Assembly (NCBI GenBank): GCA_964576925.1
Contig: CAZNWJ010000010.1
Span: 2,363-66,362, forward strand
DNA: 64,000 nt
Source of the DNA: an uncultured Ignavibacteria bacterium
GTDB lineage: Bacteria; Zixibacteria; MSB-5A5; CAIYYT01
Direction of reading: 5' to 3'
The notes under the pieces: model-generated
Seen by the model: the letters and a program-made list of their open reading frames with translations, nothing else
What the model was told of the DNA's origin: nothing
The model's database searches: none
Position numbers and translations under genes: made by a program
Shown here: positions 1 to 64,000 of the stretch, one piece after another
Layout: the number at the start of each line of letters is the position of its first letter
Position numbering within the stretch: the first letter of the stretch is position 1

Positions 1-1
1 T

Positions 2-217
2 CAAAATCACATCGCAGGAAGTGCAGAAATGAAGTTCGTCCGCAGGGGGCGCGTGTTCTTGCGAAACACTTCTCTAGGCGGCGCCATGGCCACTGTGCTG
101 GTCACAGAGCCGACTAATCCGAATCCGTATGTTCTCGAAGCTGATGACCGGCTCGGTTTGAAAGAGAAGTGCATAATAGATTTTTTCGGAAGAAAGTACC
201 GTTTTTCCATGAATTGA
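2..217 (+). CDS. 3' end of a hypothetical protein truncated by the window start; first visible gene of the tubulin-like operon
   Basis: Frame is open from base 2 to TGA at 215-217; the stop overlaps the GAGGAGG RBS of the next gene. No recognisable motif. Confidence 0.5.
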   Translation, partial: QNHIAGSAEMKFVRRGRVFLRNTSLGGAMATVLVTEPTNPNPYVLEADDRLGLKEKCIIDFFGRKYRFSMN

Positions 218-231
218 GGAGGTAATTGACC

Positions 232-3102
232 ATGGCAGGATTGCGATCAACAATGTACATCGGCTTAGGCGGTTTCGGGAGTTCTGTAGTGCGCGAGATT
301 AAGCGCCGAATCGCAGAAGTCAAACCGGATCAAGTTGACGGTTTTGGATTCTTGGCCCTCGATACTCAAGGATGGAGTAAGAGCGACATTCTCATAAAGA
401 ACGAATACATACCAATGGCTCTTGGCGTGAGTCCGCAGACAGTCTCGAGTAACGACCCCAAGTTTTTGGGCTGGTTCCCCAAGCTAATGGGCAACACCGG
501 CAACTACACGATTAGCGGCGGTGCAGACGCTAAGAGGCCAGTTGGACGACTTGCGTTTCGATATGGCAAGACTCTCGCAGAGTTCATTTCAAAGTTCAGT
601 CAAACTTCGCGCGGTCTGAAAGAAGAGCGAAGTGGATTCGAGTCAGGAATGCAGCCCAAGTTTTATGTTATCTCGACTCTTGCGGGCGGTACTGGTTCTG
701 GATGCCTGATTGATGTACTCTTTGTGGTCGGCAAATTGATCAAGCAGGAAATTGGGGAAGGTGCGTCTTACCAACTGATTGCCGTAATGCCGGAATTCTT
801 GCAAAGCAAAGTGAACATGGAGCGTCTTGGCATGTTTAGGGCCAACGCTTATGCGACACTGAAGGAGCTGCATCATGTCCTGACAACCAATGAACCTCCT
901 ACTGCGAGCTTTGATGATAACTTTCTGGCTAATATTAGTTTGAGCAAAGAGTACCTTCCGCAGGCGGTGCACATCGTTGGTGACAGAAATGAACACGGAA
1001 CTCTCATACTAAAACAGCCTGAAGAGATGATTGCGACAGTCTCAGCTTACTTAGAATCAGAGATTGTGACACCTGTCGATGTTGCAGGCGGGAAACCTCG
1101 TATTCAGGACATGGAAAATCAATACATCGATGAGGTAGGTCACAGTAATATGGCGCGCTGCATTTCGTCGATAGGTGTAACGACAGTCGGAATTCCCAAG
1201 GATCATATTGACCGGCTGTATGCGCTAATGCTTCTGGAGGCGTCCCTCGAAAAGGAAATCCAAGCGACCGTAAATGTGTATGAGCAGACGGCTGATTGGC
1301 TTACTTCAGAGAGGCTGTGTGAAACCGGCACGAACCAGCTTCAAGACTCTATTCGTGCGGCATTGGCACCAGAATTGTTCGACACCGCAATTGATCCGAG
1401 GGGGAGATTGCTCGACTCCGGATATAAGCGGGAAAAACTGGCCGGTGAGTGCCAGAAGTACTCCGAGGAGCTGGACAAGTCGATCGCGAAGGAGCGCAAG
1501 CCAGAGATTCTTAAACAGGGGAAATTGCGTAAGCAAGGAGCGATTTTGGCCCTAAAGGGGAAAGCTGACTCAATACTGAGAACCGGAGTGCATGGAGAGG
1601 TGCTGGCTTTTCTGAATCAGCTTGAGCACGCGCTAAAAAGCCACCAGGCTTCGATGAGCGAGGAGCATAAGCAGGCGCAGAACCGGCTTGCACTACTCGA
1701 AGGTGACGTGAAGAAAGCGATCGAAGGCGTTGGTGATTCGATCCAAGGATTCTGGGGGCGCACGGAAAGAATCGTTGATGCGATCAGCGATTTTGGACAC
1801 CGAAAAGAAGCCGAACTGAGCGCATCGATTGACTTGTGGGTCAGCGAGCAAGCGGCAGAAGTCTTCTCTGCAATTGTTGGAGAATGTGCGGTTTTGGCAA
1901 AAGACTATAAATCAAAAGTTGAAATGCTCAAGGGTCGACTGAAAGCGATTCAAGAAGAGATTCATGCCGAGAATCGTCAAATTGATGCGCTTGCTGACCT
2001 CAACAAGCGGGGAGAGGGGAATAGGTTCAGCTTGGTTGACAGCAGCCGTGCCAGGGAACTGTACAAAGAGAAAATCGCTCCGGAAATCGGCGCCAGCATA
2101 GGAAGAATACGTGGCCGCTGGATTGATAGTCCAAAGTTGAGCGACAGCAAAACCACTACAGAAGACTGGATACAGCTTCAAAGCGGCAAGATTGTCGCAG
2201 AGGAGATAAGTGCGAAGCTGGCTGATCAGAGTTTTATGACGGTATTGGAGAGATTTTATTCAAAGACCGACGACCGGAATTCGCTTTTCGACACTCTTAA
2301 CACAATTTCGTCGCCATTATTCCACCTCGACCGGAATAAAGAAGAAACTGCTTATGATGACCAAATACTATTTGGGATCCATAATGATCTCCGAGATGAG
2401 TTTTTTACGAAGTATGAACGTATGTTCGAAGTTAGGGGAAAAGGGCACCTGCATTTTGACTCAAAGCATGAGATAAAGATTTATCAGGTTGTATTTGGGT
2501 ACACACTGCATTCGCACAGTTCCATTGTGCTCTATGAACGAGAACTAAGGCAGCGCCTTCAAAAATACTTCCAGCAAAAGGCGTCCAAGAAAACACCCGG
2601 CACCTCCTTTCACAGCTGGATTGAGGCATTCGAATGGCCAGAAATACTGCCAAGCAAGTCCAGTGAAGAAGCTGCATCATGGTTCGTACTGGGAAGGGCG
2701 TTCAGCACATTGTTTCCCTCTGAAGGTGCAGCCTCCGCCGATGACAAGAAGAATACGGCTTACCTCTTCAAGAGAGGAGCCAATTTCTATATCCAATTAG
2801 ATGATGCGAACAAACCGCAGCTCATCGGCAACGGACTGCCGGCAGCATTTGCGGAATTCAGTGATCGATTGGATTGGCAGTCGGTGTTAAGGGAAAAGAT
2901 CACTCGTAAGCGGAATGAAATTGGCGAGAGAACCCTGGCCGACCGGCTGGTTAAGGAATTCGTTCCGTTGATTTCATCCGAGATCGAGACGGCTGAAAAC
3001 AACCCTGATGGCAATTCGGCCGAGCGTGCTCGAATCCTGCGAAAGATGCTGGTGGCATTGGAACAGTATCTAAAGTCCGAGCTTACGACAGCGACGTTTT
3101 AG
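232..3102 (+). CDS. Tubulin/FtsZ-like GTPase (Tubulin_2-type) with long helical/coiled-coil C-terminus
   Basis: N-terminal IGLGGFGSSV loop and STLAGGTGSG tubulin signature. Strong RBS GAGGAGG at 216-222 favours ATG 232 over TTG 226. Confidence 0.85.
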   Translation: MAGLRSTMYIGLGGFGSSVVREIKRRIAEVKPDQVDGFGFLALDTQGWSKSDILIKNEYIPMALGVSPQTVSSNDPKFLGWFPKLMGNTGNYTISGGADAKRPVGRLAFRYGKTLAEFISKFSQTSRGLKEERSGFESGMQPKFYVISTLAGGTGSGCLIDVLFVVGKLIKQEIGEGASYQLIAVMPEFLQSKVNMERLGMFRANAYATLKELHHVLTTNEPPTASFDDNFLANISLSKEYLPQAVHIVGDRNEHGTLILKQPEEMIATVSAYLESEIVTPVDVAGGKPRIQDMENQYIDEVGHSNMARCISSIGVTTVGIPKDHIDRLYALMLLEASLEKEIQATVNVYEQTADWLTSERLCETGTNQLQDSIRAALAPELFDTAIDPRGRLLDSGYKREKLAGECQKYSEELDKSIAKERKPEILKQGKLRKQGAILALKGKADSILRTGVHGEVLAFLNQLEHALKSHQASMSEEHKQAQNRLALLEGDVKKAIEGVGDSIQGFWGRTERIVDAISDFGHRKEAELSASIDLWVSEQAAEVFSAIVGECAVLAKDYKSKVEMLKGRLKAIQEEIHAENRQIDALADLNKRGEGNRFSLVDSSRARELYKEKIAPEIGASIGRIRGRWIDSPKLSDSKTTTEDWIQLQSGKIVAEEISAKLADQSFMTVLERFYSKTDDRNSLFDTLNTISSPLFHLDRNKEETAYDDQILFGIHNDLRDEFFTKYERMFEVRGKGHLHFDSKHEIKIYQVVFGYTLHSHSSIVLYERELRQRLQKYFQQKASKKTPGTSFHSWIEAFEWPEILPSKSSEEAASWFVLGRAFSTLFPSEGAASADDKKNTAYLFKRGANFYIQLDDANKPQLIGNGLPAAFAEFSDRLDWQSVLREKITRKRNEIGERTLADRLVKEFVPLISSEIETAENNPDGNSAERARILRKMLVALEQYLKSELTTATF

Positions 3103-3123
3103 CCGCGGAAGATAGGGTGTCTC

Positions 3124-5340
3124 TTGCAAGGTCTTCGACAAGACATAGAGCAGCATGTTACGAAGTGGCAGCGTGATGATCCTCTGAAAGCGGCTCGCGT
3201 GATCAATGTCCTCCTTTCAGAGGATCTTCGAGATGTTAAGGAATGTTCTGACCAGCTCTTTCCTCACCCTAGTCCTTCCCTAGAGGCAATTGCGCCTTGG
3301 GTCGTTCTCGGGAGCGATATTTCCGAGAATGAAGTTGCACTCCAAAGGGCCTGCAAGAAGTCATTCGATTCTAACCTTCTGCAGCACTTGATCCTTGAAG
3401 GATGTCAAGTTATTGGCGACTCTAGCCTAATTGTAGCGGTTGGAGACCTTTGCGATAAAGAAGCGATGGCTCGATGCCGTTCTGCGATTGAGGTTCTGAG
3501 GGGCTGCCTTTCCGGCCTCGTCGAACCTGGCACGCCAGTGATTGCCATAGGAGTCTTCACTTTGAGGAGATTTGTAGCCAGCTCTGACTCTCCAACGGGA
3601 CGTATTCGAGATGCAGAACCTGAATTCGACGTAGAATCGCTGGCGGAAGTCGATATGGATGCCACACTGAATCTGCTGAGGGACGGGGAGCTGTTCGATC
3701 GGGTGTTTCTTGTAGATGTTGCGACCCAGGAAGGTGTCTTGCTTACAGGTCCCGCCGATCAGCATCTTCTTCTGTCACAAATCATCAATGCGATCGTCGC
3801 AATGCAGGCACGCACTATTGACCCAGATGAGTTCATTAGATGGGCCAGGAATTCAGGTGTTGTTGATGGGTGCATTAGTAGTGCCGGCGTTTTTATGCTC
3901 GACATTCCGGTTGCTGATATCGTGGAAAAGGTTGCGGTCGCTAAGGGCTGCGATGTGCTGGAATCAGCAGTATTAAAATGTCCAAACCTGTCGCACAGCA
4001 CGTTTTATTTCAACGATTTCTTGGTCAGGAACCGCACAAGCTCGACAGACACGCTTCAGGCGAAAATTGCTGAATCGATTTCGACAAACTTTGTCGAACC
4101 ATTTGCAAAGTTGCCTAACTTCAACGAAATGACTTTTGCTTCGCAAGTCACTGAGATCATTCACAATCACAACAGCTCGATCGAATCGGCAGCCCAGCTT
4201 AAAGTGCTGTTGCTCCTTGCTGGCAGAGAAGAATTGGCAGTGTTGAAAAATAGCCTTTTCGATTATGCCGATTCGATCATTCGCGGGGAATTTGGCGGGC
4301 TAACATTGGCACGCGAATTCCTTAAACAACTTGAAGAGAACCTCAAGTTAGAACACGAAAAGAGCAAATCAGCAGAACTTACTGAACGCTCTGACTCGGC
4401 TATCAAAGAACTCTCTTGTCTTGTGACAGAAGAAGCATTCGCCGAGTCCTTGGCCATTCGGCTGGCAGTGTTGCTCATCACCATAATCGCAGCAGTTTCA
4501 GTGTTTAGCGCATCTCCCGCAAGTTTCGCTATCACCCTGGCGTCTGTCTTGCTGACTGGATCAGCTGTAGGTGGCTTCCTATGGCACTCTTCTAAGACTC
4601 GTCGGGAAAACAAGCTGAACGATACTATCTCTAAGTTGAGAAAAAACTGGTCGCTTCTGAAGAGAAATGCGGTAAGTGAAGTGACTTCATCTCTTCAGCT
4701 TAATCTGCTTGAAGCCGTTACTGCACTGCGGGTTAATTTGGAAGGAGCCAGTTCAAGAATTGAGTTTGTGATCGAACACTTTTCGAAGTCGGGCATGGAT
4801 CTTACCGCGGCTGACCATCCGACTCGAAGATGCTTGGTCGACCAAGCCGATCCTTTCAAAAGTTATATTGAAAGGGCTAATGTAGACATTGGACCTCTTG
4901 CAATGAGATTTCTTCGCGAGGACACGCCGTCGCAACTATGGAGACACTTTGTTGCGCAAAGTGCAACGCTTCCGTCCGGAAGGGAGAACTTGTTGTTTGA
5001 GCGTGCTGCACTGCGTGTGGTCCCGACCTGCCAGTGGATAGCGGAACTTGTGCTTTATGATGAAATGCCAAAGGATGCCGGCATGAGGGAAAGACTCTTC
5101 GAGCTGATCCTAAATGGCACAACCTTCTACCTCCGAATTGACCCGAATCTACAGCGGAGAAGTACATCATTTCGCGGTCACTTAGAATCAGCTACACACG
5201 CACTTGGTGATCAGCTTCTCAGCTCGTTAATCAAGCGCACAGGAGGAACGTTCGGGTCTAACCATCAGGGCGCGGTTTCCCGAGTTACGAGTATTGTCTT
5301 CCTTGACGGCGTCGAACTCGCGGCAGTGAAGTGGAGGTAG
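3124..5340 (+). CDS. Degenerate tubulin-like protein with a C-terminal-half transmembrane hairpin
   Basis: CISSAGVFMLDIPVADI aligns with CISSIGVTTVGIPKDHI of the upstream GTPase; FDRVFLVD...EG resembles PQAVHIVG...HG. No GGxG or GGGTGS motif. Two hydrophobic helices (LAVLLITIIAAVSVF / FAITLASVLLTGSAVGGFLW). Confidence 0.6.
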   Translation: MQGLRQDIEQHVTKWQRDDPLKAARVINVLLSEDLRDVKECSDQLFPHPSPSLEAIAPWVVLGSDISENEVALQRACKKSFDSNLLQHLILEGCQVIGDSSLIVAVGDLCDKEAMARCRSAIEVLRGCLSGLVEPGTPVIAIGVFTLRRFVASSDSPTGRIRDAEPEFDVESLAEVDMDATLNLLRDGELFDRVFLVDVATQEGVLLTGPADQHLLLSQIINAIVAMQARTIDPDEFIRWARNSGVVDGCISSAGVFMLDIPVADIVEKVAVAKGCDVLESAVLKCPNLSHSTFYFNDFLVRNRTSSTDTLQAKIAESISTNFVEPFAKLPNFNEMTFASQVTEIIHNHNSSIESAAQLKVLLLLAGREELAVLKNSLFDYADSIIRGEFGGLTLAREFLKQLEENLKLEHEKSKSAELTERSDSAIKELSCLVTEEAFAESLAIRLAVLLITIIAAVSVFSASPASFAITLASVLLTGSAVGGFLWHSSKTRRENKLNDTISKLRKNWSLLKRNAVSEVTSSLQLNLLEAVTALRVNLEGASSRIEFVIEHFSKSGMDLTAADHPTRRCLVDQADPFKSYIERANVDIGPLAMRFLREDTPSQLWRHFVAQSATLPSGRENLLFERAALRVVPTCQWIAELVLYDEMPKDAGMRERLFELILNGTTFYLRIDPNLQRRSTSFRGHLESATHALGDQLLSSLIKRTGGTFGSNHQGAVSRVTSIVFLDGVELAAVKWR

Positions 5341-5344
5341 CTTT

Positions 5345-6520
5345 GTGTTGTTCCTTAGCTTAGTAGTCTACATAGTACTTCTGGTCATTTATCTGCCTGT
5401 CGTCAGGCCAGTGCTGGCATGTACAGAGAATGTACCGGATGCCCTCGAAGACATGCTGCTTTTTGCCGCCGCATTCGCTTTGACGCGTTTTGCATTGTAT
5501 CTGGCCGAGATCTACCATGAAGGGCTCTTATCCAAGCTTCAGAAGATTGTATCTAAGGACGGAATACGTCGTCTTGCATTTGTGAATGCCGCAATAGTGA
5601 TGTTTGCAGTACTTGCTCAGCTTATAGCAAAAGGCGAGTGGATAGGAGGGGCACCAATGGACTTCATGCTCCCAGTCTTCGTTGTGTCAATCCTTAACGC
5701 ATTTGGAATCGAGTTGTTTCCAAAGGTGATGCTAAAGAATGGCAGCTCTTCGACGGCCATGCCCAAAATATTGCCGGATCCCAGTTCGTTCTCGGAGGCG
5801 CCAGACCTGGTTCAGACGCCCCCCGGAGATGGCGATACCAAGGTTGTGGTACCGCAGTCTGAAGAGCAAGATTCTGAGATTCAAGAGTTCCCAACTATAC
5901 CGCCTCGGCGCAATTTTGAGTGGACGATGAATGGCAAGAGATTCCAAGTCCAAATAGATGTTCGCGAAGCAGTCTATAGAGAGCTGGCGAGTCGACCGCG
6001 TAATCTTAACCACAATGAGTGGGGAAAACACTACGTTTGTGATGGAATCACAGCAGAAATTCGAGAAGTAGCCTCCGAGCTGGCAAAGAAAGCCGAAGGG
6101 CAGAATTGTCGAAACGAAGTTGATTTGGTGCTTTCGTTTGTTCAGCAAGTTGTGAAATACACGAGTGACGGAGCGCGCGAGTACCCTCGCTATCCACTCG
6201 AAACACTTCATGATTCACTTGGTGATTGTGAAGATTTCGTGATTTTGGCGGCCGCCATTCTGAAATGCCTGTACTACGATGTCGCTTTGCTTCTGCTTCC
6301 AGAGCACGTCGCGCTTGGTGTAGCTGCCGCTGGTAATCTGCCCGGTCACTCAATTTCTCATGATGGGGTCGAATATTACTACTGCGAGATGACAGCCAAT
6401 CATGAGTTCGGGTCTTTGCCCGAAGACTGTGATCTGTCCAAAGCAGTGGTGCTGCCGGTCCCTGAGCCGGAAAGAAAAATAGTCTTGGTGGGCGACGAGC
6501 CCCGGATGATGTCCGATTGA
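5345..6520 (+). CDS. Membrane protein (about 4 N-terminal TM helices) with a C-terminal transglutaminase-like/papain-fold domain
   Basis: YPLETLHDSLGDCEDF (Cys), PEHVALGV (His) and YYCEMT (acidic) motifs; hydrophobic N-terminus followed by a Pro/Glu-rich linker. Confidence 0.8.
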   Translation: MLFLSLVVYIVLLVIYLPVVRPVLACTENVPDALEDMLLFAAAFALTRFALYLAEIYHEGLLSKLQKIVSKDGIRRLAFVNAAIVMFAVLAQLIAKGEWIGGAPMDFMLPVFVVSILNAFGIELFPKVMLKNGSSSTAMPKILPDPSSFSEAPDLVQTPPGDGDTKVVVPQSEEQDSEIQEFPTIPPRRNFEWTMNGKRFQVQIDVREAVYRELASRPRNLNHNEWGKHYVCDGITAEIREVASELAKKAEGQNCRNEVDLVLSFVQQVVKYTSDGAREYPRYPLETLHDSLGDCEDFVILAAAILKCLYYDVALLLLPEHVALGVAAAGNLPGHSISHDGVEYYYCEMTANHEFGSLPEDCDLSKAVVLPVPEPERKIVLVGDEPRMMSD

Positions 6521-6882
6521 CAGATTGAAATAGAAAGGGCCCAAGGAGTACTCCGGAATCAAGCTCTTCCATTAGATCGATCCTAGTCTCTGGTCAGCGC
6601 ACTTGGATTGAGTATTACATCTGAAATCGAGTGCCGAGCTAGCAAACGATCCGAGCTATTCAAGTTACAAAGGACTAGTAGTGTCCACTGTCAGATTTGG
6701 GAAGATGTGATTCATCATACGTCGTGTTCGCGTCAGCTGAATCTGGACACCAAGGGGTGCTTGAGTCAATACACAGTTTGGGTAAACTGTTGCATGGTGG
6801 AAATCAGTTCGCCGTAAGCATAGAACATGGTCAAATACCGAGAAGTGGAATACATGAATTTTCGTTTGAAAGACTCCGTTTT

Positions 6883-7104
6883 CTAACACCTGTCTAACAT
6901 AACTGGCCGAAACACGGGACAACACCGGACAGAATGAAAAGCATAAGTCTTTGTCAGTATTGTCCCGTCTTAGGGATGCCGTGAGAGCTCATCACGCGAA
7001 GATCAACTGTCGAAAATGCCTGGCTTAGCGGCGAGAAATCGGCCACAATTTGGTCACAGTGGCCAGTAAGTCCTTGTGCCACAACGCGAGTCTGGGGTTC
7101 GATT
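6883..7104 (+). repeat. att-like junction, copy 1 (diverged direct repeat of 27713-27964)
   Basis: Exact shared blocks with copy 2: GGGACAACACCGGACA (6916-6931), CACAATTTGGTCACAGT (7044-7060), CCACAACGCGAGTC (7079-7092). Also tandem 11-bp-period arm-like hexamers/heptamers (CTAACA x2, GG[C/T]CACA x2), IHF-like TAAGTnnTTG motifs, a tRNA-Met-like 18-mer (6987-7004) and GGGGTTCGATT (7095-7104). Confidence 0.7.
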
Positions 7105-7236
7105 ATCAAGTTCAGTTGGCGCTTCTAAGCTGTTAATAGACAACAAGATATAAACCCGTGTAAACGTGGCAAAGAGGCACGATTACAGCGCCGCCGCCTC
7201 AAAACTCTTCACCGAACATAAAGGACGCTTTGAGTC

Positions 7237-7440
7237 TTACAACCCGATCTTCGGAGTTCGGCTATAGCGTCCCTTCACCGATTTTGTGTTCAGCCACTTC
7301 TGAATCTCGTCGGGACGAAACCGCACGAAGTTTCCAATCTTCAAGTGAGGAATGTATTCAATATGAGTCCACTGGTAGATGGTTGACTTCTTCACACAGA
7401 GCATTTCGGCCAATTCTTCAGCTTTCAAGAGCCTGTCCAT
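7237..7440 (-). CDS. Excisionase/AlpA-like helix-turn-helix DNA-binding protein (HTH_17 type)
   Basis: MDRLLKAEELAEMLCVKKSTIYQWTHIEYIPHLKIGNFVRF is a typical HTH_17 pattern. GGAGG RBS precedes ATG 7440; gene lies next to the att-like junction. Confidence 0.8.
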   Translation of the reverse strand: MDRLLKAEELAEMLCVKKSTIYQWTHIEYIPHLKIGNFVRFRPDEIQKWLNTKSVKGRYSRTPKIGL

Positions 7441-7561
7441 GTCTTCAATACCTCCCGCACTCATCTGCTTATTATTGAGTTGATAGTTGTTCCTCGCCTC
7501 TCAGGGAAGTCCGGAGTGAATAACGTCATGACTGAAAGGGGACCCAGATTGCGCTTGACGA

Positions 7562-7590
7562 TCAATGAAAATGAGCTTTATTCAATGAAA
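7562..7590. promoter_or_regulatory. Direct repeat TCAATGAAA x2 (20-bp period) in the divergent promoter region between the HTH gene and the 9-gene operon; possible operator
   Basis: TCAATGAAA at 7562-7570 and 7582-7590. Function is inferred from position only. Confidence 0.3.
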
Positions 7591-7695
7591 GACATATTCA
7601 TCAACGACTGAACAATTGGTGCTTGCATTCAAGAGTTGCGACCCGATATTGTGAATTGATCCGGTAACAAATTCAGGCATAAAAGAGGCACGACC

Positions 7696-10600
7696 GTGAA
7701 CAACATTGCTTTTCCCCAGGCTCAGGCTGAGATGTCTGCACTTCTAAGCAGTGTCTCCAAGTACCTCTGCTCTTATCTTGGCAATCGACTTCCTTCAATC
7801 GCTGGTGACTGGTGGGAAAAGTGCGTGTTAGCGTGTCTAACCCCTGAACAAACAAGACGGGTCAAGAAGTACGGAACGAATTCTCTATCGGCACTGGATC
7901 TTGCCGCCCTGCTACGTATACTCGATCAGAACTGGCACAGAATTTCCACAAGCGAGAACTTGCCGCGAGAATCAAGGCACTTCTTGAAGGAGATGCAAAC
8001 AATCAGGAATCGTTGGGCACACGCAACGCTGGAAGGATTTTCGGTCGATGACCTGTACCGTGATCTCGATACTTTGCAACGATTTTCGACGATGATTGAG
8101 GCTGGGGAAGAGTTCGTCCAGATTGTGAAGGAGTTGAAGCGGTCGCTAGTCCATAGTGAAGAACAAAAATTGCCGGCGTCGGAGGTCGTCAGAGAGCAAG
8201 TCAACCAAGTGAAACGTTCCGAGTCCGACGAAATAAAACCGGGGCAATTAGTATGTCTAATCTCAAGACCCGATATTCATGGCGCCGTCATCGAGATGAT
8301 TCCAGGAAACCCCGAGAATCGATACAAGGTGTTTATTGAAGGAAAGGTTCAAGAATTCTATGCTTCACAGATTCAGTCGATTCAAACTCAAGAAGAAGAA
8401 TCGCTGGCCCTGACTGCCGATCATTTCCATGCATTTCTCACGTCACTGCAAATTCGTTATCCTGGGCTGGCAACGCTGTACTCATTGAATGCAGCTCGCA
8501 TCGATTATGTTCCTTACCAATTTCGTCCGGTGCTGAGGTTTATCCGTTCGGACCGACCTCGGCTTTTGATCGCCGATGGTGTAGGTGTTGGTAAGACTAT
8601 CGAGGCGGGATTGATTCTTCGCGAACTGCAGGCACGTCGGGATATTAGATCGATACTGATCATCTGTCCACGACCGTTGGTCACAGAACGAAAATGGCTG
8701 AACGAAATGAAGAGGTTCGAGGAACGATTCAGTCATTTGGACGGACCAACGCTGCGTTTGTGCATAAGTGAAATGGACTTGGATGGAAATTGGCCGGAAC
8801 AGTACCAGAAGATCATTGTTCCTTATTCACTATTTGATGAAACTCTGCTGCATGGCACGACTGCGGACGGCAAGCGAAAGCGCAAGCGAGGACTTCTTGA
8901 TTTGGATCCGCCGCCGCGATTCGATCTGGTAATTGTCGACGAAGCCCATCATATTCGAAACTCCAATACATATAGTCATCAAGCTGTCAGATTCTTCTGC
9001 GACCACGCTGAAGCGGTATTGTTCTTAACAGCGACTCCGATTCAGCTTGGGAGTCACGACCTGTTCGTGCTACTAAACACGCTTCGTCCCGACTTGATTA
9101 TCGATGAAGAGAGCTTTCGGCACATGTCTGAACCCAATGCGTTTATCAACCAGGCCGTCAGTGCTCTCCGCTCCCAAACAGATAGCAGTAATTTTCAATG
9201 TTTGGAGTCTCTTCAGCAAGCAGTAGACACCTCGTGGGGACGAGCGATTCTCAGGCAAAATCCGGAGTTCAATCGGGTCTGCACGGCCCTGCGCGAGAGT
9301 TTACTCTCCCCCGCTGAGCGAATCGAGCTGATCAGGGTTCTTGAAGATCTTCACACATTTTCGGGCATCATCAATAGAACGCGGCGACGAGACATCGGCG
9401 ACTTCACTATTCGTCAGCCAGAAACAGTGCGAATTGACTTCTCTCCGGACCAGCGCAAGCTTCACGACGAGTTGCTTGACGTCCAGGCGCAGGTTTTCGC
9501 CATGCTTCACGGCGACAAGAACGTGATGTTCATGCTGAGCACGATTCGTCGGCAGGCGGCGAGTTGCCTGTATGGCTTGGCACCGTTTCTGGAAGAGATC
9601 TTGAGTCGACACCTAGATGAACTCTCGTGGGATGAAGCCGACGATTCGCGTGGAGTTCCCAATCTCGAAGTCGTCACTCCGATCGAGTCAAGGATTCAAC
9701 AAGTTCTGGAAATGGCAAGGAATCTGGATCCCCGGGATCCAAAACTGGAGGCGTTGCGGAGAATCCTCCGAGAGAAGCAGCTTCTATCCAACAACAGAGT
9801 CATCGTCTTCAGCAGCTTTCGTCACACGCTTGGGTATCTTGAACGGCAGCTGTCGGCGGAGGGCCTACGAATTGCCCTGGTTCACGGTGACACTCCTGAC
9901 GAAGAGCGAGTTGAGCTTCGCAGCCGCTTTGAATTGCCTCGAGATTCAGAGCAGGCAATAGACGTCATGCTTTTTTCGGAGATCGGTTGTGAAGGTCTGG
10001 ATTATCAGTTTTGTGATTGCATCATAAACTATGACTTGCCGTGGAATCCTATGCGGATTGAGCAGCGCATAGGCCGTATCGATAGAAGGGGCCAAACGAG
10101 CGAGACCGTGGCCATCATCAATCTGATAACTCCGGGAACCATTGACGCGGACATCTACGATCGCTGCCTGCTACGTATCGGCGTGTTTAACGCCGCCTTG
10201 GGGGGCAGCGAAGAAATACTGGGGGAAATCCACAGTGAGATTCGCAATATCGCCGAAAACTTCATTCTGACGGAGGATCAAAGGAGAGAAAAACTGCAGC
10301 AGTTGGCGGATAACAAGATTCGCCTCTTGCAGGAGCAAGAAATGCTGGAGCAGCGACAACTTGAGCTGTTCGGTATTCGCTTGCCGGAGGAGCAGCTCAA
10401 GCAAGATATAGCGGATGCCACAAACTACTGGTTACTGCCAGAATCCCTGCTCAAGCTAGTCACTCACTACCTTCGATCGATTGCTGGCGCGGGTCAAGAA
10501 AGTATCCTTGGTGACAAACCCCTGAAGACCCTGCGCCTGTCTCAAGAAGCACGATCCCGACTACTGAGAGATTACCAGCAACTACCTCGGCAGAACACGC

Positions 10601-11286
10601 CGCCATATAGAGAGTGGGAGAATTGGCTCAAAGGAGGAGATCCGCACTTTTCGATCACCTTTGACCCAGATTGCGCGATGCTAAACCCCAAGACGGCTTT
10701 CCTGATGCCACTGCATCCGCTTGTAAAGCAAGCCGCCAATTCTCTTGATTCTGGTAGGCGAGTTTTCGCTTCACTGACGACAAAGAGCACAGAGGTTCCA
10801 GAAGGCAGGCACGAATTTGTAGTCTACCAGTGGCGGTTTCATGGGATCAAGGAGAATCAGATACTCCGCCCCGTGGCTACAAACGAAGCTGTAACTCAGC
10901 ACCTCGATGCTGTTCTTCAGGACTCATCTGACTGTAAGATCATAGAGCCCGGTGAACTTGGTCAGCAGACCTGGAATGATCTAGATCATAAGCATTATGA
11001 ACTTTGGGCCGAAGCCCGAGCGCAGCATCGTCGTCAGACACAGGAAATAGCTGCGTATCGTCGCGAGAGCCTGGCGGCCAGCCATCGCGCGCGTATTTTA
11101 CTGCTACAAGAGCAATTAGATCAGGCAAGCGATGACAGAATTCGGAAAATGCGTCAATCGCAGCTGGCCTCAGCGGAAGCCGATTATGCCAGACATCTTC
11201 AAGAGCTGGAAATTGCGGCCGAAAGGGCGGACATCACTGCTACTCCGGTGGCGTACGGCATGTTGGAGGTGGTGGCGAAGGCATGA
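7696..11286 (+). CDS. SNF2/RapA-like SF2 helicase with N-terminal Swt1-like HEPN domain
   Basis: LDLAALLRILDQNW...RNRWAH (HEPN RxxxxH); helicase motifs ADGVGVGKT, VDEAHH, LTATP, CEGLD and QRIGRIDR. Confidence 0.85.
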   Translation: MNNIAFPQAQAEMSALLSSVSKYLCSYLGNRLPSIAGDWWEKCVLACLTPEQTRRVKKYGTNSLSALDLAALLRILDQNWHRISTSENLPRESRHFLKEMQTIRNRWAHATLEGFSVDDLYRDLDTLQRFSTMIEAGEEFVQIVKELKRSLVHSEEQKLPASEVVREQVNQVKRSESDEIKPGQLVCLISRPDIHGAVIEMIPGNPENRYKVFIEGKVQEFYASQIQSIQTQEEESLALTADHFHAFLTSLQIRYPGLATLYSLNAARIDYVPYQFRPVLRFIRSDRPRLLIADGVGVGKTIEAGLILRELQARRDIRSILIICPRPLVTERKWLNEMKRFEERFSHLDGPTLRLCISEMDLDGNWPEQYQKIIVPYSLFDETLLHGTTADGKRKRKRGLLDLDPPPRFDLVIVDEAHHIRNSNTYSHQAVRFFCDHAEAVLFLTATPIQLGSHDLFVLLNTLRPDLIIDEESFRHMSEPNAFINQAVSALRSQTDSSNFQCLESLQQAVDTSWGRAILRQNPEFNRVCTALRESLLSPAERIELIRVLEDLHTFSGIINRTRRRDIGDFTIRQPETVRIDFSPDQRKLHDELLDVQAQVFAMLHGDKNVMFMLSTIRRQAASCLYGLAPFLEEILSRHLDELSWDEADDSRGVPNLEVVTPIESRIQQVLEMARNLDPRDPKLEALRRILREKQLLSNNRVIVFSSFRHTLGYLERQLSAEGLRIALVHGDTPDEERVELRSRFELPRDSEQAIDVMLFSEIGCEGLDYQFCDCIINYDLPWNPMRIEQRIGRIDRRGQTSETVAIINLITPGTIDADIYDRCLLRIGVFNAALGGSEEILGEIHSEIRNIAENFILTEDQRREKLQQLADNKIRLLQEQEMLEQRQLELFGIRLPEEQLKQDIADATNYWLLPESLLKLVTHYLRSIAGAGQESILGDKPLKTLRLSQEARSRLLRDYQQLPRQNTPPYREWENWLKGGDPHFSITFDPDCAMLNPKTAFLMPLHPLVKQAANSLDSGRRVFASLTTKSTEVPEGRHEFVVYQWRFHGIKENQILRPVATNEAVTQHLDAVLQDSSDCKIIEPGELGQQTWNDLDHKHYELWAEARAQHRRQTQEIAAYRRESLAASHRARILLLQEQLDQASDDRIRKMRQSQLASAEADYARHLQELEIAAERADITATPVAYGMLEVVAKA

Positions 11287-14200
11287 ATATGAAACTCAAT
11301 ATTAATCAGCTATCAGAGAGGCGAAAGAGCTGGGTTGAAGCGAATCGGCAGAATGGGTTCGAGGACGGAATTAAACGATTACTAACCGATCTCTATCCTG
11401 ATAACGCTCATTTTATATACGAACTCCTCCAGAATGCTGAAGATGCCGGTGCTACCGTTGTTCGATTCATCCTCAACGAAAATAATGTTGAGTTCGAGCA
11501 CAACGGAAGTCGTCTATTCTCGATAGAGGATGTTGACTCAATTACGAGTATAGGCGTCAGCAATAAAAGAGACGATCCCACCAGCATAGGGAAGTTTGGA
11601 GTTGGATTTAAGGCAGTATTTGCCTATACCCTAACTCCGCAAATAAAATCTGGCGACTTCCATTTCTGCATTCGCGACTTGGTTGTGCCAGTCACTGACG
11701 GTTTGATCCCATGCAATCGTGACAGAAATGATACGTTCATGACTTTTCCATTCGACAACCCGAAAATGCCGACTGAAAAGGCTCTAGCGAATATTGAAAA
11801 GCATCTTCGCCAATTGAACGAAAACACCCTGCTATTTCTCAGAAATATCAAACGCATTGAATACCTTTTGCCGGATTTAGGTCTGGGTTTTCTTGAACGA
11901 AGGGAAACGGAAGATAACCGTCTGGAGATTTCTGTCCAGCATCCGAATGAACTAGCGCCCTCCACTTTGCACTATCTCCGGTTTCAAAAACAAACTGAGA
12001 TTCGCGACGAGGACGGCAGTTCGAAATCATGTTCAATTGCCATCGCCTTCGCACTAGAGAAGGCGGAAGAATTAGGGTCTGAAAAGTCGCTCAAACGGTC
12101 CGAATTGCAGAATACAACGGAGTGGCGAATACGACCACTGAATCCGGGCCAAGTATTCATCTATTTTCCTACAGAGAAAGAAACTTCCAATCTCCGATTT
12201 CACATGCACGCTCCTTTCGCGTCCACCGTGGCACGCGATAGTGTTCGCGATTGTCCGGCAAATATTGAGTTGCGGGATCAATTGGTAGGGTTGGTTGCGG
12301 AGTCGATGCTTGCGATACGGGATCAAGGACTGTTGACAGTTCGATTCTTGGCAACGCTTCCAAATGACAAGGATAGTCTCCCAGTCTTCTACAAACCATT
12401 TATCGATGGGTTAGTAGAGACCTTCAAGGACGAGGCCTTAACCCCGATGAGAAATGGGGAGCATGCGCCTGCATCCGACATCTTCAGAGGCTCAGCTCAA
12501 TTGGCAAACCTAGTAACTGATGAAGACTTTGTAGCCCTCCTGGGCGAATCTTACACTCCACCGATGTGGGTGGCAAACCCACCTCAACGAAACCAAAGGG
12601 AAGATACCTTTTTGAATATGCTGGAGATCAGTGAATGGACTGCGGAAGACTTGGTTCGCGCACTCTGCGACAAGCCCAACACACTGGAGTTGTTCTTGGC
12701 CTCTAAAACCGACTTATGGCATCAGCAGCTCTATGTATTGTTAGCGGATTACCTGTCAGATGCTCCATCTGTTCCGTATCTGGAAGCGCAGAATCGCAAG
12801 CGATCTTTGGCGACTCTCCGCATAGTTCGGAGGTCCGATGGCAAGTACGGATCTGGAAGCGAGTGTTACTTCCCCAGTGAGGGAGTCGATCAGGACGATT
12901 TGATGCCGCGCGTCGCCAAAGGTGTTTACACTTCCGGAAGGAGTGAAGACCAGCAAGCTAAGGCAAAAGACTTTCTTCTGAAAATCGGTGTTCGTGAAGC
13001 AGGCGAGGCTGAACAAGTCGAGGCGATCCTCAAGAGCCGCTACTCAGATGATGCCGACGAAACAGGTAGTTTTGCACCCAAAATAGAGGATATCAAGCGA
13101 TTTGTTACCTTAGTCGAAAGAGAACCATTCCAGGCGAATCTGTTCAGCGAATATTCCATGTTTCAATTGAAAGACGGTGACTGGGGCAGACCACAAAGCG
13201 TATACCTGGACACGCCGTTTGGTGATACTGGTCTGAGCGCACTATATGATCTATTGGGCGAAAAGGCAGACCGCTGGGCACTTTCCCCAGACTACAAGAA
13301 ATGCGGCGTAGCAGTTGACAGAATTGTAGACTTTGCTAGAAGAGCCGGTGCTCAAAACAAATTGAACGTGATTTCGCTAGAGCAGTATTATTCTCAAGAT
13401 TATACAATCAATCACTTGGATCTTGCGCTGCAGGCTAAAGACTCTTCCATCTCCAAATTGATCTGGAAGACACTCGTTGAATTGGAGAGTGGATATGTTA
13501 TTGAGCAGTATGCTCACCGGTTGGTGCGGAAGCGAGTGAACTTCTATTACGATGGGGACTCAGAGTTAATCTCCAGGCTAAAGCATAGTGAATGGGTGCC
13601 TCAAGCCATGGCGAAGGAGCTGTCATTCGTTAGGCCGACTGATGCTGATCCGAAGTTACTTCCTGGCGGTTATTCATTTGACAAAGGCTGGAAATGGGTA
13701 GCTGCAGTCGATTTTGGCTGTTCTGTCCGCCAACGAGAGGAGGCAGCACGCCTTCAATCACAAAGCAAGAACGAGGCCATCCAACAGCTAAACGAAGTCG
13801 CACACAAACTGGGATTCGACTCGGTGAGTGAGGCCAGGGAGATGGCGGAGCTGAAGCGGTTGGACCCGAGCGGCTACAAGCGATGGCTTGAGCGCAACAA
13901 GCAGAAGCCAACATTTCCAACGCGAAATCCAGCGGATCCTGAGCGTCGCAGTGGAAAACTCACTGAACAACTCGATGAGGCGCCGACCAGAGAATTCCAG
14001 AAGCGCCAGAGAAGCGTCCGCACGACAAGGGGAGCGATCAACCCAGTACCATCGCTAAGGAGCCTATACACCAATCAAGACGACCAGATGATTTGTCAGT
14101 TGTGCAAGGAAGAAATGCCTTTTCGAAAGAGGTCCGGAGAGCACTATTTCGAAGCGGTCGAAGTCCTGTCCCAAGAGCTGTTGCCGAAAGAACACGAGGC

Positions 14201-14411
14201 CCAATATCTAGCGTTGTGTCCTTTGTGCGCAGCTATGTACAAGGAGTTTGTGCGGCACGACGAAGTTGTGATGTCGGCGCTCAAGCAGGCAATTCTGGAA
14301 TCCGAGGATCCGGAGATCAAACTGCAGCTTGGTGAGGTAGAGACTACTCTACAATTCGTTGAAACTCACTTCTTTGACTTGAAGACAATTCTCGGGGCCG
14401 ATAGCCCGTAG
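11283..14411 (+). CDS. Sacsin/MORC-type GHKL ATPase with C-terminal HNH-like Zn-finger domain
   Basis: HFIYELLQNAEDA and SIGKFGVGFKAVF GHKL motifs; C-terminal CQLC...YFEAVE...LALCPLC. ATGA overlap with the upstream gene. Confidence 0.8.
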   Translation: MNMKLNINQLSERRKSWVEANRQNGFEDGIKRLLTDLYPDNAHFIYELLQNAEDAGATVVRFILNENNVEFEHNGSRLFSIEDVDSITSIGVSNKRDDPTSIGKFGVGFKAVFAYTLTPQIKSGDFHFCIRDLVVPVTDGLIPCNRDRNDTFMTFPFDNPKMPTEKALANIEKHLRQLNENTLLFLRNIKRIEYLLPDLGLGFLERRETEDNRLEISVQHPNELAPSTLHYLRFQKQTEIRDEDGSSKSCSIAIAFALEKAEELGSEKSLKRSELQNTTEWRIRPLNPGQVFIYFPTEKETSNLRFHMHAPFASTVARDSVRDCPANIELRDQLVGLVAESMLAIRDQGLLTVRFLATLPNDKDSLPVFYKPFIDGLVETFKDEALTPMRNGEHAPASDIFRGSAQLANLVTDEDFVALLGESYTPPMWVANPPQRNQREDTFLNMLEISEWTAEDLVRALCDKPNTLELFLASKTDLWHQQLYVLLADYLSDAPSVPYLEAQNRKRSLATLRIVRRSDGKYGSGSECYFPSEGVDQDDLMPRVAKGVYTSGRSEDQQAKAKDFLLKIGVREAGEAEQVEAILKSRYSDDADETGSFAPKIEDIKRFVTLVEREPFQANLFSEYSMFQLKDGDWGRPQSVYLDTPFGDTGLSALYDLLGEKADRWALSPDYKKCGVAVDRIVDFARRAGAQNKLNVISLEQYYSQDYTINHLDLALQAKDSSISKLIWKTLVELESGYVIEQYAHRLVRKRVNFYYDGDSELISRLKHSEWVPQAMAKELSFVRPTDADPKLLPGGYSFDKGWKWVAAVDFGCSVRQREEAARLQSQSKNEAIQQLNEVAHKLGFDSVSEAREMAELKRLDPSGYKRWLERNKQKPTFPTRNPADPERRSGKLTEQLDEAPTREFQKRQRSVRTTRGAINPVPSLRSLYTNQDDQMICQLCKEEMPFRKRSGEHYFEAVEVLSQELLPKEHEAQYLALCPLCAAMYKEFVRHDEVVMSALKQAILESEDPEIKLQLGEVETTLQFVETHFFDLKTILGADSP

Positions 14412-14422
14412 GATGGAATTAA

Positions 14423-17400
14423 ATGGTTGCACCTTTCAAACACATCTCAATCAGAGTGCCGTGGCACGACACGGGCTGGGATGGACGTGTCTGTTTGCAC
14501 CCGAGCTTGAACGGATCCTGTTTGAAGCTAAAGCGTATAGGTCAGGAGCGTAACGACGAAGAAGAAGAGAGGGTAGCCGGAAGAAGTCTAAACGAGCTCG
14601 CTCCTGAAAAGTGGCCATGCTGCGTGGCTGAAAGAATGGCATTTATGGCTCCTTTCGACTATCATCGAGTCACCGTTCATCCTTACACGCGCACATCCCA
14701 AAAGAGTCATGGTCACTTTGCACCAACAACGCTTCGGTATCCAGCGTATTCCGCGCCTGCCGTCCCCTTTGCATGGCTACTCAAGGAGAACCTATCTACG
14801 CTTGGTGAGGAATTTGGGATCAATGTTCGGGCCGAGCGTGAACCCGACCTTGGTTTCAAGACTCAATGGATTCAACACCGTGACAACCAGAGTGCGCTGT
14901 TGGACTATTTCAGAAGCCAGATTCGACCACAACACTCCCTTTGCTTTTTCTATGCTAAGAGGGCGCCTTTTATGGAAGACCCCGGAATGAGTCGCATACT
15001 CATCGGCGTTGGTCGAGTGCTGAGTGTATCGCCATGCGTGGAATACGAATACAGCACAAAAGATCTTCATGGGCGACTGCGATCCGTCCTCTGGGAGTTG
15101 ATGGTCCAGCACAGTATTCGGCCTGATTTCCAGGATGGATTTATCTTGCCGTATCACGCGGCTATTCAATTAGCGGAAGATAACTCTGAGTATGATCCTT
15201 CAAAGCTTGCCGCGTTAACTCCTGATGATCGACTTCTGGAGTTTTCACATGCATCGCAGCACGTTACTCACGATGGCGCAATCGCGTGTCTTTTGGCCAT
15301 GGCCGAGTCGCTTCGAGAAGCTCAAACAACATTGCCGGGACCATGGGCAAGCTGCCTCACTTGGATTGATCAGCGCCTAGACGATTTGTGGATTGCTCGC
15401 GGGCCATTTCCGGGCCTCGGTTCCGCACTTTGTGCTTTCGGCGTTGAGTTGGGTACGTTCGTTGCGCTTGCATTGATGAAGAGGTTAGCGGAGAACTCCG
15501 ATCCATGGATTTTGGTGGATCAGCTAATGCGTGAGCCTGGAAAGTATCTCCCAAATCACCTTGCGAAGACAATCGACTTGACAAAACAGGCACACTGGAG
15601 CCAGCTGCCGAAAGAGCGTCGAGATCTCTTGAAACTCATTAGCCGATTTGAGGTAACGAAAGATCAGGCAAGACTTATCTACGCTAAGGAAGATCGTGGC
15701 GAACGTGGCCTCAACTGTTCCGACAGCAATATTCTTGCGAATCCTTATCTAGTCTACCAGATGACTCGCTTGAACTCTGACTCCATAAGTTTGTGGACTG
15801 TTGATCGTGGTGTCTTTCCTGACGAAGTAGTTAGAGCGCAACACCCGCTACCAACTCCAACGGCATTGAACTCTGGAACTGATGCCAGACGCGTCGGAGC
15901 ACTTGTGGTGAAGATTCTCGAAGACGAAGCGGCCATTGGCAATACTCTAATGCCGCAGGATCGACTAGTCACGGCGGTCAGAAATCTGAATATCAAGCCA
16001 GAGTGTTATATTGACGGAGATTTGCTAAATGTTGCCAAGAAGGAATTTGAAGGAACCATCATAGACACGAAAATGGCTGATGGGAGTAATGCACTTCAAC
16101 TCGATCGCTTGTCGGAAGTGGCCGAGATCATTAGGTCGTTTTGCAACAAGAGGATTGAGGGTAAGCGCCTAGCTGTTGAGGCAGACTGGCGCGGACTTCT
16201 CAATTGTCACCTTGACCGGAAAGGCGTAGGCATCCTGGACGAACTTGAAGAAAATGCTCGAGTGGAGAAGACTGCGGCCCTGAAAGAGCTTGCAGAATCC
16301 CGCATTAGTGTTTTGATCGGCCCGGCCGGAACGGGCAAGACGACATTGCTTTCAATCTTGTGCTCGCACCCCCAAATCTCCGAGGGTGATATATTGCTTC
16401 TTGCACCAACGGGTAAGGCCAGGGTGCGAATCGAGCAGTCTTCCGATCATCTCAATCTTAAGGGATATACCGTTGCCCAGTTCCTAAGTCCACACCGTTA
16501 TGATCCTGTAACAGGTCGCTACCTCTTGTCGGATAAAGTTGCGGAAGCAGGGGCCAGAACTGTCATCGTCGATGAAGCATCAATGCTGACCGAAGAAATG
16601 TTGGCGGCGCTGATTCAAGCCTTGACAGGAGTGCATCGACTGATCTTGATCGGGGATCCGCGGCAGTTGCCGCCGATCGGCTCTGGACGGCCATTTGTGG
16701 ACATTATCAACCGTCTAGCACCGGAAAATATAGCCGACCGATTTCCTCGAGTGGGGAGAGGCTATGCTGAGTTGACGATAAGACGTCGCCAAGCTGGAGT
16801 AGAGCGAGACGATATTCAACTGGCAGAGTGGTTCAGCGGCTCACCTATGCCACCAGGGGAGGACGATGTATTTGAAAATGTCACTCGATTAAATGGCGGC
16901 GGCCACGTTGGATATGTGCGATGGGAGACAGCTGAGGAGCTAAAGGAGAAGCTCTTAAGTACGATAATCAACACGCTCGGAATGAATGGGCTCGAAGATA
17001 TCCAAAGGTTCGATGAGTCATTGGGCGGAAAGGACTGGAATGGGTTGCGCTTCTTCAATTGCGGATCTGCAATCATAGCGGAGAATTGGCAAGTACTGTC
17101 ACCCGTCCGATCCGGACCACACGGGGTGCCGGATATCAACCGACTATTGCATAAGAAATTTAGACAACACTTCATCTCAGCTTCCATCCAAGAGAGAAAT
17201 CGCAGATACCCAAAGCCGATGGGGCACGAACAAATCGTTTATGGGGACAAAGTGATCAATCTCGTCAATACGGATTGTTCATTGCCCTGGAACAGACATC
17301 GCAGCGTGTACCCGCCAAAGCCTAAACCATACGTGGCCAACGGGGAAATCGGAGTCGTCATCGGGTACTTTTGGACGAATGAACATCGCAATCGCGGTCT

Positions 17401-18160
17401 AGATTTTCGCAAGAAAATGGAAGTAGAGTTCTCGTCGCAACCCGGGTTCAAGTATGACTACACGGGAAAAGATTTTAGTGAGGAGGCCAATCCAGCGTTG
17501 GAACTTGCCTACGCATTGACGGTGCATAAGGCGCAAGGCAGCGAATTTGGAACGGTGATCCTTGTATTACCCAATCCCTGTCGACTGCTATCTCGAGAAC
17601 TACTTTACACTGCGCTCACGCGGCAAAGGGAGCGCGTAATCATACTGCATCAAGGGCCGCGAAGCGAACTAAGAAAATACTCTTCAGATGATCATTCCGA
17701 TACTGCACGGAGAATCACAAACCTATTCATCGCGCCATCGCTGGTGGAAATGAACGGACGTTTTTACGAGGAGAGATTGATCCATCGAACATCTCGCGGA
17801 GAGATGGTTCGATCAAAGTCTGAGGTGATCATCGCTGATAGACTTGCCAGCTTTGGGGTCGCGTACCAATATGAGCGACCGCTTAGTATCGATCGAGTCA
17901 CCAAGTACCCGGATTTCACAATCGAGGACATGGACACGGGAAGGAATTTCTACTGGGAGCATTGTGGGATGTTGATGGTACCGAGCTACCGCCGGAACTG
18001 GGAAGATAAGCTAAAGTGGTACAGGGCAAACCAGATCCTTCCCCATGATGAGGGAGAAGGGGAGCGAGGTACGTTAATCGTAACGCAGGATTCGCCCGAA
18101 GGAGGGATTTCATCGCAAGACATCGAACAGGTGATCAGAAAATTGATCTTAGAGCGATGA
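14423..18160 (+). CDS. RecD-like SF1B helicase with long N-terminal domain and C-terminal PD-(D/E)xK-like nuclease
   Basis: GPAGTGKT, IVDEASML, IGDPRQLPPIG and AYALTVHKAQGSEF helicase motifs; C-terminal RSKSEVIIAD...YPDFTI...YWEHCGM. Confidence 0.85.
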   Translation: MVAPFKHISIRVPWHDTGWDGRVCLHPSLNGSCLKLKRIGQERNDEEEERVAGRSLNELAPEKWPCCVAERMAFMAPFDYHRVTVHPYTRTSQKSHGHFAPTTLRYPAYSAPAVPFAWLLKENLSTLGEEFGINVRAEREPDLGFKTQWIQHRDNQSALLDYFRSQIRPQHSLCFFYAKRAPFMEDPGMSRILIGVGRVLSVSPCVEYEYSTKDLHGRLRSVLWELMVQHSIRPDFQDGFILPYHAAIQLAEDNSEYDPSKLAALTPDDRLLEFSHASQHVTHDGAIACLLAMAESLREAQTTLPGPWASCLTWIDQRLDDLWIARGPFPGLGSALCAFGVELGTFVALALMKRLAENSDPWILVDQLMREPGKYLPNHLAKTIDLTKQAHWSQLPKERRDLLKLISRFEVTKDQARLIYAKEDRGERGLNCSDSNILANPYLVYQMTRLNSDSISLWTVDRGVFPDEVVRAQHPLPTPTALNSGTDARRVGALVVKILEDEAAIGNTLMPQDRLVTAVRNLNIKPECYIDGDLLNVAKKEFEGTIIDTKMADGSNALQLDRLSEVAEIIRSFCNKRIEGKRLAVEADWRGLLNCHLDRKGVGILDELEENARVEKTAALKELAESRISVLIGPAGTGKTTLLSILCSHPQISEGDILLLAPTGKARVRIEQSSDHLNLKGYTVAQFLSPHRYDPVTGRYLLSDKVAEAGARTVIVDEASMLTEEMLAALIQALTGVHRLILIGDPRQLPPIGSGRPFVDIINRLAPENIADRFPRVGRGYAELTIRRRQAGVERDDIQLAEWFSGSPMPPGEDDVFENVTRLNGGGHVGYVRWETAEELKEKLLSTIINTLGMNGLEDIQRFDESLGGKDWNGLRFFNCGSAIIAENWQVLSPVRSGPHGVPDINRLLHKKFRQHFISASIQERNRRYPKPMGHEQIVYGDKVINLVNTDCSLPWNRHRSVYPPKPKPYVANGEIGVVIGYFWTNEHRNRGLDFRKKMEVEFSSQPGFKYDYTGKDFSEEANPALELAYALTVHKAQGSEFGTVILVLPNPCRLLSRELLYTALTRQRERVIILHQGPRSELRKYSSDDHSDTARRITNLFIAPSLVEMNGRFYEERLIHRTSRGEMVRSKSEVIIADRLASFGVAYQYERPLSIDRVTKYPDFTIEDMDTGRNFYWEHCGMLMVPSYRRNWEDKLKWYRANQILPHDEGEGERGTLIVTQDSPEGGISSQDIEQVIRKLILER

Positions 18161-18221
18161 AGCATGACTATGTGTTGCGTACTTAGAACATTCTCGTTGC
18201 ACACTCAACAGTGGGGTCCTC

Positions 18222-18599
18222 ATGTCAGAAGAACAATCGATAGCGGCAACTACAGAGAGTCTGAGAAAGTCGCTAATCAAAATTGCAGTTGAATCTTGGA
18301 GGGTCAGCCGAGTTATTCAGAGGATTTTGATGAAGCTCGATGCCGGCGAGCAAAACCGATTCCGGAGTCAGATGTCTTGGTTCTTGAAGAAAGTTGAGGA
18401 ATCTCTTAAGGAAGCAGATATGCGAATCGTCAACGTTGAGGGGCAACCGTTTGATACTGGAATGGCAGCGACACCGCTCAACATAGAAGAGTTCGGCGAG
18501 ACGGATAGGTTAATAGTTGATCAGATGCTTGAGCCGATCATCATGGCGAATGAAGGTCTGATCAGACCCGGCACTGTCATACTCAGAAGGGTTGAATAA
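18222..18599 (+). CDS. GrpE-like small protein (putative nucleotide exchange factor)
   Basis: Helical N-half followed by LKEADMRIVNVEGQPFD...PIIM...GTV, resembling the GrpE beta-domain; TAATG overlap with the Hsp70 gene. Confidence 0.6.
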   Translation: MSEEQSIAATTESLRKSLIKIAVESWRVSRVIQRILMKLDAGEQNRFRSQMSWFLKKVEESLKEADMRIVNVEGQPFDTGMAATPLNIEEFGETDRLIVDQMLEPIIMANEGLIRPGTVILRRVE

Positions 18600-21094
18600 T
18601 GAAGACATATGTTGGTATTGACCTCGGAACGACAAACAGCGCGATTTGTTCCTACGATGGGATGGCTACCCGCATTTGGAAAAGCCCAGAACAAAATGAT
18701 GTCACACCGTCTGCGATCTATATGGACAAGCGTGGCAACAAGTATGTGGGCAAGAGAGCCTATGATTCAGCACCATATAGCCCAGACAGTTCTGCCATGT
18801 TGTTCAAGCGACTCATGGGAACAAACACACCGCTCAACTTCACGGCACTGGGACTGACGATGTCACCGGAAGAGTGCTCCGCGGAGATTCTGAAGGTGCT
18901 TTTCGGATACCTGCCCGAGGAAATCAGAAATGGTTCTGATACCGGGACCGTGATTACCGTTCCCGCAGTCTTCGATCAGATGCAGAAGGATGCAACCATG
19001 CAAGCGGCGAACATTGCCGGAATTGGCAAAATCGCTCTCATGCAAGAACCTGTAGCGGCCGTCATGAGCGTCATGCGAACCCGCAACACCGATGGCATGT
19101 TTCTAATCTATGACTTGGGTGGAGGAACACTCGACATTGCCATAGCGCAGAGCATCGGTGGACGCGTCAGCATGCTTGCCCACGGAGGCATCGCAATGTG
19201 CGGGGGTCGAGAATTCGACCGCCTTATCGTTGACAGTATCGTTCGCCCTTGGCTTCTCGATACTTTTAGCTTGCCAGATAACTTCATGGTCGACCCAAGC
19301 TTCAAGTCGTTGGTTCGACTTGCGACTTGGGCAACTGAAAAGGCCAAGATCGAGCTTTCTTCCGTAGACGAAGCCGTGATCAGCCTATCTGAAACCGAGA
19401 CTAGAACTCGTGATCTAAAAGGGAAGGAAATTTACTTCGACATCCCGTTACCCAGGAGATCGTTTGACAGCCTGATCGATAAGTTGCTGGACGAATCAAC
19501 TGAAGCAGTTCGTGCTACCGTTTCGAAAGCTGGACTTACTCCTCACGATCTGGAGCGCATAGTGTTCATTGGTGGCCCAACTCATTATAAACCGTTGAGA
19601 GACAAGGTGGCCATCGCGGTGGGTATACCGGGAACCGCTGATGTGAATCCCATGACCGCTGTCGCCGAAGGGGCGGGCTTGTTTGCGGAGTCGGTTGACT
19701 GGAGTTCCCAGAGCCACTCGAGGAAGAGTTCTCGTGGGCAAATGTCGTCTGGCGGCGCACTGGCGGTGACGTTTGCATACAACTCACGGACTCCGGACGT
19801 GAGATCGAGAATCGTGGTTCAGATCGCTGGGCAGGTTGTTCCAGGATCGGAGTTTCAGATAGACAGTGTCGGTACTGGATGGACCTCCGGGCGCGTTTCG
19901 CTCAAGCCAGGTGCCAGTATAGATGTGACGCTCCACAAGGCTGGCGAGAATGTCTTCAAGGTGTTTGTGTTCGACTCTTTAGGTGGACCTCTTGCCTTGG
20001 AACAAGACAAGATCATCATCACAAGAACGGCAGCGACAGTTGACGCCATCCCCGCCTCGCATTCGATTGGCGTCGAAGTTCTCGAAAAACTGGGAGGCCG
20101 GCCAGTACTCCATTACTTAGTGCGCGCAGGCGACGCTCTTCCAAAGAAAGGCAGAGAGACATTCAAGGCGGCAGAGTCCTTAAAGGCAGGGGCAGCCAGT
20201 TCCTTGAATTTCAAGCTTTGGGAGGGTGAGATCGAGGATCCGGTCACGGACAATCGAGCGATTGGGGTTCTCAAGATAGCGGGTTCGGATTTCGATGACG
20301 GTGTGATTCCCGCCGGAGCGAACCTTGAATGTGAATATGAGATTCGTGACTCCGGAAACATCATGATAGAAGTTTCTGCCCCCTGTATTGGCGGCACATT
20401 TCATTCCGACAAGAATTTCTATTCGCGCCAGGAGGGCCAGCGCGACTATAGTTCGGATTCACAATTGATCGTTGAAGAGGGCGAGCAAACCCTGTCTCGA
20501 ATCGACAAAATCAACGAAGTGGTCGATGACCCCCGGATTGACCAAGCGCGCGAAAAACTCGACCAGGCAATCTTGCTTGATACGCAAGAGTCCGATCCGG
20601 AAACGGCAAAGAAGGCGCATGAGGACATCCTTGCGGCCAGAAGGATCCTCGCTCAAGTAAGAAAAGAGCATCTCAGAGAGATCAGGCAGATCGATCTCGA
20701 TCTCGTGGTCTCGTATTTCGACGATCATATTCGCCAATACGCTCGCCCATCCGAAGAAACGGCTTTTGACAATTTGGCGAAGACGGCGCAACGATCCATC
20801 GAGAGAAATGACCGGGATTTCGAGTATCATGTCGGCGAACTCAGGAGCAAGAATTTCGAGATTCTGTGGCGTCAGGACTGGTTTGTCATCGATCGTTTCA
20901 ATTATCTTACGAAATCGCCGCAATCGTTTTCTGACAAGATCCGATTTAAAGATCTTGCGCGAGCTGGTGCTCAGCTCCTGCAGGCTGACGACATCGATCA
21001 ACTTAGGGATATCACTTCACAGCTTTATCAAATCAGGATCTTTGTTGGGTCCGAGGACGACATGTCTGATCCTACGAATATCATGCGGGGATGA
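18599..21094 (+). CDS. Non-canonical Hsp70-family protein (intact ATPase domain, atypical extended C-terminus)
   Basis: YVGIDLGTTNS, VITVPA, IYDLGGGTLD and FIGGPT Hsp70 motifs. At 831 aa it is longer than DnaK, with an extra beta-rich insertion. Confidence 0.9.
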   Translation: MKTYVGIDLGTTNSAICSYDGMATRIWKSPEQNDVTPSAIYMDKRGNKYVGKRAYDSAPYSPDSSAMLFKRLMGTNTPLNFTALGLTMSPEECSAEILKVLFGYLPEEIRNGSDTGTVITVPAVFDQMQKDATMQAANIAGIGKIALMQEPVAAVMSVMRTRNTDGMFLIYDLGGGTLDIAIAQSIGGRVSMLAHGGIAMCGGREFDRLIVDSIVRPWLLDTFSLPDNFMVDPSFKSLVRLATWATEKAKIELSSVDEAVISLSETETRTRDLKGKEIYFDIPLPRRSFDSLIDKLLDESTEAVRATVSKAGLTPHDLERIVFIGGPTHYKPLRDKVAIAVGIPGTADVNPMTAVAEGAGLFAESVDWSSQSHSRKSSRGQMSSGGALAVTFAYNSRTPDVRSRIVVQIAGQVVPGSEFQIDSVGTGWTSGRVSLKPGASIDVTLHKAGENVFKVFVFDSLGGPLALEQDKIIITRTAATVDAIPASHSIGVEVLEKLGGRPVLHYLVRAGDALPKKGRETFKAAESLKAGAASSLNFKLWEGEIEDPVTDNRAIGVLKIAGSDFDDGVIPAGANLECEYEIRDSGNIMIEVSAPCIGGTFHSDKNFYSRQEGQRDYSSDSQLIVEEGEQTLSRIDKINEVVDDPRIDQAREKLDQAILLDTQESDPETAKKAHEDILAARRILAQVRKEHLREIRQIDLDLVVSYFDDHIRQYARPSEETAFDNLAKTAQRSIERNDRDFEYHVGELRSKNFEILWRQDWFVIDRFNYLTKSPQSFSDKIRFKDLARAGAQLLQADDIDQLRDITSQLYQIRIFVGSEDDMSDPTNIMRG

Positions 21095-21097
21095 ACG

Positions 21098-22564
21098 ATG
21101 TCCAAAGATAGGTGGCTGCCGACGGGTTTTGAGTTGCCCGACCGATCGAAGGTTGGCTCTTGTCTGTACTCTGCGGAGAGTTGGCAACAATTTGAGATAC
21201 AGGGTGGCGGATTCGTGCTTATTGCTCTTCCACAGTTGGCCGAGAAATGGTCAATGATTGGTTTGCTCGATGAGTCCTCACTCGGAAACATCACATTCGG
21301 CTCAAGCTGCTTCAGGTGCCTGGTCAGTCAGAAGAGGTACACCCTGGCGCCGATCGAAGAGTGTACGTCGCCAGATAACAAAGTAGATGCACTTGCCTTT
21401 GCCGTTGCACTAAACACGTCTCGAAAAGTATCACCGGATGCTTCGTTTCACGACGCGATTTATGTAGAGCAGCTTTCCCGGCTCCTGCCGACATGGACAC
21501 TCACTCCACGAGTGGACGACGAGTTGGTTTTGGGACGCTGGCTTACAGGTGGAGTACTCATTCCCACAACTTCATTCAGACGTCTGTGTAGTCTGATGGG
21601 CTGGTTATCCCCGAATGACTTACTTGATATTGTCAAGTCGGCGGGCCTCAAAATACCGACCGGCTCTGAGTTAGGTGCTGGAGGATCGCCACTCTTTCTG
21701 AGTCGTTCTAATGAGGGCATCGTGGATGAAGTGGTACCCGTGAAATGGGAACAACCACAAACTCTCGAGGCTGGCTCAGGAACACGGGTGTTCAGCCTTC
21801 CCGGACGGCCAAAGCTTGAGGAGTTCTTTTGCGATTATGTGATTGATATTATTTTCAACCCTCTGAAATACCAAGCGCTAGGCATCGACTTTCCTTCGGC
21901 AATCGTTCTGCATGGTCCTTCTGGCTGTGGTAAGACTTTTGCTGTAGAGCGACTAGTTGAGTTCATTGATTGGCCCAGCTACTCGATTGACTCCAATAGC
22001 GTCGGCAGTCCTTACATACATGAGACCAGCAAGAAAATTGCCGAAGTCTTCGATAAGGCTATCGATAACGCTCCTTCGGTTATTGTAATCGACGAAATGG
22101 AATCGTTCCTGTCCAACAGACTTGCGGGCGGATCGTCTAGTCTACACCATGTAGAGGAAGTAGCGGAGTTCTTACGACGCATACCAGAGGCTATCAAGAA
22201 AAAAGTTCTCGTCATTGGTATGACAAACATGATTGAGATGATCGATCCAGCCATTCTTAGGCGAGGACGCTTTGACCAGATCTGTGAGGTTGGGATGCCT
22301 TCGAAGCAGGAAACTGCTTCACTTCTGGAAACGCTCCTAAACAAAATTCCGCGGTCGGAGAATATCAATCTTGATACCGTAATTGATGCTTTGACCGGCA
22401 AACCTTGTTCAGATTTGGCGTTCGTCGTCCGAGAAGCAGCAAGGATCGCAGCAAAATCCGGGAAAGCTCAAATTGATCAAGACAGTATGACTGTAGCTCT
22501 CGAAAGTCTCGCTAGTGATAGCGATAACGAGGCCAAGAGGATCGGATTTTCCAGAGACACATAG
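21098..22564 (+). CDS. AAA+ ATPase (CDC48/FtsH-like AAA module) with uncharacterised N-terminal domain
   Basis: GPSGCGKT (Walker A), VIVIDEME (Walker B), IDPAILRRGRFD (second region of homology). No protease domain or TM segment. Confidence 0.9.
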   Translation: MSKDRWLPTGFELPDRSKVGSCLYSAESWQQFEIQGGGFVLIALPQLAEKWSMIGLLDESSLGNITFGSSCFRCLVSQKRYTLAPIEECTSPDNKVDALAFAVALNTSRKVSPDASFHDAIYVEQLSRLLPTWTLTPRVDDELVLGRWLTGGVLIPTTSFRRLCSLMGWLSPNDLLDIVKSAGLKIPTGSELGAGGSPLFLSRSNEGIVDEVVPVKWEQPQTLEAGSGTRVFSLPGRPKLEEFFCDYVIDIIFNPLKYQALGIDFPSAIVLHGPSGCGKTFAVERLVEFIDWPSYSIDSNSVGSPYIHETSKKIAEVFDKAIDNAPSVIVIDEMESFLSNRLAGGSSSLHHVEEVAEFLRRIPEAIKKKVLVIGMTNMIEMIDPAILRRGRFDQICEVGMPSKQETASLLETLLNKIPRSENINLDTVIDALTGKPCSDLAFVVREAARIAAKSGKAQIDQDSMTVALESLASDSDNEAKRIGFSRDT

Positions 22565-22576
22565 GGTAGCGATTTG

Positions 22577-24901
22577 ATGGACTTACTTCAGAACCCCTTT
22601 CATATCCTTTGCGCGACGCTAAGAGACAACCACAAGCGAATCGTTGAACTTGCGGACGAATGCAGAATGCAGTCCGATTCATATGATTTTGTGCAAGCTC
22701 GTCTCGATCTGACAAATCCAAGAAGACGGTTATCAGCAGAGATAGCGTGGCTGCCTGGACTTGCCCCCACGCGCGCAGTTGAAATACTTTCGATGCTAGA
22801 ACATTTGCCCATAAATTTCCAGCGATTGGGTAAATTGACTCCGATAGCGCGAGCGAATGTACTCGCGGCTGGACTGTCGAGGCTAAGTGTCAACCAGCCC
22901 GAAAAATATGCCGAGTGGATCATCGAACTAGCACAGGCTTTTGAGCAAGTTGATTCGAAAGAGCTCGCTCGGTTAATCAACGAAGACCGAAGCGTTTCGG
23001 GCTTCCCAAGAGTTACCGATCAATCGGCGATTGAAGAAGTGCTACGGAATCAACGCAACTACTATTGCCGAGTGATGAAGACCGCCCTGGACGATCTTGT
23101 TGACAGAAGATTTGAGGGAATCAATATCGCTGTAGATCTTGCGACTGATCATGGGAGGACGCAAGGGCTAATTCTCTTGGACGACCTGGTTGACACTTAT
23201 GAGATCGAAGTAAATACACTTGCTGAAGCCGAACATAGGAACATTGATACATTAGTCGAGCAACTGCGAGTTTCAGCAACAGCACGAAGGGCGAGTGCCG
23301 CATTGACGGAACGTATGAGAGCATTGATGCTGGCTGTCAAGAATTTGGATGCCGCCGTCCAGCCCATTCAGACAAGCAAGATGGTCCGCGGCTTGAGCGA
23401 TGCTGACGGTGATCCGAGATCGGATGTTGCCACAGAACTCTACAAGCTCGCATTGGTTCTCGAAGAGCAAGACAAGCTTGCTGAAGCGGAGATGTTATAT
23501 CGAAGTGCGCTTCACCTCCATGAGAAAGCCCGGGGCCTCGACCATCCCGAAGTCGCAATCAGCTTGGTCCGAATCGCTGGTCTCCTCCATCGTCAAGACC
23601 TGCCTGAAAGAGCGGAACAGCTTTACAAACGTGCCTTGGGAATCAGGGAAAATGCGTTTGGTCTCGAACACCTTGAAGTTGCTTCGGTCCTAGACGACCT
23701 CGCAACCCTCTACTCCGATCAAGGCCAATTTGTCAGAGCCGAGCAATGTTACATACGCGCCTTGGAGATTAGGAAGGGAGCCCTAGAATCTGACGATCTC
23801 AATCTGGCCGAGAGCTTCAGCAATCTTGCTGTATGCTACGATAATCAGGGCAAATACGTCGAGGCAGAGCAGCCTTACAAGCGCGCACTGCAGATTAGGA
23901 AGAAGGCGCTGGATGCCGACGACCCTGATTTGGTTTCAAGCTTCGAGGATCTTGCCACCTGCTATGATAATCAAGGTCAATACGCAACGGCAGAGTTGTT
24001 TTATAAGCGCGCGTTGGCGATCAAGAAGAAGATCCTAGATGCTAATAGTCCTGAACTGGCGATATCCTTTCACAATCTTGGCCGGTGCTATGTCCATCTA
24101 AGTGAATATGCAAAGGCAGTTCTACATTATAAGCGTGCATTAGCGATTAGAGAGAAGGTCCTTGATTCGGACGATCTTGACCTAGCGACGAGCTTAAACA
24201 ATCTTGCTGTTTGTTATGGGAATCAGGACAAAGACACCAAAGCGGAGCCACTCTACGAGCGGGCATTGGCGATTAGGGAGAGGGTCTTGGACTCAGACGA
24301 TCCCGACTTAGCAAGGAGCCTAAGCAATCTTGCTATATGTTATGCGAATCAGGGCAAGTACACCAAAGCCGAACCTCTCTACAAGCGGGCATTAGCGATT
24401 AGAGAGAAGACCCTCGGTTCCGACGACCCCGCTGTGGCGACAGTCTTGCGCAGTCTCGCCGACGTCTATTACTTTCAGGAGAACTACGTTAAGGCGGAGC
24501 CACTATACAAACGTGCTCTAAAAATCAGGGAAAAACACTATGGTCGCGATCATCTCGATGTAGCTTTGATCTTGGAAGACCTTGCTTTGGTTTACCTGAA
24601 TCAAGACAAATACGCTGAGGCAGAGCCACTGTTCAAACGCGTCCTGGCAATCAGAGAAAAAAACCTCGGTTCCGAACATCCCGACGTGGTGTCAGTCCTG
24701 CGCAGTCTTGCCGATGTATATTACTTCCAGCAAGATTATGTTGAAGCGTACTCGCTATACAAACGTGTCCTGCCGATCATAGAAGCAACCTTGGGCCAAC
24801 ACCATCCCGACGTAGTCGAGATTTATACCAAGATATTGGAGATCGCCAACTCGCTATCTCTGGAAGCAAAAAGGGCTCTTGGTCGAGCACGGCTGCGATG
24901 A
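22577..24901 (+). CDS. J-like (HPD-less) N-terminal domain + helical domain + 11 kinesin-light-chain-type TPR repeats
   Basis: NPFHILCAT...DLTNPRRRL resembles J-domain helices I and IV; 42-aa repeats follow. N-terminal ~275 aa is paralogous to 24983-26641. Confidence 0.75.
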   Translation: MDLLQNPFHILCATLRDNHKRIVELADECRMQSDSYDFVQARLDLTNPRRRLSAEIAWLPGLAPTRAVEILSMLEHLPINFQRLGKLTPIARANVLAAGLSRLSVNQPEKYAEWIIELAQAFEQVDSKELARLINEDRSVSGFPRVTDQSAIEEVLRNQRNYYCRVMKTALDDLVDRRFEGINIAVDLATDHGRTQGLILLDDLVDTYEIEVNTLAEAEHRNIDTLVEQLRVSATARRASAALTERMRALMLAVKNLDAAVQPIQTSKMVRGLSDADGDPRSDVATELYKLALVLEEQDKLAEAEMLYRSALHLHEKARGLDHPEVAISLVRIAGLLHRQDLPERAEQLYKRALGIRENAFGLEHLEVASVLDDLATLYSDQGQFVRAEQCYIRALEIRKGALESDDLNLAESFSNLAVCYDNQGKYVEAEQPYKRALQIRKKALDADDPDLVSSFEDLATCYDNQGQYATAELFYKRALAIKKKILDANSPELAISFHNLGRCYVHLSEYAKAVLHYKRALAIREKVLDSDDLDLATSLNNLAVCYGNQDKDTKAEPLYERALAIRERVLDSDDPDLARSLSNLAICYANQGKYTKAEPLYKRALAIREKTLGSDDPAVATVLRSLADVYYFQENYVKAEPLYKRALKIREKHYGRDHLDVALILEDLALVYLNQDKYAEAEPLFKRVLAIREKNLGSEHPDVVSVLRSLADVYYFQQDYVEAYSLYKRVLPIIEATLGQHHPDVVEIYTKILEIANSLSLEAKRALGRARLR
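23423..24808 (+). repeat. Eleven tandem 126-bp (42-aa) TPR coding repeats
   Basis: Repeats counted in the translation, from DVATELYK to GQHHP; 11 x 126 bp spans 23423-24808 exactly. Confidence 0.85.
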
Positions 24902-24982
24902 GCAGCGAAATGAGAAGTCCCGACGCCGGGAGAACAAAGAAGGCGCAGGAAATCTCAACAGGATAATAAGTCGGTAAATAGC

Positions 24983-26641
24983 GTGGACATTTTCCAGAAT
25001 CCTTTTCACATACCAGGTGCGAGCCCCCGAGACCACCGACGAAGGCTCTTGGAGCTATCGGAAGAGCGCAATATCTTGTTTGATTCGAGCGACTGTACCC
25101 GTGCCTTTTCTGATTTGACAAATCCCAGGAGACGATTGTCAGCGGAGATTGCCTGGCTACCGGGACTTGGGCCAAAACGAGTTAGCGAAACTTTGTTCGT
25201 GCTTCAGAATTCAGTATCTGAGACGCTCGCTCTGGAAAAACTGGGTCCGATCGCAAGAGCGAACTCGCTCGCCGCTGGACTTCGGACAATTAGCGCAACT
25301 ACTCCGGATTTTGTTGCAAGATGGATATCCGAACTTGCGCGGGCCTTTGAGGAAGTTGATCCCGACAAGTTGCGCGCACTGATCAACGAAGATCGAATAG
25401 TTGGCGGTTTCCCTGAGGTAACCAGCTTGGCGATGGTGGAAGAAGAAATCCAGGAACGACGCCGACATTATCGAAATATCATCAAGTCTGCACTGGACTC
25501 ACTTCCCTCGCGGAAGTTAGTGGAACAGGTTACCGAGGTGGTAGACGTTACCACTAGTTGCGGACAGAAACACGCGCCCGTCTTGGTTGACGATCTGGTT
25601 GATACGTACGAAATCGAGGCTCGTGCTTTCTTCGAGAGAGAGACAAGGAACATCGAGAAATTGACTGAGCGGCTTCTGCTGGCCGCGGCAGCGAAGAGAC
25701 CCGACTCGACTCTGACGGCGCTCGTTGAACAGCTTGTCTCGGTGGTCAAGAATTGGGACTCCGTTGCACAGCCGATCCAGGTCAGCACAAGCAGCCGTGG
25801 ATTGGATCACGGTTCGAGTTATCAGGTAGCCGGAATTGTCAGAAGTGCAGCAGTCGAGCTTTTCAATGAGCACGATAAACTGGCTCTTGCACAACGACTT
25901 ACGGACCTGCTCAATGAAGTTTTTGCCGAAGTTATCGAGGTCGCGGAGCGAACTTCCGAAGACGTCACCGCACTTAAGGAAATTGCTGAAAGGCGCGTCC
26001 AGTCCATTGAGGACGCGAATATTCAGGCCGACGTTTTTCGTGATGAGATCACTTATGAGGCGCAAGTGGGCCTTTTCAGAACCACCCTTCGTATTTCACC
26101 GGAAGGAATTGAATGGGGTAGTCGTTATTGGAACCTGGACTCCATAACGCATATCAGTTGGGGTGGTACGAGAAACTCACTCAATGGAATCTTCACTGGA
26201 ACATCCTTCAGCATCAATTTTGAATCTGCGGATGACCATTGTTCGATTACGCTCAGGAATCAGGAAATTTACGACAATTTTGTCCGTCGCCTTTGGAAGG
26301 CTGTGGGCGTCAGGCTCTTGACCGAACTTCTCGAAGGATTGCGAAGCGGGCAGCGATATGAGTTCGGTAATACCGTGATTGATGATTGTGGAGTCGAATT
26401 CCAGCGCATGGGACTCACTTCTTGGTATGGACGCGTTTACTGTCGTTGGGCTGAAGTATCGGAATGGAGCGCGAATGGCGAGTTCTTCATCGGAAAGAGG
26501 GGAGATAGAGAGCTTATTGAGAGTTTTTCATATCAATTTCAGGGTAACATCCATATTCTCGCCACGGCCATTGAGGCTTTCAAGAAGCGAGGAGGCGATC
26601 GATTGAGTAGCCTCTTAGGGAACAACGACAATGCACCATGA
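24983..26641 (+). CDS. J-like (HPD-less) paralog with beta-rich C-terminus resembling tandem bacterial PH domains
   Basis: NPFHIPGAS...DLTNPRRRLSAEIAWLPGL matches the upstream gene. C-terminus LRISPEGIEW...W.LDSITHISWGG is PH-like by inspection only. Confidence 0.65.
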   Translation: MDIFQNPFHIPGASPRDHRRRLLELSEERNILFDSSDCTRAFSDLTNPRRRLSAEIAWLPGLGPKRVSETLFVLQNSVSETLALEKLGPIARANSLAAGLRTISATTPDFVARWISELARAFEEVDPDKLRALINEDRIVGGFPEVTSLAMVEEEIQERRRHYRNIIKSALDSLPSRKLVEQVTEVVDVTTSCGQKHAPVLVDDLVDTYEIEARAFFERETRNIEKLTERLLLAAAAKRPDSTLTALVEQLVSVVKNWDSVAQPIQVSTSSRGLDHGSSYQVAGIVRSAAVELFNEHDKLALAQRLTDLLNEVFAEVIEVAERTSEDVTALKEIAERRVQSIEDANIQADVFRDEITYEAQVGLFRTTLRISPEGIEWGSRYWNLDSITHISWGGTRNSLNGIFTGTSFSINFESADDHCSITLRNQEIYDNFVRRLWKAVGVRLLTELLEGLRSGQRYEFGNTVIDDCGVEFQRMGLTSWYGRVYCRWAEVSEWSANGEFFIGKRGDRELIESFSYQFQGNIHILATAIEAFKKRGGDRLSSLLGNNDNAP

Positions 26642-27317
26642 TGAGGAAGCTCGTGGATTTGCCGGTCTTGTTTTCTTGGCATCGACGATCAGTGATGTCG
26701 ATGAAAAAGCTGGCACAACTGGTCAATTGCCTTCTTCCAAACAAGAGTCGGCAAGGTCAGATACCAGTTCGAGCAGTACAACAACTCGGACGACCTTGGA
26801 TTCACCTCGACCGATCGGAAAGTCGAGCGGAGGCAAGGATTTCTGGCTGAATCGCATTCGGATCATCGCTGTATTCGCTTTCCTCATGATCGTTGCCTGG
26901 GCGACCATTGATGCGGTCAGAGATCGGCGCGAATCGCCCGGTACTGAAACTCCCCCAGCGCCTGGAAACGCCAATCCAGTACAAAACCCGCCACGAAGTT
27001 CCAATCAACCCCGCCCCTCGGTAACGCAGTCTCGTCCGCGACCACCTATTGGAGTTGACTTGGCTAGTCAGATCGAGTCCGAAAAGGCACAAGTTGTCAA
27101 GATGGAAGGCCAAATCGGCGAGATGGATGACCGTCTAGATAAACTCCGACGAAGCATGAAATCATACGAAGATTTAGAAATGATCGATGAGTACAATGAG
27201 TTGGTCCCGATATACAATTCGGTACTTGATCAGCGAATCGAGCTGTACAGCAAGTACGATCGCCTTATTAACGAGATCAACGCAAAGGTGAAGCGATACA
27301 ATTCTGGAGAACGGTAA
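26631..27317 (+). CDS. Single-pass membrane protein: Ser/Thr-rich N-terminus, TM helix, Pro-rich linker, coiled coil
   Basis: TM IIAVFAFLMIVAWATI; PPAPGNANP linker; heptad-rich C-terminus; 11-bp overlap with the upstream gene. Confidence 0.7.
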   Translation: MHHDEEARGFAGLVFLASTISDVDEKAGTTGQLPSSKQESARSDTSSSSTTTRTTLDSPRPIGKSSGGKDFWLNRIRIIAVFAFLMIVAWATIDAVRDRRESPGTETPPAPGNANPVQNPPRSSNQPRPSVTQSRPRPPIGVDLASQIESEKAQVVKMEGQIGEMDDRLDKLRRSMKSYEDLEMIDEYNELVPIYNSVLDQRIELYSKYDRLINEINAKVKRYNSGER

Positions 27318-27847
27318 GATAAGATCGTGTATTTGACAAGCTTCGAGGACCCGTAACTCACCGTAGTTTCGCCCTTAGCCATTCGTAGAACCTGTAGTAT
27401 TACAAGAAAGTATCGTAGACAAGATACACATTACAGTAAGAAAAGAACCGCATTCTGGAATAGAAAAAGTTGGAAGAGTTCAATAATGAGAGAGGGGGCT
27501 AGGAAACTCTCATAACACTTGACCTTTTCCCGAGTGCAAAATAGAACTTCTGATACCAGACGCAGGTGGTTTCAGCATAAGCGTTCAGATTATTCGATGC
27601 TATCGAAAAGTGCTTCTGATCGCTTAAACCGAATACTGATTCTCTGGATTCGGAGTCCAGATTTAGCTGACGGCCGTCAGCAGTAGGTTTCACGATTGAA
27701 ACACGCTCATTGTTAACACTTTGCTAACAGACTGAGCCAAAACAATGTATGATAAGGGACAACACCGGACAATTGGAACTCGCATAAGCTCTTGATGTTG
27801 TTACAGCTTATTGTCCGGTGTTGTTTACTGGATGGGCGTCAGAAAAA

Positions 27848-27873
27848 GCTCATAACCCTAAAGTCGTGGATTT
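27848..27873 (+). pseudogene. Fragment resembling the anticodon-to-T-arm region of initiator tRNA-Met
   Basis: GCTCATAACCCTAAAGTCGTGGATTT compared with the typical tRNA-fMet GCTCATAACCCGAAGGTCGTAGGTTC. No 5' half and no CCA end, so not a complete tRNA. Confidence 0.55.
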
Positions 27874-27954
27874 CTCGCTGAACTGTTGATCTTCACAAAA
27901 ACGGTCACAATTTGGTCACAGTACGGTTTAAGCCATTGTCCCACAACGCGAGTC

Positions 27955-27980
27955 GGGGGTCGAGCCCCCCACCTCCACCA
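27955..27980 (+). pseudogene. Degenerate 3' end (T-arm + acceptor strand + CCA) of tmRNA or tRNA-Ala; probable displaced attR copy
   Basis: GGGGGTCGAGCCCCCCACCTCCACCA: T-stem-like G5/C5 followed by CACCTCC-ACCA, which would pair with a 5' GGGGGTG giving the G3:U70 alanine identity pair. The T-loop is shortened. Confidence 0.65.
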
Positions 27981-27987
27981 AATCCTC

Positions 27988-28009
27988 CAGCGGGCTTTAG
28001 CAGCCCCTG
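27988..28009 (+). terminator. Hairpin following the tmRNA/tRNA 3' fragment
   Basis: CAGCGGGCT-TTAGC-AGCCCCTG stem with one bulge; no clear U-tract. Confidence 0.35.
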
Positions 28010-28019
28010 TGAGTTCAAG

Positions 28020-29130
28020 CTACTTTGTAACCCAAACACTGTTCTCATAGAAATTGAATTGATTGGTTGAAATATTGTAGATGATTATTCCATTGACCGC
28101 TGCCAGCAAGTCCCGCTGTCCCGTTGTCATGCGCGGAACGATTAGCGCTCTGGTCGTGGAACTGACATCCAGTGCTCCCGGCGGGTACCGCGGTGCCTAT
28201 CCCTACGCGCCCGTTTGTAAGTACTGAAACTACCTGAGATCCTGAGCCCAGTCCATTCGGCTTGTATAGTGAAAATGCGCCCGGGACACCGGCGTTGTTG
28301 TTGACGCCCAAGATCCAAGTTGTGCTATCCCCTTTGGCGCGATTTGACGATCGAAATCCAATGCTGGCCTCGGAGTTGGCTGCCGCACCAACGATCTCCG
28401 CACCACCCCAGTTACTCGAGCCGCGCACGACAAATGGCGACTGCGGATTTGTTAACCCCAGGCCGAGGCGGCCGAATTCGTCGATACGCATGCGCTCACT
28501 ATTCCATGTACCGAACAACATCGGGCCAGATTCATACTGCCACAGGAAGGCGGTTCGCGAACCATAGATCAGTGAGAATCCATCGAAAGTACCTGCACCG
28601 GTAGAATCCTGCGTCAATGACAGGCGGCTGCCGTTAATCCAGTTAATCGCGTCGTGAACGTGAAGCTGGGCAACGGGAGGCGCACTGATGCCGATTCCCA
28701 CATGGTCATTTTGGTTCGAAAGATGAACGTTGGAACCTTCGTCAACCCATCCGCCTGAATTCCCGGCAGCTATGGCAAACGGAACCGAGGCAATTCGTTT
28801 GCGCGGTAACAGTTCCGGATCACTGCCGACTTGTACGCCAAGGTGACGAACTGTGTCAGAGAACACACTCGATGCGAGTGGAACCACCGACCCAAGAAGC
28901 GTCGCGAATAGTCCGTCGGTTACGATCACGTTTTGCGTCTCCGACCATATAGCCGTGCCGCCGGATGCGACTGAGTAAACTGAAAATGTCACGGTGTAGT
29001 TTCCGTTTGCCAGCGGAAGACCTGCGCTGTCCGTCAGTCTTCCTTGATAGTTGACAAGATTCGGGGCCGCTGCATAGATGAGTTCGCAGACTGGAAGACC
29101 CGCCAAAAAGAGAAGAAATTGTGGCTTCAC
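28020..29130 (-). pseudogene. Secreted beta-rich repeat protein (VNYQGRLTD N-terminal family) with a +1 frameshift near 28178
   Basis: GGAGG RBS before GTG 29130; signal peptide. Removing one base from the CCC run at 28177-28179 restores ...PAGALDVSSTTRALIVPRMTTGQRDLL...FNFYENSVWVTK-stop (TAG at 28020-28022), a typical C-terminal motif for such proteins. Confidence 0.75.
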
Positions 29131-29196
29131 GAAGTGCCTCCGCTTACAGTAGAGTCTGTTTTTGTCGTCACTCAAGCACCGAACAACGAAAACTGA

Positions 29197-30564
29197 TTAC
29201 CGCTTTACACTTTCTGTCTGCCGAGCGTCCCGCAGCTCTTTCATTATCTCGGGTCGTCGTGCCCAGTCGATCGATTTCTCTGCGGGATGCCCGAGTGCCT
29301 CGGGACTAAGATAGAATCCCCGCTCGATATCGGGCTTCATCTCTTCGACTGGTATCCGGTGAGCGTTCGCGTAAGCGTCCTGCCGGATTCCGGTTACTTG
29401 CCATGAAACAGACAGGCCAGGGCTTCCACCCGCGATGCGGAACATGTTGCCGCGCACTCCTTCGGCGATATAAACGGGCGCATATCCCCCAACGCACGTG
29501 AGTTGATATCGGAAGTCTTTGTTCAATGCTCCGAACCATTCAGGCAGTTGAACCAGCGCCTCTCCCCTGGCGTCGAGAGTGACGATTCCATCATAGATGT
29601 TTTTCATATCCGGGCTCTCGACAAACGAGTGACTGAGATACTTGTTGGCCGGGTCCAGCGGGTGATCGATCTTGAACGCTCCTGCCAACTTACTGAGTGT
29701 ACCGGTCACATGAACATCGCCCGAGAAGAAACCTGCAAAGCCGTTAGCCGAGACTCCCCAAATGCCATACGAGGTTAGCGCGTCTGCCACTCCGGCTACT
29801 CCAGTGCCTGAAGTAGCAAATGACTGTCCTTTCACAGCTGTGACAAAAGACCCCGAAGTGAAGACGAGAAGTCTTGTCAACGTGGCTGGTGTGGTCAGGC
29901 CTATCCCGACACTGCCGAATTGACTAGCGGTCAGGGCTGGCCCGGCAGGCGTGTAGATATGCACATCGCCGAGGTATGAACCCAGATACATATCCTGATC
30001 GCCAGTGCTCCCGTCTCCTACATAGCCCACGTCTGTTCCTGCACCATCACGGAAACTTACCCAAGTATCATTTGCCGGCCCTACTGTCGAGCCCTGAAGT
30101 CTCAAACCTTCCTGCACCCCGTTGAGCGTCACCATCCCGGAAATCTCTCCTCCGGAGGCGCCGTCGACTGTTGCGACGCGATAAGCGTATGGCACCGCGA
30201 CCAGTAGCGTACGCGGTGTCAATTCCGGATCAGTACCGACTGTGATTCCAAGCCAACGATCGCCGCCAGCGAAGAGCTCATCGGAGAAGGGAACATCTTG
30301 TCCGAGCTTATAGGTGAATAGTCCGTCTTTTACCTGCACGATTCGAATCTGGCTGTCCCAGAGGGCTGTTCCGCCGGAAGCAACGTCATAGATTTGAAAC
30401 CTGAGAAAATGCGATCCATCCGCAACGGCAGTTCCTGCTGCGGTCGTAAGTCGCCCCTGATAGTTGACGATGCCGGGAACCGCTGCCTGCGATATTGCGA
30501 AGAGGGCATTTAGTATGATGATAGTAAGCAGCGTGGCGGTGGAATTGGTCTGAAAAGTTCGCAC
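29197..30564 (-). CDS. Secreted beta-rich protein, paralog 1 (VNYQGRLT N-domain; C-terminal FKIDHPLDP...HSFVESP domain as seen in tail-fibre-like proteins)
   Basis: GGAGG RBS, signal peptide, motifs shared with 30634-31977. Confidence 0.75.
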   Translation of the reverse strand: MRTFQTNSTATLLTIIILNALFAISQAAVPGIVNYQGRLTTAAGTAVADGSHFLRFQIYDVASGGTALWDSQIRIVQVKDGLFTYKLGQDVPFSDELFAGGDRWLGITVGTDPELTPRTLLVAVPYAYRVATVDGASGGEISGMVTLNGVQEGLRLQGSTVGPANDTWVSFRDGAGTDVGYVGDGSTGDQDMYLGSYLGDVHIYTPAGPALTASQFGSVGIGLTTPATLTRLLVFTSGSFVTAVKGQSFATSGTGVAGVADALTSYGIWGVSANGFAGFFSGDVHVTGTLSKLAGAFKIDHPLDPANKYLSHSFVESPDMKNIYDGIVTLDARGEALVQLPEWFGALNKDFRYQLTCVGGYAPVYIAEGVRGNMFRIAGGSPGLSVSWQVTGIRQDAYANAHRIPVEEMKPDIERGFYLSPEALGHPAEKSIDWARRPEIMKELRDARQTESVKR

Positions 30565-30633
30565 AGAGAACCTCCGTTTGAGATGATGTTGAATGCAGAA
30601 TTCGAATTCGATTGAACGGAAAACGTGGATTGA

Positions 30634-31977
30634 CTATCGCTTTCCACTTTCTGTTTGCCGAGCGTCCCGCATCTCTTTCATCAGCTCCGGCCGCCGTGCC
30701 CAATCGATCGATTTCTCTGCCGGATGCCCGAGTATCTCCGGAGTAAGATAGAATCCGCGCTCGATATCGGGTTTCATCTCTTCGACTGGTATGCGGTGAG
30801 CGTTCGCGTACGCGTCCTGCCGGATTCCGGTTATCAGCCACGATACCTCGAGGTTTGGGGTTCCACCGGCTATACGAAAGCTGTTATCGTGCACTTTTTC
30901 GGAGATATATACCGGCGCATACCCCCCAACGCACGTGAGCTGATACCGAAAGTCTTTATTCAACGCCCCGAACCAGTCGGGCAGTTGGACAGTCGCTTCA
31001 CCTTTGGCGTCGAGGGTGACGATGCCATCGTAGATGTTTTTCATATCCGGGCTCTCGACGAAAGAATGGCTGAGGTATTTGTTATCCGGGTCCAACGGGT
31101 GATCGATTTTGAACGATCCGGCGGACTTGCTCAACGTACCAGTGACTTGAACATTGCCGGAGAAATGTCCAGCTTGCCCGTTGAGCGAGCGGCCCCAAAA
31201 GGCCCATGCCGAATTTGCGTCGGCATGTCCAACCACTCCATCGCTAGAAGGATTCGCTGACCGTCCGTAAATGGCGGTGCCAAAAGCTCCCGAGGCGACA
31301 ACGTCAAGTCTTATCTGCGAGGAAGGTGTAGACGTCCCCACTCCGACACTGCCGGCTTGACTGGCAGTCAGTGCTGGCCCGGCAGGCGTGTAGACATGCA
31401 CATCGCCAACGTACGATGCCAGATACATATCCTGATCGCCAGTGCTCCCGTCTCCTACATATCCCAAGGCTGTTCCTGCACCATCATGAAAACTCACCCA
31501 AGTATCATTTGCCGGCCCGGCCGTATCACCTTGAAGTCTCAAGCCCTCTTCCACCCCATTGAGCGCCACCATCCCGGAAATCTCACCCCCAGAGGCGCCA
31601 TCGACGGTCGCGACGCGGTGAGCGTACGGTACTGCGACCAGCAGTGTCCGCGGTGTCAATTCTGGGGTGGCATCGATGCGCACTCCAAGGTACCGGGTGG
31701 TGCTGTTGAAGACGCTATCTGTCAGCGGCGTCGTCGAACCAAGTCGGACCGAAATGAGGCCATTGCTGGCAGTCAGAAACTGTGTTTCTGTCCAAAGAGC
31801 CGTCCCGCCACTGGGCACATCATAGATTGAAAAGTAAACAATGTAATCACCGTCCGGCACCGGAGTCCCGGCGGCATCGGTGAGGCGACCCTGATAGTCG
31901 ATCATGGTTGGGACGGCAGCAATTAGCTGACCGCACAGTAAGATTAGAGTGGACAAGAAGAAGAGACCGCGTTTCAT
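30634..31977 (-). CDS. Secreted beta-rich protein, paralog 2 (tandem duplicate of 29197-30564)
   Basis: GGAGG RBS before ATG 31977 (MKRGLFF signal peptide); colinear with paralog 1 at a constant 1437-bp offset at the positions checked. Confidence 0.75.
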   Translation of the reverse strand: MKRGLFFLSTLILLCGQLIAAVPTMIDYQGRLTDAAGTPVPDGDYIVYFSIYDVPSGGTALWTETQFLTASNGLISVRLGSTTPLTDSVFNSTTRYLGVRIDATPELTPRTLLVAVPYAHRVATVDGASGGEISGMVALNGVEEGLRLQGDTAGPANDTWVSFHDGAGTALGYVGDGSTGDQDMYLASYVGDVHVYTPAGPALTASQAGSVGVGTSTPSSQIRLDVVASGAFGTAIYGRSANPSSDGVVGHADANSAWAFWGRSLNGQAGHFSGNVQVTGTLSKSAGSFKIDHPLDPDNKYLSHSFVESPDMKNIYDGIVTLDAKGEATVQLPDWFGALNKDFRYQLTCVGGYAPVYISEKVHDNSFRIAGGTPNLEVSWLITGIRQDAYANAHRIPVEEMKPDIERGFYLTPEILGHPAEKSIDWARRPELMKEMRDARQTESGKR

Positions 31978-32415
31978 AACTCGAACCTCCAAATCAGAAG
32001 CAGAACGGTGTTAACGACGTTTCCATAAGCAGTTGTGGACGCGAAGCTCTGGGTATGCCGACAAGAGGTTTATGCGGCTGACAGAGTCCCCTCATAATAT
32101 AATACATGGGTAAATATAGTCCATGATAATTTCAAGAGAAATGGCTGCGTAGTCGAGCTTGCCCTAACGCCCTTAACGGCAGTGCAAAGGCCGTTCCAGC
32201 AGGATTGTGAGATTTTGGGGTAACAATCGCCGTTCGAAGAGAGCAACCTCAAGGGACTGCCGACAGCCGCCACAGGGAAGGCCTGCCGGATAGCCGCGGG
32301 GGAGTCGATGGTACGAAAGTTCTGACGGAGACCGTTATTTCTGCTTGCGCTGTGACCTTATTGTTGATAATTTCCCAGATAGGAATAATATGACAATTAG
32401 CGTGTCTCGAAATTC

Positions 32416-32865
32416 ATGAAATCAGTCAGGTCCGAAGAAGCGCGGCTGTTGGACAGCTTTGAGAGAGTCTGTCGGACTAAGGGACTCAGGATCACGCATC
32501 AACGGGTGGAGATCTTCAAGACTCTGCTCAAAGACTGCAACCATCCTACGGTAGAAGATGTCTTCAAACAGGTCCGCAAGCAGTTGAAGACCATCTCGCT
32601 CGATACCGTCTATCGGACCATCGCGTTGTTTGAGGAAACCGGGTTGATTCAGCGGGTTCATCATATCAACAACGCCTCGCGGCTTGACGTAAATCTTGCC
32701 AGTCATCACCACCTGGTTTGCACCCAGTGTAACAAGATCGAGGATTTCTACTGGCCTGATTTCGATCAGATGAAACCTCCCAAGGCAGTTGCGCATTGGA
32801 ATCAGACTCAAGTCAAACACGTCGTGATTAGCGGCGTGTGCTCGAGTTGCGGCAACAGCAAGTGA
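32416..32865 (+). CDS. Fur-family transcriptional regulator (PerR-like by context)
   Basis: GLRITHQR, HPTVEDVF, SLDTVYRT, HHHLVCTQC and CSSC motifs; directly upstream of katG. Confidence 0.9.
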   Translation: MKSVRSEEARLLDSFERVCRTKGLRITHQRVEIFKTLLKDCNHPTVEDVFKQVRKQLKTISLDTVYRTIALFEETGLIQRVHHINNASRLDVNLASHHHLVCTQCNKIEDFYWPDFDQMKPPKAVAHWNQTQVKHVVISGVCSSCGNSK

Positions 32866-32961
32866 GGGCAGTGCGCGACCGGAGTCATTCAGCAGGCACG
32901 CAAGAATCGGAAAATATGCTATCTGGTAATCGTCTGGATTAAATCACAGTTCTTTGTTTGA

Positions 32962-35163
<2,202 letters not shown>

Positions 35164-35185
35164 ACGGTCTATTCGTTCACAACTC

Positions 35186-35214
35186 TCGGGAGGTCGTTGT
35201 TGGCGGCCTCCCGA
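35186..35214. terminator. Hairpin between convergent katG and the FAD oxidoreductase gene
   Basis: TCGGGAGGTCGT-TGTTG-GCGGCCTCCCGA, stem with G:U pairs. Confidence 0.55.
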
Positions 35215-35305
35215 TTCTATTTGTGCGGATAGATTCTGCTCACTCAACCCGGTACTTGTTTCCCGGGAGAGCATCACTATCGGGGCAAAGTCATCCGCCG
35301 GCCGG

Positions 35306-36727
35306 CTACCGTGGTGCGATGTTTCGATTTGTCCTGAAGAAGTTCTTTGGGTCCCAGGCGGATTTGATCTTTCCCAGCCTCTTCAGGCTCTTGCCAAGGG
35401 CCGCGTCAACACGCTCCTGGCTTTCATCCTCAGTGAGAAAATTGACGTAATTTCCGCCAGTTGAGAATCCCTTCATATCGTTCCAGGCATCGCGCGCCCA
35501 AGCGAGATTTGCCGCGTCATCTTCCGGGCGTTCCCACGCCCCGGCAATGTTGAGGACATACCGCGCATCGCGATTACCAACGGGCGAATGTTCCGCGGAG
35601 ATACGATTGAGAGCTCCTTCGATCTGAAAGAAGATAACAGCTGAATGAGGTGACACGATTCGACCGGCATGCTCAATGAACTTGTCGCAGAGCTCCGGCT
35701 CAATCCTTGACAGATACTCGCTTTTCCAGTAATAACGGCGCCCCTGCGGCTGGGTCGCATCGAGTAGGGCCTGCATTTGTGAATATGGCCGGCGCACTAA
35801 GACGTCGCCTATCGGCTTACCGAAGGACTTGATTGGCTTGACAATCAATTCTCCCGAGGAGGCATCGCCACTATAACAGGCGAGGATTGCGATGATCGGC
35901 TTGCCGTGAACTTCTTTGGGAAGCCAGGGCGCAGGTGGGGCAGGGCGCATGATCGAAACTAACGTAAGTTCCGGCGGCGCCGTCGCGGCTAACTCGCGGT
36001 ACAGCTCAAGAACACCCCTGGCCTCGCTCGCCGGCCATGCGACCAGACCACCGACGATCTCCGGCCCCACAGGATACAGCTTATAGTCGATCCCGGTTAC
36101 TACACCGAAGTTTCCGCCGCCGCCGAGCAGGCCCCAGAATAGGTCGGAGTTTTCGGTTGCGCTAGCCCGCACCAACGTCCCTTCAGCCGTGACAACGTCC
36201 ATTCCGACTACGTTATCCGTTGTCCAGCCCCAGCGGCGTGTCAGGTAACCGAATCCCCCTCCCAGCGTGAGTCCCGAGATGCCTGTGGCTGAGACGAATC
36301 CAAGTATCGTCGCCAGGCCATGGAGTTGCGTCTCCCGATCGACGTCGCCGAGCAAGCAACCAGCCTGACAGTGGGCAACTTGCGCCTCTCTGTTAACCCA
36401 AACTCCACGCATTAATGAGAGATCGATCATCAGGGCGCCGTCCGCAACGGCCAAACCGGCGATGTTGTGTCCCCCGCCCTTGATACAAAGGAGCAGATTG
36501 TGCTCTCTGGCAAATCTCACCGCGGCCACGACGTCGGCCACACCCTGGCAACGAATTACCAGGCCCGGGTTGCGGTCGATCATGGCGTTCCATACAGTGC
36601 GAGATTCATTGTACCCGGGATCAGGAGGCAGCAGCACTCGCCCGCGAATCCGGGCCTTCAAGCCGTCAATCTTTTCTTGACCCAATTCCAAATCTGCGCC
36701 GTCCGTAGTCTTCATTTTCAGAGGCAT
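35306..36727 (-). CDS. FAD-binding oxidoreductase (vanillyl-alcohol oxidase/berberine-bridge-like)
   Basis: IKGGGHNIAG (His for covalent FAD), TGISGLTLGGGFG, YVNF and WDPKNFFR motifs. Confidence 0.9.
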   Translation of the reverse strand: MPLKMKTTDGADLELGQEKIDGLKARIRGRVLLPPDPGYNESRTVWNAMIDRNPGLVIRCQGVADVVAAVRFAREHNLLLCIKGGGHNIAGLAVADGALMIDLSLMRGVWVNREAQVAHCQAGCLLGDVDRETQLHGLATILGFVSATGISGLTLGGGFGYLTRRWGWTTDNVVGMDVVTAEGTLVRASATENSDLFWGLLGGGGNFGVVTGIDYKLYPVGPEIVGGLVAWPASEARGVLELYRELAATAPPELTLVSIMRPAPPAPWLPKEVHGKPIIAILACYSGDASSGELIVKPIKSFGKPIGDVLVRRPYSQMQALLDATQPQGRRYYWKSEYLSRIEPELCDKFIEHAGRIVSPHSAVIFFQIEGALNRISAEHSPVGNRDARYVLNIAGAWERPEDDAANLAWARDAWNDMKGFSTGGNYVNFLTEDESQERVDAALGKSLKRLGKIKSAWDPKNFFRTNRNIAPR

Positions 36728-37063
36728 AAGAGATTCCGCTTTCTGGCTGAATGCAAGTGTCAGCCTGTGGATGAGTGTTAATGGTCACCTGAGACACTGC
36801 GACATCGTCCCCGTGGCGGCAATTCGCCTTCGGATAGAGTCATCCCGCCATGGAGATTGATTAGCAGTTCGAACAGCAACTTACTCGATACATATTATCA
36901 AGTATATACCCCTACCCCGCCTCAAAGGTTTTGCAATTTTGAGCCAAAGCGGCACCGGCAGATGTACGCGAGTTCCGTATTTATCGGTCGATTCACTCGA
37001 TCTTTTCTTCCCGATTCCGATAGCAATCGCATATATTTGCGATGCAATTATGGGAAGAAAACC

Positions 37064-39328
37064 GTGACCGAGTCTGACGACAAAACACGAATCCACGCCA
37101 AATTGACGGCGGAGACGATGGTCGGCCACTATCGTATCGTCGAGAAGATCGGCGCCGGCGGAATGGGTGAAGTGTACCTGGCCGAGGACACCCGCCTCAA
37201 TCGACGCGTTGCCGTGAAGTTCATGCCCGAGCATCTGGCACGGGAGGAAGACCTCCGTCTTCGTTTCACCCGCGAGGCACAGGCTTCCGCAAAACTCGAT
37301 CATCCTAACATCGTGACCATCTACGAGGTCGGCGAGTTCATTGATCGCCCCTTCTTCGCAATGCAATACGTCGATGGTAGGCCGCTGAATCGCTATTGCG
37401 ATCAGGAATCCCCACAGATCGAGTTGATCCTTGGCATCGCTGCCCAAACAGCCGATGGTCTCGCCAAAGCGCACGCGGCGGGTATCGTGCATCGCGATAT
37501 CAAAGCGGCGAATATCATCGTCGATAATGATGACCGCCCCAAGATTCTCGATTTTGGCCTGGCGACCGTCCAGGGAGCGGATCTCTTGACCAAAGCTGGC
37601 TCGACAATCGGCACAATCGCCTACATGTCGCCGGAGCAGGCACAAGGGCGCGAACTTGACCAGCGCACTGACCTCTTCTCTCTCGGCGTTGTGCTCTATG
37701 AGATGATTACCGGGCGAACGCCGTTTCGGCGGTCAAATGACGGAGCCACGCTCAACGCGATTATCAATGAGTCGCCCGAACCCCTGGTCCGTTATCGGCC
37801 CGATGTTTCTCCGGAGTTACAGCGAGTCGTCAGCAAGAGCCTGGCAAAGAACCCCGCTGATCGCTACCAGTCCGCCGCCGAAATGGCTGCCGATCTGCGA
37901 GCGCTTATCCGGCTTGGGGATGCAGTGGAAAGCCGGACCACCGGCCGCGTCGCCAAGGTACGGCCGTCGATCGCCGTCTTGCCGTTTGCGAATATGAGCG
38001 CCGATCCCGAAAACGAGTATTTTTCCGACGGACTGACCGAAGAACTTCTCAACGTTCTTGCCAAAAGCCCTGAACTCAAAGTGACCGGTCGAACCTCCTC
38101 CTTCGCCTTCAAAGGCAAGCAGGAAGACCTGCGCTCAATCGGCCAGAAACTCGGAGTCGAGACCATTCTCGAAGGCAGTGTCCGCAAGGCCGGTACACGG
38201 GTTCGCATCACAGCCCAGCTCGTAAATGTCAGGGACGGGTTTCACCTCTGGTCCGAAACATACGATCGCGTACTTGATGATATCTTCGCCGTCCAGGACG
38301 ACATTGCCAAAGCCGTCTCCAGGGAGATGCATGTGACACTCGTGGGCATAAACGAGTCGCAGGCTCAGTTCAATCACGAGAGCTATGCCTTGATCTTGCG
38401 GGCGCAGTATGCGGCAGCGCTCATGACCAAGGAGAGCCTCGCTCTGGCCGTCGAGTTGTATTCCAAGGCCATTGACATCCAGCCCGACAGCGCCCGCGCC
38501 TGGGCAGGCCTTGCCAATGCCCTCGGTCACCAACTGGCCTACGGTCATGTCGATTACAACACGGAGTTCGCTCGGGGTGTGACCATTTTTGTACGTGCCC
38601 TGGATGCCGCGCACAAAGCGGTGGCGCTTGATGACAATCTTCCCGAAGCCCACGCGGCACTAGGTTTCGTCAAAGGTGCTTTGGAACTGCGCATTGCCGA
38701 AGCTGGCCGCGAATATCGCCGAGCCTACGAATTAGCTCCGAACAGCAGCCCGATTGTCGCGCTCGTCGCCCTCTGGGAGCTCTTGACCGGTAACTTTCCA
38801 GAGGCAATCCGGCTTGCCAAACTGGCCGTCGATCTCGATCCACTCGACCCCTGGGTACGCCGCGAACTCGGTCGGGTCTTGACCTTTGCGGGCCGCTACG
38901 ATGAAGCCCGGGAGGTCTTTGCCCGTGTGCGCGAGATGAGCCCGGAGATGACAGCTCTTGGCGTTTTCGAGGCAGCCATCGATCTGTTCCAGGGCAAGTT
39001 GGAAGAAAGTCTCAGAAAGGCGAATCGCGAGAAACTCGCGGGCTACCGCTGCTTCGTGACGAGTTCGGTCCTGTATGCCATGGGACGTAAAGAAGAGTCC
39101 GATCGCGATCTGGCTACGCTGATCAGCGAAGGCGAGCAGTGGCAATTCCAGATCGCCTGCGTCCATGCTTTTCGCGGTGAGACAGACCTCGCCTTTGCAG
39201 CTTTGGAGCGCGGGGTAGAAATCCGCGATGCCGGAGTTCCCCTGGCCAAAGTGCACCCGTTCCTGCGCAACCTGCATTCAGACCCGCGCTGGGAGCCGTT
39301 TCTTCGGAAGATCGGTTTGGCTGATTAG
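37064..39328 (+). CDS. Hanks-type Ser/Thr protein kinase with TolB-like/adenylate-cyclase-associated domain and TPRs
   Basis: IGAGGMGEVY, VAVK, HRDIKAANI, DFG and MSPE motifs; SIAVLPFANMS...YFSDGLTEEL domain. Start uncertain: ORF track gives 36857, GTG 37064 is more plausible. Confidence 0.9.
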   Translation: MTESDDKTRIHAKLTAETMVGHYRIVEKIGAGGMGEVYLAEDTRLNRRVAVKFMPEHLAREEDLRLRFTREAQASAKLDHPNIVTIYEVGEFIDRPFFAMQYVDGRPLNRYCDQESPQIELILGIAAQTADGLAKAHAAGIVHRDIKAANIIVDNDDRPKILDFGLATVQGADLLTKAGSTIGTIAYMSPEQAQGRELDQRTDLFSLGVVLYEMITGRTPFRRSNDGATLNAIINESPEPLVRYRPDVSPELQRVVSKSLAKNPADRYQSAAEMAADLRALIRLGDAVESRTTGRVAKVRPSIAVLPFANMSADPENEYFSDGLTEELLNVLAKSPELKVTGRTSSFAFKGKQEDLRSIGQKLGVETILEGSVRKAGTRVRITAQLVNVRDGFHLWSETYDRVLDDIFAVQDDIAKAVSREMHVTLVGINESQAQFNHESYALILRAQYAAALMTKESLALAVELYSKAIDIQPDSARAWAGLANALGHQLAYGHVDYNTEFARGVTIFVRALDAAHKAVALDDNLPEAHAALGFVKGALELRIAEAGREYRRAYELAPNSSPIVALVALWELLTGNFPEAIRLAKLAVDLDPLDPWVRRELGRVLTFAGRYDEAREVFARVREMSPEMTALGVFEAAIDLFQGKLEESLRKANREKLAGYRCFVTSSVLYAMGRKEESDRDLATLISEGEQWQFQIACVHAFRGETDLAFAALERGVEIRDAGVPLAKVHPFLRNLHSDPRWEPFLRKIGLAD

Positions 39329-39349
39329 CAACTGACGAGTGCCAGAGGC

Positions 39350-39700
39350 TTACCTGAGAGATTGCAGATATTCAACAAGAACGAGGGCGTGATTGCAGTC
39401 CGGATCGGCAGCGGCATACAATAGAGTTACTTTTTCTTTGTGCGATCGTTCAAGAAGCGCGCGAAGTTGCACTTCATGAGCAGCCAGTTCCTTGAAGTAC
39501 TTTTTCTTGAAGTCGGCCCATTTTGACTTATCGGCATGAATCCACTTGCGCAGTTCATTGGAGGGGGCGATCTCCTTCGCCCATTCATCCAAATGCGCCT
39601 TGTCTTTGCTGATACCGCGCGGCCACAGACGGTCGACCAGAACTCGATAGCCGTCAGCGCTTGTTGGCCGATCGTAGATGCGCTTGAGACCGATTGCCAT
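39350..39700 (-). CDS. DUF488/YeaO-family protein
   Basis: KRIYD...DGYRVLVDRLWPRGISK...WAKEIAPSNELRKW and VTLLYAA...NHALVL motifs. Confidence 0.9.
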   Translation of the reverse strand: MAIGLKRIYDRPTSADGYRVLVDRLWPRGISKDKAHLDEWAKEIAPSNELRKWIHADKSKWADFKKKYFKELAAHEVQLRALLERSHKEKVTLLYAAADPDCNHALVLVEYLQSLR

Positions 39701-39798
39701 TTCCAAAACTATACAGTTGCCCGCCTAAAGACGCCAGTGCAAATTTGCAATAGAAAGTTGGATCGTTTGAAAGAAGTCAATACTCTCTCGGAGCAACC

Positions 39799-41835
39799 AT
39801 GAGTACCCGAAAATCCTCTCTTAGCTTGATATGCTGGGCTATGGCCGTCACGCTGTTAACGTTGTCTGGGGTTGTTAGAGGTGAAAATCTGGCCCCCGAG
39901 GCCGACTATGAATCTTACCTGGCTCACATCGCCGCGGCGAATGGATCCTTGCGCCTGAATGAAACCGCCGAAGCGGTCCGTTGGATCGAAGGCGCTCCGG
40001 CAGCCTACCGCGGCTGGGAGTGGCGCTATCTCAAAGCTCGTAGCGACGAGAGCCGACTATCGATTTCCCTCGACAGTGTCAACGCCACTCGTCTCTCTGT
40101 CAGTGGCGACGGCTTGCGGCTTGCCATCCCGACAGCCGAGGGATCAATCCGACTGCACGACATTCCTTCCGGCAAGCTCATCAAGGCGATCCAGGGACAC
40201 TTCTCGAGCGTCTATGCCGCGGACTTCACCCCCGACGGCAAGCAACTGGTCTCTTGCTCACGCGATACCACAATCCGGATTTGGGACATCGCGACGGGAA
40301 AGGAAATCTGGCGCACAATTACAGGCGCCCACGGCCTGGCTGATCTCGATATCAGCCCCGACGGCAAGTACCTCGTTTATTGCTCCTGGTACCGCAAACA
40401 GGGCGTCGTCGGCTTTGTTCGGCTCTATGATCTGACATCACGTAAGGAAGTTTGGACGCGCGAATTCGGCGAGAAACCCATTGTCTGCGCGCGGTTCGCA
40501 CCAGATTCGAAGCGCTTCGCTGTTGGTACATGGGGTTGGCGCGTTGCCGTCTGGGATATTGCGTCCTCCGAAGAGACAACGATTTTTGACTTGGACGACG
40601 TTCCCGCATACTCCGCCATCGACGACATCACCTTCAGCCCTGATGGCGCTGCAATTGCCTGTGCCACCAAGAACGGAACACCGCGCGTTTGGAATCTCGA
40701 AACCGGCAAGCGGGCTTTAGACCTGCGCGGGCATTCACAGGCCGTATTCGCAGTCGCTTATACTCCCGACGGCACCCGGATTGTTACTGGCGGCACCGAC
40801 GGTACACTCAAAGTCTGGAGCAGTGGCTCCGGCTCGCTGTTGGCAACGCTCTACGGCCATACGGCTCGCGTCACTTCGCTCTGTGCAACCTCGAATGGAA
40901 ATCACCTGATCTCGACTGCAAGAGACGGCACGATTCGCTTCTGGGACGGCAACGCCGGGCTGCAATTCACCGACCCTCGTGGGCGCGGCAGTTACGTCTA
41001 CGGCTTCGCTCTCAGCACCGACGGTAACACGCTGGCTACTGCTGCGCCAAACAGCCAAATCGCCCTTTGGAACACTGCCGACGGATCATTGAATAGCATC
41101 TTCGCCGGCCCAGCAGCCGGTATCAATGCTCTGGCCTTCAGTCCTGATTCGAAAACTCTGCTCGCAGCCAACTGGGATACCAGCGCAACTCTGTGGCACC
41201 TTGCCGACACCACTCTGAAACTCACTCTTGCGGGGCAGGGCGGCGGAAGTGCGGGCTGCTCCTACAGCCCGGACGGCCGTTGGGTCGCGGCCGCGGTCAA
41301 CAATTCGGGCGCCGTGGTCTGGGATGCTCTCTCGGGTGCTCTAATTCGCCGTCTCGATCATTCGGCCGGTTGCTACTCTGCTGCCTTCAGTCCCGACAAT
41401 CGCTGGCTCGCCGCTACAGGCAACGATGGGATGCTGCTCATTTGGAAATGCGAGGACTGGTCGCTCCATAATGCGCGTGCTTTGGGCCATACATCGCTAT
41501 TCGGCCTGGCTTTCTCTCCCGATTCTCGCAGCATCGCTGCCACCGCCAACGACGGAATCGTCTGGCTCTGTGACCTTGACAATTCCGGCGGCAACACGGC
41601 ACTTGTCGGTCACGCGCAAACGGCTTACTGCGTTGCGTTCACCGCCGATGGACTTCGACTTGCCAGCGGCGCTGCCGACCAGACCGTTAGAATCTGGGAT
41701 ACCAAAACCCATCGATCGGTGCTGATTCTCAGCGAGTTCACAGACCCCGTGTACAACGTGCTTTTCTCTCCGGATAGAAAGCGGCTCTACGTCAATTCTT
41801 CCGGCAATGAGTTCAAGATCTTTGATACGGAATGA
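39799..41835 (+). CDS. Exported WD40 beta-propeller protein
   Basis: N-terminal signal/TM segment; many GH...WD repeats (e.g. GHSQAVFAVAYTPDG...LKVW). Confidence 0.9.
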   Translation: MSTRKSSLSLICWAMAVTLLTLSGVVRGENLAPEADYESYLAHIAAANGSLRLNETAEAVRWIEGAPAAYRGWEWRYLKARSDESRLSISLDSVNATRLSVSGDGLRLAIPTAEGSIRLHDIPSGKLIKAIQGHFSSVYAADFTPDGKQLVSCSRDTTIRIWDIATGKEIWRTITGAHGLADLDISPDGKYLVYCSWYRKQGVVGFVRLYDLTSRKEVWTREFGEKPIVCARFAPDSKRFAVGTWGWRVAVWDIASSEETTIFDLDDVPAYSAIDDITFSPDGAAIACATKNGTPRVWNLETGKRALDLRGHSQAVFAVAYTPDGTRIVTGGTDGTLKVWSSGSGSLLATLYGHTARVTSLCATSNGNHLISTARDGTIRFWDGNAGLQFTDPRGRGSYVYGFALSTDGNTLATAAPNSQIALWNTADGSLNSIFAGPAAGINALAFSPDSKTLLAANWDTSATLWHLADTTLKLTLAGQGGGSAGCSYSPDGRWVAAAVNNSGAVVWDALSGALIRRLDHSAGCYSAAFSPDNRWLAATGNDGMLLIWKCEDWSLHNARALGHTSLFGLAFSPDSRSIAATANDGIVWLCDLDNSGGNTALVGHAQTAYCVAFTADGLRLASGAADQTVRIWDTKTHRSVLILSEFTDPVYNVLFSPDRKRLYVNSSGNEFKIFDTE

Positions 41836-42084
41836 AAAGCACACCCGTGCGCAGCGAACAAGCTTCTTTGCTGGTAGCAGCCGCATACCTTTTTGATTTC
41901 TGCCGCAAAAATTGGCTTGAATTTCTCCACGATTTGCGTATTATACCATTCATCCGACCCGCGTCGACTTCCGACCGCGGGTCGTGTTTTAACGATCTCC
42001 CCTATAGTTGAGTCGACAGGGGGCCACTGTGCGGAGATTTGGCTACCGCGCGACTTCGCCGCGTTATGAGAGGATGTTGACCTA

Positions 42085-43962
42085 ATGGTTCCGGTTGAAA
42101 TGATCAGAAATCTCGCGATTATCGCCCACATCGATCACGGCAAGACGACCCTTATTGATTCCGTCTTCCGCGCTACGCGCACTTTTCGCGACAACCAGCA
42201 GGTTGCCGAGCGCCTCATGGACAGCCACGACCTCGAGCGCGAACGCGGCATCACCATTCGCGCCAAGCACTGCACGGTGACCTGGAATGATTATTTGATC
42301 AATATCATTGATACTCCCGGCCACGCCGATTTCTCCGGCGAAGTAGAACGGGTTCTTTCCATGGTCGACTCCGTCTTGCTGCTGGTTGATGCCAACGAAG
42401 GCCCCATGCCGCAGACGCGTTACGTTCTCATGCGCGCGCTCCGACTCGGATTGCGCCCGATCGTAATCATCAACAAGGTCGACCGGCCCCACGCCCGTCC
42501 CGACCATGCGCTCAACAAGACGTTCGATCTGTTTCTCGAACTCGGCGCCACCGATGAGCAAGCGCACTTTCCCGTGCTCTACGGCTCCGGACTGGCCGGT
42601 TGGTTTGTCAGTGACCTTGAAAAAGAACCGCATGCGGGAATGGACGCACTTTTCCGCACTGTAATTGAGCATGTACCGCCGCCGCGCGTCGATCAGGACG
42701 GCCCGTTCTTGATGCAGGTAAGCACGCTGGCCTGGGATGACTATATCGGTCAGATTGGCTGCGGCCGTGTTTTGCGCGGCACCTTGCGCAAAGGTGATGC
42801 CTTTTCGCGCTTCGTCATGCGCTGGAAAGACCCGGCGAATCAGGAAGCGGGTTATGAACTGGTCAAGTCTTCGCGCGAGCGCGGTGAGCATTTCTGGGTG
42901 ACGCGCGGGCTTCAGCGAATCGAAGTCGACACCGTCAGCGCGGGCGACATCGTCTGGCTGGCCGGCCCCGAGGAAATCGGCATCGGGGATACTTTCTCCG
43001 AACTCGAGGATACCGCGTCAGCCCTGCAACCGCTCGAAATCGAGGAACCCACGGTTTCGATGTTCTTCCTCGTCAATACCGGACCATTCTCCGGCGAGGA
43101 GGGAACAGCGATTATGTTGCGGCAGCTCAAAGACCGCCTCCAAAAAGAACTCCGGACCAACGTCGCTTTGCGCATGGAGGATCTCGGTCGTGCCGATGGC
43201 GTCAAGGTCTCCGGGCGCGGCGAATTGCACCTTGCCATCCTGATCGAGGAAATGCGCCGCGAAGGCCTCGAGTTTTGCGTCTCGCGCCCCGAAGTGATCA
43301 CTCACCTCGATCAGTCGGGAAATCTCCTCGAACCGATAGAGCAGTTGATCGTCGATGTCCCCGAAGTGCATCAGGGCATCGTTATCGAAAAGTTGGCCCG
43401 CCGCAAGGGCGAGCTGCGTAGCGTCGAGAACGCCGGCATCAATGTCGTGCGCGTGGAGTTTGAGATTCCCACCCGCGGCCTGATCGGTTACCGCACCGAA
43501 TTTCTCACCGACACACGCGGCCTCGGCATCATGGCTTCGCGCATCATTGGCTACGGCGCCTGGCGCGGCGAAATTGTCTCGCGATATCGCGGTTCGGTTA
43601 TCGCCATGGAAACCGGTGTGGCGACTTCGTATGCGATCGAAGGCCTGCAGGAACGAGCAGTGATCTTCGTGGAGCCAGGGGACCGAGTCTATGCCGGACA
43701 AGTCGTCGGCGAAAACTCGCGCCCCGATGACCTGCCGTGCAACCCGACGAAACGCAAGAATCTCACCAACCATCGTTCGTCAACCAAGGATATCGCGATC
43801 GGGCTAAACGTCGCCCGCAAAATGTCACTGGAAAAAGCGCTCGATTGGATCGGCCCCGACGAGTTGATGGAAGTTACGCCAAAATCGATTCGCATGCGCA
43901 AGGCAATCCTCGATTCCGAAACTCGCAAGAGGCTGCAGAAGTCCCAGGCCGGGGTCAACTAA
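42085..43962 (+). CDS. typA: Translational GTPase TypA/BipA
   Basis: [40 protein letters not shown] and the C-terminal [14 protein letters not shown] motif. Confidence 0.95.
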
Positions 43963-44375
43963 GCCCGCTCTTCGCGTCGCTCCTTGAGAGATCGCTTCCT
44001 CTGGCCTTCTCGTTTCGGCCTTTGCCCCGGCGATGCTTCTGGTCCTTGCAAACTCTTCAACGTCGCTCGCACGTGTCCGCACACATTCTCGCAGAGCAGG
44101 AAAATCTGCGGGCTCGACGCAGCATACCGCACGTACATGCCTTCCTTGGTCTTCCTGACCAATCCTGCCCGCGCCAGGATCGATAGGTGGCGCGAGATAT
44201 TGGGTTGCGTCCACTCGAAGAGCTCTACTAATTCGTGTACGGTTTTATCCCTATCCTGAAGCGCACGCAATATCTTGAGCCGGGTAGGATCCGAAAGCGC
44301 CCCGAAGCAGCTCGCAACTAACGCCAGGAAGTTGTCGGGTAGTTCAGAGAATCGAGGGGAAGGGACCGCTGGCAT
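43959..44375 (-). CDS. ArsR/SmtB-family transcriptional regulator
   Basis: FGALSDPTRLKIL...TVHELV...TQPNISRHLSILARAGLV. Start moved to ATG 44375; divergent from the efflux operon. Confidence 0.88.
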   Translation of the reverse strand: MPAVPSPRFSELPDNFLALVASCFGALSDPTRLKILRALQDRDKTVHELVELFEWTQPNISRHLSILARAGLVRKTKEGMYVRYAASSPQIFLLCENVCGHVRATLKSLQGPEASPGQRPKREGQRKRSLKERREERA

Positions 44376-44469
44376 ACAAGAATATAAGTATATATTTATA
44401 TAGTTGTCAAGAATCAAACCGGCTGTTTTTGTATCCAATTAGGCAAGAACGAGTAATGATGGGAATCTT

Positions 44470-45780
44470 GTGATGTACAGAATTGTCTCTATCTTATTGA
44501 TCTTGTTGGCGTTCGCCCGTCTTGACGCGGACACGTTGACCCTGGCAGAGGCGGCCGCGTGGGCCCGCGAGCGCTCCCCGGTGGCGCGAATCGCCGGACA
44601 GCAAGTAGACGAAGCCTCTGCGCGAGCGGCGCAAGCCCGCGCTGCCTTCCTGCCCATGCTCCGGCTCTCCTCCGGATACACCAAGAGCGACAACGCCGTT
44701 AACGCCTTCATGTTCGCGTTGAATCAAGGCGAGTTCCAACTCGCCGGCGATCTCAACAATCCTGATCCGGCCGACAATTTCCAGGTCTCGGCGCAGGTCG
44801 GGCTTAGCTTGTTCAGCGGCGGTCGTGACCTGGCCAATCTGCGCGCTGCTCGAGCCGCTCAGCGCGGCAGCGCCTTCTCGCGGAAGGCGACGACAAATGA
44901 AGTCGTCCTCGGCGTTACTCAAGCCTACCTGGCAGTCCTGACGGCCCGGGAATTTGTGCGCGCGTCCGAGGCGGCTGTCGGCGCGTATTCGTCGACGGAA
45001 AAGGTCATGACAAGCCGCGTCTCCAACGGCACGGCGCTCAAAACAGATCTGTTGAATATCCAGGTCGAAAAAGCGCAGGCCGAGGAGCGCCTCCTGCAGG
45101 CACGCAACGCCGTCGTTCTCGCGCGCGAGGCGCTGCGCCTGGCAATCGGCCTCGATAGTCTCCCGCCGGCAGAGTTTCAGACTCTCGATCAGGTGTCGCT
45201 TCCCAGTCCGAACGAGTCGGTTCCGGGCGTGCGGCCCGAAGTCCAGGCGCGCAGCGCCTTTGCCGATGCCGCGCGCCAGGACTATCGCTCCGCATGGGCC
45301 GGCTTGCTTCCTGCCGTCTCAGCTTTTGCCAGCCTCGACCACTACAAAGGCTGGGAATTCGACGGTTCCAACAACTCCTGGATCGCCGGTCTGACTCTCT
45401 CGTGGTCGATCTTCGATGGTTTCCTGACGAGTTCCACGATCAAGGAAAAACGCGCCCGCATGAAAGCTGCTGAAGAAGCCGCGCGCTTGGCGCAATTGCA
45501 GACGTCAGTGCAACTCACCTCGGCTTCGAACTCGCTGCGCGAAGCCTCGGAACGCGTCGCGGTGATGCAGCGCGCCGTTGACCTGGCGATGGAAGGCGCG
45601 GACTTGACCCGACAGCGATTCGACCAGGGGCTGGTGCTCACTTCGCACGTAATCGATGCTGAAAATAACCTGGTGCAAGCCGAAGTCGGATTGGCGCAGG
45701 CAAAGGCAGATCGCTTGTATGCGATCGCGTCGCTGCGCCGCGCTCTGAGCTTGCCGATCTTGGGAGATACCGTTCAATGA
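44470..45780 (+). CDS. TolC-family outer-membrane efflux protein
   Basis: Signal peptide; two internally repeated helical/beta units typical of OEP proteins; first gene of a tripartite efflux operon. Confidence 0.88.
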   Translation: MMYRIVSILLILLAFARLDADTLTLAEAAAWARERSPVARIAGQQVDEASARAAQARAAFLPMLRLSSGYTKSDNAVNAFMFALNQGEFQLAGDLNNPDPADNFQVSAQVGLSLFSGGRDLANLRAARAAQRGSAFSRKATTNEVVLGVTQAYLAVLTAREFVRASEAAVGAYSSTEKVMTSRVSNGTALKTDLLNIQVEKAQAEERLLQARNAVVLAREALRLAIGLDSLPPAEFQTLDQVSLPSPNESVPGVRPEVQARSAFADAARQDYRSAWAGLLPAVSAFASLDHYKGWEFDGSNNSWIAGLTLSWSIFDGFLTSSTIKEKRARMKAAEEAARLAQLQTSVQLTSASNSLREASERVAVMQRAVDLAMEGADLTRQRFDQGLVLTSHVIDAENNLVQAEVGLAQAKADRLYAIASLRRALSLPILGDTVQ

Positions 45781-46808
45781 AAAGATTAATCCTCCTTACT
45801 CTGGCTTTGTCAGCCATGGCGCTTGTCGGCTGCGGCAAGGACGAGCACGCAGGCCGGTCCACAACAGATATGGCGCCCAAAGCCGTTCAAGTCGCCCGGG
45901 TCGAGCGCTTTGCCACCGGCGCCCGCGATGAGATCATGGGTTCTGTGATTGCCCGCAATACCGCTGATATCAGCACCAAGATCCAGGCGCGGGTTGATCG
46001 TATCATCGTAGATATCGGTAGCCGTGTCAGTGCCGGCGACCTTCTCGCCGAACTCGACACCCGTGAGTTTCAAGCCAAGGTCCAGCAGGCTCGTGCCATG
46101 CACGAGCAAGCCCAGCAGGACTTGAAGCGCTTCGAAAAACTTCTTGCTGAAAGTGCCGCTACTCAACAGGAGTATGATGGCATCAAGGCGCGTGCCACGG
46201 TCGCCGAAGCAAGTCTTAAGGAAGCCGAGACCTTCCTGAGCTACACGCGCATCTCCGCTCCGTTCTCCGGTGTAGTCACGCGCAAGCTGATTGACGTCGG
46301 CGATTTGGCCTTCCCCGGCCAACCCACGTTCACGCTCGAGGAATCCGGCGCCCCCCGCTTCGTCGTGACCATCGCTGAATCGTATCGAAACAAAATCGCC
46401 GTCGGTCAGTCCGTCGATGTCTACATCGGAGTTATTGATACCACTGTGACCGGCCGAGTGGATGAGCTTTCTCCCTCCGCCGATCCGATGAGCCGGACTT
46501 TTTCCGCCAAGATCAGCCTTCCCGCGCTCGGAAAACTTCGCCCCGGCCAGTTTGGTCGCCTACTGTTGCCGGCTGACTCAGACGACGTCACCCTCTTTGT
46601 GCCGCGCTCCGCCTGGGTGCGTCGCGGCCAGCTCGACTTGGTCTACGTCGTCAATGAAGAAAAGCGAGCCATGCTGCGCCTGGTCCGGATCGGTCGCCAG
46701 TTTCCCGATAAGCTCGAAATCCTCTCCGGGTTGCGCGAAGACGAGTCTGTCGTTGTCAGCGATCAGCGTGATCTGCTCGACGGCGATCTGGTGCAGGAGG
46801 CTTCATGA
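45777..46808 (+). CDS. RND efflux periplasmic adaptor (MFP) lipoprotein
   Basis: Lipobox LVGC; ISAPFSGVV and LRPGQFGR motifs; ATGA overlap. Confidence 0.9.
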
Positions 46809-49800
46809 GCCGCCACGATTCTGCTGAGAAAAGTGCGGAGGGCTTAGCCGGCAAACTGGCGAGGATGTTTGTCGACTCGAAGCTGACCCCGCTGTTTATT
46901 CTCGCCTCTGTCTTGCTCGGATTGCTCGCCGTCTCGCTGCTTCCGCGAGAGGAAGAGCCGCAAATCAAGGTCCCAATGATCGACGTCATGGTGCGCGTCC
47001 CCGGCTTCAGCGCCGAGGAAGTTGAAAAACGCGTCGCCGCGCCGATGGAAAAGCTGATCTGGGAAATCCCCGGCGTTGAATATGTCTACTCGATCTCGCG
47101 CCCGGAAGAAGCCTTGGTCATCGTCCGCTACCTCGTCGGTGAGGACGTCGAGAAGAGCCTCGTCAAACTCAACCAGAAATTGCAGTCAAACTTCGATCGC
47201 ATCCCGCCCGGCGTCTCATTCCCGCTGCTCAAGCCGCGTTCGATCGACGATGTGCCGATTCTTGCTCTCACCTTTCATAGCTCAACCGAAGATCATTACT
47301 TCCTGCGCCGCGTCGTTGCTGAAATCGAAGAACAGATCAAACAGGTTCCCGATGTGTCCGAGACGCACATGATCGGCGGTCTCCGCCGGCAATATCGCAT
47401 TCAACTCGATGCCGGTGCGCTGGCCGCCCGCAATCTCGACCCGCTCAGCGTCATTCCTGTTCTCCAGGCGGCTAACCGTCAGAACCGTGCCGGTGGCATC
47501 ATCCGCAATAACGAAGAGATCATCATCGAAACCGGCGGTTTCCTGCGCGATGTCGATGACGTCAACCGCGTTGTTCTCGGCGTCCACAATGGTGCTCCTA
47601 TCTATCTGCGCGATGTCGCAACGGTCCTCGATGGCCCGGAAGAACTCAAGCAAATCGTCGTTTACGGCTCCGGGGCCGCCTCGGGCAAGCGCCACGAAGA
47701 CGAAGCTGCCGTTACGCTTTCGATCGCCAAGCGCGCGGGTACCAATGCCATCGCCGTCGCCGAACGCGTGCTCGAAAAGGTCGAAAACCTTCGTCCCAAA
47801 TTGATCCCCTCCGACGTCAAGATGACCATTACCCGCCATTATGGCGAGACTGCACAGGAGAAATCCGACGAGTTGCTCCTGCACATGCTGATTGCCATCG
47901 TCTCTGTATCAATTCTGATCCTGATCAGTCTGGGCTGGCGCGAATCGATCATCGTAGCCCTGGCTATCCCGTCGACGCTGGCGCTGACCTTGCTGGTGTT
48001 TTATCTCACCGGCTTCACGCTCAATCGCATCACGCTTTTCGCGCTGATTTTCTCCATCGGTATTCTCGTCGATGACGCCATCGTCGTCGTCGAGAACATC
48101 ACACGCCACCTGCACCTGCCGAAGAACCAGCGGCGCTCGTGGAAAGCGATCGCCATCGAAGCCGTCTCTGAAGTCGGTAATCCGACAATCCTGGCGACCT
48201 GGGCTGTCATCGCCGCCGTCTTGCCAATGGCGATGGTCGGCGGTTTGATGGGGCCCTACATGCGGCCGATCCCCGTCGGTGCTACCGCGGCCATGCTCTT
48301 TTCGCTCTTCGTGGCCTTCATGGTAACTCCGTGGGCTGCCGTCCGGGTGCTCTCCTGGAAACGTGCCAAAGACGGAACAGAGGATCACCACGGCGATCAC
48401 AAGGACGACCGCACAACCCGCCTGTATCGCAAATGGATGGGGAAACTCGTCGAGTCGCCAAAACGCCGACATGTGTTCCTCGCCGTCGTCGCTGGAGCTC
48501 TGGTCGTCGCCATGGGACTGGTCGGCATCGGCTGGGTCAAAGTCAAAATGCTCCCCTTCGACAACAAGAACGAGTTTCAGGTTATCATCAATATGCCTGA
48601 GGGCTCATCGCTGGAGCAGACCGTCGAAGCCTCCCGCGAAATCGCCCAGGCGATCAGCAGCGAGCCCGAGGTCACCGACTACCAGATCTATGCTGGGACT
48701 TCAGCTCCATTCAACTTCAATGGCCTCGTGCGGCACTATTTCCTCCGCAGCGGCGAATACACGGCTGATATTCAAGTCAATCTCCTACCCAAAGGCGAAC
48801 GCTCGGCCCAGAGTCATGATATCGCCAAACGCGTTCGTCCCCGCGTGCAGGAAGTCGCCAGGCGATTCGCCGCGCAGGTTGCCGTTGCCGAGGTACCGCC
48901 CGGCCCGCCCGTGCTGCAAACGCTCGTCGCCGAAATCTATGGTCCAACCGATTCAAGCCGCACCCAGTTGGCGCGCGCGATTCGCGAGGTCTTCGAATCG
49001 ACTCCCGGCGTAGTGGACGTTGATACCTACATCGAGGATGACCAGCGCAAGCTGACCTTTGTCATCGATCACGAAAAAGCTGCCTTGCACGGCATTTCCG
49101 CGGATCAAATCGCGCAGACGCTGCGCGTCGCCGTGTCCGGAATGCAAATCGATATCGCTCATCGTCGCCAGGAGCGCGAAGATATCGCTCTTGTGCTCGA
49201 ACTGCCGCGCGCCCAGAAAACCAGCGCCGCTGATCTGCTCGGTCTGCGCATCCGCGCACCGCAAGGCGGCCAACTGATTCCGCTGTCGGAACTTGTTACC
49301 GTCGAGCATCAGATCGTCGACAAGACGATTTACCGCAAGAACCTGATGCCGGTCACCTACGTTATCGGCGACGTCGCTGGTGAAATCGAATCGCCGGTGT
49401 ACGCCATCAGCGAAATGAATGAGAAAATCGAAAAACTCAACGCTCGCGATTTTGGCGGTACTCAGTCCCGCCTGCAGATTCACAACGCCGCAATGCCGTT
49501 CACCGACCTCGAACCATCGATGAAGTGGGACGGCGAATGGCACATCACTCTTGAGGTCTTTCGCGATCTCGGTATCGCCTTTGCCGCTGTTCTCATCTTG
49601 ATCTATATTCTGATGGTCGGGTGGTTCAAATCGATGATCACCCCGATCATTCTGATGGTCGTCATCCCGCTCTCGCTGATCGGCATCATGCCGGCTCACG
49701 GACTAATGGGTGCCTTCTTCACGGCGACATCCATGATCGGCTTCATGGCCGGCGCCGGTATCGTCATCCGCAATTCGATTATCCTGATCGATTTTGCTGA

Positions 49801-50083
49801 ATTGCGGCTGAGCGAAGGGCGCTCGCTCGCTGAAGCCGTGATTGACGCCGGCGCGGTGCGCTTTCGCCCGATTCTCCTTACCGCCGGCGCGGTCATCGTC
49901 GGAGCAGGAGTTATCCTTTTTGACCCGATCTTCCAGGGTCTGGCCATCGCGCTCATCGCCGGCGAAGTTGCCTCGCTGATCATCAGCCCTGTCGCAGTGC
50001 CGCTGCTCTATTACATGGCCAACCGCAAGAAGCTGGAACTCCAGCCCCAGCCGCCGTCCGAAACGCCACATCCTGTCAGTTAA
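46805..50083 (+). CDS. RND efflux permease (AcrB/CusA superfamily)
   Basis: [14 protein letters not shown] and RFRPILLTA motifs; 1092 aa with two sets of TM helices. Confidence 0.93.
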
Positions 50084-50119
50084 GGGCGCAGCCCATTTTC
50101 TCCCAAAACCGCGAGTCGC

Positions 50120-50148
50120 AACCGCCCGATCCGTTTGATCGGGCGGTT
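50120..50148. terminator. Hairpin terminator after the RND operon
   Basis: Perfect 12-bp inverted repeat AACCGCCCGATC / GATCGGGCGGTT with a 5-nt loop. Confidence 0.7.
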
Positions 50149-50428
50149 TGCGCGTTGATTGCGGCCGTTGGCGAAGATCGCTGTACTCATTGCTTGGTGC
50201 GCGATTTGCTCGAACCACAGGATTCACACGGACCCCAACCGCCCCTGGCGAGTATATTATGTAGCAAATGCTCGCTTTTCCAGATAACACATCCTCGCGC
50301 TCGACTCCGGGTGCGTGGCTCTCGCGTGCGGTGCGGTTCATGCAACAAATCCTTTCGTTGCCTCGTCCTTCCGAGTGAACTTTGATCAATGAGAACGAGG
50401 AAACACCTTTGGACGCGATAACCGGGCA

Positions 50429-50980
50429 GTGACACGAACGATTCACGAAATCTGGAGCGGCGTTCTGGCGGGTGATACCCGCGCATGGACAGAACTGGTT
50501 GACCTTCATTCCGGCCTGGTCTTTACCGTCGCTCGTCGCACGGGACTCGATGAGGCTGACGCCGAAGACTGTGCCCAGTTCACCTGGATCAGCCTCTACC
50601 GTCGCCGCCGCTCGATCCGCGATCCCGTCGCGCTTCCTGCGTGGCTGATCCGTACCACGCACCGCAGGGCACTGACCCTGCATCAGCGCCGCGGTCGTCG
50701 CAATGAGCTCGAATCCGAGCAATTCCTCAGCCAACCGAGATTGCCCGACGAACTCGTGAGCGAGATCGAACAACAGGCGCTCCTAGAAATTGCCCTCAGT
50801 CAACTTGACCCGCGATGTCGCAGGCTCCTGAACGCGCTTTATCTTGAGCCGAAAGCGCAGTCATATCAGGAAATTGCCCGCGACCTTCGGATCAAACCCA
50901 ACTCTCTCGGGCCCTTGCGCTCCCGCTGCCTTCAGCGCCTGAAAAAAATCCTCGAAAATCTTGGCTGGCAGGTGGACTAA
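50429..50980 (+). CDS. ECF-type sigma-70 factor
   Basis: Region 2 (DAEDCAQFTW...PAWLIRTT) and region 4 (LSQLDPRCRRLL...SYQEIARDL...SLGPLRSRCL). Confidence 0.9.
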   Translation: MTRTIHEIWSGVLAGDTRAWTELVDLHSGLVFTVARRTGLDEADAEDCAQFTWISLYRRRRSIRDPVALPAWLIRTTHRRALTLHQRRGRRNELESEQFLSQPRLPDELVSEIEQQALLEIALSQLDPRCRRLLNALYLEPKAQSYQEIARDLRIKPNSLGPLRSRCLQRLKKILENLGWQVD

Positions 50981-50993
50981 ACTTCCGGATGCC

Positions 50994-51536
50994 ATGTCCT
51001 TTATCCCAGACAGTAGGATGACGATGAATAGACGAAACTCCAGGAAATCCAAGGCTCGCCGACATATCAAGCTCGGCTTGGCAGACCCAAATCGGCATCC
51101 GGCTTCCGGTTCAGCGAGAACGGCTAAACTCCTTTCGCCCCCGCCATCTGCAACTGCCCGCTGGCGGGCGATTCCGCTGTTGTTCGAGCACGAGGCAGCG
51201 TTGCCCGCTGCAAAGGGAAGCGTAGGATTCGATTCTTGGGCGGGAACCTCGATCGGCCTGCGCGATCTCGATAGCGGCCACGTGCGCCGACTGCGTTTCA
51301 AAGCCGGTCGCGTCACGCTCGAACTCGTCGCGGAACGCCGCGGCGACGTTTGGGAGTTCGTCGCGCGTGCCTACTCCGGAAACTCTGTAGTCCACGGCTT
51401 TGTCTTGCTGGCCGGTCGCAAGCGACTCCTGTCGACGACTGACGGTTTCTATCTTTGGTCTTCAAGTACCAGAATGCGAACCATCAGGCTGGCTGCTCCT
51501 GACCGCTTGATCGAGTTCGGGGGGATAACGTGGTAG
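50994..51536 (+). CDS. Small hypothetical protein between ECF sigma and CHAT protease (candidate anti-sigma/substrate)
   Basis: Basic low-complexity N-terminus, then FDSWAGTSIGLR...RRLRFKAGRVTLEL; overlaps the CHAT gene start. Start uncertain (50994 or 51018). Confidence 0.6.
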   Translation: MSFIPDSRMTMNRRNSRKSKARRHIKLGLADPNRHPASGSARTAKLLSPPPSATARWRAIPLLFEHEAALPAAKGSVGFDSWAGTSIGLRDLDSGHVRRLRFKAGRVTLELVAERRGDVWEFVARAYSGNSVVHGFVLLAGRKRLLSTTDGFYLWSSSTRMRTIRLAAPDRLIEFGGITW

Positions 51537-54283
51537 CGCGACGCACCTCCAAACACCAGGCCATTGCGCATTTCCTCAAGACGGGAGAACCCGGATCGTA
51601 CTCCATCCCGGAAATCATCGCCCTTTGTGACAAGCATGTTCGCGCAACCACCCAGTCGTCGATCATTGAAGCTCTCCCCCTCGCTCAGAAGTTCGTTAGG
51701 CAGAGTCGGAAACTCGGTAGTGATGCGTATCTGGCAGCGCTCCGCGCTGCCGGCTGGACCTATCTCGTAGCGGGGAAGTACCATGATGCCCGCCGCTCGT
51801 ACCTTGCCGCTCGTGCCCTTGTCGTCAGACAACCGCTGCTGCGCGCTCGAATCGACCGCACGCTGATTGACGTCTACATGTACCTCGGCGATGCCGGGAG
51901 TGCTAGGCAATGTGCCCTGAAGGCAGCCACCACCTTTCGTCGGCTTCGTGCTGAAGATGATTTCGCGCGCGCGCAGGTGAACTACGCGAATCTCCTGCAT
52001 CGACAAGATCGCCACCGCCAGGCCTACAAGCTGTATCACGCGGCTGCAGAGCATTTTCGCAAGCGCGGCGACGCGCTGTCGACCGCTCTCTGCTGGTACA
52101 ACGAGGCTAATACGCTGGTCCAACTCTTCGACTTTGACGCGGCGCACAAGCTCTACTCTGAAGCTCGTGCGATATTCCAGGAGAAAGGCCACGAGCTGCA
52201 TGCCTATGGCTGCCTTTACGGCCTCGCCTGGCTGCACATGCTCAAGGGAGACTTTCATTTCGCGCTCCGCGATCTGGCCGCATGCGAAGCGTTTTATCGC
52301 CAGGGCGGTCAGCGGCGTGAATTGGTACTCTGTCTGCTCGATCGTTCCGAATCGTACCTCGGCTTGAATCTGCTCCCCGATGCTTCTCGCACCGCAAAAC
52401 AGGCGGCCGTCGGCGCCCGCAAGCTTGGGATCAGGTACGAAGAAGCCAAGGCTGCGTTCTTCGCTGCCCGTGCTGCCATCGGAATGAACCGTCAGCAGAC
52501 AGCGCGTGTCCAACTCCGCTTGGCGCGCGCTCTGATGAGCCGCGAACAGAATCAAGCCTTCCTGACCGCAATCGATGTGACGGCAGCCATGCTCAACAAG
52601 AACAACCAACAACGCCGCCGCGCCATCGACGTCGCGCGCTCACGCTCGCGCGCGCTCCAGCTTCCTCTTTGGGAGGCCATCTGTGATGTCGAAATCGCCG
52701 CTGCCCAGTCCGATAACTCCGCCGTCCTGAAACGGCTGGATCACAATCGTGCTGTGCAGACCGTCCCGCACCTTTCTGCGCAATATGGTGTATTGCGCGG
52801 AGATCAGGAGGCCGGTCGCGGTCGCCTCGCCGCCGCCACCCGCTGGTGGGGCCGTTCTGCGCAAATCCTCGATGCGGTCCGCTCCGTTTTGCCGCCGATC
52901 GAATTGCGTTCCTCGTTCCTGCAGGGTCGCCACGATCCCTTCCATCGCTTGATCGCGGCCGAATCTTCACGCGATCCGCGTCGCGCCGCGCTGTGGTTGG
53001 AACGCAGCAAGAATGTCGGTGTCTGGTCACCGCTCGACCGCCGACTGGCCGAAAATCCCGATCGCATGCGCGTTCAAGACAGCATGGGTGAATTGGCTCG
53101 GCAAGTATCTGCTGTTGCAGCCGTTACCGCTGCTGCCTCGGGTCGCAGGTCGGCACGGTTCGCCTTTCGTTTGCCCCAACTGGCTAAACTGCGCGAGCAG
53201 ATCCGCCAGCAGCTGTTTGAACTTTACGCCGGTTTGGACGGCGGTCAGCCTGCGCAAGCGTTTACGCTGGACATGCTCCTGGCCGCTGCGCATGAACTGC
53301 CGATTATCCAGTTTCACTGCAATGAGTACGACATCCAGGCTATTATCACACATCGCGGCGACTGTCGAGTACACACATATCCAGACGGTGTCCGCGTCCT
53401 CGACAATTTCGTGGCCCGCTGGCGCTTTTTCATCGAATGTGCCCCCAGCAATACTGCCGAACATCGCGCTGTCGACTTGTCAGATGAAGCAAATCTAATC
53501 AGTCGGATCAGTGCCTGGCTCCTCGAACCGCTGGAGCTCTCCGCAGAATTCGAAAGGGTCCTGATAGTCCCCGAAGGGAAGTTGTTCTGCTTGCCCTGGA
53601 CAGCACTCGTCTGGCGCGGCGAGCCGATTTATCGCAATCTCGGACTCCTGCAAGCGCCGAGTGTGCGCCACTTTCTTCATAGTCGGCGCGCTGTCACTCG
53701 CTCGAATCGCGCCCACATTTTTGTCGGAGAGACCGCGGGACTGCCATGGATCAAGGAAGAACTGGAAATGATCCGACGGCGCTTTTCCGGTTTGTCGCTC
53801 GAACTGCATCAGCCTTGCCGCCGAGCCGACTTTCCGGATCATTCTACCGCGAGGTTCTGGCACTATGCCGGCCACGCGATCCTGCGCTCCGACAATCCTT
53901 TCTACTCAGCGCTGCTTCTCGATCAGGATCAGCTGTTCGCCGCCGACCTCCGCCTGTTACAGAACGACGTCGAGGTCGCTTCACTCGCTGCTTGCCGCAC
54001 TGGCCAACAGACTGGTTTGCCGGGAGAGGAAACCAGCGGCCTGGTACGAGCGCTGCTGGAAATGGGTGCGCGCTCGGTTGTCGCCGGCGGCTGGGCAGTC
54101 GCCGATCGATCGGCCGCGCTCTGGATGGACGCTTTCTATACCGCTCTGATGCGCGATCAGACACCGCTTGCAGCGATGAACCATGCCATCGATACCGTTC
54201 GTGACGAATTCCCTTCCGCCTTTCATTGGGCCGCTTTTGCGGTCCATGGAGCCGGATCATCAATAGTCGTAAAATGTGATTAG
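51530..54283 (+). CDS. TPR-CHAT (caspase/separase-like) protease
   Basis: N-terminal TPR helices; CHAT motifs IVPEGKLFCLPW, HYAGHA (His) and SLAACRTG (Cys); C-terminal HWAAF. Confidence 0.9.
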   Translation: MVARRTSKHQAIAHFLKTGEPGSYSIPEIIALCDKHVRATTQSSIIEALPLAQKFVRQSRKLGSDAYLAALRAAGWTYLVAGKYHDARRSYLAARALVVRQPLLRARIDRTLIDVYMYLGDAGSARQCALKAATTFRRLRAEDDFARAQVNYANLLHRQDRHRQAYKLYHAAAEHFRKRGDALSTALCWYNEANTLVQLFDFDAAHKLYSEARAIFQEKGHELHAYGCLYGLAWLHMLKGDFHFALRDLAACEAFYRQGGQRRELVLCLLDRSESYLGLNLLPDASRTAKQAAVGARKLGIRYEEAKAAFFAARAAIGMNRQQTARVQLRLARALMSREQNQAFLTAIDVTAAMLNKNNQQRRRAIDVARSRSRALQLPLWEAICDVEIAAAQSDNSAVLKRLDHNRAVQTVPHLSAQYGVLRGDQEAGRGRLAAATRWWGRSAQILDAVRSVLPPIELRSSFLQGRHDPFHRLIAAESSRDPRRAALWLERSKNVGVWSPLDRRLAENPDRMRVQDSMGELARQVSAVAAVTAAASGRRSARFAFRLPQLAKLREQIRQQLFELYAGLDGGQPAQAFTLDMLLAAAHELPIIQFHCNEYDIQAIITHRGDCRVHTYPDGVRVLDNFVARWRFFIECAPSNTAEHRAVDLSDEANLISRISAWLLEPLELSAEFERVLIVPEGKLFCLPWTALVWRGEPIYRNLGLLQAPSVRHFLHSRRAVTRSNRAHIFVGETAGLPWIKEELEMIRRRFSGLSLELHQPCRRADFPDHSTARFWHYAGHAILRSDNPFYSALLLDQDQLFAADLRLLQNDVEVASLAACRTGQQTGLPGEETSGLVRALLEMGARSVVAGGWAVADRSAALWMDAFYTALMRDQTPLAAMNHAIDTVRDEFPSAFHWAAFAVHGAGSSIVVKCD

Positions 54284-54292
54284 TCAAATACT

Positions 54293-57200
54293 GTGAGGTG
54301 CTCCATGTGTAACGCTCCGACGCGAGAATGCCGGCTACGCCGGCTGGTAATGCTCTTCTTGGCGATCGCATTCGTCTTCGACGCCGGTGTCGCGCTGGCC
54401 CGTCGCGATCGGCCCAATGAGCAAAGAATCCCGAATCCTCCAGCGGACATCGCTGAAACGGCAGGCTACATGCCGCACCAGCTTGTCGTGCGCCTGACCT
54501 CGACTGCGGCAGCGGGCTCGTTGGCGCTGAACGGAGAGGTTTTGTCAGTCCAGGCGACGCTCTCTCATGCGCCCGTCTATCTTCTCACACTTGATCCGGA
54601 AGTCAGCGAAACGGCGCTTGCTGATAATCTGAGTCTTTGGGGCTCGGTCGTCTGGGCGCACCCGAACTACATGATGAGCAACCTGCACCCTATTCAGGGA
54701 AGCTATCCGTTCCCGGATCAGAATCTAGTCGGCAATTTTGAAGACCAGTATTCCTCTTCACTACTGAATCTGCCGGGCGCCCACGCCTCCGCCGACGGCG
54801 GCGGAGTTTCTGTCGCCATCATCGACGGCGGCATCAATTTCACCCACCCCGGCCTCGATGGCAAAGCGACCTCTGGCTATGATTTTGTTGGCGGCGACAC
54901 CGACGCCTCTGATGTCGCCGGCGGTATCGCCAGCGGCCACGGAACATTCGTTGCCGGCGTTGCGCACCTAACAGCTCCGGCGGCGCAATTGCGCGCTTAT
55001 CGCGTTATTAATCAGGATGGCCACGGCGACGGCTTCACGCTTGCGCGCGCGATCGAAGCCGCCGTCGACGAGGGTTGTCGCATCATCAATCTCAGCCTGG
55101 CTCTGAGCGCCCGGCATCTCGCCGTGCGCGACGCTATTGACTACGCCGTCTCCCAGGGTGCCACAGTCGTCGCCGGCGCCGGAAATGGTGCGATCGGGAC
55201 ACCAGTCTATCCGGCTGCTGAAGACAACGTTCTTTCCGTGGCGGCGGTTGACTCCTCCATGCGCGCCGCCAGCTTCACGAATTTCGGTGACCATGTCGAC
55301 GTCTGCGCCCCCGGCACACAAATCTACTCGACTTATCTCGATCCGGCTTTCGCCTGGTGGAGCGGCACGAGCTTCAGTTGTGCTTTCACGTCCGGTCTCG
55401 CCGCGCTGCTCCAGCAAGAGCATCCGACTGCCCTCGGGCTTCAGATTCGAAGTCTGATTGAAGCGACGGCCACCAACCTCGATTCGATCAATACATCGAA
55501 AGCGGGGGCGCTCGGCGCCGGCCTGATTAATCCTGTCGCCTCGCTCGCCTCCGGGCTGGGAAACGATACGGCGTTGTTCTTCCCCGGCACGATGCAATTC
55601 AGCTACTTCATCTGTTCGCAGAATCCCGCCGGCCTGGAGCAAACAGGTGTGTTGGTCTCAACCAACTCGCCGGCAGCCTATTCCGCGACAATTGTTCCCA
55701 GCGGCGGCGTCACTTTCGCTTCAGTCGACCCCATGACCGGATCTACTGGAGATTCGATTCGCATCACAGCCAACCCTGCCGGACTTGCTCCCGGCGTCTA
55801 TCGCAACGGTGTGATGTTCGAGATTGCGGGTGTCGAAGGTCATGTCTGGCTTCCGGTCCAGCTAAACGTGCTCGATTGTAGCGACACCACCGGCGGGGCC
55901 CAGATTGCCCCAACCGAGCTCTGGTTCACTGCAACCACCGGGAGTGAAATCGTTTTTCAGGGAAGCGCCATGCTGACTTCGTCCAATGCACCGGCGCCAT
56001 TCACCGCGCAAATCGAATCCAACCCCGCGGTCTTTGTGAGCCTGATCGATTCTGCGGGCGTCACTAACGACAGCGTGCGCTTCACCGTAAATCCAAGCTG
56101 GCTCTTCAGCGGCGGGGAGTACACCAATGTGATCAACTACTACATCGATGGCATCGCCGCACCGGCAGCTCTGACAATCCATCTTACCGTTGGCGATTCG
56201 ATCGATCCGGGCGACGACGCCTGGATCATGCCTGCGGAACAAAGTTACCACGTGTCGGCTGATACTGCCCTCAGCCTCTGGGGTTCAATCACCGTTGGCG
56301 CCGCCGGGGAACCCAAGCCGTTCGAGGTGCACCTTAAAGACATGCCCGACTTCCTCGAACTCGTCGACTCGACAGGTATGACCAACGACTCGGCGATCTT
56401 CTGGGTGCACGTCACGCCGGCTCTCGCTCCCGGCGTCTACCGGGACACCTTGATTGCCTACATCACCGGCGCGCCCAACAGCCCGCTCGTTTCCGTGGTC
56501 TCGTTGTGGGTTGATACCACAATCACCAGTGGTGGTGATACCGCAGCAGTCTATCCTGCCTGGCAGGAATTCGAGGCGCCCAATGGTATTCCGACGCAGG
56601 GAAGTGGCGCCTTTATTGTCTATGCCACCGGCGCTCCCAAAGCCTTCTCTGTTGATTACCTCGACACTCCCGACTTCACCGAACTCCAGGACTTCAGCGG
56701 TTTCACAACCGGTGCTGTCGATTTCGACATCGTGCCGACCACAACTTTGCCCGGAGTCTATTTCGATACTCTGATTGTAACTGTCGCCGGCGTCGCCAAT
56801 AGTCCGCTGCTCGTTGTGAACAAATTGACGATCGACACCACCGGCAGCGATACTTCGACTGCCACCGCGGCCGTCTATCCGGATCTGATCGTCATCGATG
56901 CCTTCGTCGGCGGGTCGACGGAACTGCGCCAGGCACTCGTAACTTCATCCAATGCGCCCGCTTGGTACTCGGCGTTCGTCATGCCCGAGCAGCACACTTT
57001 CGTCAGCCTTCCAGATACGCTCGGTCAGACCAATGACTCCTTGACACTGCTCGTCCCCTTGTCCAATTTGACGGCAGGGGTCTACGTCGACACCGTCCTC
57101 ATCTACGTCAATGGTGTCGCGTCACCGTCTAAACTCGCTGTCGAACTGCGGCTGGCTGCCGCCGCAGGGAGTCTCCGGCTCTGGAACCACCCGAATCCGT

Positions 57201-57427
57201 TCAATCCTAGTACGACAATTGGTTTCGTCGTCCCGACGGCAGCCCACGTGCGGTTGGAACTCTTCAATGTTCTCGGACAGCGTGTCGTCACGCTCGTAGA
57301 TGAACCGCTCACTGCCGGCGAACACTCGGTCAGCTGGGATGGCCACGGCGCTCCGAGTGGTGTTTACTACTATCGCTTGACGGCAGGTGCCCTCACCGAA
57401 ACACGCAAAATGCTGTTGGTAAAATAG
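54293..57427 (+). CDS. Secreted S8 subtilase with five ~100-aa BACON/Ig-like repeats and a C-terminal FlgD/T9SS-type sorting domain
   Basis: Catalytic VAIIDGG (D), GHGTFVAG (H) and SGTSFS (S); five repeats ending in GVY.DT-like strands; NHPNPFNPSTTI...GVYYYRL...KMLLVK. Confidence 0.9.
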   Translation: MRCSMCNAPTRECRLRRLVMLFLAIAFVFDAGVALARRDRPNEQRIPNPPADIAETAGYMPHQLVVRLTSTAAAGSLALNGEVLSVQATLSHAPVYLLTLDPEVSETALADNLSLWGSVVWAHPNYMMSNLHPIQGSYPFPDQNLVGNFEDQYSSSLLNLPGAHASADGGGVSVAIIDGGINFTHPGLDGKATSGYDFVGGDTDASDVAGGIASGHGTFVAGVAHLTAPAAQLRAYRVINQDGHGDGFTLARAIEAAVDEGCRIINLSLALSARHLAVRDAIDYAVSQGATVVAGAGNGAIGTPVYPAAEDNVLSVAAVDSSMRAASFTNFGDHVDVCAPGTQIYSTYLDPAFAWWSGTSFSCAFTSGLAALLQQEHPTALGLQIRSLIEATATNLDSINTSKAGALGAGLINPVASLASGLGNDTALFFPGTMQFSYFICSQNPAGLEQTGVLVSTNSPAAYSATIVPSGGVTFASVDPMTGSTGDSIRITANPAGLAPGVYRNGVMFEIAGVEGHVWLPVQLNVLDCSDTTGGAQIAPTELWFTATTGSEIVFQGSAMLTSSNAPAPFTAQIESNPAVFVSLIDSAGVTNDSVRFTVNPSWLFSGGEYTNVINYYIDGIAAPAALTIHLTVGDSIDPGDDAWIMPAEQSYHVSADTALSLWGSITVGAAGEPKPFEVHLKDMPDFLELVDSTGMTNDSAIFWVHVTPALAPGVYRDTLIAYITGAPNSPLVSVVSLWVDTTITSGGDTAAVYPAWQEFEAPNGIPTQGSGAFIVYATGAPKAFSVDYLDTPDFTELQDFSGFTTGAVDFDIVPTTTLPGVYFDTLIVTVAGVANSPLLVVNKLTIDTTGSDTSTATAAVYPDLIVIDAFVGGSTELRQALVTSSNAPAWYSAFVMPEQHTFVSLPDTLGQTNDSLTLLVPLSNLTAGVYVDTVLIYVNGVASPSKLAVELRLAAAAGSLRLWNHPNPFNPSTTIGFVVPTAAHVRLELFNVLGQRVVTLVDEPLTAGEHSVSWDGHGAPSGVYYYRLTAGALTETRKMLLVK

Positions 57428-57445
57428 CCCGTCAGGTCACACAAT

Positions 57446-57475
57446 CACGGCCGGTGCTTTACGTCACCGGCCGTG
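57446..57475. terminator. Bidirectional hairpin terminator between convergent genes
   Basis: Perfect 11-bp inverted repeat CACGGCCGGTG / CACCGGCCGTG with an 8-nt loop. Confidence 0.7.
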
Positions 57476-57502
57476 CTGTTTCTCGTGCTGTCTTGGGATG
57501 AT

Positions 57503-58849
57503 TCAAAAAGTCAGAGTAAACGTGGTCTCTTGATTGGGAACTGATCGTACGGTGATATGACCCTCGTGCAGCCTCATGATCTGGCGCGACAGCGCCAATC
57601 CGATTCCGGTACCGCCCTTCTTCGTCGTAAAGAATGGCACGAAGATCATATCGATCACCTCCGGCAAGATCCCCGGACCGTTGTCGGAAACTTCGATTGC
57701 CACTCGTCCCTCGCGATTGATCCCGGCGCGAATCTCCACGCACGGCTCGGGGACTTCTCGCAGAGCGTGAACCGCATTGCCGTAGAGATTGATTAGAACT
57801 TGTTCGATCAGGTCAGGATCACACGCCGCTTCGAGATTCTCCGGGGTTATTAGGATTGTCCTAGTTAAATCCGGTCTTGCCTCAGAGGAAGCCTCCATCA
57901 GTTGCTCGACGCGCGATACCATATCAGCAACTTTGACGACTCTGATCTCGGGACGCGGGATGCGGGTCAAGTCGCGGTACGATTCGACAAAGCGCAACAG
58001 CCCCTGGCTCCGGCGCTCGATCGTCGCCAGCGCATCGCAGATCTCATCCGTTGAATTCGTGGCTGCGTTGTCTTCGCGCGAGCGCCTGCGCACAGCCGTG
58101 CCCACCGAACCCGCCAGCGAGGCAATCGGCGTCATTGAATTCATGATCTCGTGTGTCAAGACTCGAATCAGGTTCTGCCATGCCGCCATCTCCTGTTCAG
58201 CTAATTCGCTGCCGATGTTCTGGAGTGACACCAGCGTCAACGCTCGCCCCCCTAATCGTATCTTGGTGGCATGTACCGTGAGTTGCTGGGGCTCGTATGC
58301 GGTCGTCAGTTTTACGAGCGCCTTTTGCCCGGGCTGAATCTGTGCCAAGGTATCAGCCAACTGGGGGGACGAGTCCCGCAGTGCCGTCAGACTGCACAGG
58401 TGCGGCAGCTGCAGCAGCCTCTTCGCTGCAGGATTGATCAGCTCAATGCTTCCTGCCTCGTCGAACGCCAGGAGCCCAACTCCGACGTGGTCGACAACCG
58501 TTTGCAGATAGCGGGAATGCTCTTCCTTGCCGGCGCGGGCTGTGTGGAACGCGGAAGATACCTGGTCCATCGCACGCGAGAGGTCGGCAAAGCTGCCGCC
58601 ATACTGGCCGGCGCTGTGCGTCTGAAGGAAATCGCCGTAGCGAATCGAGTCAAAAAAGCGCGACAGGCTCAAATTCGTGCGATCCACAAACGATAACAAC
58701 GACCACACTTGGTACGCGGTGAGAGCGACCAGTAACAGGCTGGTCGCATAGAGTTTCGTTTCGAGCGCCAGATAGAGCAGCACCGCCAATGACATCACGA
58801 GCAGCAATACCCGCACGACGACCCGAAAGTGAAAGCTCCTAAAGACCAT
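57503..58849 (-). CDS. Sensor histidine kinase (2 TM, PAS-like, HisKA-HATPase)
   Basis: LTHEIMNS (H box), EQVLINLYGNA (N box), DNGPGI, FFTTK and GTGIGL. Confidence 0.92.
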   Translation of the reverse strand: MVFRSFHFRVVVRVLLLVMSLAVLLYLALETKLYATSLLLVALTAYQVWSLLSFVDRTNLSLSRFFDSIRYGDFLQTHSAGQYGGSFADLSRAMDQVSSAFHTARAGKEEHSRYLQTVVDHVGVGLLAFDEAGSIELINPAAKRLLQLPHLCSLTALRDSSPQLADTLAQIQPGQKALVKLTTAYEPQQLTVHATKIRLGGRALTLVSLQNIGSELAEQEMAAWQNLIRVLTHEIMNSMTPIASLAGSVGTAVRRRSREDNAATNSTDEICDALATIERRSQGLLRFVESYRDLTRIPRPEIRVVKVADMVSRVEQLMEASSEARPDLTRTILITPENLEAACDPDLIEQVLINLYGNAVHALREVPEPCVEIRAGINREGRVAIEVSDNGPGILPEVIDMIFVPFFTTKKGGTGIGLALSRQIMRLHEGHITVRSVPNQETTFTLTF

Positions 58850-60242
58850 ATTTCTGCAACCGGCGATACAGTGCCGCCCGCGTCAATCCCAGTTCGCGCG
58901 CGGCGTGGCTGATGTTTCCCTCGTGCTTCGTGAGTACGCGCTGGATCACAGTCCGCTCCACCTCTTCCAGATCGCAGTCATCGACAACTATCGCGTTGGA
59001 GCTTATACGCGACTCGCGCGCCAGCGGAAAGTCCGCCGGATGAAGCATCTTTCCCTCAGCAAGTATGACCGCCCGCTCCAAAGCATGTCGCAGCTCGCGA
59101 ACATTTCCCGGCCAGGAGTACTCCGTCAGTCGCCGCAATGCCCCGCCCGACAACTGCAATCGCGGTTTCTGGTACTTGTTGCTGTAGACCCCGAGATAAT
59201 GCTCAGCCAGCGGCACAATGTCTTCGCTTCGCTGGCGCAGTGGCGGCAGGGAAATCTGCACGGTGTTGATCCGATAGAGCAAATCCTGCCGAAAACGCTG
59301 CTCCGACAGCAATTGCTCCGCCGGTAGGTTGGTGGCGCAAATCAGGCGAATGTCAATCGGAATCGGACGGTTTGTCCCCAGGCGCACCACCTGGCGTTGC
59401 TCGATCACGGTGAGAATCCGCGCCTGCAGGCGCGGCGGGAGATTGCCGATTTCGTCCAGAAACAGCGTCCCGCCCGAAGCCGTCTCGAATCTTCCCGCGC
59501 GATCCGCGCGCGCATCCGTAAATGCGCCTTTGACGTGGCCAAATAACTCGCTTTCGAACAACGTGTCGCTCACGGCGCCCATGTCAACTGTCACAAAGGG
59601 CTGCGCAGCCCGGTTCGATAGCCGGTGTACCGCCCGCGCAATGACCTCTTTGCCGGTACCGTTCTCTCCGAGAATTAGCACATTGGCCTCGGTCGGTGCC
59701 ACCCGGCGAACCGTAGTCAGAATTTCCTGCATGGCGGGACTGACGGCAATCAAGTCCTGAAAATTCTGGTCGATGTCGCTTGCCAGTTGCCGTTGGCGGT
59801 CGAGAAGCGTGGCGGTCTTGAGGCGCGATTGTCGCAGCCGCAGGGCCGCCAGAATCGTCGCGAGGAATTTCTCGTTCTGCCACGGCTTGACAACAAAATC
59901 AGTCGCGCCCGCCTTGATCGCCTTTACGGCCAGATCGACATCCGCAAACGCCGTGATCGTGATAACTACCGCGTCTCCATCGATCTCCAGGATCCGTTGC
60001 AGCCATTGCAATCCTTCCTGGCCGCTGGAGACGTCCCGCGAGAAGTTCATGTCGAGCAGGATGACATCATAGTTCTCGCGTCCAAGTTGAGTGGGGATCT
60101 CGTCGGGCCGCGCCAGCCCCTCCATGTTGATCCCGTTCTCCTTGAGAAGGAACCGCGCCGCCGCCAGCACATCCTCGTCGTCATCGACGATCAGCACACG
60201 CCCCAATGCTTGCGTTACTCCGATTCCTGAGTCATCGCTCAT
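58839..60242 (-). CDS. Sigma54-dependent response regulator (NtrC family: REC-AAA-Fis HTH)
   Basis: LIVDDD, ILLDM, GENGTGKE, GAFTDA, LFLDEI, WPGNVREL and a C-terminal HTH. Confidence 0.93.
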   Translation of the reverse strand: MSDDSGIGVTQALGRVLIVDDDEDVLAAARFLLKENGINMEGLARPDEIPTQLGRENYDVILLDMNFSRDVSSGQEGLQWLQRILEIDGDAVVITITAFADVDLAVKAIKAGATDFVVKPWQNEKFLATILAALRLRQSRLKTATLLDRQRQLASDIDQNFQDLIAVSPAMQEILTTVRRVAPTEANVLILGENGTGKEVIARAVHRLSNRAAQPFVTVDMGAVSDTLFESELFGHVKGAFTDARADRAGRFETASGGTLFLDEIGNLPPRLQARILTVIEQRQVVRLGTNRPIPIDIRLICATNLPAEQLLSEQRFRQDLLYRINTVQISLPPLRQRSEDIVPLAEHYLGVYSNKYQKPRLQLSGGALRRLTEYSWPGNVRELRHALERAVILAEGKMLHPADFPLARESRISSNAIVVDDCDLEEVERTVIQRVLTKHEGNISHAARELGLTRAALYRRLQKYGL

Positions 60243-60301
60243 GGAAGTTGAATCTCCACGCCCATCGTTTCGTAGTCAAAGTTAGATCTCATTGTTTACA
60301 C

Positions 60302-60338
60302 TGTCCAAGTGCGGACAATAAGTGTACGTTTTCGAACA
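60302..60338. promoter_or_regulatory. Tandem enhancer-binding sites TGT-N10-ACA x2, 21 bp apart
   Basis: TGTCCAAGTGCGGACA (60302-60317) and TGTACGTTTTCGAACA (60323-60338), upstream of a sigma54-like promoter and next to the bEBP gene. Confidence 0.6.
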
Positions 60339-60371
60339 CTTAAAGTTACGATTTTTCTCAAATTGTCGCTC

Positions 60372-60381
60372 TAAGTCGTTG
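60372..60381 (-). promoter_or_regulatory. IHF-like site between the enhancer sites and the sigma54 promoter
   Basis: TAAGTCGTTG, reverse complement CAACGACTTA, fits the CAA-N4-TTR core of the IHF consensus. Confidence 0.35.
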
Positions 60382-60392
60382 TGGCCCAATAT

Positions 60393-60407
60393 TGGCATGA
60401 GATTTGA
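60393..60407 (+). promoter_or_regulatory. Sigma54 (-24/-12) promoter of the exporter operon
   Basis: TGGCATG-AGAT-TTGA compared with consensus TGGCACG-N4-TTGC; spacing is correct, -12 element is GA rather than GC. Confidence 0.6.
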
Positions 60408-60452
60408 CACTGTTGGGTTGGGCAGATTGCATTCTTTGTCAAAGTTAGCTTT

Positions 60453-61709
60453 ATGGGAATGGATCGCAAAATAGAGAAGAAGACTTGGCCGCGAAGGCGC
60501 ATCATCATTTATGGTGCCGGCGGGCTCATCATGGTCTTCCTTGTCGCACTCCTCGTCTTCGGTGACACCAGTTCCGCGCTCAATGTCGAATCGCAGAAAA
60601 TCAGCATCTCTACCGTCGAGCGTGGGCCGTTCCAGGAGCTGATCCCGGTTACCGGCACAGTCCTCCCGCTCAAGTCAGTATATATGGACGCCATGGACGG
60701 CGGGCGCGTCGATCAAATCTTCGTCGAAGAAGGCGCGATGGTGAAGGAGGGTGACCCGATTTTGCGCATGACGAACACCAATCTCCAGATGGAGATGATG
60801 TTCCGTGAAGCTGATTTATTTGAACAGATGAACAACCTGCGCGCCGTCAGGCTGGCGATGGAACAGAATCGCCTGAGTCTGCGCGAACAGATGGCTGAAA
60901 TCGACTACCAGAACGCCGTCCAGTCGCGCAACTACGAGCGCGCTCGCGCCCTGCACAGCAAGGACGTGATTTCGAAAGAAGAGTTCGAGCGCACCCGCGA
61001 TGACTACGAATACTGGCGCACGCGCAAGGAGCTTGTGACCGAAAGCCAGCGCCAGGATTCGATTATGCGCGACCTGCAGGTGCAACAGCTCGAGCAGTCG
61101 ATTCAGCGCATGCAACAGAATTTCAAGATCGTCAAGGAAAACTACGAAAATCTCGTCCAGCGCGCTCCGATCAGCGGGCAGCTCTCCCAACTCAACGCCG
61201 AGATCGGCGAACTCAAATCTCCCGGCGAACGGCTGGGACAGGTCGACGTCCTCGACGGATACAAGGTCCGCGCTGCCATCGACGAGTACTATATCAGCCG
61301 CATCGCGCAGGGACAGACCGCCGAAGCGGAACTCGCCGGAGAGAAAGTCTCTCTGCTCGTTCGCCGCGTCTACCCCGAAGTCCGCGATGGGCGTTTCGAG
61401 ATCGACCTCGAATTCACGGCGACAGCCCCGCGCGGTATCCGTCGCGGCCAGTCGATTCAGTTGCGGCTCGCCTTGGGGGAACTGTCCGAAGCCCTCATGA
61501 TCGCGCGCGGCGGCTTCTATCAAACGACCGGCGGCAATTGGATCTACGTGCTGGATGAATCCGGCGACTTCGCCCGCAAACGCCGTATCCGTCTCGGTCG
61601 CCAGAATCCGCGCATGTACGAGGTTCTGGAAGGCCTCGAAGTCGGCGAAAAAGTGATCACCTCCAGCTACGATAACTACGGCGACTTTGAAAAACTCAAT
61701 CTGAACTAA
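60453..61709 (+). CDS. Periplasmic adaptor (MacA/HlyD-like) of an ABC exporter
   Basis: N-terminal TM anchor, long coiled coil, RAPISGQL and VLEGLEVGEKVITS motifs. Confidence 0.88.
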   Translation: MGMDRKIEKKTWPRRRIIIYGAGGLIMVFLVALLVFGDTSSALNVESQKISISTVERGPFQELIPVTGTVLPLKSVYMDAMDGGRVDQIFVEEGAMVKEGDPILRMTNTNLQMEMMFREADLFEQMNNLRAVRLAMEQNRLSLREQMAEIDYQNAVQSRNYERARALHSKDVISKEEFERTRDDYEYWRTRKELVTESQRQDSIMRDLQVQQLEQSIQRMQQNFKIVKENYENLVQRAPISGQLSQLNAEIGELKSPGERLGQVDVLDGYKVRAAIDEYYISRIAQGQTAEAELAGEKVSLLVRRVYPEVRDGRFEIDLEFTATAPRGIRRGQSIQLRLALGELSEALMIARGGFYQTTGGNWIYVLDESGDFARKRRIRLGRQNPRMYEVLEGLEVGEKVITSSYDNYGDFEKLNLN

Positions 61710-61732
61710 TCACCTGGAATAGAGGAAACCCG

Positions 61733-62425
61733 ATGATCAAAACCAAAAATCTTCGCAAGATATATGCCACTGAGGAAGTAGAGACTTCGGCGCTCAATGA
61801 AGTCTCCATTCAGATCGACGCGGGCGAGTTTGTCTCGATCATGGGCCCCTCGGGGTGCGGCAAGTCAACTCTCCTCAATGTACTCGGCCTTCTTGATAAC
61901 CCCACTGCGGGCGAGTATCACTTCCTCGATCAGGAGGTCTCAGGCCATAGCGAGCGCGAACGCGCCCTGCTGCGCAAACGCAATATCGGCTTCGTGTTCC
62001 AGAGTTTCAATCTGATCGACGAACTGACCGTCTTCGAAAATGTCGAGCTGCCGCTGCTCTACCTCGATGTGCCGCGCAGCGAACGCAAGCAGCGCGTCGA
62101 AGCCGTTCTCGAGCGCATGAACATTATGGCCCGCCGTAATCACTTTCCGCAGCAGCTCTCCGGCGGCCAACAGCAACGCGTCGCCGTTTCCCGCGCAATC
62201 ATCGCTAATCCCAAGCTGATTCTGGCCGACGAACCGACCGGCAATCTCGATACCACGCACGGCGATGAAGTCATGAAAATGCTTACCGACCTCCACCATA
62301 CCGGAACAACGATCGTGATGGTTACGCACTCGCCCGCCTACGCCGAGTACGGCACGCGCACCATTCATTTGCTCGATGGCAAAGTCGTAACCGAGAACAT
62401 TCTGCGGGCGCATCAGAAGGTGTAA
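61733..62425 (+). CDS. ABC transporter ATP-binding subunit (MacB/LolD type)
   Basis: [28 protein letters not shown] and MVTH motifs. Confidence 0.95.
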
Positions 62426-62486
62426 GCATGATCAAAGCCACTCCTTACAGCGGACAATCACTCTGGCGAAACTCGGAGTACTACGA

Positions 62487-64000
62487 GTGCTGAGAAACTA
62501 CCTTGTAGTTGCCTTGCGGAACTTGCGGCGCGAACGATCGTTTGCGCTGATCAACATCTTCGGTTTGGCGATCGGACTGGCGATCTGTTTGCTGGTCATG
62601 GCCTACGTCGTAGATGAGTGGACCTTCGATAGCTTTCATGCCAATGCTGATTGCGTCTTTCGCGTCAATGCCGTCGCACCTGAAGATAACAGGCCTCAGG
62701 TCAACACTCCGTTCCCCCTGCGTGACCTGATACTCGATTCAGCGCCGAGTCAGGTCGAGGGTGTCGTGCAGTGGATCTCTATGGTGGGCGCGCTTGTCAC
62801 GAGCGATCAGCAGTCCGTTCGCACGATGGTCAGCTTTGCTGACTCCGGGTTCTTTGAAGTGTTTTCATTCTCGCTGCTCGCCGGCGACTCAAGTCGCGCG
62901 CTCGGCGACCCGGGCGGACTGGTGCTCAGCGCGGACTTCAGCCAACGACTCTTTGGTTCCGCCGATCCCGTCGGGCGGCGCTTGTCCGTAAAACTCGGCG
63001 ATAGGGACGCGCAGTTTGTGGTCACCGCTGTGGCCGCGCCGGTGCCCGACAACTCCACACTCGAATTCCAATTGCTTCTCCCAATGTCCGCCATGAATCG
63101 CTTCTTCCGCTCCAGCCCGACCTGGAATACGTCGTGGCCCGAGACCTTCGTCTTGGCCCGGCCCGGATCCGACCGTGCGGAGCTGCTCGCTCGCATAAAC
63201 TCCGCGGCCGCATCTGTCCCGCGCCAGGTATCTGCGCAGGGTCCCCGGCTGTTTGAATTGCAGCCGTTGACGGATCTGCACCTGCGCCCCGACATCGACG
63301 GTAGCGCCCCGAATACCAGTTCGCCGACCTATTCGCTCGTCCTCTGCCTCGTCGCTTTTGTTATTCTCGAGACGGCCTGCATCAATTTCACTACGCTCGC
63401 CATTGGCCGTGCGCAGCGGCGCGTCCGCGAAATCGGAACCCGCAAGGTCATGGGCGCCGGCACTCGCCAGATCATCTTTCAGATTCTCGGCGAGACCATC
63501 GTCATTTCCGTCTTGGCTATGATTGTCGCCTTTGTGCTCGCGGAATTGTCCCTGCCGTACTTCAACACTCTCTCCGGGAAATCACTCTCGTCAATAGTAT
63601 CCGCAACGGGAGCCTGGGGACTGCTGACCATTTGGCTTGTTTTCGTCGCCGCCTTCTTTGCCGGTTTCTATCCGGCGCTGGTGCTTTCGCGCGTCAAGAT
63701 GACTGACGCCATGCGCGGTAAGGCGATTCTCTTAACCGGGAAACTGGCGACCCGGGTGTTGGTGGTTGCTCAGTTCACGATCTCGGCCGCTCTGATCGTC
63801 ATTACCATTTGTTTGCTGCGTCAGATCGACTTCGTGCTTCATTCCTCCCTCGGTTTCGAGCGAGAAGGTCTCGTGATGTTGCGGCTTGAAGGTTCCGCCG
63901 CCGAACGCTTCACGCTGATCGAACGACTTCGCGCGGCGCTCGGCCCTTCGGATGGCATTCTCTCAGTCGCTGCCTCAAGCGCGGATTTCACCGGCGGGGG
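62487..64000 (+). CDS. MacB/FtsX-type ABC permease, truncated by the window end (absent from the ORF track)
   Basis: GGAG RBS then GTG: MLRNYLVVALRNLRRERSFALINIFGLAIGLA; RRVREIGTRKVMGA at 63417 is in the same frame. Confidence 0.88.
   Translation, partial: MLRNYLVVALRNLRRERSFALINIFGLAIGLAICLLVMAYVVDEWTFDSFHANADCVFRVNAVAPEDNRPQVNTPFPLRDLILDSAPSQVEGVVQWISMVGALVTSDQQSVRTMVSFADSGFFEVFSFSLLAGDSSRALGDPGGLVLSADFSQRLFGSADPVGRRLSVKLGDRDAQFVVTAVAAPVPDNSTLEFQLLLPMSAMNRFFRSSPTWNTSWPETFVLARPGSDRAELLARINSAAASVPRQVSAQGPRLFELQPLTDLHLRPDIDGSAPNTSSPTYSLVLCLVAFVILETACINFTTLAIGRAQRRVREIGTRKVMGAGTRQIIFQILGETIVISVLAMIVAFVLAELSLPYFNTLSGKSLSSIVSATGAWGLLTIWLVFVAAFFAGFYPALVLSRVKMTDAMRGKAILLTGKLATRVLVVAQFTISAALIVITICLLRQIDFVLHSSLGFEREGLVMLRLEGSAAERFTLIERLRAALGPSDGILSVAASSADFTGG

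Follow-up and report, generated by a model that had tools for sequence, protein, structure and literature searches.

A Tubulin_2-type GTPase and a predicted membrane-anchored pseudo-GTPase paralogue in a conserved four-gene cassette

A divergent tubulin-like GTPase gene (gene 1) in an uncultured Ignavibacteria bacterium is followed by a paralogue (gene 2) that has degenerate nucleotide-binding loops and a membrane hairpin. The functional unit to which they belong is a cassette of four genes, in which the pair is preceded by a gene for a vWA receptor and followed by one for a predicted transmembrane (TM) transglutaminase-like peptidase (gene 3). A preliminary description of the window, the 64,000-nucleotide stretch of contig CAZNWJ010000010.1 analyzed here, had treated genes 1 and 2 as a pair; the interpretation as an active Tubulin_2 GTPase with a membrane-anchored, loop-less paralogue stands, but the unit is the cassette and not the pair. 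In the explanation that we favor, genes 1 and 2 are probably the central pair of a self-contained cassette that spans the envelope.

All four genes are read from the plus strand. The window opens within the vWA gene, the 3′ end of which (positions 2 to 217; the last 71 codons and the stop) is cut by the window edge; the region upstream of that gene lies outside the window, and the comparison of neighbors on that side rests on related loci. Gene 1 (positions 232 to 3102) encodes a 956-amino-acid FtsZl1/Tubulin_2 GTPase and starts with an ATG that is preceded at 9 nt by GGAGG. Gene 2 (positions 3124 to 5340) encodes a 738-amino-acid pseudo-GTPase paralogue from a TTG codon, and the span of 232 to 5340 given earlier for the two genes is correct. 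Orthologues of gene 2 align from residue 2 to 4, which favors the TTG start over the 561-amino-acid database call. The protein database entry for the window's copy of gene 2 begins 177 codons too late. Gene 3 (positions 5345 to 6520) encodes a 391-amino-acid membrane protein with a putative transglutaminase-like cysteine-peptidase domain at its C terminus. The gaps between genes 1, 2, and 3 are 21 nt and 4 nt, and ribosome-binding sites lie within the preceding gene, that of gene 3 being a GGAGG inside the end of gene 2. No excess of promoters or terminators over shuffled sequences was found in the operon of genes 1 to 3.

Gene 1 matched the Pfam family Tubulin_2 (PF13809) over residues 11 to 339 (E = 2.7e-38; 132.6 bits against a cutoff of 27). 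The glycine-rich T1 loop was present as IGLGGFG within YIGLGGFGS (residues 9 to 17; positions 256 to 282), and the T4 signature, GGGTG[ST]G, was represented by AGGTGSG within the loop TLAGGTGSG (residues 149 to 157; positions 676 to 702). Across 20 orthologues, G11, G13, and G16 of T1 were invariant, as was the T4 loop, at T149, A151, G152, G153, T154, G155, and G157. The Tubulin_2 match and the invariance of T1 and T4 bear out the intact nucleotide-binding loops reported at the outset. A T7-type catalytic loop was looked for in genes 1 and 2 by alignment to E. coli FtsZ and was not located, and Makarova and Koonin likewise could not locate one in FtsZl1 (PMC2875224). The only region of gene 1 that aligned to the E. 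coli FtsZ sequence was the T1 loop; D293, E295, and N296, which are invariant and follow the presumed H7 helix, are candidate T7 residues.

The best Foldseek matches of the AF2 model of gene 1 (pLDDT 85) were CetZ1/2, S. aureus FtsZ, and TubZ (E from 3e-4, probability 1.0), with target-normalized TM-scores of 0.44 to 0.49. The published sequence alignment of FtsZl1 reached only helix H5 (PMC2875224), whereas in the structural comparison whole FtsZ/CetZ chains could be aligned with the predicted gene 1 model along about 340 columns. Alignment columns also revealed an aromatic-basic motif at the tip of the gene 1 stalk, QGFWGRTER (residues 505 to 513; positions 1744 to 1770), with a family consensus of G[FW][WF]GRKRR in which R510 is nearly invariant. 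In the hhalign profile comparison, the motif paired with the end of the second TM helix of gene 2 (GGFLWHSSKTRR), and it may be a peripheral membrane-contact site. We conclude that gene 1 is a member of the FtsZl1 (Tubulin_2) family of the FtsZ/tubulin superfamily with a predicted FtsZ/CetZ-like fold.

As a single sequence, gene 2 matched no Pfam family above threshold. BLASTP nonetheless aligned gene 1 residues 310 to 489 with gene 2 residues 250 to 433 at 27% identity (E = 8e-7), and this region holds the segment that had been singled out as homologous by eye: CISSAGVFMLDIP in gene 2 (residues 250 to 262; positions 3871 to 3909), the counterpart of CISSIGVTTVGIP in gene 1 (residues 310 to 322) by both BLASTP and hhalign. 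The last residue of the gene 2 motif, P262, is nearly invariant in its family. When the profile of the gene 2 family (55 sequences) was compared with that of the gene 1 family (20 sequences), hhalign returned a probability of 95% (E = 3.2e-8) and a collinear alignment of about 540 residues, from 192 to 736 in gene 2 and from 244 to 763 in gene 1. The same alignment pairs FDRVFLVD of gene 1 with QAVHIVGD of gene 2, as had been proposed from the strand patterns (FDRVFLVD and PQAVHIVG). Taken separately, the stalk and C-domain segments of gene 2 matched the gene 1 family at E = 1e-3 and 3e-4, and the N-terminal region did not match it significantly (E = 0.064). Reversed-sequence controls gave only short alignments, with E values of 0.05 to 0.5.

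The N-terminal domain of gene 2 was aligned more strongly to a broader family. Against 122 diverse Tubulin_2 N-domains, hhalign gave a probability of 96% (E = 2.2e-9) over gene 2 residues 85 to 285, a region free of coiled coil that runs from S4/T4 through S7, and the N-domain HMM of gene 2 also matched unrelated Tubulin_2 proteins in three other loci (L011, L038, and L054). The sequence LIVAVGDLCD (residues 102 to 111; positions 3427 to 3456) was aligned onto the Tubulin_2 pattern IvsslaGGTGSG, such that it comprises the S4 strand and a degenerate T4 in which GDLCD occupies the position of the GGTGSG loop; IVAVGDL is thereby confirmed as the counterpart of YVISTLA in gene 1, as had been proposed. 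The gene 2 family consensus has no glycine-rich loop at the T4 position, but D108 is nearly invariant, being retained by at least 90% of the members. At the T1 position, the residues after S1 read SEDL (SxxL in the family consensus); for the first 85 or so residues, which include S1 and the T1 region, the link to tubulin comes through the fold model alone. The family consensus and the Tubulin_2 alignment agree with the original observation that gene 2 lacks nucleotide-binding loops. Since both T1 and T4 are absent, gene 2 is, as judged from its sequence, a pseudo-GTPase relative and not a functional member of the family.

The AF2 model of gene 2 (pLDDT 88.3, pTM 0.79) resembled FtsZ (4kwe_B; probability 0.99 over 261 columns, weak by its E value of 0.039) and CetZ (3zid_A; probability 0.89), and weak matches to its Rossmann-like N-domain included vWA-fold proteins. 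Profile homology and the FtsZ/CetZ fold match thus both place gene 2 near tubulins, the point on which the preliminary description had staked its reading. Gene 2 begins with a degenerate Tubulin_2-like N-domain (residues 1 to about 290), continues into a helical stalk that carries the TM hairpin at its tip, and ends in an alpha/beta domain whose homologue in gene 1 spans residues 590 to 763, approximately; the secondary-structure elements of the two models follow a parallel order. The coiled-coil tails once ascribed to both proteins are indeed long helical parts, but are better described as helical-hairpin stalks, after which comes a globular C-terminal domain of alpha/beta type that both proteins share. 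We conclude that gene 2 is very likely a duplicate of gene 1 with the same order of domains.

A Kyte-Doolittle scan located the TM helical hairpin of gene 2 at residues 440 to 487, approximately (positions 4441 to 4584), where the AF2 model has helices at 440 to 460 and 465 to 559. At least one strongly hydrophobic 19-residue segment was found at the hairpin site in 54 of 55 members of the gene 2 family, and the hairpin noticed in the window is therefore a conserved feature. Such a segment was absent from 19 of 20 gene 1 orthologues, and the sole exception had it at residues 278 to 296, away from the stalk tip. Both domains that flank the hairpin are predicted to be cytoplasmic.

The gene order vWA, gene 1, gene 2, and gene 3 was found in all 11 distinct related loci with enough flanking sequence, the window not counted, in metagenome-assembled genomes of Deltaproteobacteria, Zixibacteria, Acidobacteria, and Myxococcales and in metagenomes. 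Genes 1 and 2 thus occur together in every such locus, as their reading as a pair had anticipated, and a survey of homologous operons showed that the truncated upstream gene encodes the vWA receptor. Outside the four-gene block the genes vary between loci, and none encodes a P-loop GTPase. Median identities between loci are 35% for gene 1, 23% for gene 2, 41% for gene 3, and 31% for the vWA protein, and in each of the 36 locus pairs identity was higher for gene 1 than for gene 2. No other component of the cassette evolves as fast as gene 2. In one further locus (L011), two Tubulin_2 genes stand in tandem, the second with T4 degraded to AGLGDVVGS, and another (L009) encodes a 547-amino-acid partner protein with a gene 2-like N-domain. 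Both are evolutionary intermediates.

The two genes that flank the pair within the cassette encode membrane proteins. The vWA fragment in the window encodes the cytoplasmic C-terminal tail and was aligned to residues 680 to 739 of a 742-amino-acid VWA protein of locus L001 (35% identity, E = 1e-10). All nine full-length vWA orthologues carry the MIDAS motif DxSxS and a TM helix 120 to 150 residues before the C terminus, and seven of the nine have an N-terminal hydrophobic segment. The receptor thus has its vWA/MIDAS domain outside the cytoplasm, a single TM helix, and a short tail in the cytoplasm, and its Ig-like domain is likewise predicted to be extracytoplasmic. An extracytoplasmic vWA domain is equally typical of surface or adhesion systems and of immunity. 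In gene 3, a TM scan indicated four N-terminal TM segments ahead of the transglutaminase-like domain. The motifs GDCED, GH, and YYYCE are invariant across eight gene 3 orthologues, as are the columns of the putative triad C295 (within GDCED), H321, and E348. Pfam scores of gene 3 fell just under threshold (DUF553, 19.9 bits with a cutoff of 20.5; Transglut_core, 16.6 with a cutoff of 23), and its L001 orthologue (33% identity, E = 7e-69) matched DUF553 above threshold, at 21.6.

Operons that join vWA and FtsZl1 genes have been published (Makarova and Koonin, 2010; PMC2875224), and the cassette resembles them in several ways. Gene 1 has the N-terminal FtsZ-like GTPase domain (GGTGSG), extended helical or coiled-coil region, and helical C-terminal domain of FtsZl1, and the gene immediately upstream of it, in an operon with further membrane proteins, encodes a membrane-associated vWA protein whose MIDAS is intact; adjacency of the FtsZl1 and vWA genes is seen both with the window's fragment and with the full vWA genes of related loci. 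The present subfamily differs in that it lacks the OmpA-like protein, protein kinase, and P-loop GTPase; instead, the order of its four genes is fixed, and among them are those for a pseudo-GTPase paralogue and for a TM transglutaminase-like enzyme. The accessory families B1 to B9 of the 2010 study were given only as "membrane-associated" or "large" proteins, and no degenerate FtsZl1 paralogue was described among them (PMC2875224).

Tubulin pairs in predicted conflict systems have also been published (Kaur, Burroughs, Iyer, and Aravind, 2020; PMC7159879). Those GAP1-N2/DO-GTPase systems include tubulin, vWA, and HSP70 components and have a predicted membrane action in biological conflict, and their Firmicutes versions have two tubulin genes (PMC7159879). 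Like the cassette, they contain tubulin-superfamily proteins with C-terminal coiled coils linked to extracellular-vWA proteins. Membership in these systems was rejected: the core TRAFAC DO-GTPase and GAP1 genes are missing from the conserved four-gene block, and no P-loop GTPase is found among its neighbors in the loci compared. Moreover, no FNIII-repeat protein was recognized in the cassette, and the second tubulin-like gene here is a Pfam-invisible pseudo-GTPase with a TM hairpin. We conclude that vWA-FtsZl1 operons and tubulin pairs were already known and that the cryptic pseudo-GTPase partner and the four-gene architecture are new.

Two known arrangements offer analogies to the pair. Alpha/beta-tubulin and BtubA/B are likewise adjacent tubulin-superfamily paralogues, plausibly heteromeric in the present case too, with unequal nucleotide chemistry. 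Both alpha- and beta-tubulin, however, bind GTP and keep T1 and T4, whereas gene 2 has lost both loops, and tubulins have nothing that corresponds to the long stalks, the TM hairpin, or the C-terminal domains of the pair. Paired bacterial dynamin-like proteins (Campylobacter DLP1/DLP2, BDLP, and DynA) share with the pair a GTPase head, a long helical stalk, a membrane-inserting tip, tandem paralogous genes, and membrane action, and gene 2 gave weak Foldseek matches to dynamin-like structures (5owv, 2j69, and MxA/MxB; probabilities of 0.35 to 0.47). Their head is a P-loop TRAFAC dynamin G domain and not a tubulin/FtsZ fold, and the dynamin resemblance of gene 2 is architectural and convergent.

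GC content is 0.48 to 0.51 over positions 1 to 28000 and 0.54 to 0.60 elsewhere in the window, and downstream of the cassette lie HEPN-SNF2 (DrmD-like), TmtA-like, and PDC-S68 genes and an Hsp70/AAA/TPR set. Neighbors in related loci include type III-B Cmr genes and ParE (L001), two NACHT-TPR genes (L007), and STAND-like and HerA-like genes (L008), with insertion sequences at L001 and L086; one cassette (L090) adjoins housekeeping transporter genes. The low GC, the defense-type genes downstream, the patchy occurrence among phyla, and the insertion sequences at some loci support the early suggestion that the pair is island cargo. None of the four cassette proteins had a meaningful PADLOC model match; in PADLOC-DB v2, genes 1 and 3 matched nothing, and gene 2 gave weak matches of its TM segments (E of at least 0.0019).

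We infer from these features that genes 1 and 2 would form a heteromer that switches with GTP and may form filaments, and that the cassette could act in conflict. As to mechanism, a heteromeric GTP switch tethered to the membrane is the likeliest, with roughly even chances of being correct. Through contacts between paralogous domains, the pseudo-GTPase would anchor the soluble GTPase at the membrane on its cytoplasmic side, giving one GTP site per pair, loosely as in alpha/beta-tubulin or paired bacterial dynamins. The cytoplasmic tail of the vWA receptor would relay a surface event to the heteromer, which would assemble or change conformation in a GTP-dependent manner; the output would be local remodeling or permeabilization of the membrane by the hairpins, and the transglutaminase-like enzyme would contribute a processing or effector activity. 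The cassette would be horizontally mobile, most likely for use in biological conflict (phage or envelope attack), and a defense role is plausible, if somewhat short of an even bet. A more elaborate version is improbable: a hitherto unrecognized kind of machine for immunity or abortive infection that is based on the tubulin fold, in which an obligate heterodimer of the active GTPase and its membrane-embedded twin is wired to the extracellular vWA/MIDAS sensor of surface events, GTP-dependent assembly drives the hairpins into a lethal or remodeling membrane lesion, and the transglutaminase-like enzyme locks or processes the assembly. If true, such a heterodimer would have arrived independently at the division of labor of alpha/beta-tubulin, combined with a stalk like that of dynamins and a hairpin like that of ClyA.

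An alternative to any immune role is a machine for membrane remodeling or envelope homeostasis, in which the vWA protein would monitor the wall or surface and inner-membrane shaping or repair would fall to the tubulin pair; such a machine was the original proposal for vWA-FtsZl1 operons (PMC2875224). All four proteins are membrane linked or membrane acting, the receptor displays its vWA and Ig-like domains outside the cytoplasm, gene 2 has a weak architectural likeness by Foldseek to Mx, BDLP, OPA1, and paired bacterial dynamins, and the absence of PADLOC matches and the housekeeping neighbors at L090 fit as well. Nevertheless, the cassette is rare and patchy across unrelated phyla, lies in the low-GC part of the window, diverges very fast in its components, and in most loci adjoins CRISPR, STAND, toxin, DrmD-like, or insertion sequence genes. 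Such spread, neighbors, composition, and divergence are typical of accessory conflict cargo and not of core envelope functions, and we regard this alternative as rather unlikely.

Less likely still, gene 2 could be mainly an effector, its hairpin acting as a ClyA-like pore-form protomer or holin that gene 1 and GTP cluster into a lethal inner-membrane lesion in abortive infection. The best PDB matches of gene 2 by Foldseek were pore or pre-pore protomers (AhlB, SmhB, MakA, YaxAB, and XaxB; E down to 3e-5, probability 1.0), which were much weaker for gene 1, a protein without the hairpin, and gene 2 had subthreshold matches to Holin-X (Pfam; residues 417 to 513) and to TM parts of CBASS-type effector models (PADLOC). 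The ClyA-family tripartite alpha-pore-forming toxins (AhlB, SmhB, MakA, and YaxB/XaxB) have a similarly long hairpin of antiparallel helices, the hydrophobic head of which consists of two helices and spans the membrane in the pore form. Those toxins, however, are secreted and act on foreign membranes, whereas gene 2 is a cytoplasmic-membrane protein in which tubulin-like and alpha/beta domains flank the hairpin. TM-scores of 0.14 to 0.34 with an rmsd above 30 Å may reflect only long helices and a hydrophobic turn, gene 2 is not related to these toxins in sequence and had no matches in a sequence search of the PDB, and it has no signal peptide; membership in the ClyA family was rejected on these grounds. 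A pair of hydrophobic helices, each about 20 residues long, is also more likely inserted constitutively than conditionally, and the cassette has a separate candidate effector in the transglutaminase-like enzyme. That the similarity of genes 1 and 2 is chance or coiled-coil composition, with gene 2 either in decay or coding for a membrane protein of unrelated origin, is very improbable: gene 2 lacks a Pfam match and its segments are weak or not significant singly, but the coiled-coil-free N-domain comparison is strong, the full-length segments are collinear where reversed controls fail, the fold model agrees, and gene 2 is intact (711 to 773 amino acids) in nine distinct cassettes, with 64 representative clusters in a library of 1.8 billion proteins.

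FtsZl1/Tubulin_2 is the most divergent branch of the tubulin superfamily, and in the 15 years since its description we found no experimental characterization of its proteins in the literature searched. The preferred reading, an anchored heteromer with one active site, would give the family a concrete and testable model of membrane contact, through the pseudo-GTPase twin with a membrane hairpin that accompanies one subfamily throughout, and the compact cassette (four genes, about 9 kb) suits heterologous tests. For annotation, the gene 2 orthologues are invisible to Pfam. Gene 2 also provides a further example of pseudo-enzyme partners arising in the prokaryotic cytoskeletal GTPase superfamily. 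If the defense-island context reflects function, the cassette would point to prokaryotic immunity making use of a switch with the tubulin fold that is coupled to a receptor outside the cell.

Genes 1 and 2 lie closely spaced on the forward strand and occupy the whole of 232-5340, the interval in which the preliminary description had proposed an active and a degenerate tubulin-like protein. Gene 1 (232-3102, forward strand, 956 aa) begins with an ATG that has a GGAGG 9 nt before it, gene 2 (3124-5340, forward strand, 738 aa) begins with a TTG, and gene 3 (5345-6520, forward strand, 391 aa) begins 4 nt past the gene 2 stop codon, its GGAGG being located within the 3′ end of gene 2. A further open reading frame is truncated by the left edge of the window and ends at 217. 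Its product matched the last 60 residues of the vWA protein of L001, one of the related loci that were fetched (E=1e-10), and thus the window cuts through the first gene of the cassette. Promoter-like and terminator-like sites within the cassette block were in no excess over shuffled expectation, and the layout of the genes looks like that of a single operon.

The gene 1 product matched the Pfam family Tubulin_2 (PF13809) over residues 11-339 (E=2.7e-38). Among 19 full-length orthologues (identity, 32-41%), the T1 glycines G11, G13, and G16 and the T4 signature A151-G-G-T-G-x-G157 were invariant. An AlphaFold2 model made from the orthologue alignment (pLDDT 85) had CetZ1/2, S. aureus FtsZ, and TubZ as its top PDB matches, with ~340 aligned columns, a probability of 1.0, and target-normalised TM-scores of 0.44-0.49. 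Past the GTPase domain, the model continues into a helical-hairpin stalk (~400-588), an alpha/beta domain, and a helical C-terminal extension. When the gene 1 family was compared by hhalign with E. coli FtsZ, the query sequence of which was confirmed against PDB chains, the T1 loop alone was aligned (E=0.024). Alignment to E. coli FtsZ did not locate the T7 catalytic loop in gene 1 or gene 2, and PDB sequence searches with the gene 1 N-domain and with profiles of both families gave no meaningful match. The FtsZ-like 1 (FtsZl1) family was first described by Makarova and Koonin in 2010, and their sequence alignment of FtsZl1 with FtsZ reached helix H5 at most (PMC2875224); unlike that alignment, the gene 1 model aligns across whole FtsZ and CetZ chains. 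Based on the Tubulin_2 match, the invariant T1 and T4 loops, the FtsZ/CetZ-like model, and the stalk architecture, we conclude that gene 1 is a member of the FtsZl1 family.

Gene 2 matched no Pfam family above threshold, and a word-indexed homology search returned the window's own 561-aa entry as the sole match. When 1.84 billion representatives were searched exhaustively with HMMER, 64 relatives emerged, almost all of 690-773 aa and at 19-27% identity, the alignments of which begin at residue 2-4 of the 738-aa open reading frame. The TTG at 3124 is therefore the right start, and the 561-aa product in the public protein collection, the first residue of which is residue 178, begins 177 codons late. 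With the stretch encoded by window positions 3124-3654 missing, the database entry is without most of the degenerate tubulin-like domain. A viral contig scan contained no gene 2 relatives and a BFVD fold search gave nothing at E<=1e-3, and thus there was no sign of a phage origin.

BLASTP aligned gene 1 with gene 2 over 192 residues at 27% identity (E=8e-7), beginning at the CISSIGVTTVGIP / CISSAGVFMLDIP motif. Profile-profile comparison of the gene 2 family (n=55) with the gene 1 family (n=20) gave a collinear match of gene 2 residues 192-736 to gene 1 residues 244-763 (probability 95%, E=3.2e-8). The stalk segment alone (E=1e-3) and the C-terminal domain alone (E=3e-4) also matched, both collinearly, and reversed-sequence controls gave E=0.05-0.5 over few columns. 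In a comparison free of coiled coil, the gene 2 N-domain matched a profile of 122 diverse Tubulin_2 N-domains drawn from the fetched loci over gene 2 residues 85-285 (probability 96%, E=2.2e-9). The sequence LIVAVGDLCD of gene 2 fell on the S4 strand and T4 loop of those domains (IvsslaGGTGSG), which agrees with the earlier pairing of IVAVGDL with YVISTLA of gene 1. Moreover, the gene 2 N-domain HMM matched bona fide Tubulin_2 proteins at the unrelated loci L011, L038, and L054. When only the N-terminal regions of gene 2 and gene 1 were compared by profile, the match was not significant. The gene 2 model (pLDDT 88.3, pTM 0.79) has its secondary-structure elements in the same order as the gene 1 model, and Foldseek matched its N-domain to FtsZ 4kwe_B (probability 0.99, 261 columns, E=0.039) and CetZ 3zid_A (probability 0.89, 275 columns). 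The S1 and T1 region of gene 2 (residues 1 to ~85) is tied to tubulin by the fold model only. The profile and Foldseek matches bear out the tubulin-like character ascribed to gene 2 in the preliminary description, the sequence details of which were all correct. We conclude that genes 1 and 2 are paralogues.

The gene 2 family consensus is without a glycine-rich T1 loop, SxxL following directly after S1, and the T4 position is taken by a conserved aspartate, D108, within DLxxx. As both glycine loops are absent from the consensus, gene 2 is a pseudo-GTPase. The transmembrane (TM) hairpin reported earlier for gene 2 was found to be a family feature: two hydrophobic helices (~440-487) stand exactly at the tip of the stalk, where one or more strongly hydrophobic 19-residue segments were present in 54 of the 55 members. 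No such segment occurred anywhere in 19 of 20 gene 1 orthologues, and the single exception carried one at residues 278-296, off the stalk tip. In gene 1, the homologous tip bears a conserved motif of aromatic and basic residues, G[FW][WF]GRKRR (QGFWGRTER in the window's copy), which aligns with the end of the second TM helix of gene 2. The arrangement suggests that both stalk tips face the membrane, with gene 2 embedded and gene 1 peripheral. A counterpart of the last ~190 residues of gene 1 is missing from gene 2.

Loci around gene 1 relatives were fetched from assemblies, GTDB genomes, and JGI metagenomes using the gene 1 alignment as the query. Synteny was strict, as every close orthologue with enough flank had the identical gene order and strand (vWA, 709-1046 aa; gene 1, 961-1007 aa; gene 2, 711-773 aa; and gene 3, 343-371 aa), and the tubulin-like pair is thus kept together elsewhere. 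Besides the window, 11 distinct cassettes (L001, L003, L006, L007, L008, L086, L087, L088, L090, L091, and L094) came from Deltaproteobacteria, Zixibacteria, Acidobacteria, and Myxococcales metagenome-assembled genomes (MAGs) and several metagenomes. The vWA proteins carried the MIDAS motif DxSxS (9/9), an N-terminal hydrophobic signal or anchor (7/9), and a single strong TM helix 120-150 residues from the C terminus (9/9) followed by a small cytoplasmic tail, and they showed weak filamin/Ig-like similarity. The tail had no Pfam match and is the obvious candidate for contacting the tubulin-like pair. Gene 3 encodes four N-terminal TM segments and a transglutaminase-like domain, for which Pfam matches to DUF553 and Transglut_core were at threshold or slightly under. 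Its putative triad, GDCED (C295), GH (H321), and YYYCE (E348), was invariant in eight orthologues, and the positive-inside rule predicts that the catalytic domain is cytoplasmic.

Additional genes flank the cassette at some loci. An M48-family peptidase gene lies on the same strand upstream of the vWA gene in L087 (6492-7733, 54 nt away) and L093 (4951-6273, about 1.3 kb away), fused to TerB in the latter, and may be an optional fifth component. In the Deltaproteobacteria cassette alone (L001 16220-16768; also L002 and L005), a gene for a Colicin_V/CvpA-family membrane protein of 182 aa begins 5 nt after gene 3.

Median pairwise identity was 23% for gene 2, 31% for vWA, 35% for gene 1, and 41% for gene 3, and in all 36 locus pairs gene 1 was better conserved than gene 2. 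No other component of the cassette evolves as fast as gene 2. Separately, over the ~110 residues at the cytoplasmic C terminus of the vWA receptor (L001 7728-9956), the window and L001 are 35% identical. Among more distant Tubulin_2 operons, two loci look like intermediates of the active/degenerate pairing. In L011, from an Anaerolineae MAG (7647-15693), a 750-aa open reading frame precedes a tandem pair of Tubulin_2 genes. The GGTGSG loop is intact in the first; the second, still recognisable as a family member, keeps a T1-like GLGATG but has T4 degraded to AGLGDVVGS. In L009, a 919-aa Tubulin_2 gene is followed by a gene for a 547-aa protein, the N-domain of which resembles the gene 2 family (probability 96%). 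Given these apparent intermediates, FtsZl1 duplication followed by nucleotide-site loss in the downstream copy seems to be a recurrent theme, of which the family in the window is an extreme and stable outcome.

The cassette lies in a low-GC accessory region, the right-hand edge of which is marked by a step at ~28000 (GC 0.48-0.51 over 1-28000 versus 0.54-0.60 over 28000-64000). Genes for a catalase-peroxidase, a Ser/Thr kinase-TPR protein, and a WD40 protein lie in the higher-GC part. The window contained no tRNA gene, and none of the scanned open reading frames was noted as an integrase. A reverse-strand gene for a 75-aa HTH_17 (excisionase/AlpA-like) protein (7237-7464) separates the cassette from three overlapping or abutting forward-strand genes (7696-18160) that are likely a separate defence system: a 1196-aa HEPN_Swt1 and SNF2 helicase protein (PADLOC DrmD model, E=1e-112), a TmtA-like/sacsin-domain protein of 1042 aa, and a RecD-like helicase of 1245 aa that matched the candidate system PDC-S68 along its whole length (1595 bits). 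A forward-strand run (18599-27317) then encodes Hsp70-like (831 aa), AAA (IetA/TRIP13-like, 488 aa), and TPR (775 aa) proteins and two open reading frames without a family (552 and 228 aa), and resembles chaperone-type conflict systems. Its Hsp70/AAA/TPR genes (18.6-24.9 kb) were considered as part of the cassette, after the tubulin/HSP70 systems of Kaur et al., and were rejected because they lie 12 kb off, with the three-gene system between, and are missing from every orthologous locus. Neighbours varied among the other loci. L001 had type III-B Cmr genes together with ParE and a transposase, L003 had genes resembling Cdc6 and Cas4, L007 had a pair of NACHT-TPR genes, L008 had genes of the HerA-like, transglutaminase, and STAND-like types, L086 had two IS66 transposases, and L090 had an ABC transporter. 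Across these loci, the cassette is transferred as a block and often settles among conflict genes. PADLOC gave no meaningful match for any cassette protein.

We infer that the soluble GTPase, gene 1, and its membrane-embedded twin, gene 2, would assemble into a heteromer by way of the domains that they share. The cytoplasmic tail of the vWA receptor would couple a surface event to GTP-dependent assembly or conformational change, and the outcome would be a change at the inner membrane in which gene 3 serves as a processing or effector enzyme. That change may be membrane remodelling or repair, as Makarova and Koonin proposed. Alternatively, it may be killing by a pore, as the top Foldseek matches of gene 2 were the ClyA-family pore protomers AhlB, SmhB, MakA, and YaxAB (E down to 3e-5), but TM-scores of 0.14-0.34 and an rmsd of >30 Å indicate that the likeness is architectural only, in that both have a long hairpin of helices capped by a hydrophobic head. 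Mx, BDLP, OPA1, and paired bacterial dynamins were also matched weakly, which points to a shared head-stalk-membrane-tip layout on a different GTPase fold. Gene 2 was thus rejected both as a true ClyA-type toxin, by the low TM-scores, and as a dynamin, by the wrong GTPase fold, with the architectural analogies retained.

The closest known kind of system is the vWA-FtsZl1 operon, the defining features of which are present in gene 1 and the upstream vWA gene; the accessory families listed in 2010 were "membrane-associated" or "large" proteins only, with no degenerate paralogue (PMC2875224). Kaur et al. (2020) described tubulin-domain proteins, including two-gene versions in Firmicutes, and vWA proteins in DO-GTPase/GAP1-N2 conflict systems (PMC7159879), the defining DO-GTPase and GAP1 genes of which are missing here, and thus the cassette falls outside that system. 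A 2023 FtsZ/tubulin survey excluded Tubulin_2 as divergent, using it only as the tree root (PMC9871819). Full-text searches of open-access papers and preprints turned up neither experimental work on FtsZl1 nor a description of a pseudo-GTPase partner. We conclude that the cassette is real and moderately novel, a well-defined new variant of an operon type that is known but uncharacterised. The main addition is that its GTPase is recognised to have a cryptic pseudo-GTPase twin anchored in the membrane.

Follow-up and report, generated by a model that had tools for sequence, protein, structure and literature searches.

A probable tandem array of ssrA islands with an integrase-less inner unit in an uncultured activated-sludge bacterium

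The attP sites of lambda type, like those of the P4- and CP4-57-type ssrA islands that carry AlpA, combine a long arm and tandem arm-type repeats with a symmetric-stem core. In Streptococcus thermophilus, the CIMEs of the ICESt1/ICESt3 family reportedly keep functional att sites, and their excision together with the ICE is said to have been shown. In the ssrA-GIs of Dehalococcoides, insertion takes place in the T-loop and the left edge carries the integration genes, encoded on the reverse strand, while some units are devoid of an integration module and have been discussed as either cis-mobilizable or fixed (PMC3146451). Among the islands collected by Islander, attP sites in the T-stem region form the commonest class, and 125 tandems of two or more are recorded (PMC4383910). 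Here we analyse a 64-kb stretch of DNA (the window), in which an original prediction had placed a cassette of about 21 kb between two diverged copies of a complex att junction.

Junctions, ssrA core and empty site

Positions 6863-7102 and 27693-27963 of the window form a direct repeat in which 179 of 230 aligned columns are identical (78%, local alignment); the alignment scores 145, against a mean of 25.8 (standard deviation 3.2, maximum 40) over 200 shuffles. Most of each copy is an element-derived arm on the forward strand, located by alignment and motif reading (6863-7092 on the left, 27693-27954 on the right), and the two arms present their motifs in the same order. CTAACA or TTAACA occurs twice with an 11-bp spacing (6883-6888 and 6894-6899; 27713-27718 and 27724-27729), followed by an exact 16-mer, GGGACAACACCGGACA (6916-6931 and from 27756), an exact 17-mer, CACAATTTGGTCACAGT, which contains a GGYCACA tandem (7044-7060 and from 27906), and an exact 14-mer, CCACAACGCGAGTC (7079-7092 and from 27941), after which come the T-stem and T-loop. 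That sub-blocks are shared in order, at offsets of 20840 and 20862, had been predicted, and alignment and motif matching bear it out. Each of the three exact motifs is confined to these two sites within the window, where about zero occurrences would be expected by chance, and the suggested search for further junction copies returned just these two in the window. The left arm also contains a short inverted partner of the 16-mer (6960-6968) and a palindrome, TTGTGCCACAA (7074-7084), overlapping the 14-mer, and the right arm an extra, perfect 17-bp inverted repeat (27757-27773 and 27810-27826). Two finer elements of the prediction found no support: neither block has a WATCAANNNNTTR match to back the proposed IHF-like motif, and the supposed tRNA-Met-like fragment was based on CTCATAA, which has seven chance occurrences in the window, ARAGORN and Rfam being empty at that place.

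A T-arm had also been read in both copies. The right copy does hold a whole T-arm with acceptor 3' strand and CCA (GGGGG TCGAG CCCCCC ACCTCC ACCA, 27955-27980, forward strand), its T-loop, TCGAG against TTCGATT, being altered and two bases shorter; the left copy stops inside the T-loop at 7104. What remains on the left, read directly as TGGGG TTCGATT (7093-7104, forward strand), is the 5' half of a tmRNA T-stem plus T-loop. This remnant lacks the acceptor and the 3' half of the stem; it runs straight into ATCAAG, and there is no CCCCCCACCTCCA near 7093-7104. A break at the same T-loop position, between TTCGATT and AT, is seen at an unrelated locus in runs X1 and X4; a position shared by two unrelated loci looks like the trace of a site-specific event rather than of random decay.

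The tmRNA of a Zixibacteria MAG (L067), which ends CGGACGGGGGTTCGATTCCCCCCACCTCCA, has a 3' end identical to the right-hand fragment. Among 46 IMG/VR loci, about 30 have the intact form of the 25-mer of this core at the T-arm end of a tmRNA gene, and in none of the 46 does an ARAGORN-called tRNA gene overlap the exact 25-mer; in the L001 copy, the T-arm is matched by the Rfam tmRNA model (E = 7e-4). Judged by its sequence, the 3' piece common to both copies comes from a tmRNA gene (ssrA), of which it represents T-arm and acceptor, and not from a tRNA. The approximately 240 nt to the left of the T-stem are read as element-derived and not as ssrA, because true tmRNAs have GGAC where all block copies have GAGTC, GAGCC or GAGTA. 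ARAGORN and Rfam identify no tRNA or tmRNA gene within the 64-kb window, which begins inside the array. Within single metagenomes, the 60-nt core of the block recurs on many contigs with different flanks; contigs elsewhere in X1, X2, X4 and X8 match 6863-6918 or 7044-7104, again in different surroundings, and the sequence upstream of the GGTCACA motif varies between copies. The arms are well conserved on many contigs from different samples, which suggests that the sites are still under selection somewhere.

At the distal end of the array, the displaced 3' fragment of the target (27955-27980) lies in gene orientation, and the right copy coincides exactly with a step in GC content from about 50% to about 58%. 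A relative with an uninterrupted target at the same flank was found in sludge run X8, where a 283-nt contig consists of CGGACGGGGGTTCGATT followed by window positions 27965-28230 with 3 mismatches. Seventeen nucleotides of ssrA are visible in this contig, and its join sets the canonical ssrA end, CGGAC-GGGGGTTCGATT-, directly on the right flank. X8 carries neither the enclosed DNA nor the island upstream of it, and the core flank is present there at 95-99% identity. An empty site in a related genome had been named beforehand as a condition for the island reading, and this contig reveals it exactly at the right boundary. A second occupied/empty pair is provided by L067, whose ssrA directly precedes a module of NTase, small ORF and DUF6880, and by the metagenome contig L002 and L065, in which a junction block precedes the same module. 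The two comparisons support an att junction. Together with the ssrA core, the X8 site supports the right block as an island/chromosome boundary and, in line with the prediction, the blocks as att-type junctions of islands that target ssrA. The assignment of the array to ssrA rests on the displaced fragment and on the 17 nt seen in X8, because the left end of the array is outside the window. The chromosomal flank itself (27981-32000, reverse strand) rises to 54-60% GC and comprises three tandem paralogues (28045-29175, 29197-30564 and 30634-31992), after which come fur and katG on the forward strand (Pfam).

The two units and their genes

Upstream of the left junction, segment A (1-6862, forward strand, GC about 49%) is a partial island segment whose left end is outside the window. 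On the forward strand it has a Tubulin_2-like gene (232-3102), a gene with no assigned family (3124-5340) and a weakly transglutaminase-like gene (5345-6520), both likenesses being Pfam matches; relatives carry a module of VWA, Tubulin_2, ~730-aa and ~360-aa proteins. The DNA between the junctions, unit B, has the same GC content as segment A (about 49-50%).

Unit B opens with a 67-aa excisionase-family or AlpA-like HTH gene (7237-7440, reverse strand, ribosome-binding site GGAGG) which, as predicted, points at the left junction. Its product matches HTH_17 (E = 8.6e-12), PHROG 66 and the TIGR01764 'excise' model (38.5 bits for a cutoff of 28.8), and a relative 63% identical to it adjoins a tyrosine integrase in L054. 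The predicted lack of an integrase in the enclosed DNA was confirmed: profile searches found no integrase domain in the large ORFs of 1-28000, the region in which an island would hold its own, and tblastn with the L054 integrase gave no match in the window, not even a remnant. Nor was an integrase found next to any copy of the block; for the L002/L065 copy this covers about 9.5 kb on the upstream side and about 9 kb on the downstream side. Because no examined block copy adjoins an integrase, the lack of one in this family of junctions could be a design feature and not the outcome of decay. If the array has an integrase and an ssrA gene, they are outside the window, and the integrase may lie upstream of it.

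The cargo consists of nine co-directional genes (7696-27317, forward strand): a HEPN_Swt1 plus SNF2 gene (DrmD-like, 7696-11286), a sacsin-type ATPase (TmtA-like, 11283-14411), an SF1 helicase (PDC-S68, 14423-18160), a gene with no assigned family (18222-18599), an Hsp70-like gene (18599-21094), an AAA gene (21098-22564), a TPR gene (22574-24901) and two further genes with no assigned family (24983-26641 and 26631-27317). The cargo matches defence-system models, as the predicted defence cargo would have it, and the 21-kb block is probably made of anti-phage genes; the Hsp70-like / AAA / TPR group has no defence model of its own. DISARM, which combines DrmA, DrmB and DrmC with DrmD/DrmMI or DrmE, was considered and rejected, the DrmD-like SNF2 gene (E = 1e-112) being unaccompanied by DrmB, DrmC or a methylase. 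Sequencing depth over unit B is even in X1, X3 and X4.

Mobility and history of the inner unit

Can unit B still be excised or reshuffled by an integrase, as originally proposed? Its arrangement is unchanged in four independent metagenomes (2017, 2019, 2024 and 2025); contigs in X1, X2 and X3 bridge both junctions, and X4 has unit B with the right arm as far as 27980. Neither a circular nor a deleted form was seen in any run, which is weak evidence, as the Logan assembled contigs drop rare variants. Tyrosine recombinases need identity in the overlap regions. Here the crossover regions differ because the left core lacks the 3' half of its stem and the right T-loop is TCGAG, not TTCGATT. This state of the two cores, together with the missing deleted or circular forms, argues against a present mobility of unit B. 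Other kinds of mobile unit were also considered. Comparison of 7050-7750 with 27600-28020 gave no inverted match of at least 9 nt except one chance 9-mer, and a transposon (Tn7-like or other) was rejected because there are no inverted terminal repeats; an integron cassette array, which would have attC-type imperfect hairpins between its cassettes and an intI gene beside them, was set aside as well, since the junctions are direct arms of about 240 nt with a tmRNA core and no integron integrase is present.

We consider it fairly probable that the locus represents tandem ssrA islands in an uncultured FCB-group (Ignavibacteria/Zixibacteria-like) activated-sludge bacterium, with unit B as an integrase-less remnant. 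The window would be the distal part of a genomic-island array at the 3' end of ssrA, in which the right end of each unit is made of an attP-type arm of about 240 nt followed by a piece of the ssrA T-arm. The two kinds of 11-bp-spaced tandem repeats and the inverted repeat of the arm are likely binding sites for integrase and excisionase. Unit B (7105-27980) would have integrated first, so that the right junction holds the displaced ssrA 3' end of the host, with its CCA, beside the chromosome. A related unit A, with an arm 78% identical, would then have integrated upstream, whereby its right arm became the 'left junction' of B. Unit B would later have decayed, with its integrase gone, the 3' half of the left core lost and the right T-loop mutated, keeping the excisionase-family gene and the right arm. 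Given this decay (no integrase, damaged cores), the most likely state of unit B is that of a fixed remnant, now in the role of a defence-gene island, rather than that of an actively circulating cassette.

Several observations would also agree with a working cis-mobilizable unit, whose junctions are recombined by its own Xis and an integrase encoded elsewhere (upstream in the array or on a related element), allowing it to be excised, reinserted and reshuffled as in CIME/ICE accretion: both arms keep their motif order, the Xis-family gene is intact with a good ribosome-binding site, the community contains many conserved copies of the block, and their lack of adjoining integrases fits an action in trans. 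Integrase-less units of the Dehalococcoides ssrA arrays have, besides, been proposed as CIMEs (PMC3146451). However, the incomplete left core, the non-identical presumed overlap regions, an arm identity of only 78%, the lack of any deleted or circular form and the constancy from 2017 to 2025 make this reading unlikely.

It is less probable still that A and B are one element, acquired at once, with the inner junction an internal duplication or a relic of a previous host. With 78% identity, the copies have diverged too far to stem from a recent duplication; the inner one follows exactly the layout of an attR junction, arm plus core, and structures of this kind usually arise by tandem accretion at ssrA (PMC3146451, PMC4383910). 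These points stand against the likeness of A and B in GC and in depth wherever they are present, the lack of any run with A alone or B alone, the incomplete inner core, and the weak resemblance of 7115-7195 to the stretch after the T-arm in L001 and L003, which could be carry-over from an earlier site. We give equally little credence to an ssrA-anchored store of integrase-less cassettes, each with one conserved arm of about 240 nt, in which one integrase encoded elsewhere (at the array head or on a helper element) inserts them into any T-arm core, displaced, non-functional copies included. The break between TTCGATT and AT at two unrelated loci and the lack of adjoining integrases at the examined copies would fit such secondary-site insertions and, if the idea were true, defence cassettes could accumulate and be exchanged in integron-like fashion without breaking ssrA. 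A block unrelated to island boundaries, whether a dispersed repeat or the gene of a small RNA ending like a tRNA, is hardly credible: its many differently flanked contigs and a weak Rfam match of L001 to permuted tmRNA (23 bits, E = 0.35) speak for it, whereas the 64 kb contain just two copies, each at a boundary of gene content and the right one exactly at the empty-site breakpoint, Rfam and ARAGORN report no genes, and the copies differ upstream of the GGTCACA motif.

Comparison with known systems

As an arrangement of tandem genomic islands the locus is ordinary; its inner unit is without an integrase and without part of one recombination site. Unless the trans-acting, integrase-less reading is true, it brings no new mechanism beyond known tandem tmRNA-gene islands. 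What it does document is a hotspot for integration at ssrA, together with the empty site, in a sludge bacterium of the FCB group about which little is known, and the arm signature (CTAACA twice, GGGACAACACCGGACA, GGTCACA twice, CCACAACGCGAGTC) can serve to detect sibling islands in metagenomes. A useful catalogue of candidate defence genes is provided by the cargo, with a HEPN-SNF2 / sacsin-ATPase / PDC-S68 group and an Hsp70-like / AAA / TPR group.

As in lambda, P4 and CP4-57 types, an arm with tandem repeats lies beside a stem core, and a small HTH_17 excisionase or AlpA-like gene near the end is aimed at the att site; unlike them, the arm has no strict IHF consensus and the excisionase gene has no adjoining integrase. 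The likeness to CIME/ICE accretion in Streptococcus thermophilus lies in an att-flanked unit, free of integrase and transfer genes, that forms a tandem with a related element sharing its target; unit B retains an Xis-family gene. The difference is at the att sites, which at the sequence level are not both intact and recombinable, one core being cut short and the other altered by mutation, and assembled contigs show no product of excision.

Like the islands of Islander, this one ends in a displaced 3' target fragment in gene orientation, with attP in the T-stem region (PMC4383910). A tandem member in the strict sense of Islander needs its own integrase (PMC4383910), whereas unit B has a fragment without integrase, the fragment of A is half a T-arm and the regenerated target gene is outside the window. 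The Dehalococcoides ssrA-GIs share with our locus the T-loop insertion, the reverse-strand integration genes at the left edge, the units without integration module and a conserved motif just upstream of each repeat that does not align with ssrA (PMC3146451). They rely on a CcrB-like serine recombinase, whereas the sole clue here, the Xis relative in L054, suggests a tyrosine integrase accompanied by an excisionase. The conserved arm is also much longer here (about 240 nt, with three kinds of repeat), the host belongs to a different phylum, and the cargo is made of defence genes in place of the dehalogenases of Dehalococcoides.

Two junction copies and the identity of their core

The cassette of about 21 kb (7105-27980, hereafter unit B) lies between two junction copies, at 6863-7104 and 27693-27980, each consisting of an arm and a core. 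The homology of these stretches and the conserved order of their sub-blocks, both part of the original prediction, were confirmed. A local alignment of 6863-7102 with 27693-27963 has 179 identical columns out of 230 aligned (78%) and a score of 145, against 25.8 ± 3.2 (maximum 40) in 200 shuffles; MAFFT and repeat family D3 agree. Both copies present two CTAACA-type hexamers with an 11-bp spacing, an exact 16-mer (GGGACAACACCGGACA), an exact 17-mer (CACAATTTGGTCACAGT) in which two GGYCACA units follow each other at 11-bp spacing, a short palindrome, which on the left reads TTGTGCCACAA, and an exact 14-mer (CCACAACGCGAGTC), then a G-rich stem and loop. Each exact motif has only two sites in the 64 kb, both at the junctions, with about zero expected by chance. 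Two finer elements of the prediction were lost: the IHF consensus WATCAANNNNTTR is matched in neither block, and the supposed tRNA-Met fragment comes down to CTCATAA, a 7-mer found seven times across the window, ARAGORN and Rfam calling no RNA gene at the blocks. Three further structures lie inside the right arm or just ahead of it: a long imperfect hairpin (27570-27634), a perfect palindrome of 16 bp (GCTGACGGCCGTCAGC, 27666-27681) and an inverted repeat of 17 bp, perfect and with a 36-nucleotide spacer (27757-27826), of which the left arm has a short version only.

The right core (27955-27980) reads GGGGG TCGAG CCCCCC ACCTCC ACCA. Three metagenome contigs (L001-L003) have related copies with an undamaged form, GGGGGTTCGATTCCCCCCACCTCCA. 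This 25-mer was found in 46 IMG/VR loci. In about 30 of them ARAGORN calls a tmRNA gene, of standard or permuted type, with the 25-mer at its T-arm/acceptor end, and at none does a called tRNA gene overlap it. The T-arm of the L001 copy is matched by the Rfam tmRNA model (E = 7e-4), and the tmRNA gene of a Zixibacteria MAG, L067 (tag GELNYAMAA), ends in CGGACGGGGGTTCGATTCCCCCCACCTCCA. The 25-mer in tmRNA genes, the Rfam match and the L067 gene end identify the junction core as the 3' end of the tmRNA gene, ssrA. The U of CACCUCC is the position of the G3·U70 alanine-identity pair. Just before the T-stem, real tmRNA genes have GGAC, whereas every block copy has GAGTC, GAGCC or GAGTA, which argues that all sequence left of the T-stem is element DNA, not ssrA. 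A tmRNA body was rejected as the identity of this left part, since the GGAC of true tmRNAs is missing from the block.

The right boundary and the block family

GC content is about 49-50% over 1-28000 and 54-60% thereafter. Is there an empty site at this boundary? In an island-free sludge run (X8), the right flank is found at 95-99% identity, and depth over cassette B and over island A, the unit to its left (1-6862), is essentially none. One X8 contig reads CGGACGGGGGTTCGATT and then window 27965-28230 with three mismatches, so that a canonical ssrA end, of which 17 nucleotides are visible, is joined directly to the flank: the empty attB sits exactly at the right boundary that had been predicted. 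Four more runs (X10, X11, X12 and X15) were checked, with coverage too thin for an empty site.

A second comparison, independent of X8, comes from Zixibacteria. In L067, a module of nucleotidyltransferase, small ORF and DUF6880 genes directly follows ssrA; in two metagenome contigs, L002 and L065, the junction block precedes this module (DUF6880 67% identical to that of L067) and other genes fill at least 9.5 kb upstream. Together, the two occupied/empty comparisons argue that in at least two lineages the block family marks where DNA integrated at ssrA has its right end. GTDB contained no match to the block, and a Fur scan there gave as best relatives MAGs of Ignavibacteria and Zixibacteria (55-64% identity), never above 64% and without synteny, with no tmRNA gene in the fetched loci and no reference-genome empty site.

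The flanks themselves deserve comment. The Zixibacteria ssrA is natively followed by the DUF6880 module (L067 8359-8723; L002 9573-9820), and in L002 and L065 AbiEi/AbiEii and an AEP-TOTE primase-helicase come after it; this ssrA flank may itself be old mobile DNA. In the window, three tandem paralogues on the minus strand (28045-31992; unit spacing 1437 bp, identity about 80%) stand immediately beside the att site. Their GC of 54% is intermediate between island and core, they are present in island-free X8, and the first weakly resembles phage tail-fibre PHROGs.

The window sequence was found in sludge, wastewater and biofilm metagenomes. In three sludge runs (X1, X2 and X4), several more contigs per run match the left junction at 7044-7104 only, with 85-93% identity; most continue with CCCCCCACCTCCA and then varied flanks, and their upstream sequences vary too. 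Yet other contigs match the outer arm part (6863-6918). A widespread family of elements that target ssrA and share conserved arm sites would be expected to produce such a pattern. No integrase was found near any block copy examined, and arm-motif scans of IMG/VR returned nothing relevant. In an isolate-genome provirus of IMG/VR (L006, 1267-1285), the exact 19-mer GTCACAATTTGGTCACAGT lies about 100 nucleotides past the stop of a putative integrase C-terminus, read by eye; a single such match is near chance expectation. There is a weak resemblance (score 34 versus 22 ± 3) between window 7115-7195 and the stretches of roughly 150 nucleotides downstream of the T-arm in L001 and L003, which end in a second GTCACAATTTGGTCACAGT; this could be either a P' arm or native spacer. 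An unrelated locus with the block, seen in X1 (record 8) and X4 (record 20) and aligned to window 7049-7106, breaks at the T-loop position of the window's left junction, after TTCGATTAT (GGGGTTCGATTAT, then TTCGGGTTTTCG onwards). The common break position suggests a recurrent site-specific event.

Gene content of the two units

At its left edge, cassette B encodes a 67-aa excisionase-family HTH protein (7237-7440, minus strand) that has a GGAGG ribosome-binding site and points at the junction. Only three homologues were found, all on short contigs; in one of these, L054, a 63%-identical protein adjoins a tyrosine integrase. A tblastn search with this integrase found no match in the window and no ORF of cassette B has an integrase or other recombinase domain, which confirms its description as integrase-less. 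For the predicted defence cargo, the support is homology. The nine co-directional cargo genes encode, in order, a HEPN_Swt1-SNF2 protein (DrmD model, E = 1e-112), a sacsin-type ATPase (TmtA models), a 1245-aa SF1 helicase matched end to end by PDC-S68 (1595 bits), a small ORF, an 831-aa Hsp70-like protein whose DnaK match is limited to the ATPase domain, an IetA/IteA-like AAA ATPase, a TPR protein and two unknown proteins. The last six, from the small ORF onwards (18222-27317), match no defence-system model as a whole group and are a candidate new defence module adjoining the HEPN-SNF2, sacsin and PDC-S68 genes.

Island A (1-6520) encodes a Tubulin_2-like protein of 956 aa, an unknown protein of 738 aa and a weakly transglutaminase-like protein of 391 aa. 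Its relatives, at 41% identity or less, form a conserved module of VWA, Tubulin_2, ~728-aa and ~359-aa proteins, which in L062-L064 has a type III CRISPR-Cas (Cmr) locus and toxin genes as neighbours. PADLOC models do not match this module, which is possibly an uncharacterised conflict system. An X1 contig extends 2.3 kb past the window start; the Tubulin_2 homologues (identity at most 41%) gave no left end for island A.

Proposed history of the array and known systems

As the most likely history we propose that unit B would have inserted first, at ssrA, and that the related unit A would later have inserted into the regenerated ssrA upstream. The integrase of B, together with the 3' part of the left core, would then have been lost, which would leave B as the fixed defence island of today. 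The intact ssrA gene and an integrase, if present, lie beyond the window. The left core reads GAGTC TGGGG TTCGATT and then passes into ATCAAG; it lacks the acceptor and the T-stem's 3' half, and CCCCCCACCTCCA has a single site in the window, at 27965. The right core has TCGAG in place of the native T-loop TTCGATT. In att sites of the T-stem type, the core-binding sites usually correspond to the two stem halves, with the loop as overlap. On that view, the core sequences imply that the left site would have lost one half-site and that the two overlaps would differ. This att class is the commonest in Islander (PMC4383910).

Contigs of X1 (2019), X2 (2025) and X3 (2017) bridge both junctions unchanged, and X4 (2024) has cassette B with the right arm up to 27980. 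No contig joins 7104 to the window flank as a B-less hybrid, and those leaving the left block at 7104 enter other flanks; this is weak evidence, since rare forms do not show in assembled contigs. With an excisionase gene on one side and such cores and contigs on the other, it is unlikely that B can still be mobilized in trans. Arrival of A and B as one piece is more doubtful still. We give hardly any credence to the block as a dispersed repeat or RNA gene, its recurrence in metagenomes notwithstanding, as against its confinement to the junctions in the window. A transposon was ruled out because no inverted repeats exist between the ends of cassette B. A tRNA, tmRNA or other Rfam RNA was likewise rejected for the block, with no ARAGORN or gathering-score matches; in E-value mode, Rfam gave only chance miRNA-type hairpins for the window blocks and, for L001, a 23-bit permuted-tmRNA match that covers the T-arm only.

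Successive insertion at ssrA has precedents. The closest described case comes from Dehalococcoides, whose ssrA-specific islands lie in tandem between repeats of the ssrA 3' end; insertion is in the T-loop, and each repeat is preceded by a conserved motif that is not part of ssrA (PMC3146451). Some of these units have no integration genes and were discussed as cis-mobilizable or fixed. They use a serine recombinase (PMC3146451); for the window, the partner is more likely to be a tyrosine integrase. Islander lists 125 tandem arrays at tRNA and tmRNA genes (PMC4383910). Because of these two precedents, the arrangement in the window belongs to a known type, that of tandem islands at tRNA/tmRNA genes.

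Follow-up and report, generated by a model that had tools for sequence, protein, structure and literature searches.

The cassette analysed here is located on the plus strand of a 64,000-nt stretch of DNA from an uncultured Ignavibacteria bacterium (hereafter the window) and comprises three large consecutive genes, P1, P2 and P3, which form two units, P1-P2 (7696-14411) and P3 (14423-18160), rather than one obligate three-gene system. The domain architecture of the three products is given in the table, and the ORF sizes, the start/stop overlap and the intergenic gap were all as reported in a preliminary description of this DNA. Read directly from the sequence, the P1 stop and the P2 start share an ATGA at 11283-11286, P2 and P3 are separated by a spacer of 11 nt (14412-14422), and an AGGA lies 9 nt 5' of the P3 ATG. 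The cassette resides within a low-GC island, with a tubulin-like operon and an Hsp70/AAA/TPR operon on its sides. Assembly depth is even over the whole cassette, and RNA-labelled metagenome contigs of at least 99% identity fall on P1, the P1/P2 junction, P2 and the 5' part of P3; contaminating DNA is possible among these RNA-run contigs. The three proteins are all members of families typical of defence, in agreement with the first assignment, and a defence role of the cassette is strongly suggested.

Table. Genes and predicted domains of the cassette (positions counted from the first letter of the window).
Feature	Position	Strand	Details
P1, HEPN-SNF2 helicase with DrmD/RapA-like SNF2 core	7696..11286	+	1196 aa, GTG start
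P1 HEPN (Swt1-like) RNase domain	7750..8097	+	residues 19-134, R104-N-R-W-A-H109
P1 SNF2 ATPase core	8512..10245	+	Walker A GVGVGKT 294-301, DEAH 415-418, motif VI 790-800
P2, sacsin/Hsp90-like GHKL ATPase with variable centre and zinc C-terminus	11283..14411	+	1042 aa
P2 GHKL nucleotide-binding domain	11283..11882	+	E47, N51, D54; G103xxGxG108
P2 central region	11883..13982	+	residues ~201-900, diverges fastest
P2 C-terminal zinc module (treble-clef, possibly HNH-derived)	13983..14408	+	C938/C941/C979/C982
P3, PDC-S68-type helicase-nuclease	14423..18160	+	1245 aa
P3 N-terminal domain	14423..15862	+	conserved H7, W14, C24, C33, C67, H86, H96, H98
P3 RecD2-like SF1B helicase core	15878..17662	+	GPAGTGKTT 633-641, DEAS 717-720
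P3 C-terminal putative PD-(D/E)xK (Vsr-like) nuclease	17750..18157	+	invariant E1134, D1164, E1179-H-C

Each product had been described as a nuclease fusion, an assignment that is well supported for P1, held only in part for P2 and is plausible for P3. P1 matched Pfam HEPN_Swt1 at residues 19-134 (E 2e-16) and SNF2-rel_dom plus Helicase_C at 289-799, and its motifs RNRWAH (104-109), GVGVGKT, DEAH and QRIGRIDRRGQ are unbroken. The first of these fits the Rx4-6H catalytic pattern of HEPN domains, its R, N and H being kept in 46-49 of about 50 homologues that have the domain, and the RNase motif is well supported at the sequence level. The HEPN domain is missing from about 14-20 P1 homologues, about a quarter; the motif residues of the SNF2 core are invariant in 62-66 of 66. 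In addition to DrmD (PADLOC, 1e-112), P1 resembles RapA (NCBIfam, 3e-57) and the HmaA profile (PADLOC, 1e-39), and its more than 6000 relatives are all listed under generic names only. Although residues 181 to about 1158 align with DrmD profiles, P1 was rejected as a DISARM DrmD, scoring 305 bits against NCBIfam NF038317, under the equivalog cut-off of 610, and carrying an extra HEPN domain. A DISARM locus was likewise rejected: the DUF1998 helicase DrmA, DrmB, the PLD protein DrmC and the methylase DrmM are absent among the ORFs of 226-27317 and are not conserved in 80 homologous loci.

P2 was assigned to the GHKL ATPases by its match to the Pfam SACS and NCBIfam sacsin ATP-binding domains and by its N-box (ExxxNxxD) and G-boxes, with E47, N51, D54, G75, G103, G106 and G108 kept in 65-66 of 66 diverse homologues. 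The best structural matches of its AF2 model (pLDDT 84) were the Hsp90 N+M domains (Foldseek E 1e-8), sacsin SR1 (2e-7; sacsin-type PDB matches 5v44-47), MutL and MORC2, and the N-terminal region aligned over about 530 columns with Hsp90 N+M and over 442 columns with MORC2. Because of these matches P2 is considered a GHKL ATPase nearer to sacsin and Hsp90 than to MORC. Mean pairwise identity across most of the P2 centre is 0.25-0.36 versus 0.44-0.51 at the N-terminus, and relative to the homologue at locus L081 the centre is only 16-25% identical, whereas the P1 encoded there shares 72% identity and the P3 83%.

The P2 end follows the pattern C938xxC941...E957xxE960...H971xx[N/Q]974xxxLC979Px[C/H]982 on a predicted beta-beta-alpha scaffold. 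C938, C941 and C979 are invariant in 66/66 homologues, and residue 982 varies between C (34 homologues) and H (31). An HNH/His-Me finger nuclease was rejected for this module: the scaffold and N/Q974 are present, but the place of the expected catalytic His is taken by E960 or Q, and there is no His downstream of the second Cys pair. Pfam returned no HNH match for the C-terminus, only weak zinc-finger matches, and neither a PD-(D/E)xK nor a DUF3883 match for the C-terminal half. The identity of the C-terminus to the window sequence follows P1 identity (Spearman 0.75), whereas that of the N-terminus does not (0.15); this correlation could be due to subfamily structure instead of physical contact. 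The N-terminus, despite its low correlation, is the part physically adjoining P1 in the DNA.

P3 matched PDC-S68 over its full length (PADLOC PDLC05065, 1594.8 bits, protein 1-1242 versus profile 1-1219 of 1221) with no sequence-level difference, and homologues are 64-83% identical over different phyla. The N-terminal domain of P3 gave no Pfam match, and AF2 confidence is low over roughly the first 230 residues. The core was identified as a RecD/SF1B helicase by TIGR01448 RecD2 (1e-56), by a Foldseek match to 3gpl (E 2.5e-24, TM 0.76) and by its motifs. At the C-terminus, the predicted topology and the invariant E1134, D1164 and E1179 fit PD-(D/E)xK with the Lys replaced (E-H-C), and residues 1119-1204 weakly matched PADLOC PDC-S69; an hhalign alignment with a Vsr protein was in register, below significance. 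A profile search against the PDB found nothing for this region, nor was there a significant Pfam match. Based on motif and predicted topology, a PD-(D/E)xK nuclease at the C-terminus is plausible.

To define the conserved unit, 80 loci (genomes) found through P2 from more than 10 phyla were compared, and conservation around P2 was limited to two gene clusters, the P2 family (79 loci) and the P1 family (75 loci). In 70/80 loci a P1-cluster member precedes P2 in the same orientation; four of these loci (L029, L041, L045 and L048) carry distant SNF2 genes of other cassettes and were removed, leaving true P1-P2 pairs in about 66/80. The two genes are within 100 nt of each other or overlap in 62 pairs, overlapping in 53, with a median distance of -4 nt, and the reciprocal look-up through P1 found a SACS gene directly downstream in 4/4. 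No third gene is conserved in these 80 loci. P1-P2 is therefore a widespread, nearly always paired two-gene unit. Its distribution is patchy, with members of the family in no fewer than 524 of the 185,579 species genomes, and HGT-like, plasmids included, and its neighbours elsewhere comprise Kiwa, type I R-M, a DISARM-like set, an ABC-3C system and Tra genes. At L165 the pair stands alone amid housekeeping genes, which also flank the sampled HEPN-less pairs, as would suit a self-sufficient pair. A Sulfuricurvum plasmid carried a distant GHKL+DUF3883 relative that had no SNF2.

The reported lack of a methyltransferase in the cassette also holds in homologous loci. No methyltransferase or specificity subunit was found among the large ORFs scanned, which were 13/13 on the plus strand of 226-27317 and 10 of those in 28-64 kb, and of 142 genes beside P1-P2 homologues only 3 are N6_Mtase. 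A restriction-modification system of any type was rejected for P1-P2 on the same counts, no linked cognate methyltransferase being seen in the ORFs scanned. The suggestion that the downstream chaperone module takes part was not borne out: the Hsp70/AAA/TPR genes accompany P1-P2 in 0/80 loci and occur near P3 in L090 and L093 only.

P3 behaves differently. It lies beside P1-P2 in about 5/80 (~6%) of the P2-centred and about 10/84 (~12%) of the P3-centred loci; it joins the pair in the window, L081, L084, L085, L136/137, L020, L026, L052 and L167 (as a split gene), and also in L050. In 42/84 P3 loci the immediate same-strand neighbour comes from a GHKL, SNF2, HsdM/S/R, type III Res, ISP or Eco57I methyltransferase, or UvrD cassette, typically at -7 to +26 nt; the other 42 have no recognised partner adjoining. 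P3 is promiscuous: it also lies, co-directional and closely coupled, within restriction operons of type I, type III and type ISP/IIG-like kinds, with the order hsdM-P3-hsdS-hsdR in about 9 loci. PrrC/RloC-type large NTPase-nuclease genes are embedded in type I R-M operons, and P3 likewise sits between hsd genes, but P3 is a RecD-like DNA helicase with a putative DNase-type fold rather than an anticodon nuclease; a guard function of the PrrC/RloC kind for P3 may be offered by analogy as a hypothesis only.

These contexts bear on whether P1-P2 and P3 are functionally unrelated, with an autonomous P3 brought to the site by defence-gene clustering, which appears possible though rather unlikely. 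The partnerless half of the P3 loci is what an autonomous single-gene system would predict, PADLOC lists the family among its single-gene candidates, the window, as an island of several systems, has other operons on both sides of the cassette, and the Hma operon shows that genes are inserted inside defence operons (PMC11232893). Contrarily, P3 is co-oriented and start/stop-coupled with its neighbours, even between hsdM and hsdS (-7 to +26 nt), and its partners are strongly skewed to SF2-translocase/restriction cassettes and sacsin-like GHKL genes. The earlier fallback, independent accretion of all three genes, is no more than half correct, since P1 and P2 make up an obligate pair whereas P3 is separable. 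The finding that would count against the preliminary description, each gene occurring mostly alone, was made for P3; for P1 and P2 it clearly was not.

The opposite proposal and main reading of the preliminary description, that the trio is one system, did not survive the neighbourhood counts, by which a single obligate three-component machine is disfavoured and now looks improbable. It draws on the tight coupling in the window, on the P1-P2-P3 order in at least 8 independent loci of different lineages (spacers -13 to +40 nt) and on the P2 family being the commonest upstream neighbour of P3 (about 11/76 loci), but P1-P2 occurs without P3 in about 75/80 loci and P3 without P1-P2 in about 70/84, within unrelated R-M operons. 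Moreover, L079 keeps P1-P2 with a P3 remnant of 185 aa, L050 has the order P3-P1-P2, and the pair is alone at L165. That P1-P2 is facultative housekeeping, such as a RapA-like ATPase for recycling RNA polymerase or remodelling chromatin with an Hsp90-like chaperone, is very unlikely, since the RapA match of P1, the Hsp90 structures nearest to P2, the housekeeping surroundings at L165 and the lack of a recognisable nuclease in HEPN-less variants are outweighed by the HGT-like spread, the low-GC island location, the recurrent R-M, Kiwa, DISARM-like and ABC-3C neighbours, the active-type HEPN toxin domain in most members and the homology of the N-terminal two thirds of P2 to TmtA profiles.

No PADLOC or NCBIfam system model matched the P1-P2 pair, which may be a variation on a known theme of conflict systems combining GHKL and SNF2 proteins. 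MORC/paraMORC operons with a GHKL ATPase and an SNF2 helicase (Iyer, Abhiman & Aravind 2008; PMC2292703) are restriction-like and horizontally mobile, often contain an HNH-type module and were proposed to act as an ATP-driven clamp plus translocase. The likeness lies in the GHKL gene beside an SNF2-family gene, and P1-P2 shows both this adjacency of a putative GHKL+S5-type module to an SF2/SNF2 helicase and the P2 N-terminal alignments noted above. P2 is nevertheless of sacsin/Hsp90 type, Pfam assigning it to SACS and not HATPase_c_3, and probably lies outside the described MORC and paraMORC1-5 families. In contrast to those operons, which frequently include methylases and REase/Vsr nucleases, P1-P2 has neither, and the nuclease part is supplied by a HEPN of RNase type joined to the helicase.

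Tiamat, a defence system catalogued in PADLOC and DefenseFinder, is described as a one-gene system with a PD-(D/E)xK domain (10.1101/2024.10.26.620412), and its TmtA shares the sacsin-like GHKL domain and the following region with P2. Full-length TmtA was rejected, as only P2 residues 1-672 align (PADLOC profiles of 1063-1782 aa; best to positions 1-654 of 1302, E 7.6e-56) and the C-terminal half has no PD-(D/E)xK. P2, unlike Tiamat, has a zinc module at its end and an SNF2 gene as its near-constant partner; a stand-alone Tiamat gene was rejected, as in about 66 of 79 loci the SNF2 partner immediately precedes P2. Hma consists of the SNF2-DUF3883 nuclease HmaA, which by itself protects against T4, the methylase HmaB and the DUF499 ATPase HmaC, and other defence genes have been found inserted in its operon (PMC11232893). 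Hma resembles P1-P2 in joining an SNF2 helicase-nuclease fusion to a large accessory ATPase, but its nuclease is a PD-(D/E)xK DNase at the C-terminus where P1 has an N-terminal HEPN, its ATPase is AAA+ rather than GHKL, and a methyltransferase is usual; P2 had no HmaC match in PADLOC. HEPN-SNF2 fusions have precedent, PrrC/RloC-type genes have a described HEPN context, and eukaryotic sacsin combines Hsp90-like SIRPT repeats, DnaJ and HEPN, sacsin-type GHKL being functionally linked to HEPN (PMC3710099). Here, by contrast, GHKL and HEPN are in separate proteins with an SNF2 motor intervening, the P1 HEPN is of the Swt1 and not the HEPN-T family, and the Hsp70-like gene near the cassette is not a conserved partner.

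P1-P2 is most likely a methylation-independent anti-phage/anti-MGE system, and the fuller reading, a conserved, translationally coupled candidate module of this kind with P3 as a separable helicase-nuclease, is moderately favoured. P2 would dimerise via its GHKL domain as an ATP-driven clamp, its fast-evolving centre would recognise an invader feature (DNA structure or a phage protein), and the conserved zinc module may dock onto P1. P1 would then translocate on nucleic acid and the HEPN RNase activity, where present, would be released, leading to RNA cleavage, abortive infection or transcript loss. We infer only tentatively the contact through the zinc module, the centre as sensor, the effector and any cooperation with P3. 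Because the best structural matches of P2 are protein chaperones (Hsp90) and not DNA clamps, DNA sensing by P2 is tentative. In addition, HEPN-less pairs have no recognisable effector, since HEPN is missing and the HNH-like module of P2 lacks the catalytic His, which weakens an RNase-centred mechanism.

P3 has been inserted repeatedly, in co-orientation and closely coupled, behind P1-P2 and within restriction operons, where it would probably degrade DNA from ends or nicks with RecD-like 5'-3' polarity, either alone or in aid of the neighbouring translocase system, as its helper or back-up. Considering that P3 is so often operon-embedded beside translocase and restriction cassettes, simple accretion may understate the linkage. 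What is added to PDC-S68 is thus its context, which is often operon-embedded by R-M, SNF2 or GHKL cassettes instead of solitary.

The trio consists of P1, which encodes a HEPN-SNF2 helicase, P2, which encodes a sacsin/Hsp90-like GHKL ATPase, and P3, which encodes a RecD-like helicase with a putative C-terminal nuclease. The positions of these ORFs in the preliminary description proved exact and the coupling proposed there is visible in the sequence: the stop codon of P1 and the start codon of P2 overlap in an ATGA at 11283-11286, and a spacer of 11 nt separates P2 from P3, whose ATG is preceded by an AGGA Shine-Dalgarno-like element.

Positions of the trio and of the two operons flanking it
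Feature	Position	Strand	Products
Upstream operon	226-6520	+	Tubulin_2-family (958 aa), 738-aa protein, transglutaminase-like (391 aa)
P1 ORF	7696-11286	+	1196 aa
P2 ORF	11283-14411	+	1042 aa
P3 ORF	14423-18160	+	1245 aa
Downstream operon	18222-27317	+	125-aa ORF, Hsp70-like (831 aa), AAA ATPase (IetA/CDC48-like), TPR (775 aa), two unknowns (552, 228 aa)

The trio lies inside a 28-kb stretch with a GC content of 0.48-0.51, and the adjoining stretch with a GC content of 0.54-0.60 carries ordinary host genes for KatG, a Ser/Thr kinase, BipA, an RND pump and a subtilase. The right edge of this island was located at about 27.3-28.0 kb, where the GC content jumps from about 0.49-0.51 to 0.54-0.60, and the left edge falls beyond the window. 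Just outside the island, three successive ORFs of 376, 455 and 452 aa on the minus strand (28045-31992) were without any Pfam match. A tRNA scan and Rfam detected nothing across the whole window, and promoter/terminator and repeat scans gave nothing informative. The source is an activated-sludge or wastewater organism, and the assembly depth over the cassette is even at 10-14x. RNA-labelled contigs from three runs (at least 99% identity) fall within P1, P2 and the 5' part of P3 as well as over the P1/P2 junction (11252-11402), weakly suggesting that the trio is expressed and that P1 and P2 are co-transcribed, with DNA carry-over possible in these runs. In the best-matching metagenome run, the unitig holding most of the trio breaks at about 8001-8029, the region of the HEPN motif, and at about 18068, just inside the 3' end of P3; related paralogues or variant strains within the sample may account for these breaks.

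P1 and P2 form an obligate, self-contained and methylase-free pair, the first two properties following from the neighbour counts in 80 loci retrieved with a profile of P2 homologues and from a P1-centred check. These P2-centred loci come from Desulfobacterota, Entotheonella, Latescibacterota, Chloroflexota, Poribacteria, Planctomycetota, Acidobacteriota, Actinomycetota, Alpha-, Beta- and Gammaproteobacteria and others, and at least 524 relatives of P2 were counted in 185,579 species genomes. Clustering of the neighbouring ORFs yielded two conserved families only, P2 itself (79 loci) and the P1-type SNF2 protein (75 loci). A member of the P1 cluster stands upstream of P2 on the same strand in 70 loci, and about 66 true pairs are left after discounting distant SNF2 genes of other cassettes in four homologous loci (L029, L041, L045 and L048). 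The stop and start codons overlap in 53 loci and lie no more than 100 nt apart in 9 more, the median gap of -4 nt being the same ATGA-type coupling as in the window. Conversely, a SACS-domain gene directly followed the HEPN-SNF2 homologue in 4/4 long contigs of the P1-centred check, and in L165 the pair stands alone between phosphoglucomutase and Mur ligase genes.

Variations on this arrangement were also encountered. In L015 (5897-13144), which has the closest genomic relative of the window's P2 (59% identity), a single P1 is succeeded by a tandem of sacsin-like paralogues, first a 1252-aa protein and then the P2 homologue, and L145 shows a GHKL-P3-GHKL arrangement. On the Sulfuricurvum kujiense plasmid pSULKU01 (L170, 4315-8021), a NERD-domain gene precedes and qatABCD follows the gene of a distant sacsin-like GHKL protein with a fused DUF3883; by virtue of this fusion, the GHKL scaffold is seen to pair with different nuclease modules.

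In P1, a Swt1-type HEPN domain (residues 19-134) with the canonical motif R104-N-x3-H109 precedes a complete SNF2 ATPase core, and residues 181 to about 1158 align with the DrmD and RapA profiles, the DrmD score of 305 bits being below the equivalog cut-off of 610. Pfam searches at E<=5 found nothing significant in residues 135-280 and 850-1196. Across the P2-centred sample the HEPN domain is present in P1 of 46 loci and missing from about 20. The presence of a substitute effector gene upstream of HEPN-less P1 was considered and rejected, the sampled upstream neighbours of those pairs being housekeeping genes; at a Rhizobium plasmid locus, the small ORF upstream shows no HEPN similarity.

The GHKL domain of P2 is of the sacsin type according to Pfam (SACS), NCBIfam (NF047352) and the PDB (sacsin SR1). 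An AF2 model built with 118 homologues (pLDDT 84) resembled the N and M domains of Hsp90, Hsc82 and TRAP1 over about 530 columns (E 1e-8), followed by sacsin SR1, MutL and MORC2, and the ATP-binding residues are kept in 65-66 of 66 diverse homologues. The last 140 residues constitute a predicted zinc module of beta-beta-alpha shape, in which C938, C941 and C979 never vary and position 982 holds either Cys or His. Its signature, CQxC...PF...YFExVE...H..[N/Q]YLALCPx[C/H]AA, resembles the N...LxLCxxH part of HNH domains. Glu or Gln stands in the catalytic-His slot, the second Cys pair has no His after it, and residues 130-1042, searched in three pieces against Pfam at E<=5, gave nothing significant, including no HNH model. 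The "HNH-like" label first attached to P2 thus fits the scaffold, and these features lend no support to a nuclease activity.

Sequence divergence is distributed unevenly along P2. The window's P1 and P3 have their nearest relative in L081 (72% and 83%), whose P2 is 30% identical overall: 40% at residues 1-200, 16-25% at 201-900 and 54-67% at 901-1042. Over 65 loci, the identity of the C-terminal module of P2 to that of the window correlated with the identity of P1 (Spearman 0.75, p 7e-13), whereas the coefficient for the GHKL N-terminus was 0.15, even though this end adjoins P1 on the DNA. The simplest reading of the comparison is that the zinc module would be the P1-contacting part of P2, and subfamily structure could add to the correlation. 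Conservation in the family is lowest over the central 700 residues, which are most simply taken as a diversifying, possibly target-recognising region.

The preliminary description had further argued that self/non-self discrimination by this cassette is not methylation-based, and this view gained support. No DNA methyltransferase or specificity domain was detected in any of the 13 large plus-strand ORFs of 226-27317, nor in 10 of the large ORFs of 28-64 kb (several in 44-63 kb lay outside the scan). In a Pfam scan of the P2-centred loci, N6_Mtase occurred in 3 of the 142 genes immediately flanking the pair, and no other domain in more than 7 of them. Discrimination independent of methylation belongs to the best-supported model for the pair.

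P3 behaves differently from the pair. Over its full length it belongs to the PADLOC candidate PDC-S68 (1595 bits), and its helicase core is of the RecD2-like SF1B type (TIGR01448 at 1e-56; Foldseek RecD2 TM 0.76). Whole-chain Foldseek results were dominated by the GHKL core of P2 and the RecD2 core of P3 and not by the small C-terminal domains. The N-terminal domain of 480 residues is of unassigned fold, with Cys and His residues conserved, and Pfam at E<=5 gave nothing significant for residues 1-480 and 1085-1245. The C-terminal domain is probably a PD-(D/E)xK or Vsr-like nuclease, with no significant match in any search: its profile gave only noise against all PDB sequences, and an hhalign comparison with a Vsr protein of L167 was in register at a non-significant Prob of 0.3%. 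In that locus P3 itself is split into ORFs of 708 and 539 aa (14631-18352). Homologues of P3 are unusually conserved, with 64-83% identity across phyla.

P3 is a separable unit that has repeatedly been wired into translocase-type restriction operons, as judged from the neighbour counts in a P3-centred sample of 80 metagenomic loci retrieved via P3, with overall counts over 84 loci. The idea of one three-gene system found no backing, since P3 accompanies the pair in only about 5 of the 80 P2-centred loci (L020, L026, L052, L079 and L050) and P1-P2 precedes P3 in only about 10 of 84 P3 loci. The closest P3 homologues (70-83% identity) do stand behind P1-P2, and the commonest single upstream neighbour of P3 is a sacsin-like GHKL gene. 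Other P3 loci show the order hsdM-P3-hsdS-hsdR (about 9), P3 after a PLD-SNF2 gene and a type ISP-like methyltransferase (5-7), after a type III Res gene (4) or Eco57I-like methyltransferases (3), or ahead of another SNF2 gene (5), and several have an adjoining UvrD-like gene. The immediate same-strand neighbour came from such cassettes in 42/84 loci, with gaps typically of -7 to +26 nt, and the other 42 held no recognised partner.

Individual loci add further detail. L020 is from the cultured Pseudomonas fluorescens LY3 (NZ_QLIN01000002.1), with P1 at 6339-9920, P2 at 10001-12997 and P3 at 13266-16919; Sphingopyxis bauzanensis DSM 22271 and an Arthrobacter strain are other cultured carriers. 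The trio of L081 adjoins Kiwa and L084 adjoins Tra genes, and in L082 and L083 a P2-like gene cut off by the contig end lies upstream of the P3 homologue. P3 has shrunk to a 185-aa remnant in L079 (12960-13517) and is located upstream of P1 in L050 (2322-6227). In L109, L116, L118, L122 and others, the P3 homologue occupies the place between hsdM and hsdS of type I R-M operons, stop and start codons overlapping; this is the classic site of PrrC-type genes.

The operons on either side of the trio were also evaluated. None of the window's tubulin-like, Hsp70-like, AAA and TPR genes co-occurred with the pair in the 80 P2-centred loci. The Hsp70/AAA/TPR operon was thus rejected as part of the system (0/80), and the suggested link between the trio and this downstream chaperone module gained no support. 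By Pfam, the window's Hsp70-like protein comprises the nucleotide-binding domain only. The 738-aa protein of the upstream operon has a weak holin-like/TM match, and PADLOC gave no match for any of the three upstream-operon proteins. The only other place with an Hsp70-like gene near any trio family is in L090 and L093, which look like near-duplicates and carry an 803-aa Hsp70-like gene two genes after P3, about 0.8 kb downstream, with 27% identity to that of the window. Because Tubulin+HSP70(+GTPase) conflict systems have been described (PMC7159879), the tubulin-like and Hsp70 operons, with the trio between them, may be related to each other.

Membership in DISARM, Hma and Tiamat was rejected by the membership tests in every case. 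P1 resembles DrmD, but none of the DISARM partners accompanies it. The SNF2-nuclease fusion of Hma protects by itself (PMC11232893), and Hma differs from the pair in its nuclease, its AAA+ ATPase and its methylase. P2 shares homology with Tiamat TmtA over its N-terminal two thirds but has a different architecture, Tiamat being catalogued as a one-gene system with a PD-(D/E)xK domain. As a theme of R-M-like operons, the combination of a GHKL ATPase with a SWI2/SNF2 helicase, in some cases also with HNH, was set out in 2008 (PMC2292703), and HEPN-SWI2/SNF2 fusions were listed in 2013 (PMC3710099). None of the PADLOC v2 system models and NCBIfam release 20 models covers the pair, although more recent naming is possible, and RefSeq names its products "helicase-related protein" and "hypothetical protein". 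Literature searches on sacsin, GHKL, SNF2, HEPN and Hsp90 in connection with phage defence turned up no account of the pair, and a search on "PDC-S68" found no paper. The pair is a conserved, uncharacterised SNF2 plus sacsin-like GHKL set and PDC-S68 an already known candidate, whose habit of embedding in restriction-type operons is new here.

In the best-supported model of the mechanism, P2 would be a dimeric clamp or sensor gated by ATP, of the Hsp90/MutL/MORC type, with P1 as the motor and the HEPN domain, where present, as the effector RNase. The sensed target could be a DNA structure or a phage protein, the protein-sensing mode being conceivable because P2 is structurally closest to chaperones of proteins. 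In HEPN-less pairs, which have no recognisable effector, the degenerate HNH-like module might keep some activity; alternatively, these pairs might do without cleavage and work, for instance, through ATP-driven displacement or trapping. The fusion of a RecD-like 5'-3' helicase to a predicted DNase-type fold suggests that P3 would degrade DNA processively, starting at ends or nicks. Its location within R-M operons, for which the PrrC/RloC arrangement in type I operons is a positional analogue, suggests a helper or back-up to R-M systems, and P3 may equally be autonomous. An unlikely elaboration would have P2 serve as a chaperone-like immune sensor, the hypervariable "client-binding" centre of which recognises phage proteins and not DNA marks and then licenses the SNF2 motor and HEPN RNase via the zinc module, with PDC-S68 as a guard or back-up nuclease plugging into such translocase systems and R-M operons. 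Should this hold, it would mean a protein-sensing, methylation-independent defence logic, and the pair would be a prokaryotic antecedent of the GHKL-HEPN pairing in eukaryotic sacsin.

The obligate partnership, the zinc end of P2 that co-varies with P1 as a candidate interaction module and the variable centre of P2 as a candidate specificity region provide handles for testing. The SNF2 motor, GHKL clamp and HEPN RNase united in the pair were predicted in 2008-2013 to cooperate, and the family spans more than 10 phyla and at least 0.3% of species representatives; if the pair works in defence, this widespread family would tell invaders apart with no need of DNA modification. With its occurrence in type I, III and ISP/IIG-like restriction operons as well as behind a GHKL gene, PDC-S68 looks like a general "plug-in" helicase-nuclease, one that may complete translocase-based restriction or serve as its back-up, a point relevant to the cooperation of defence systems. 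The link of a sacsin-type ATPase to HEPN also touches the evolutionary origin of the human ataxia protein sacsin.
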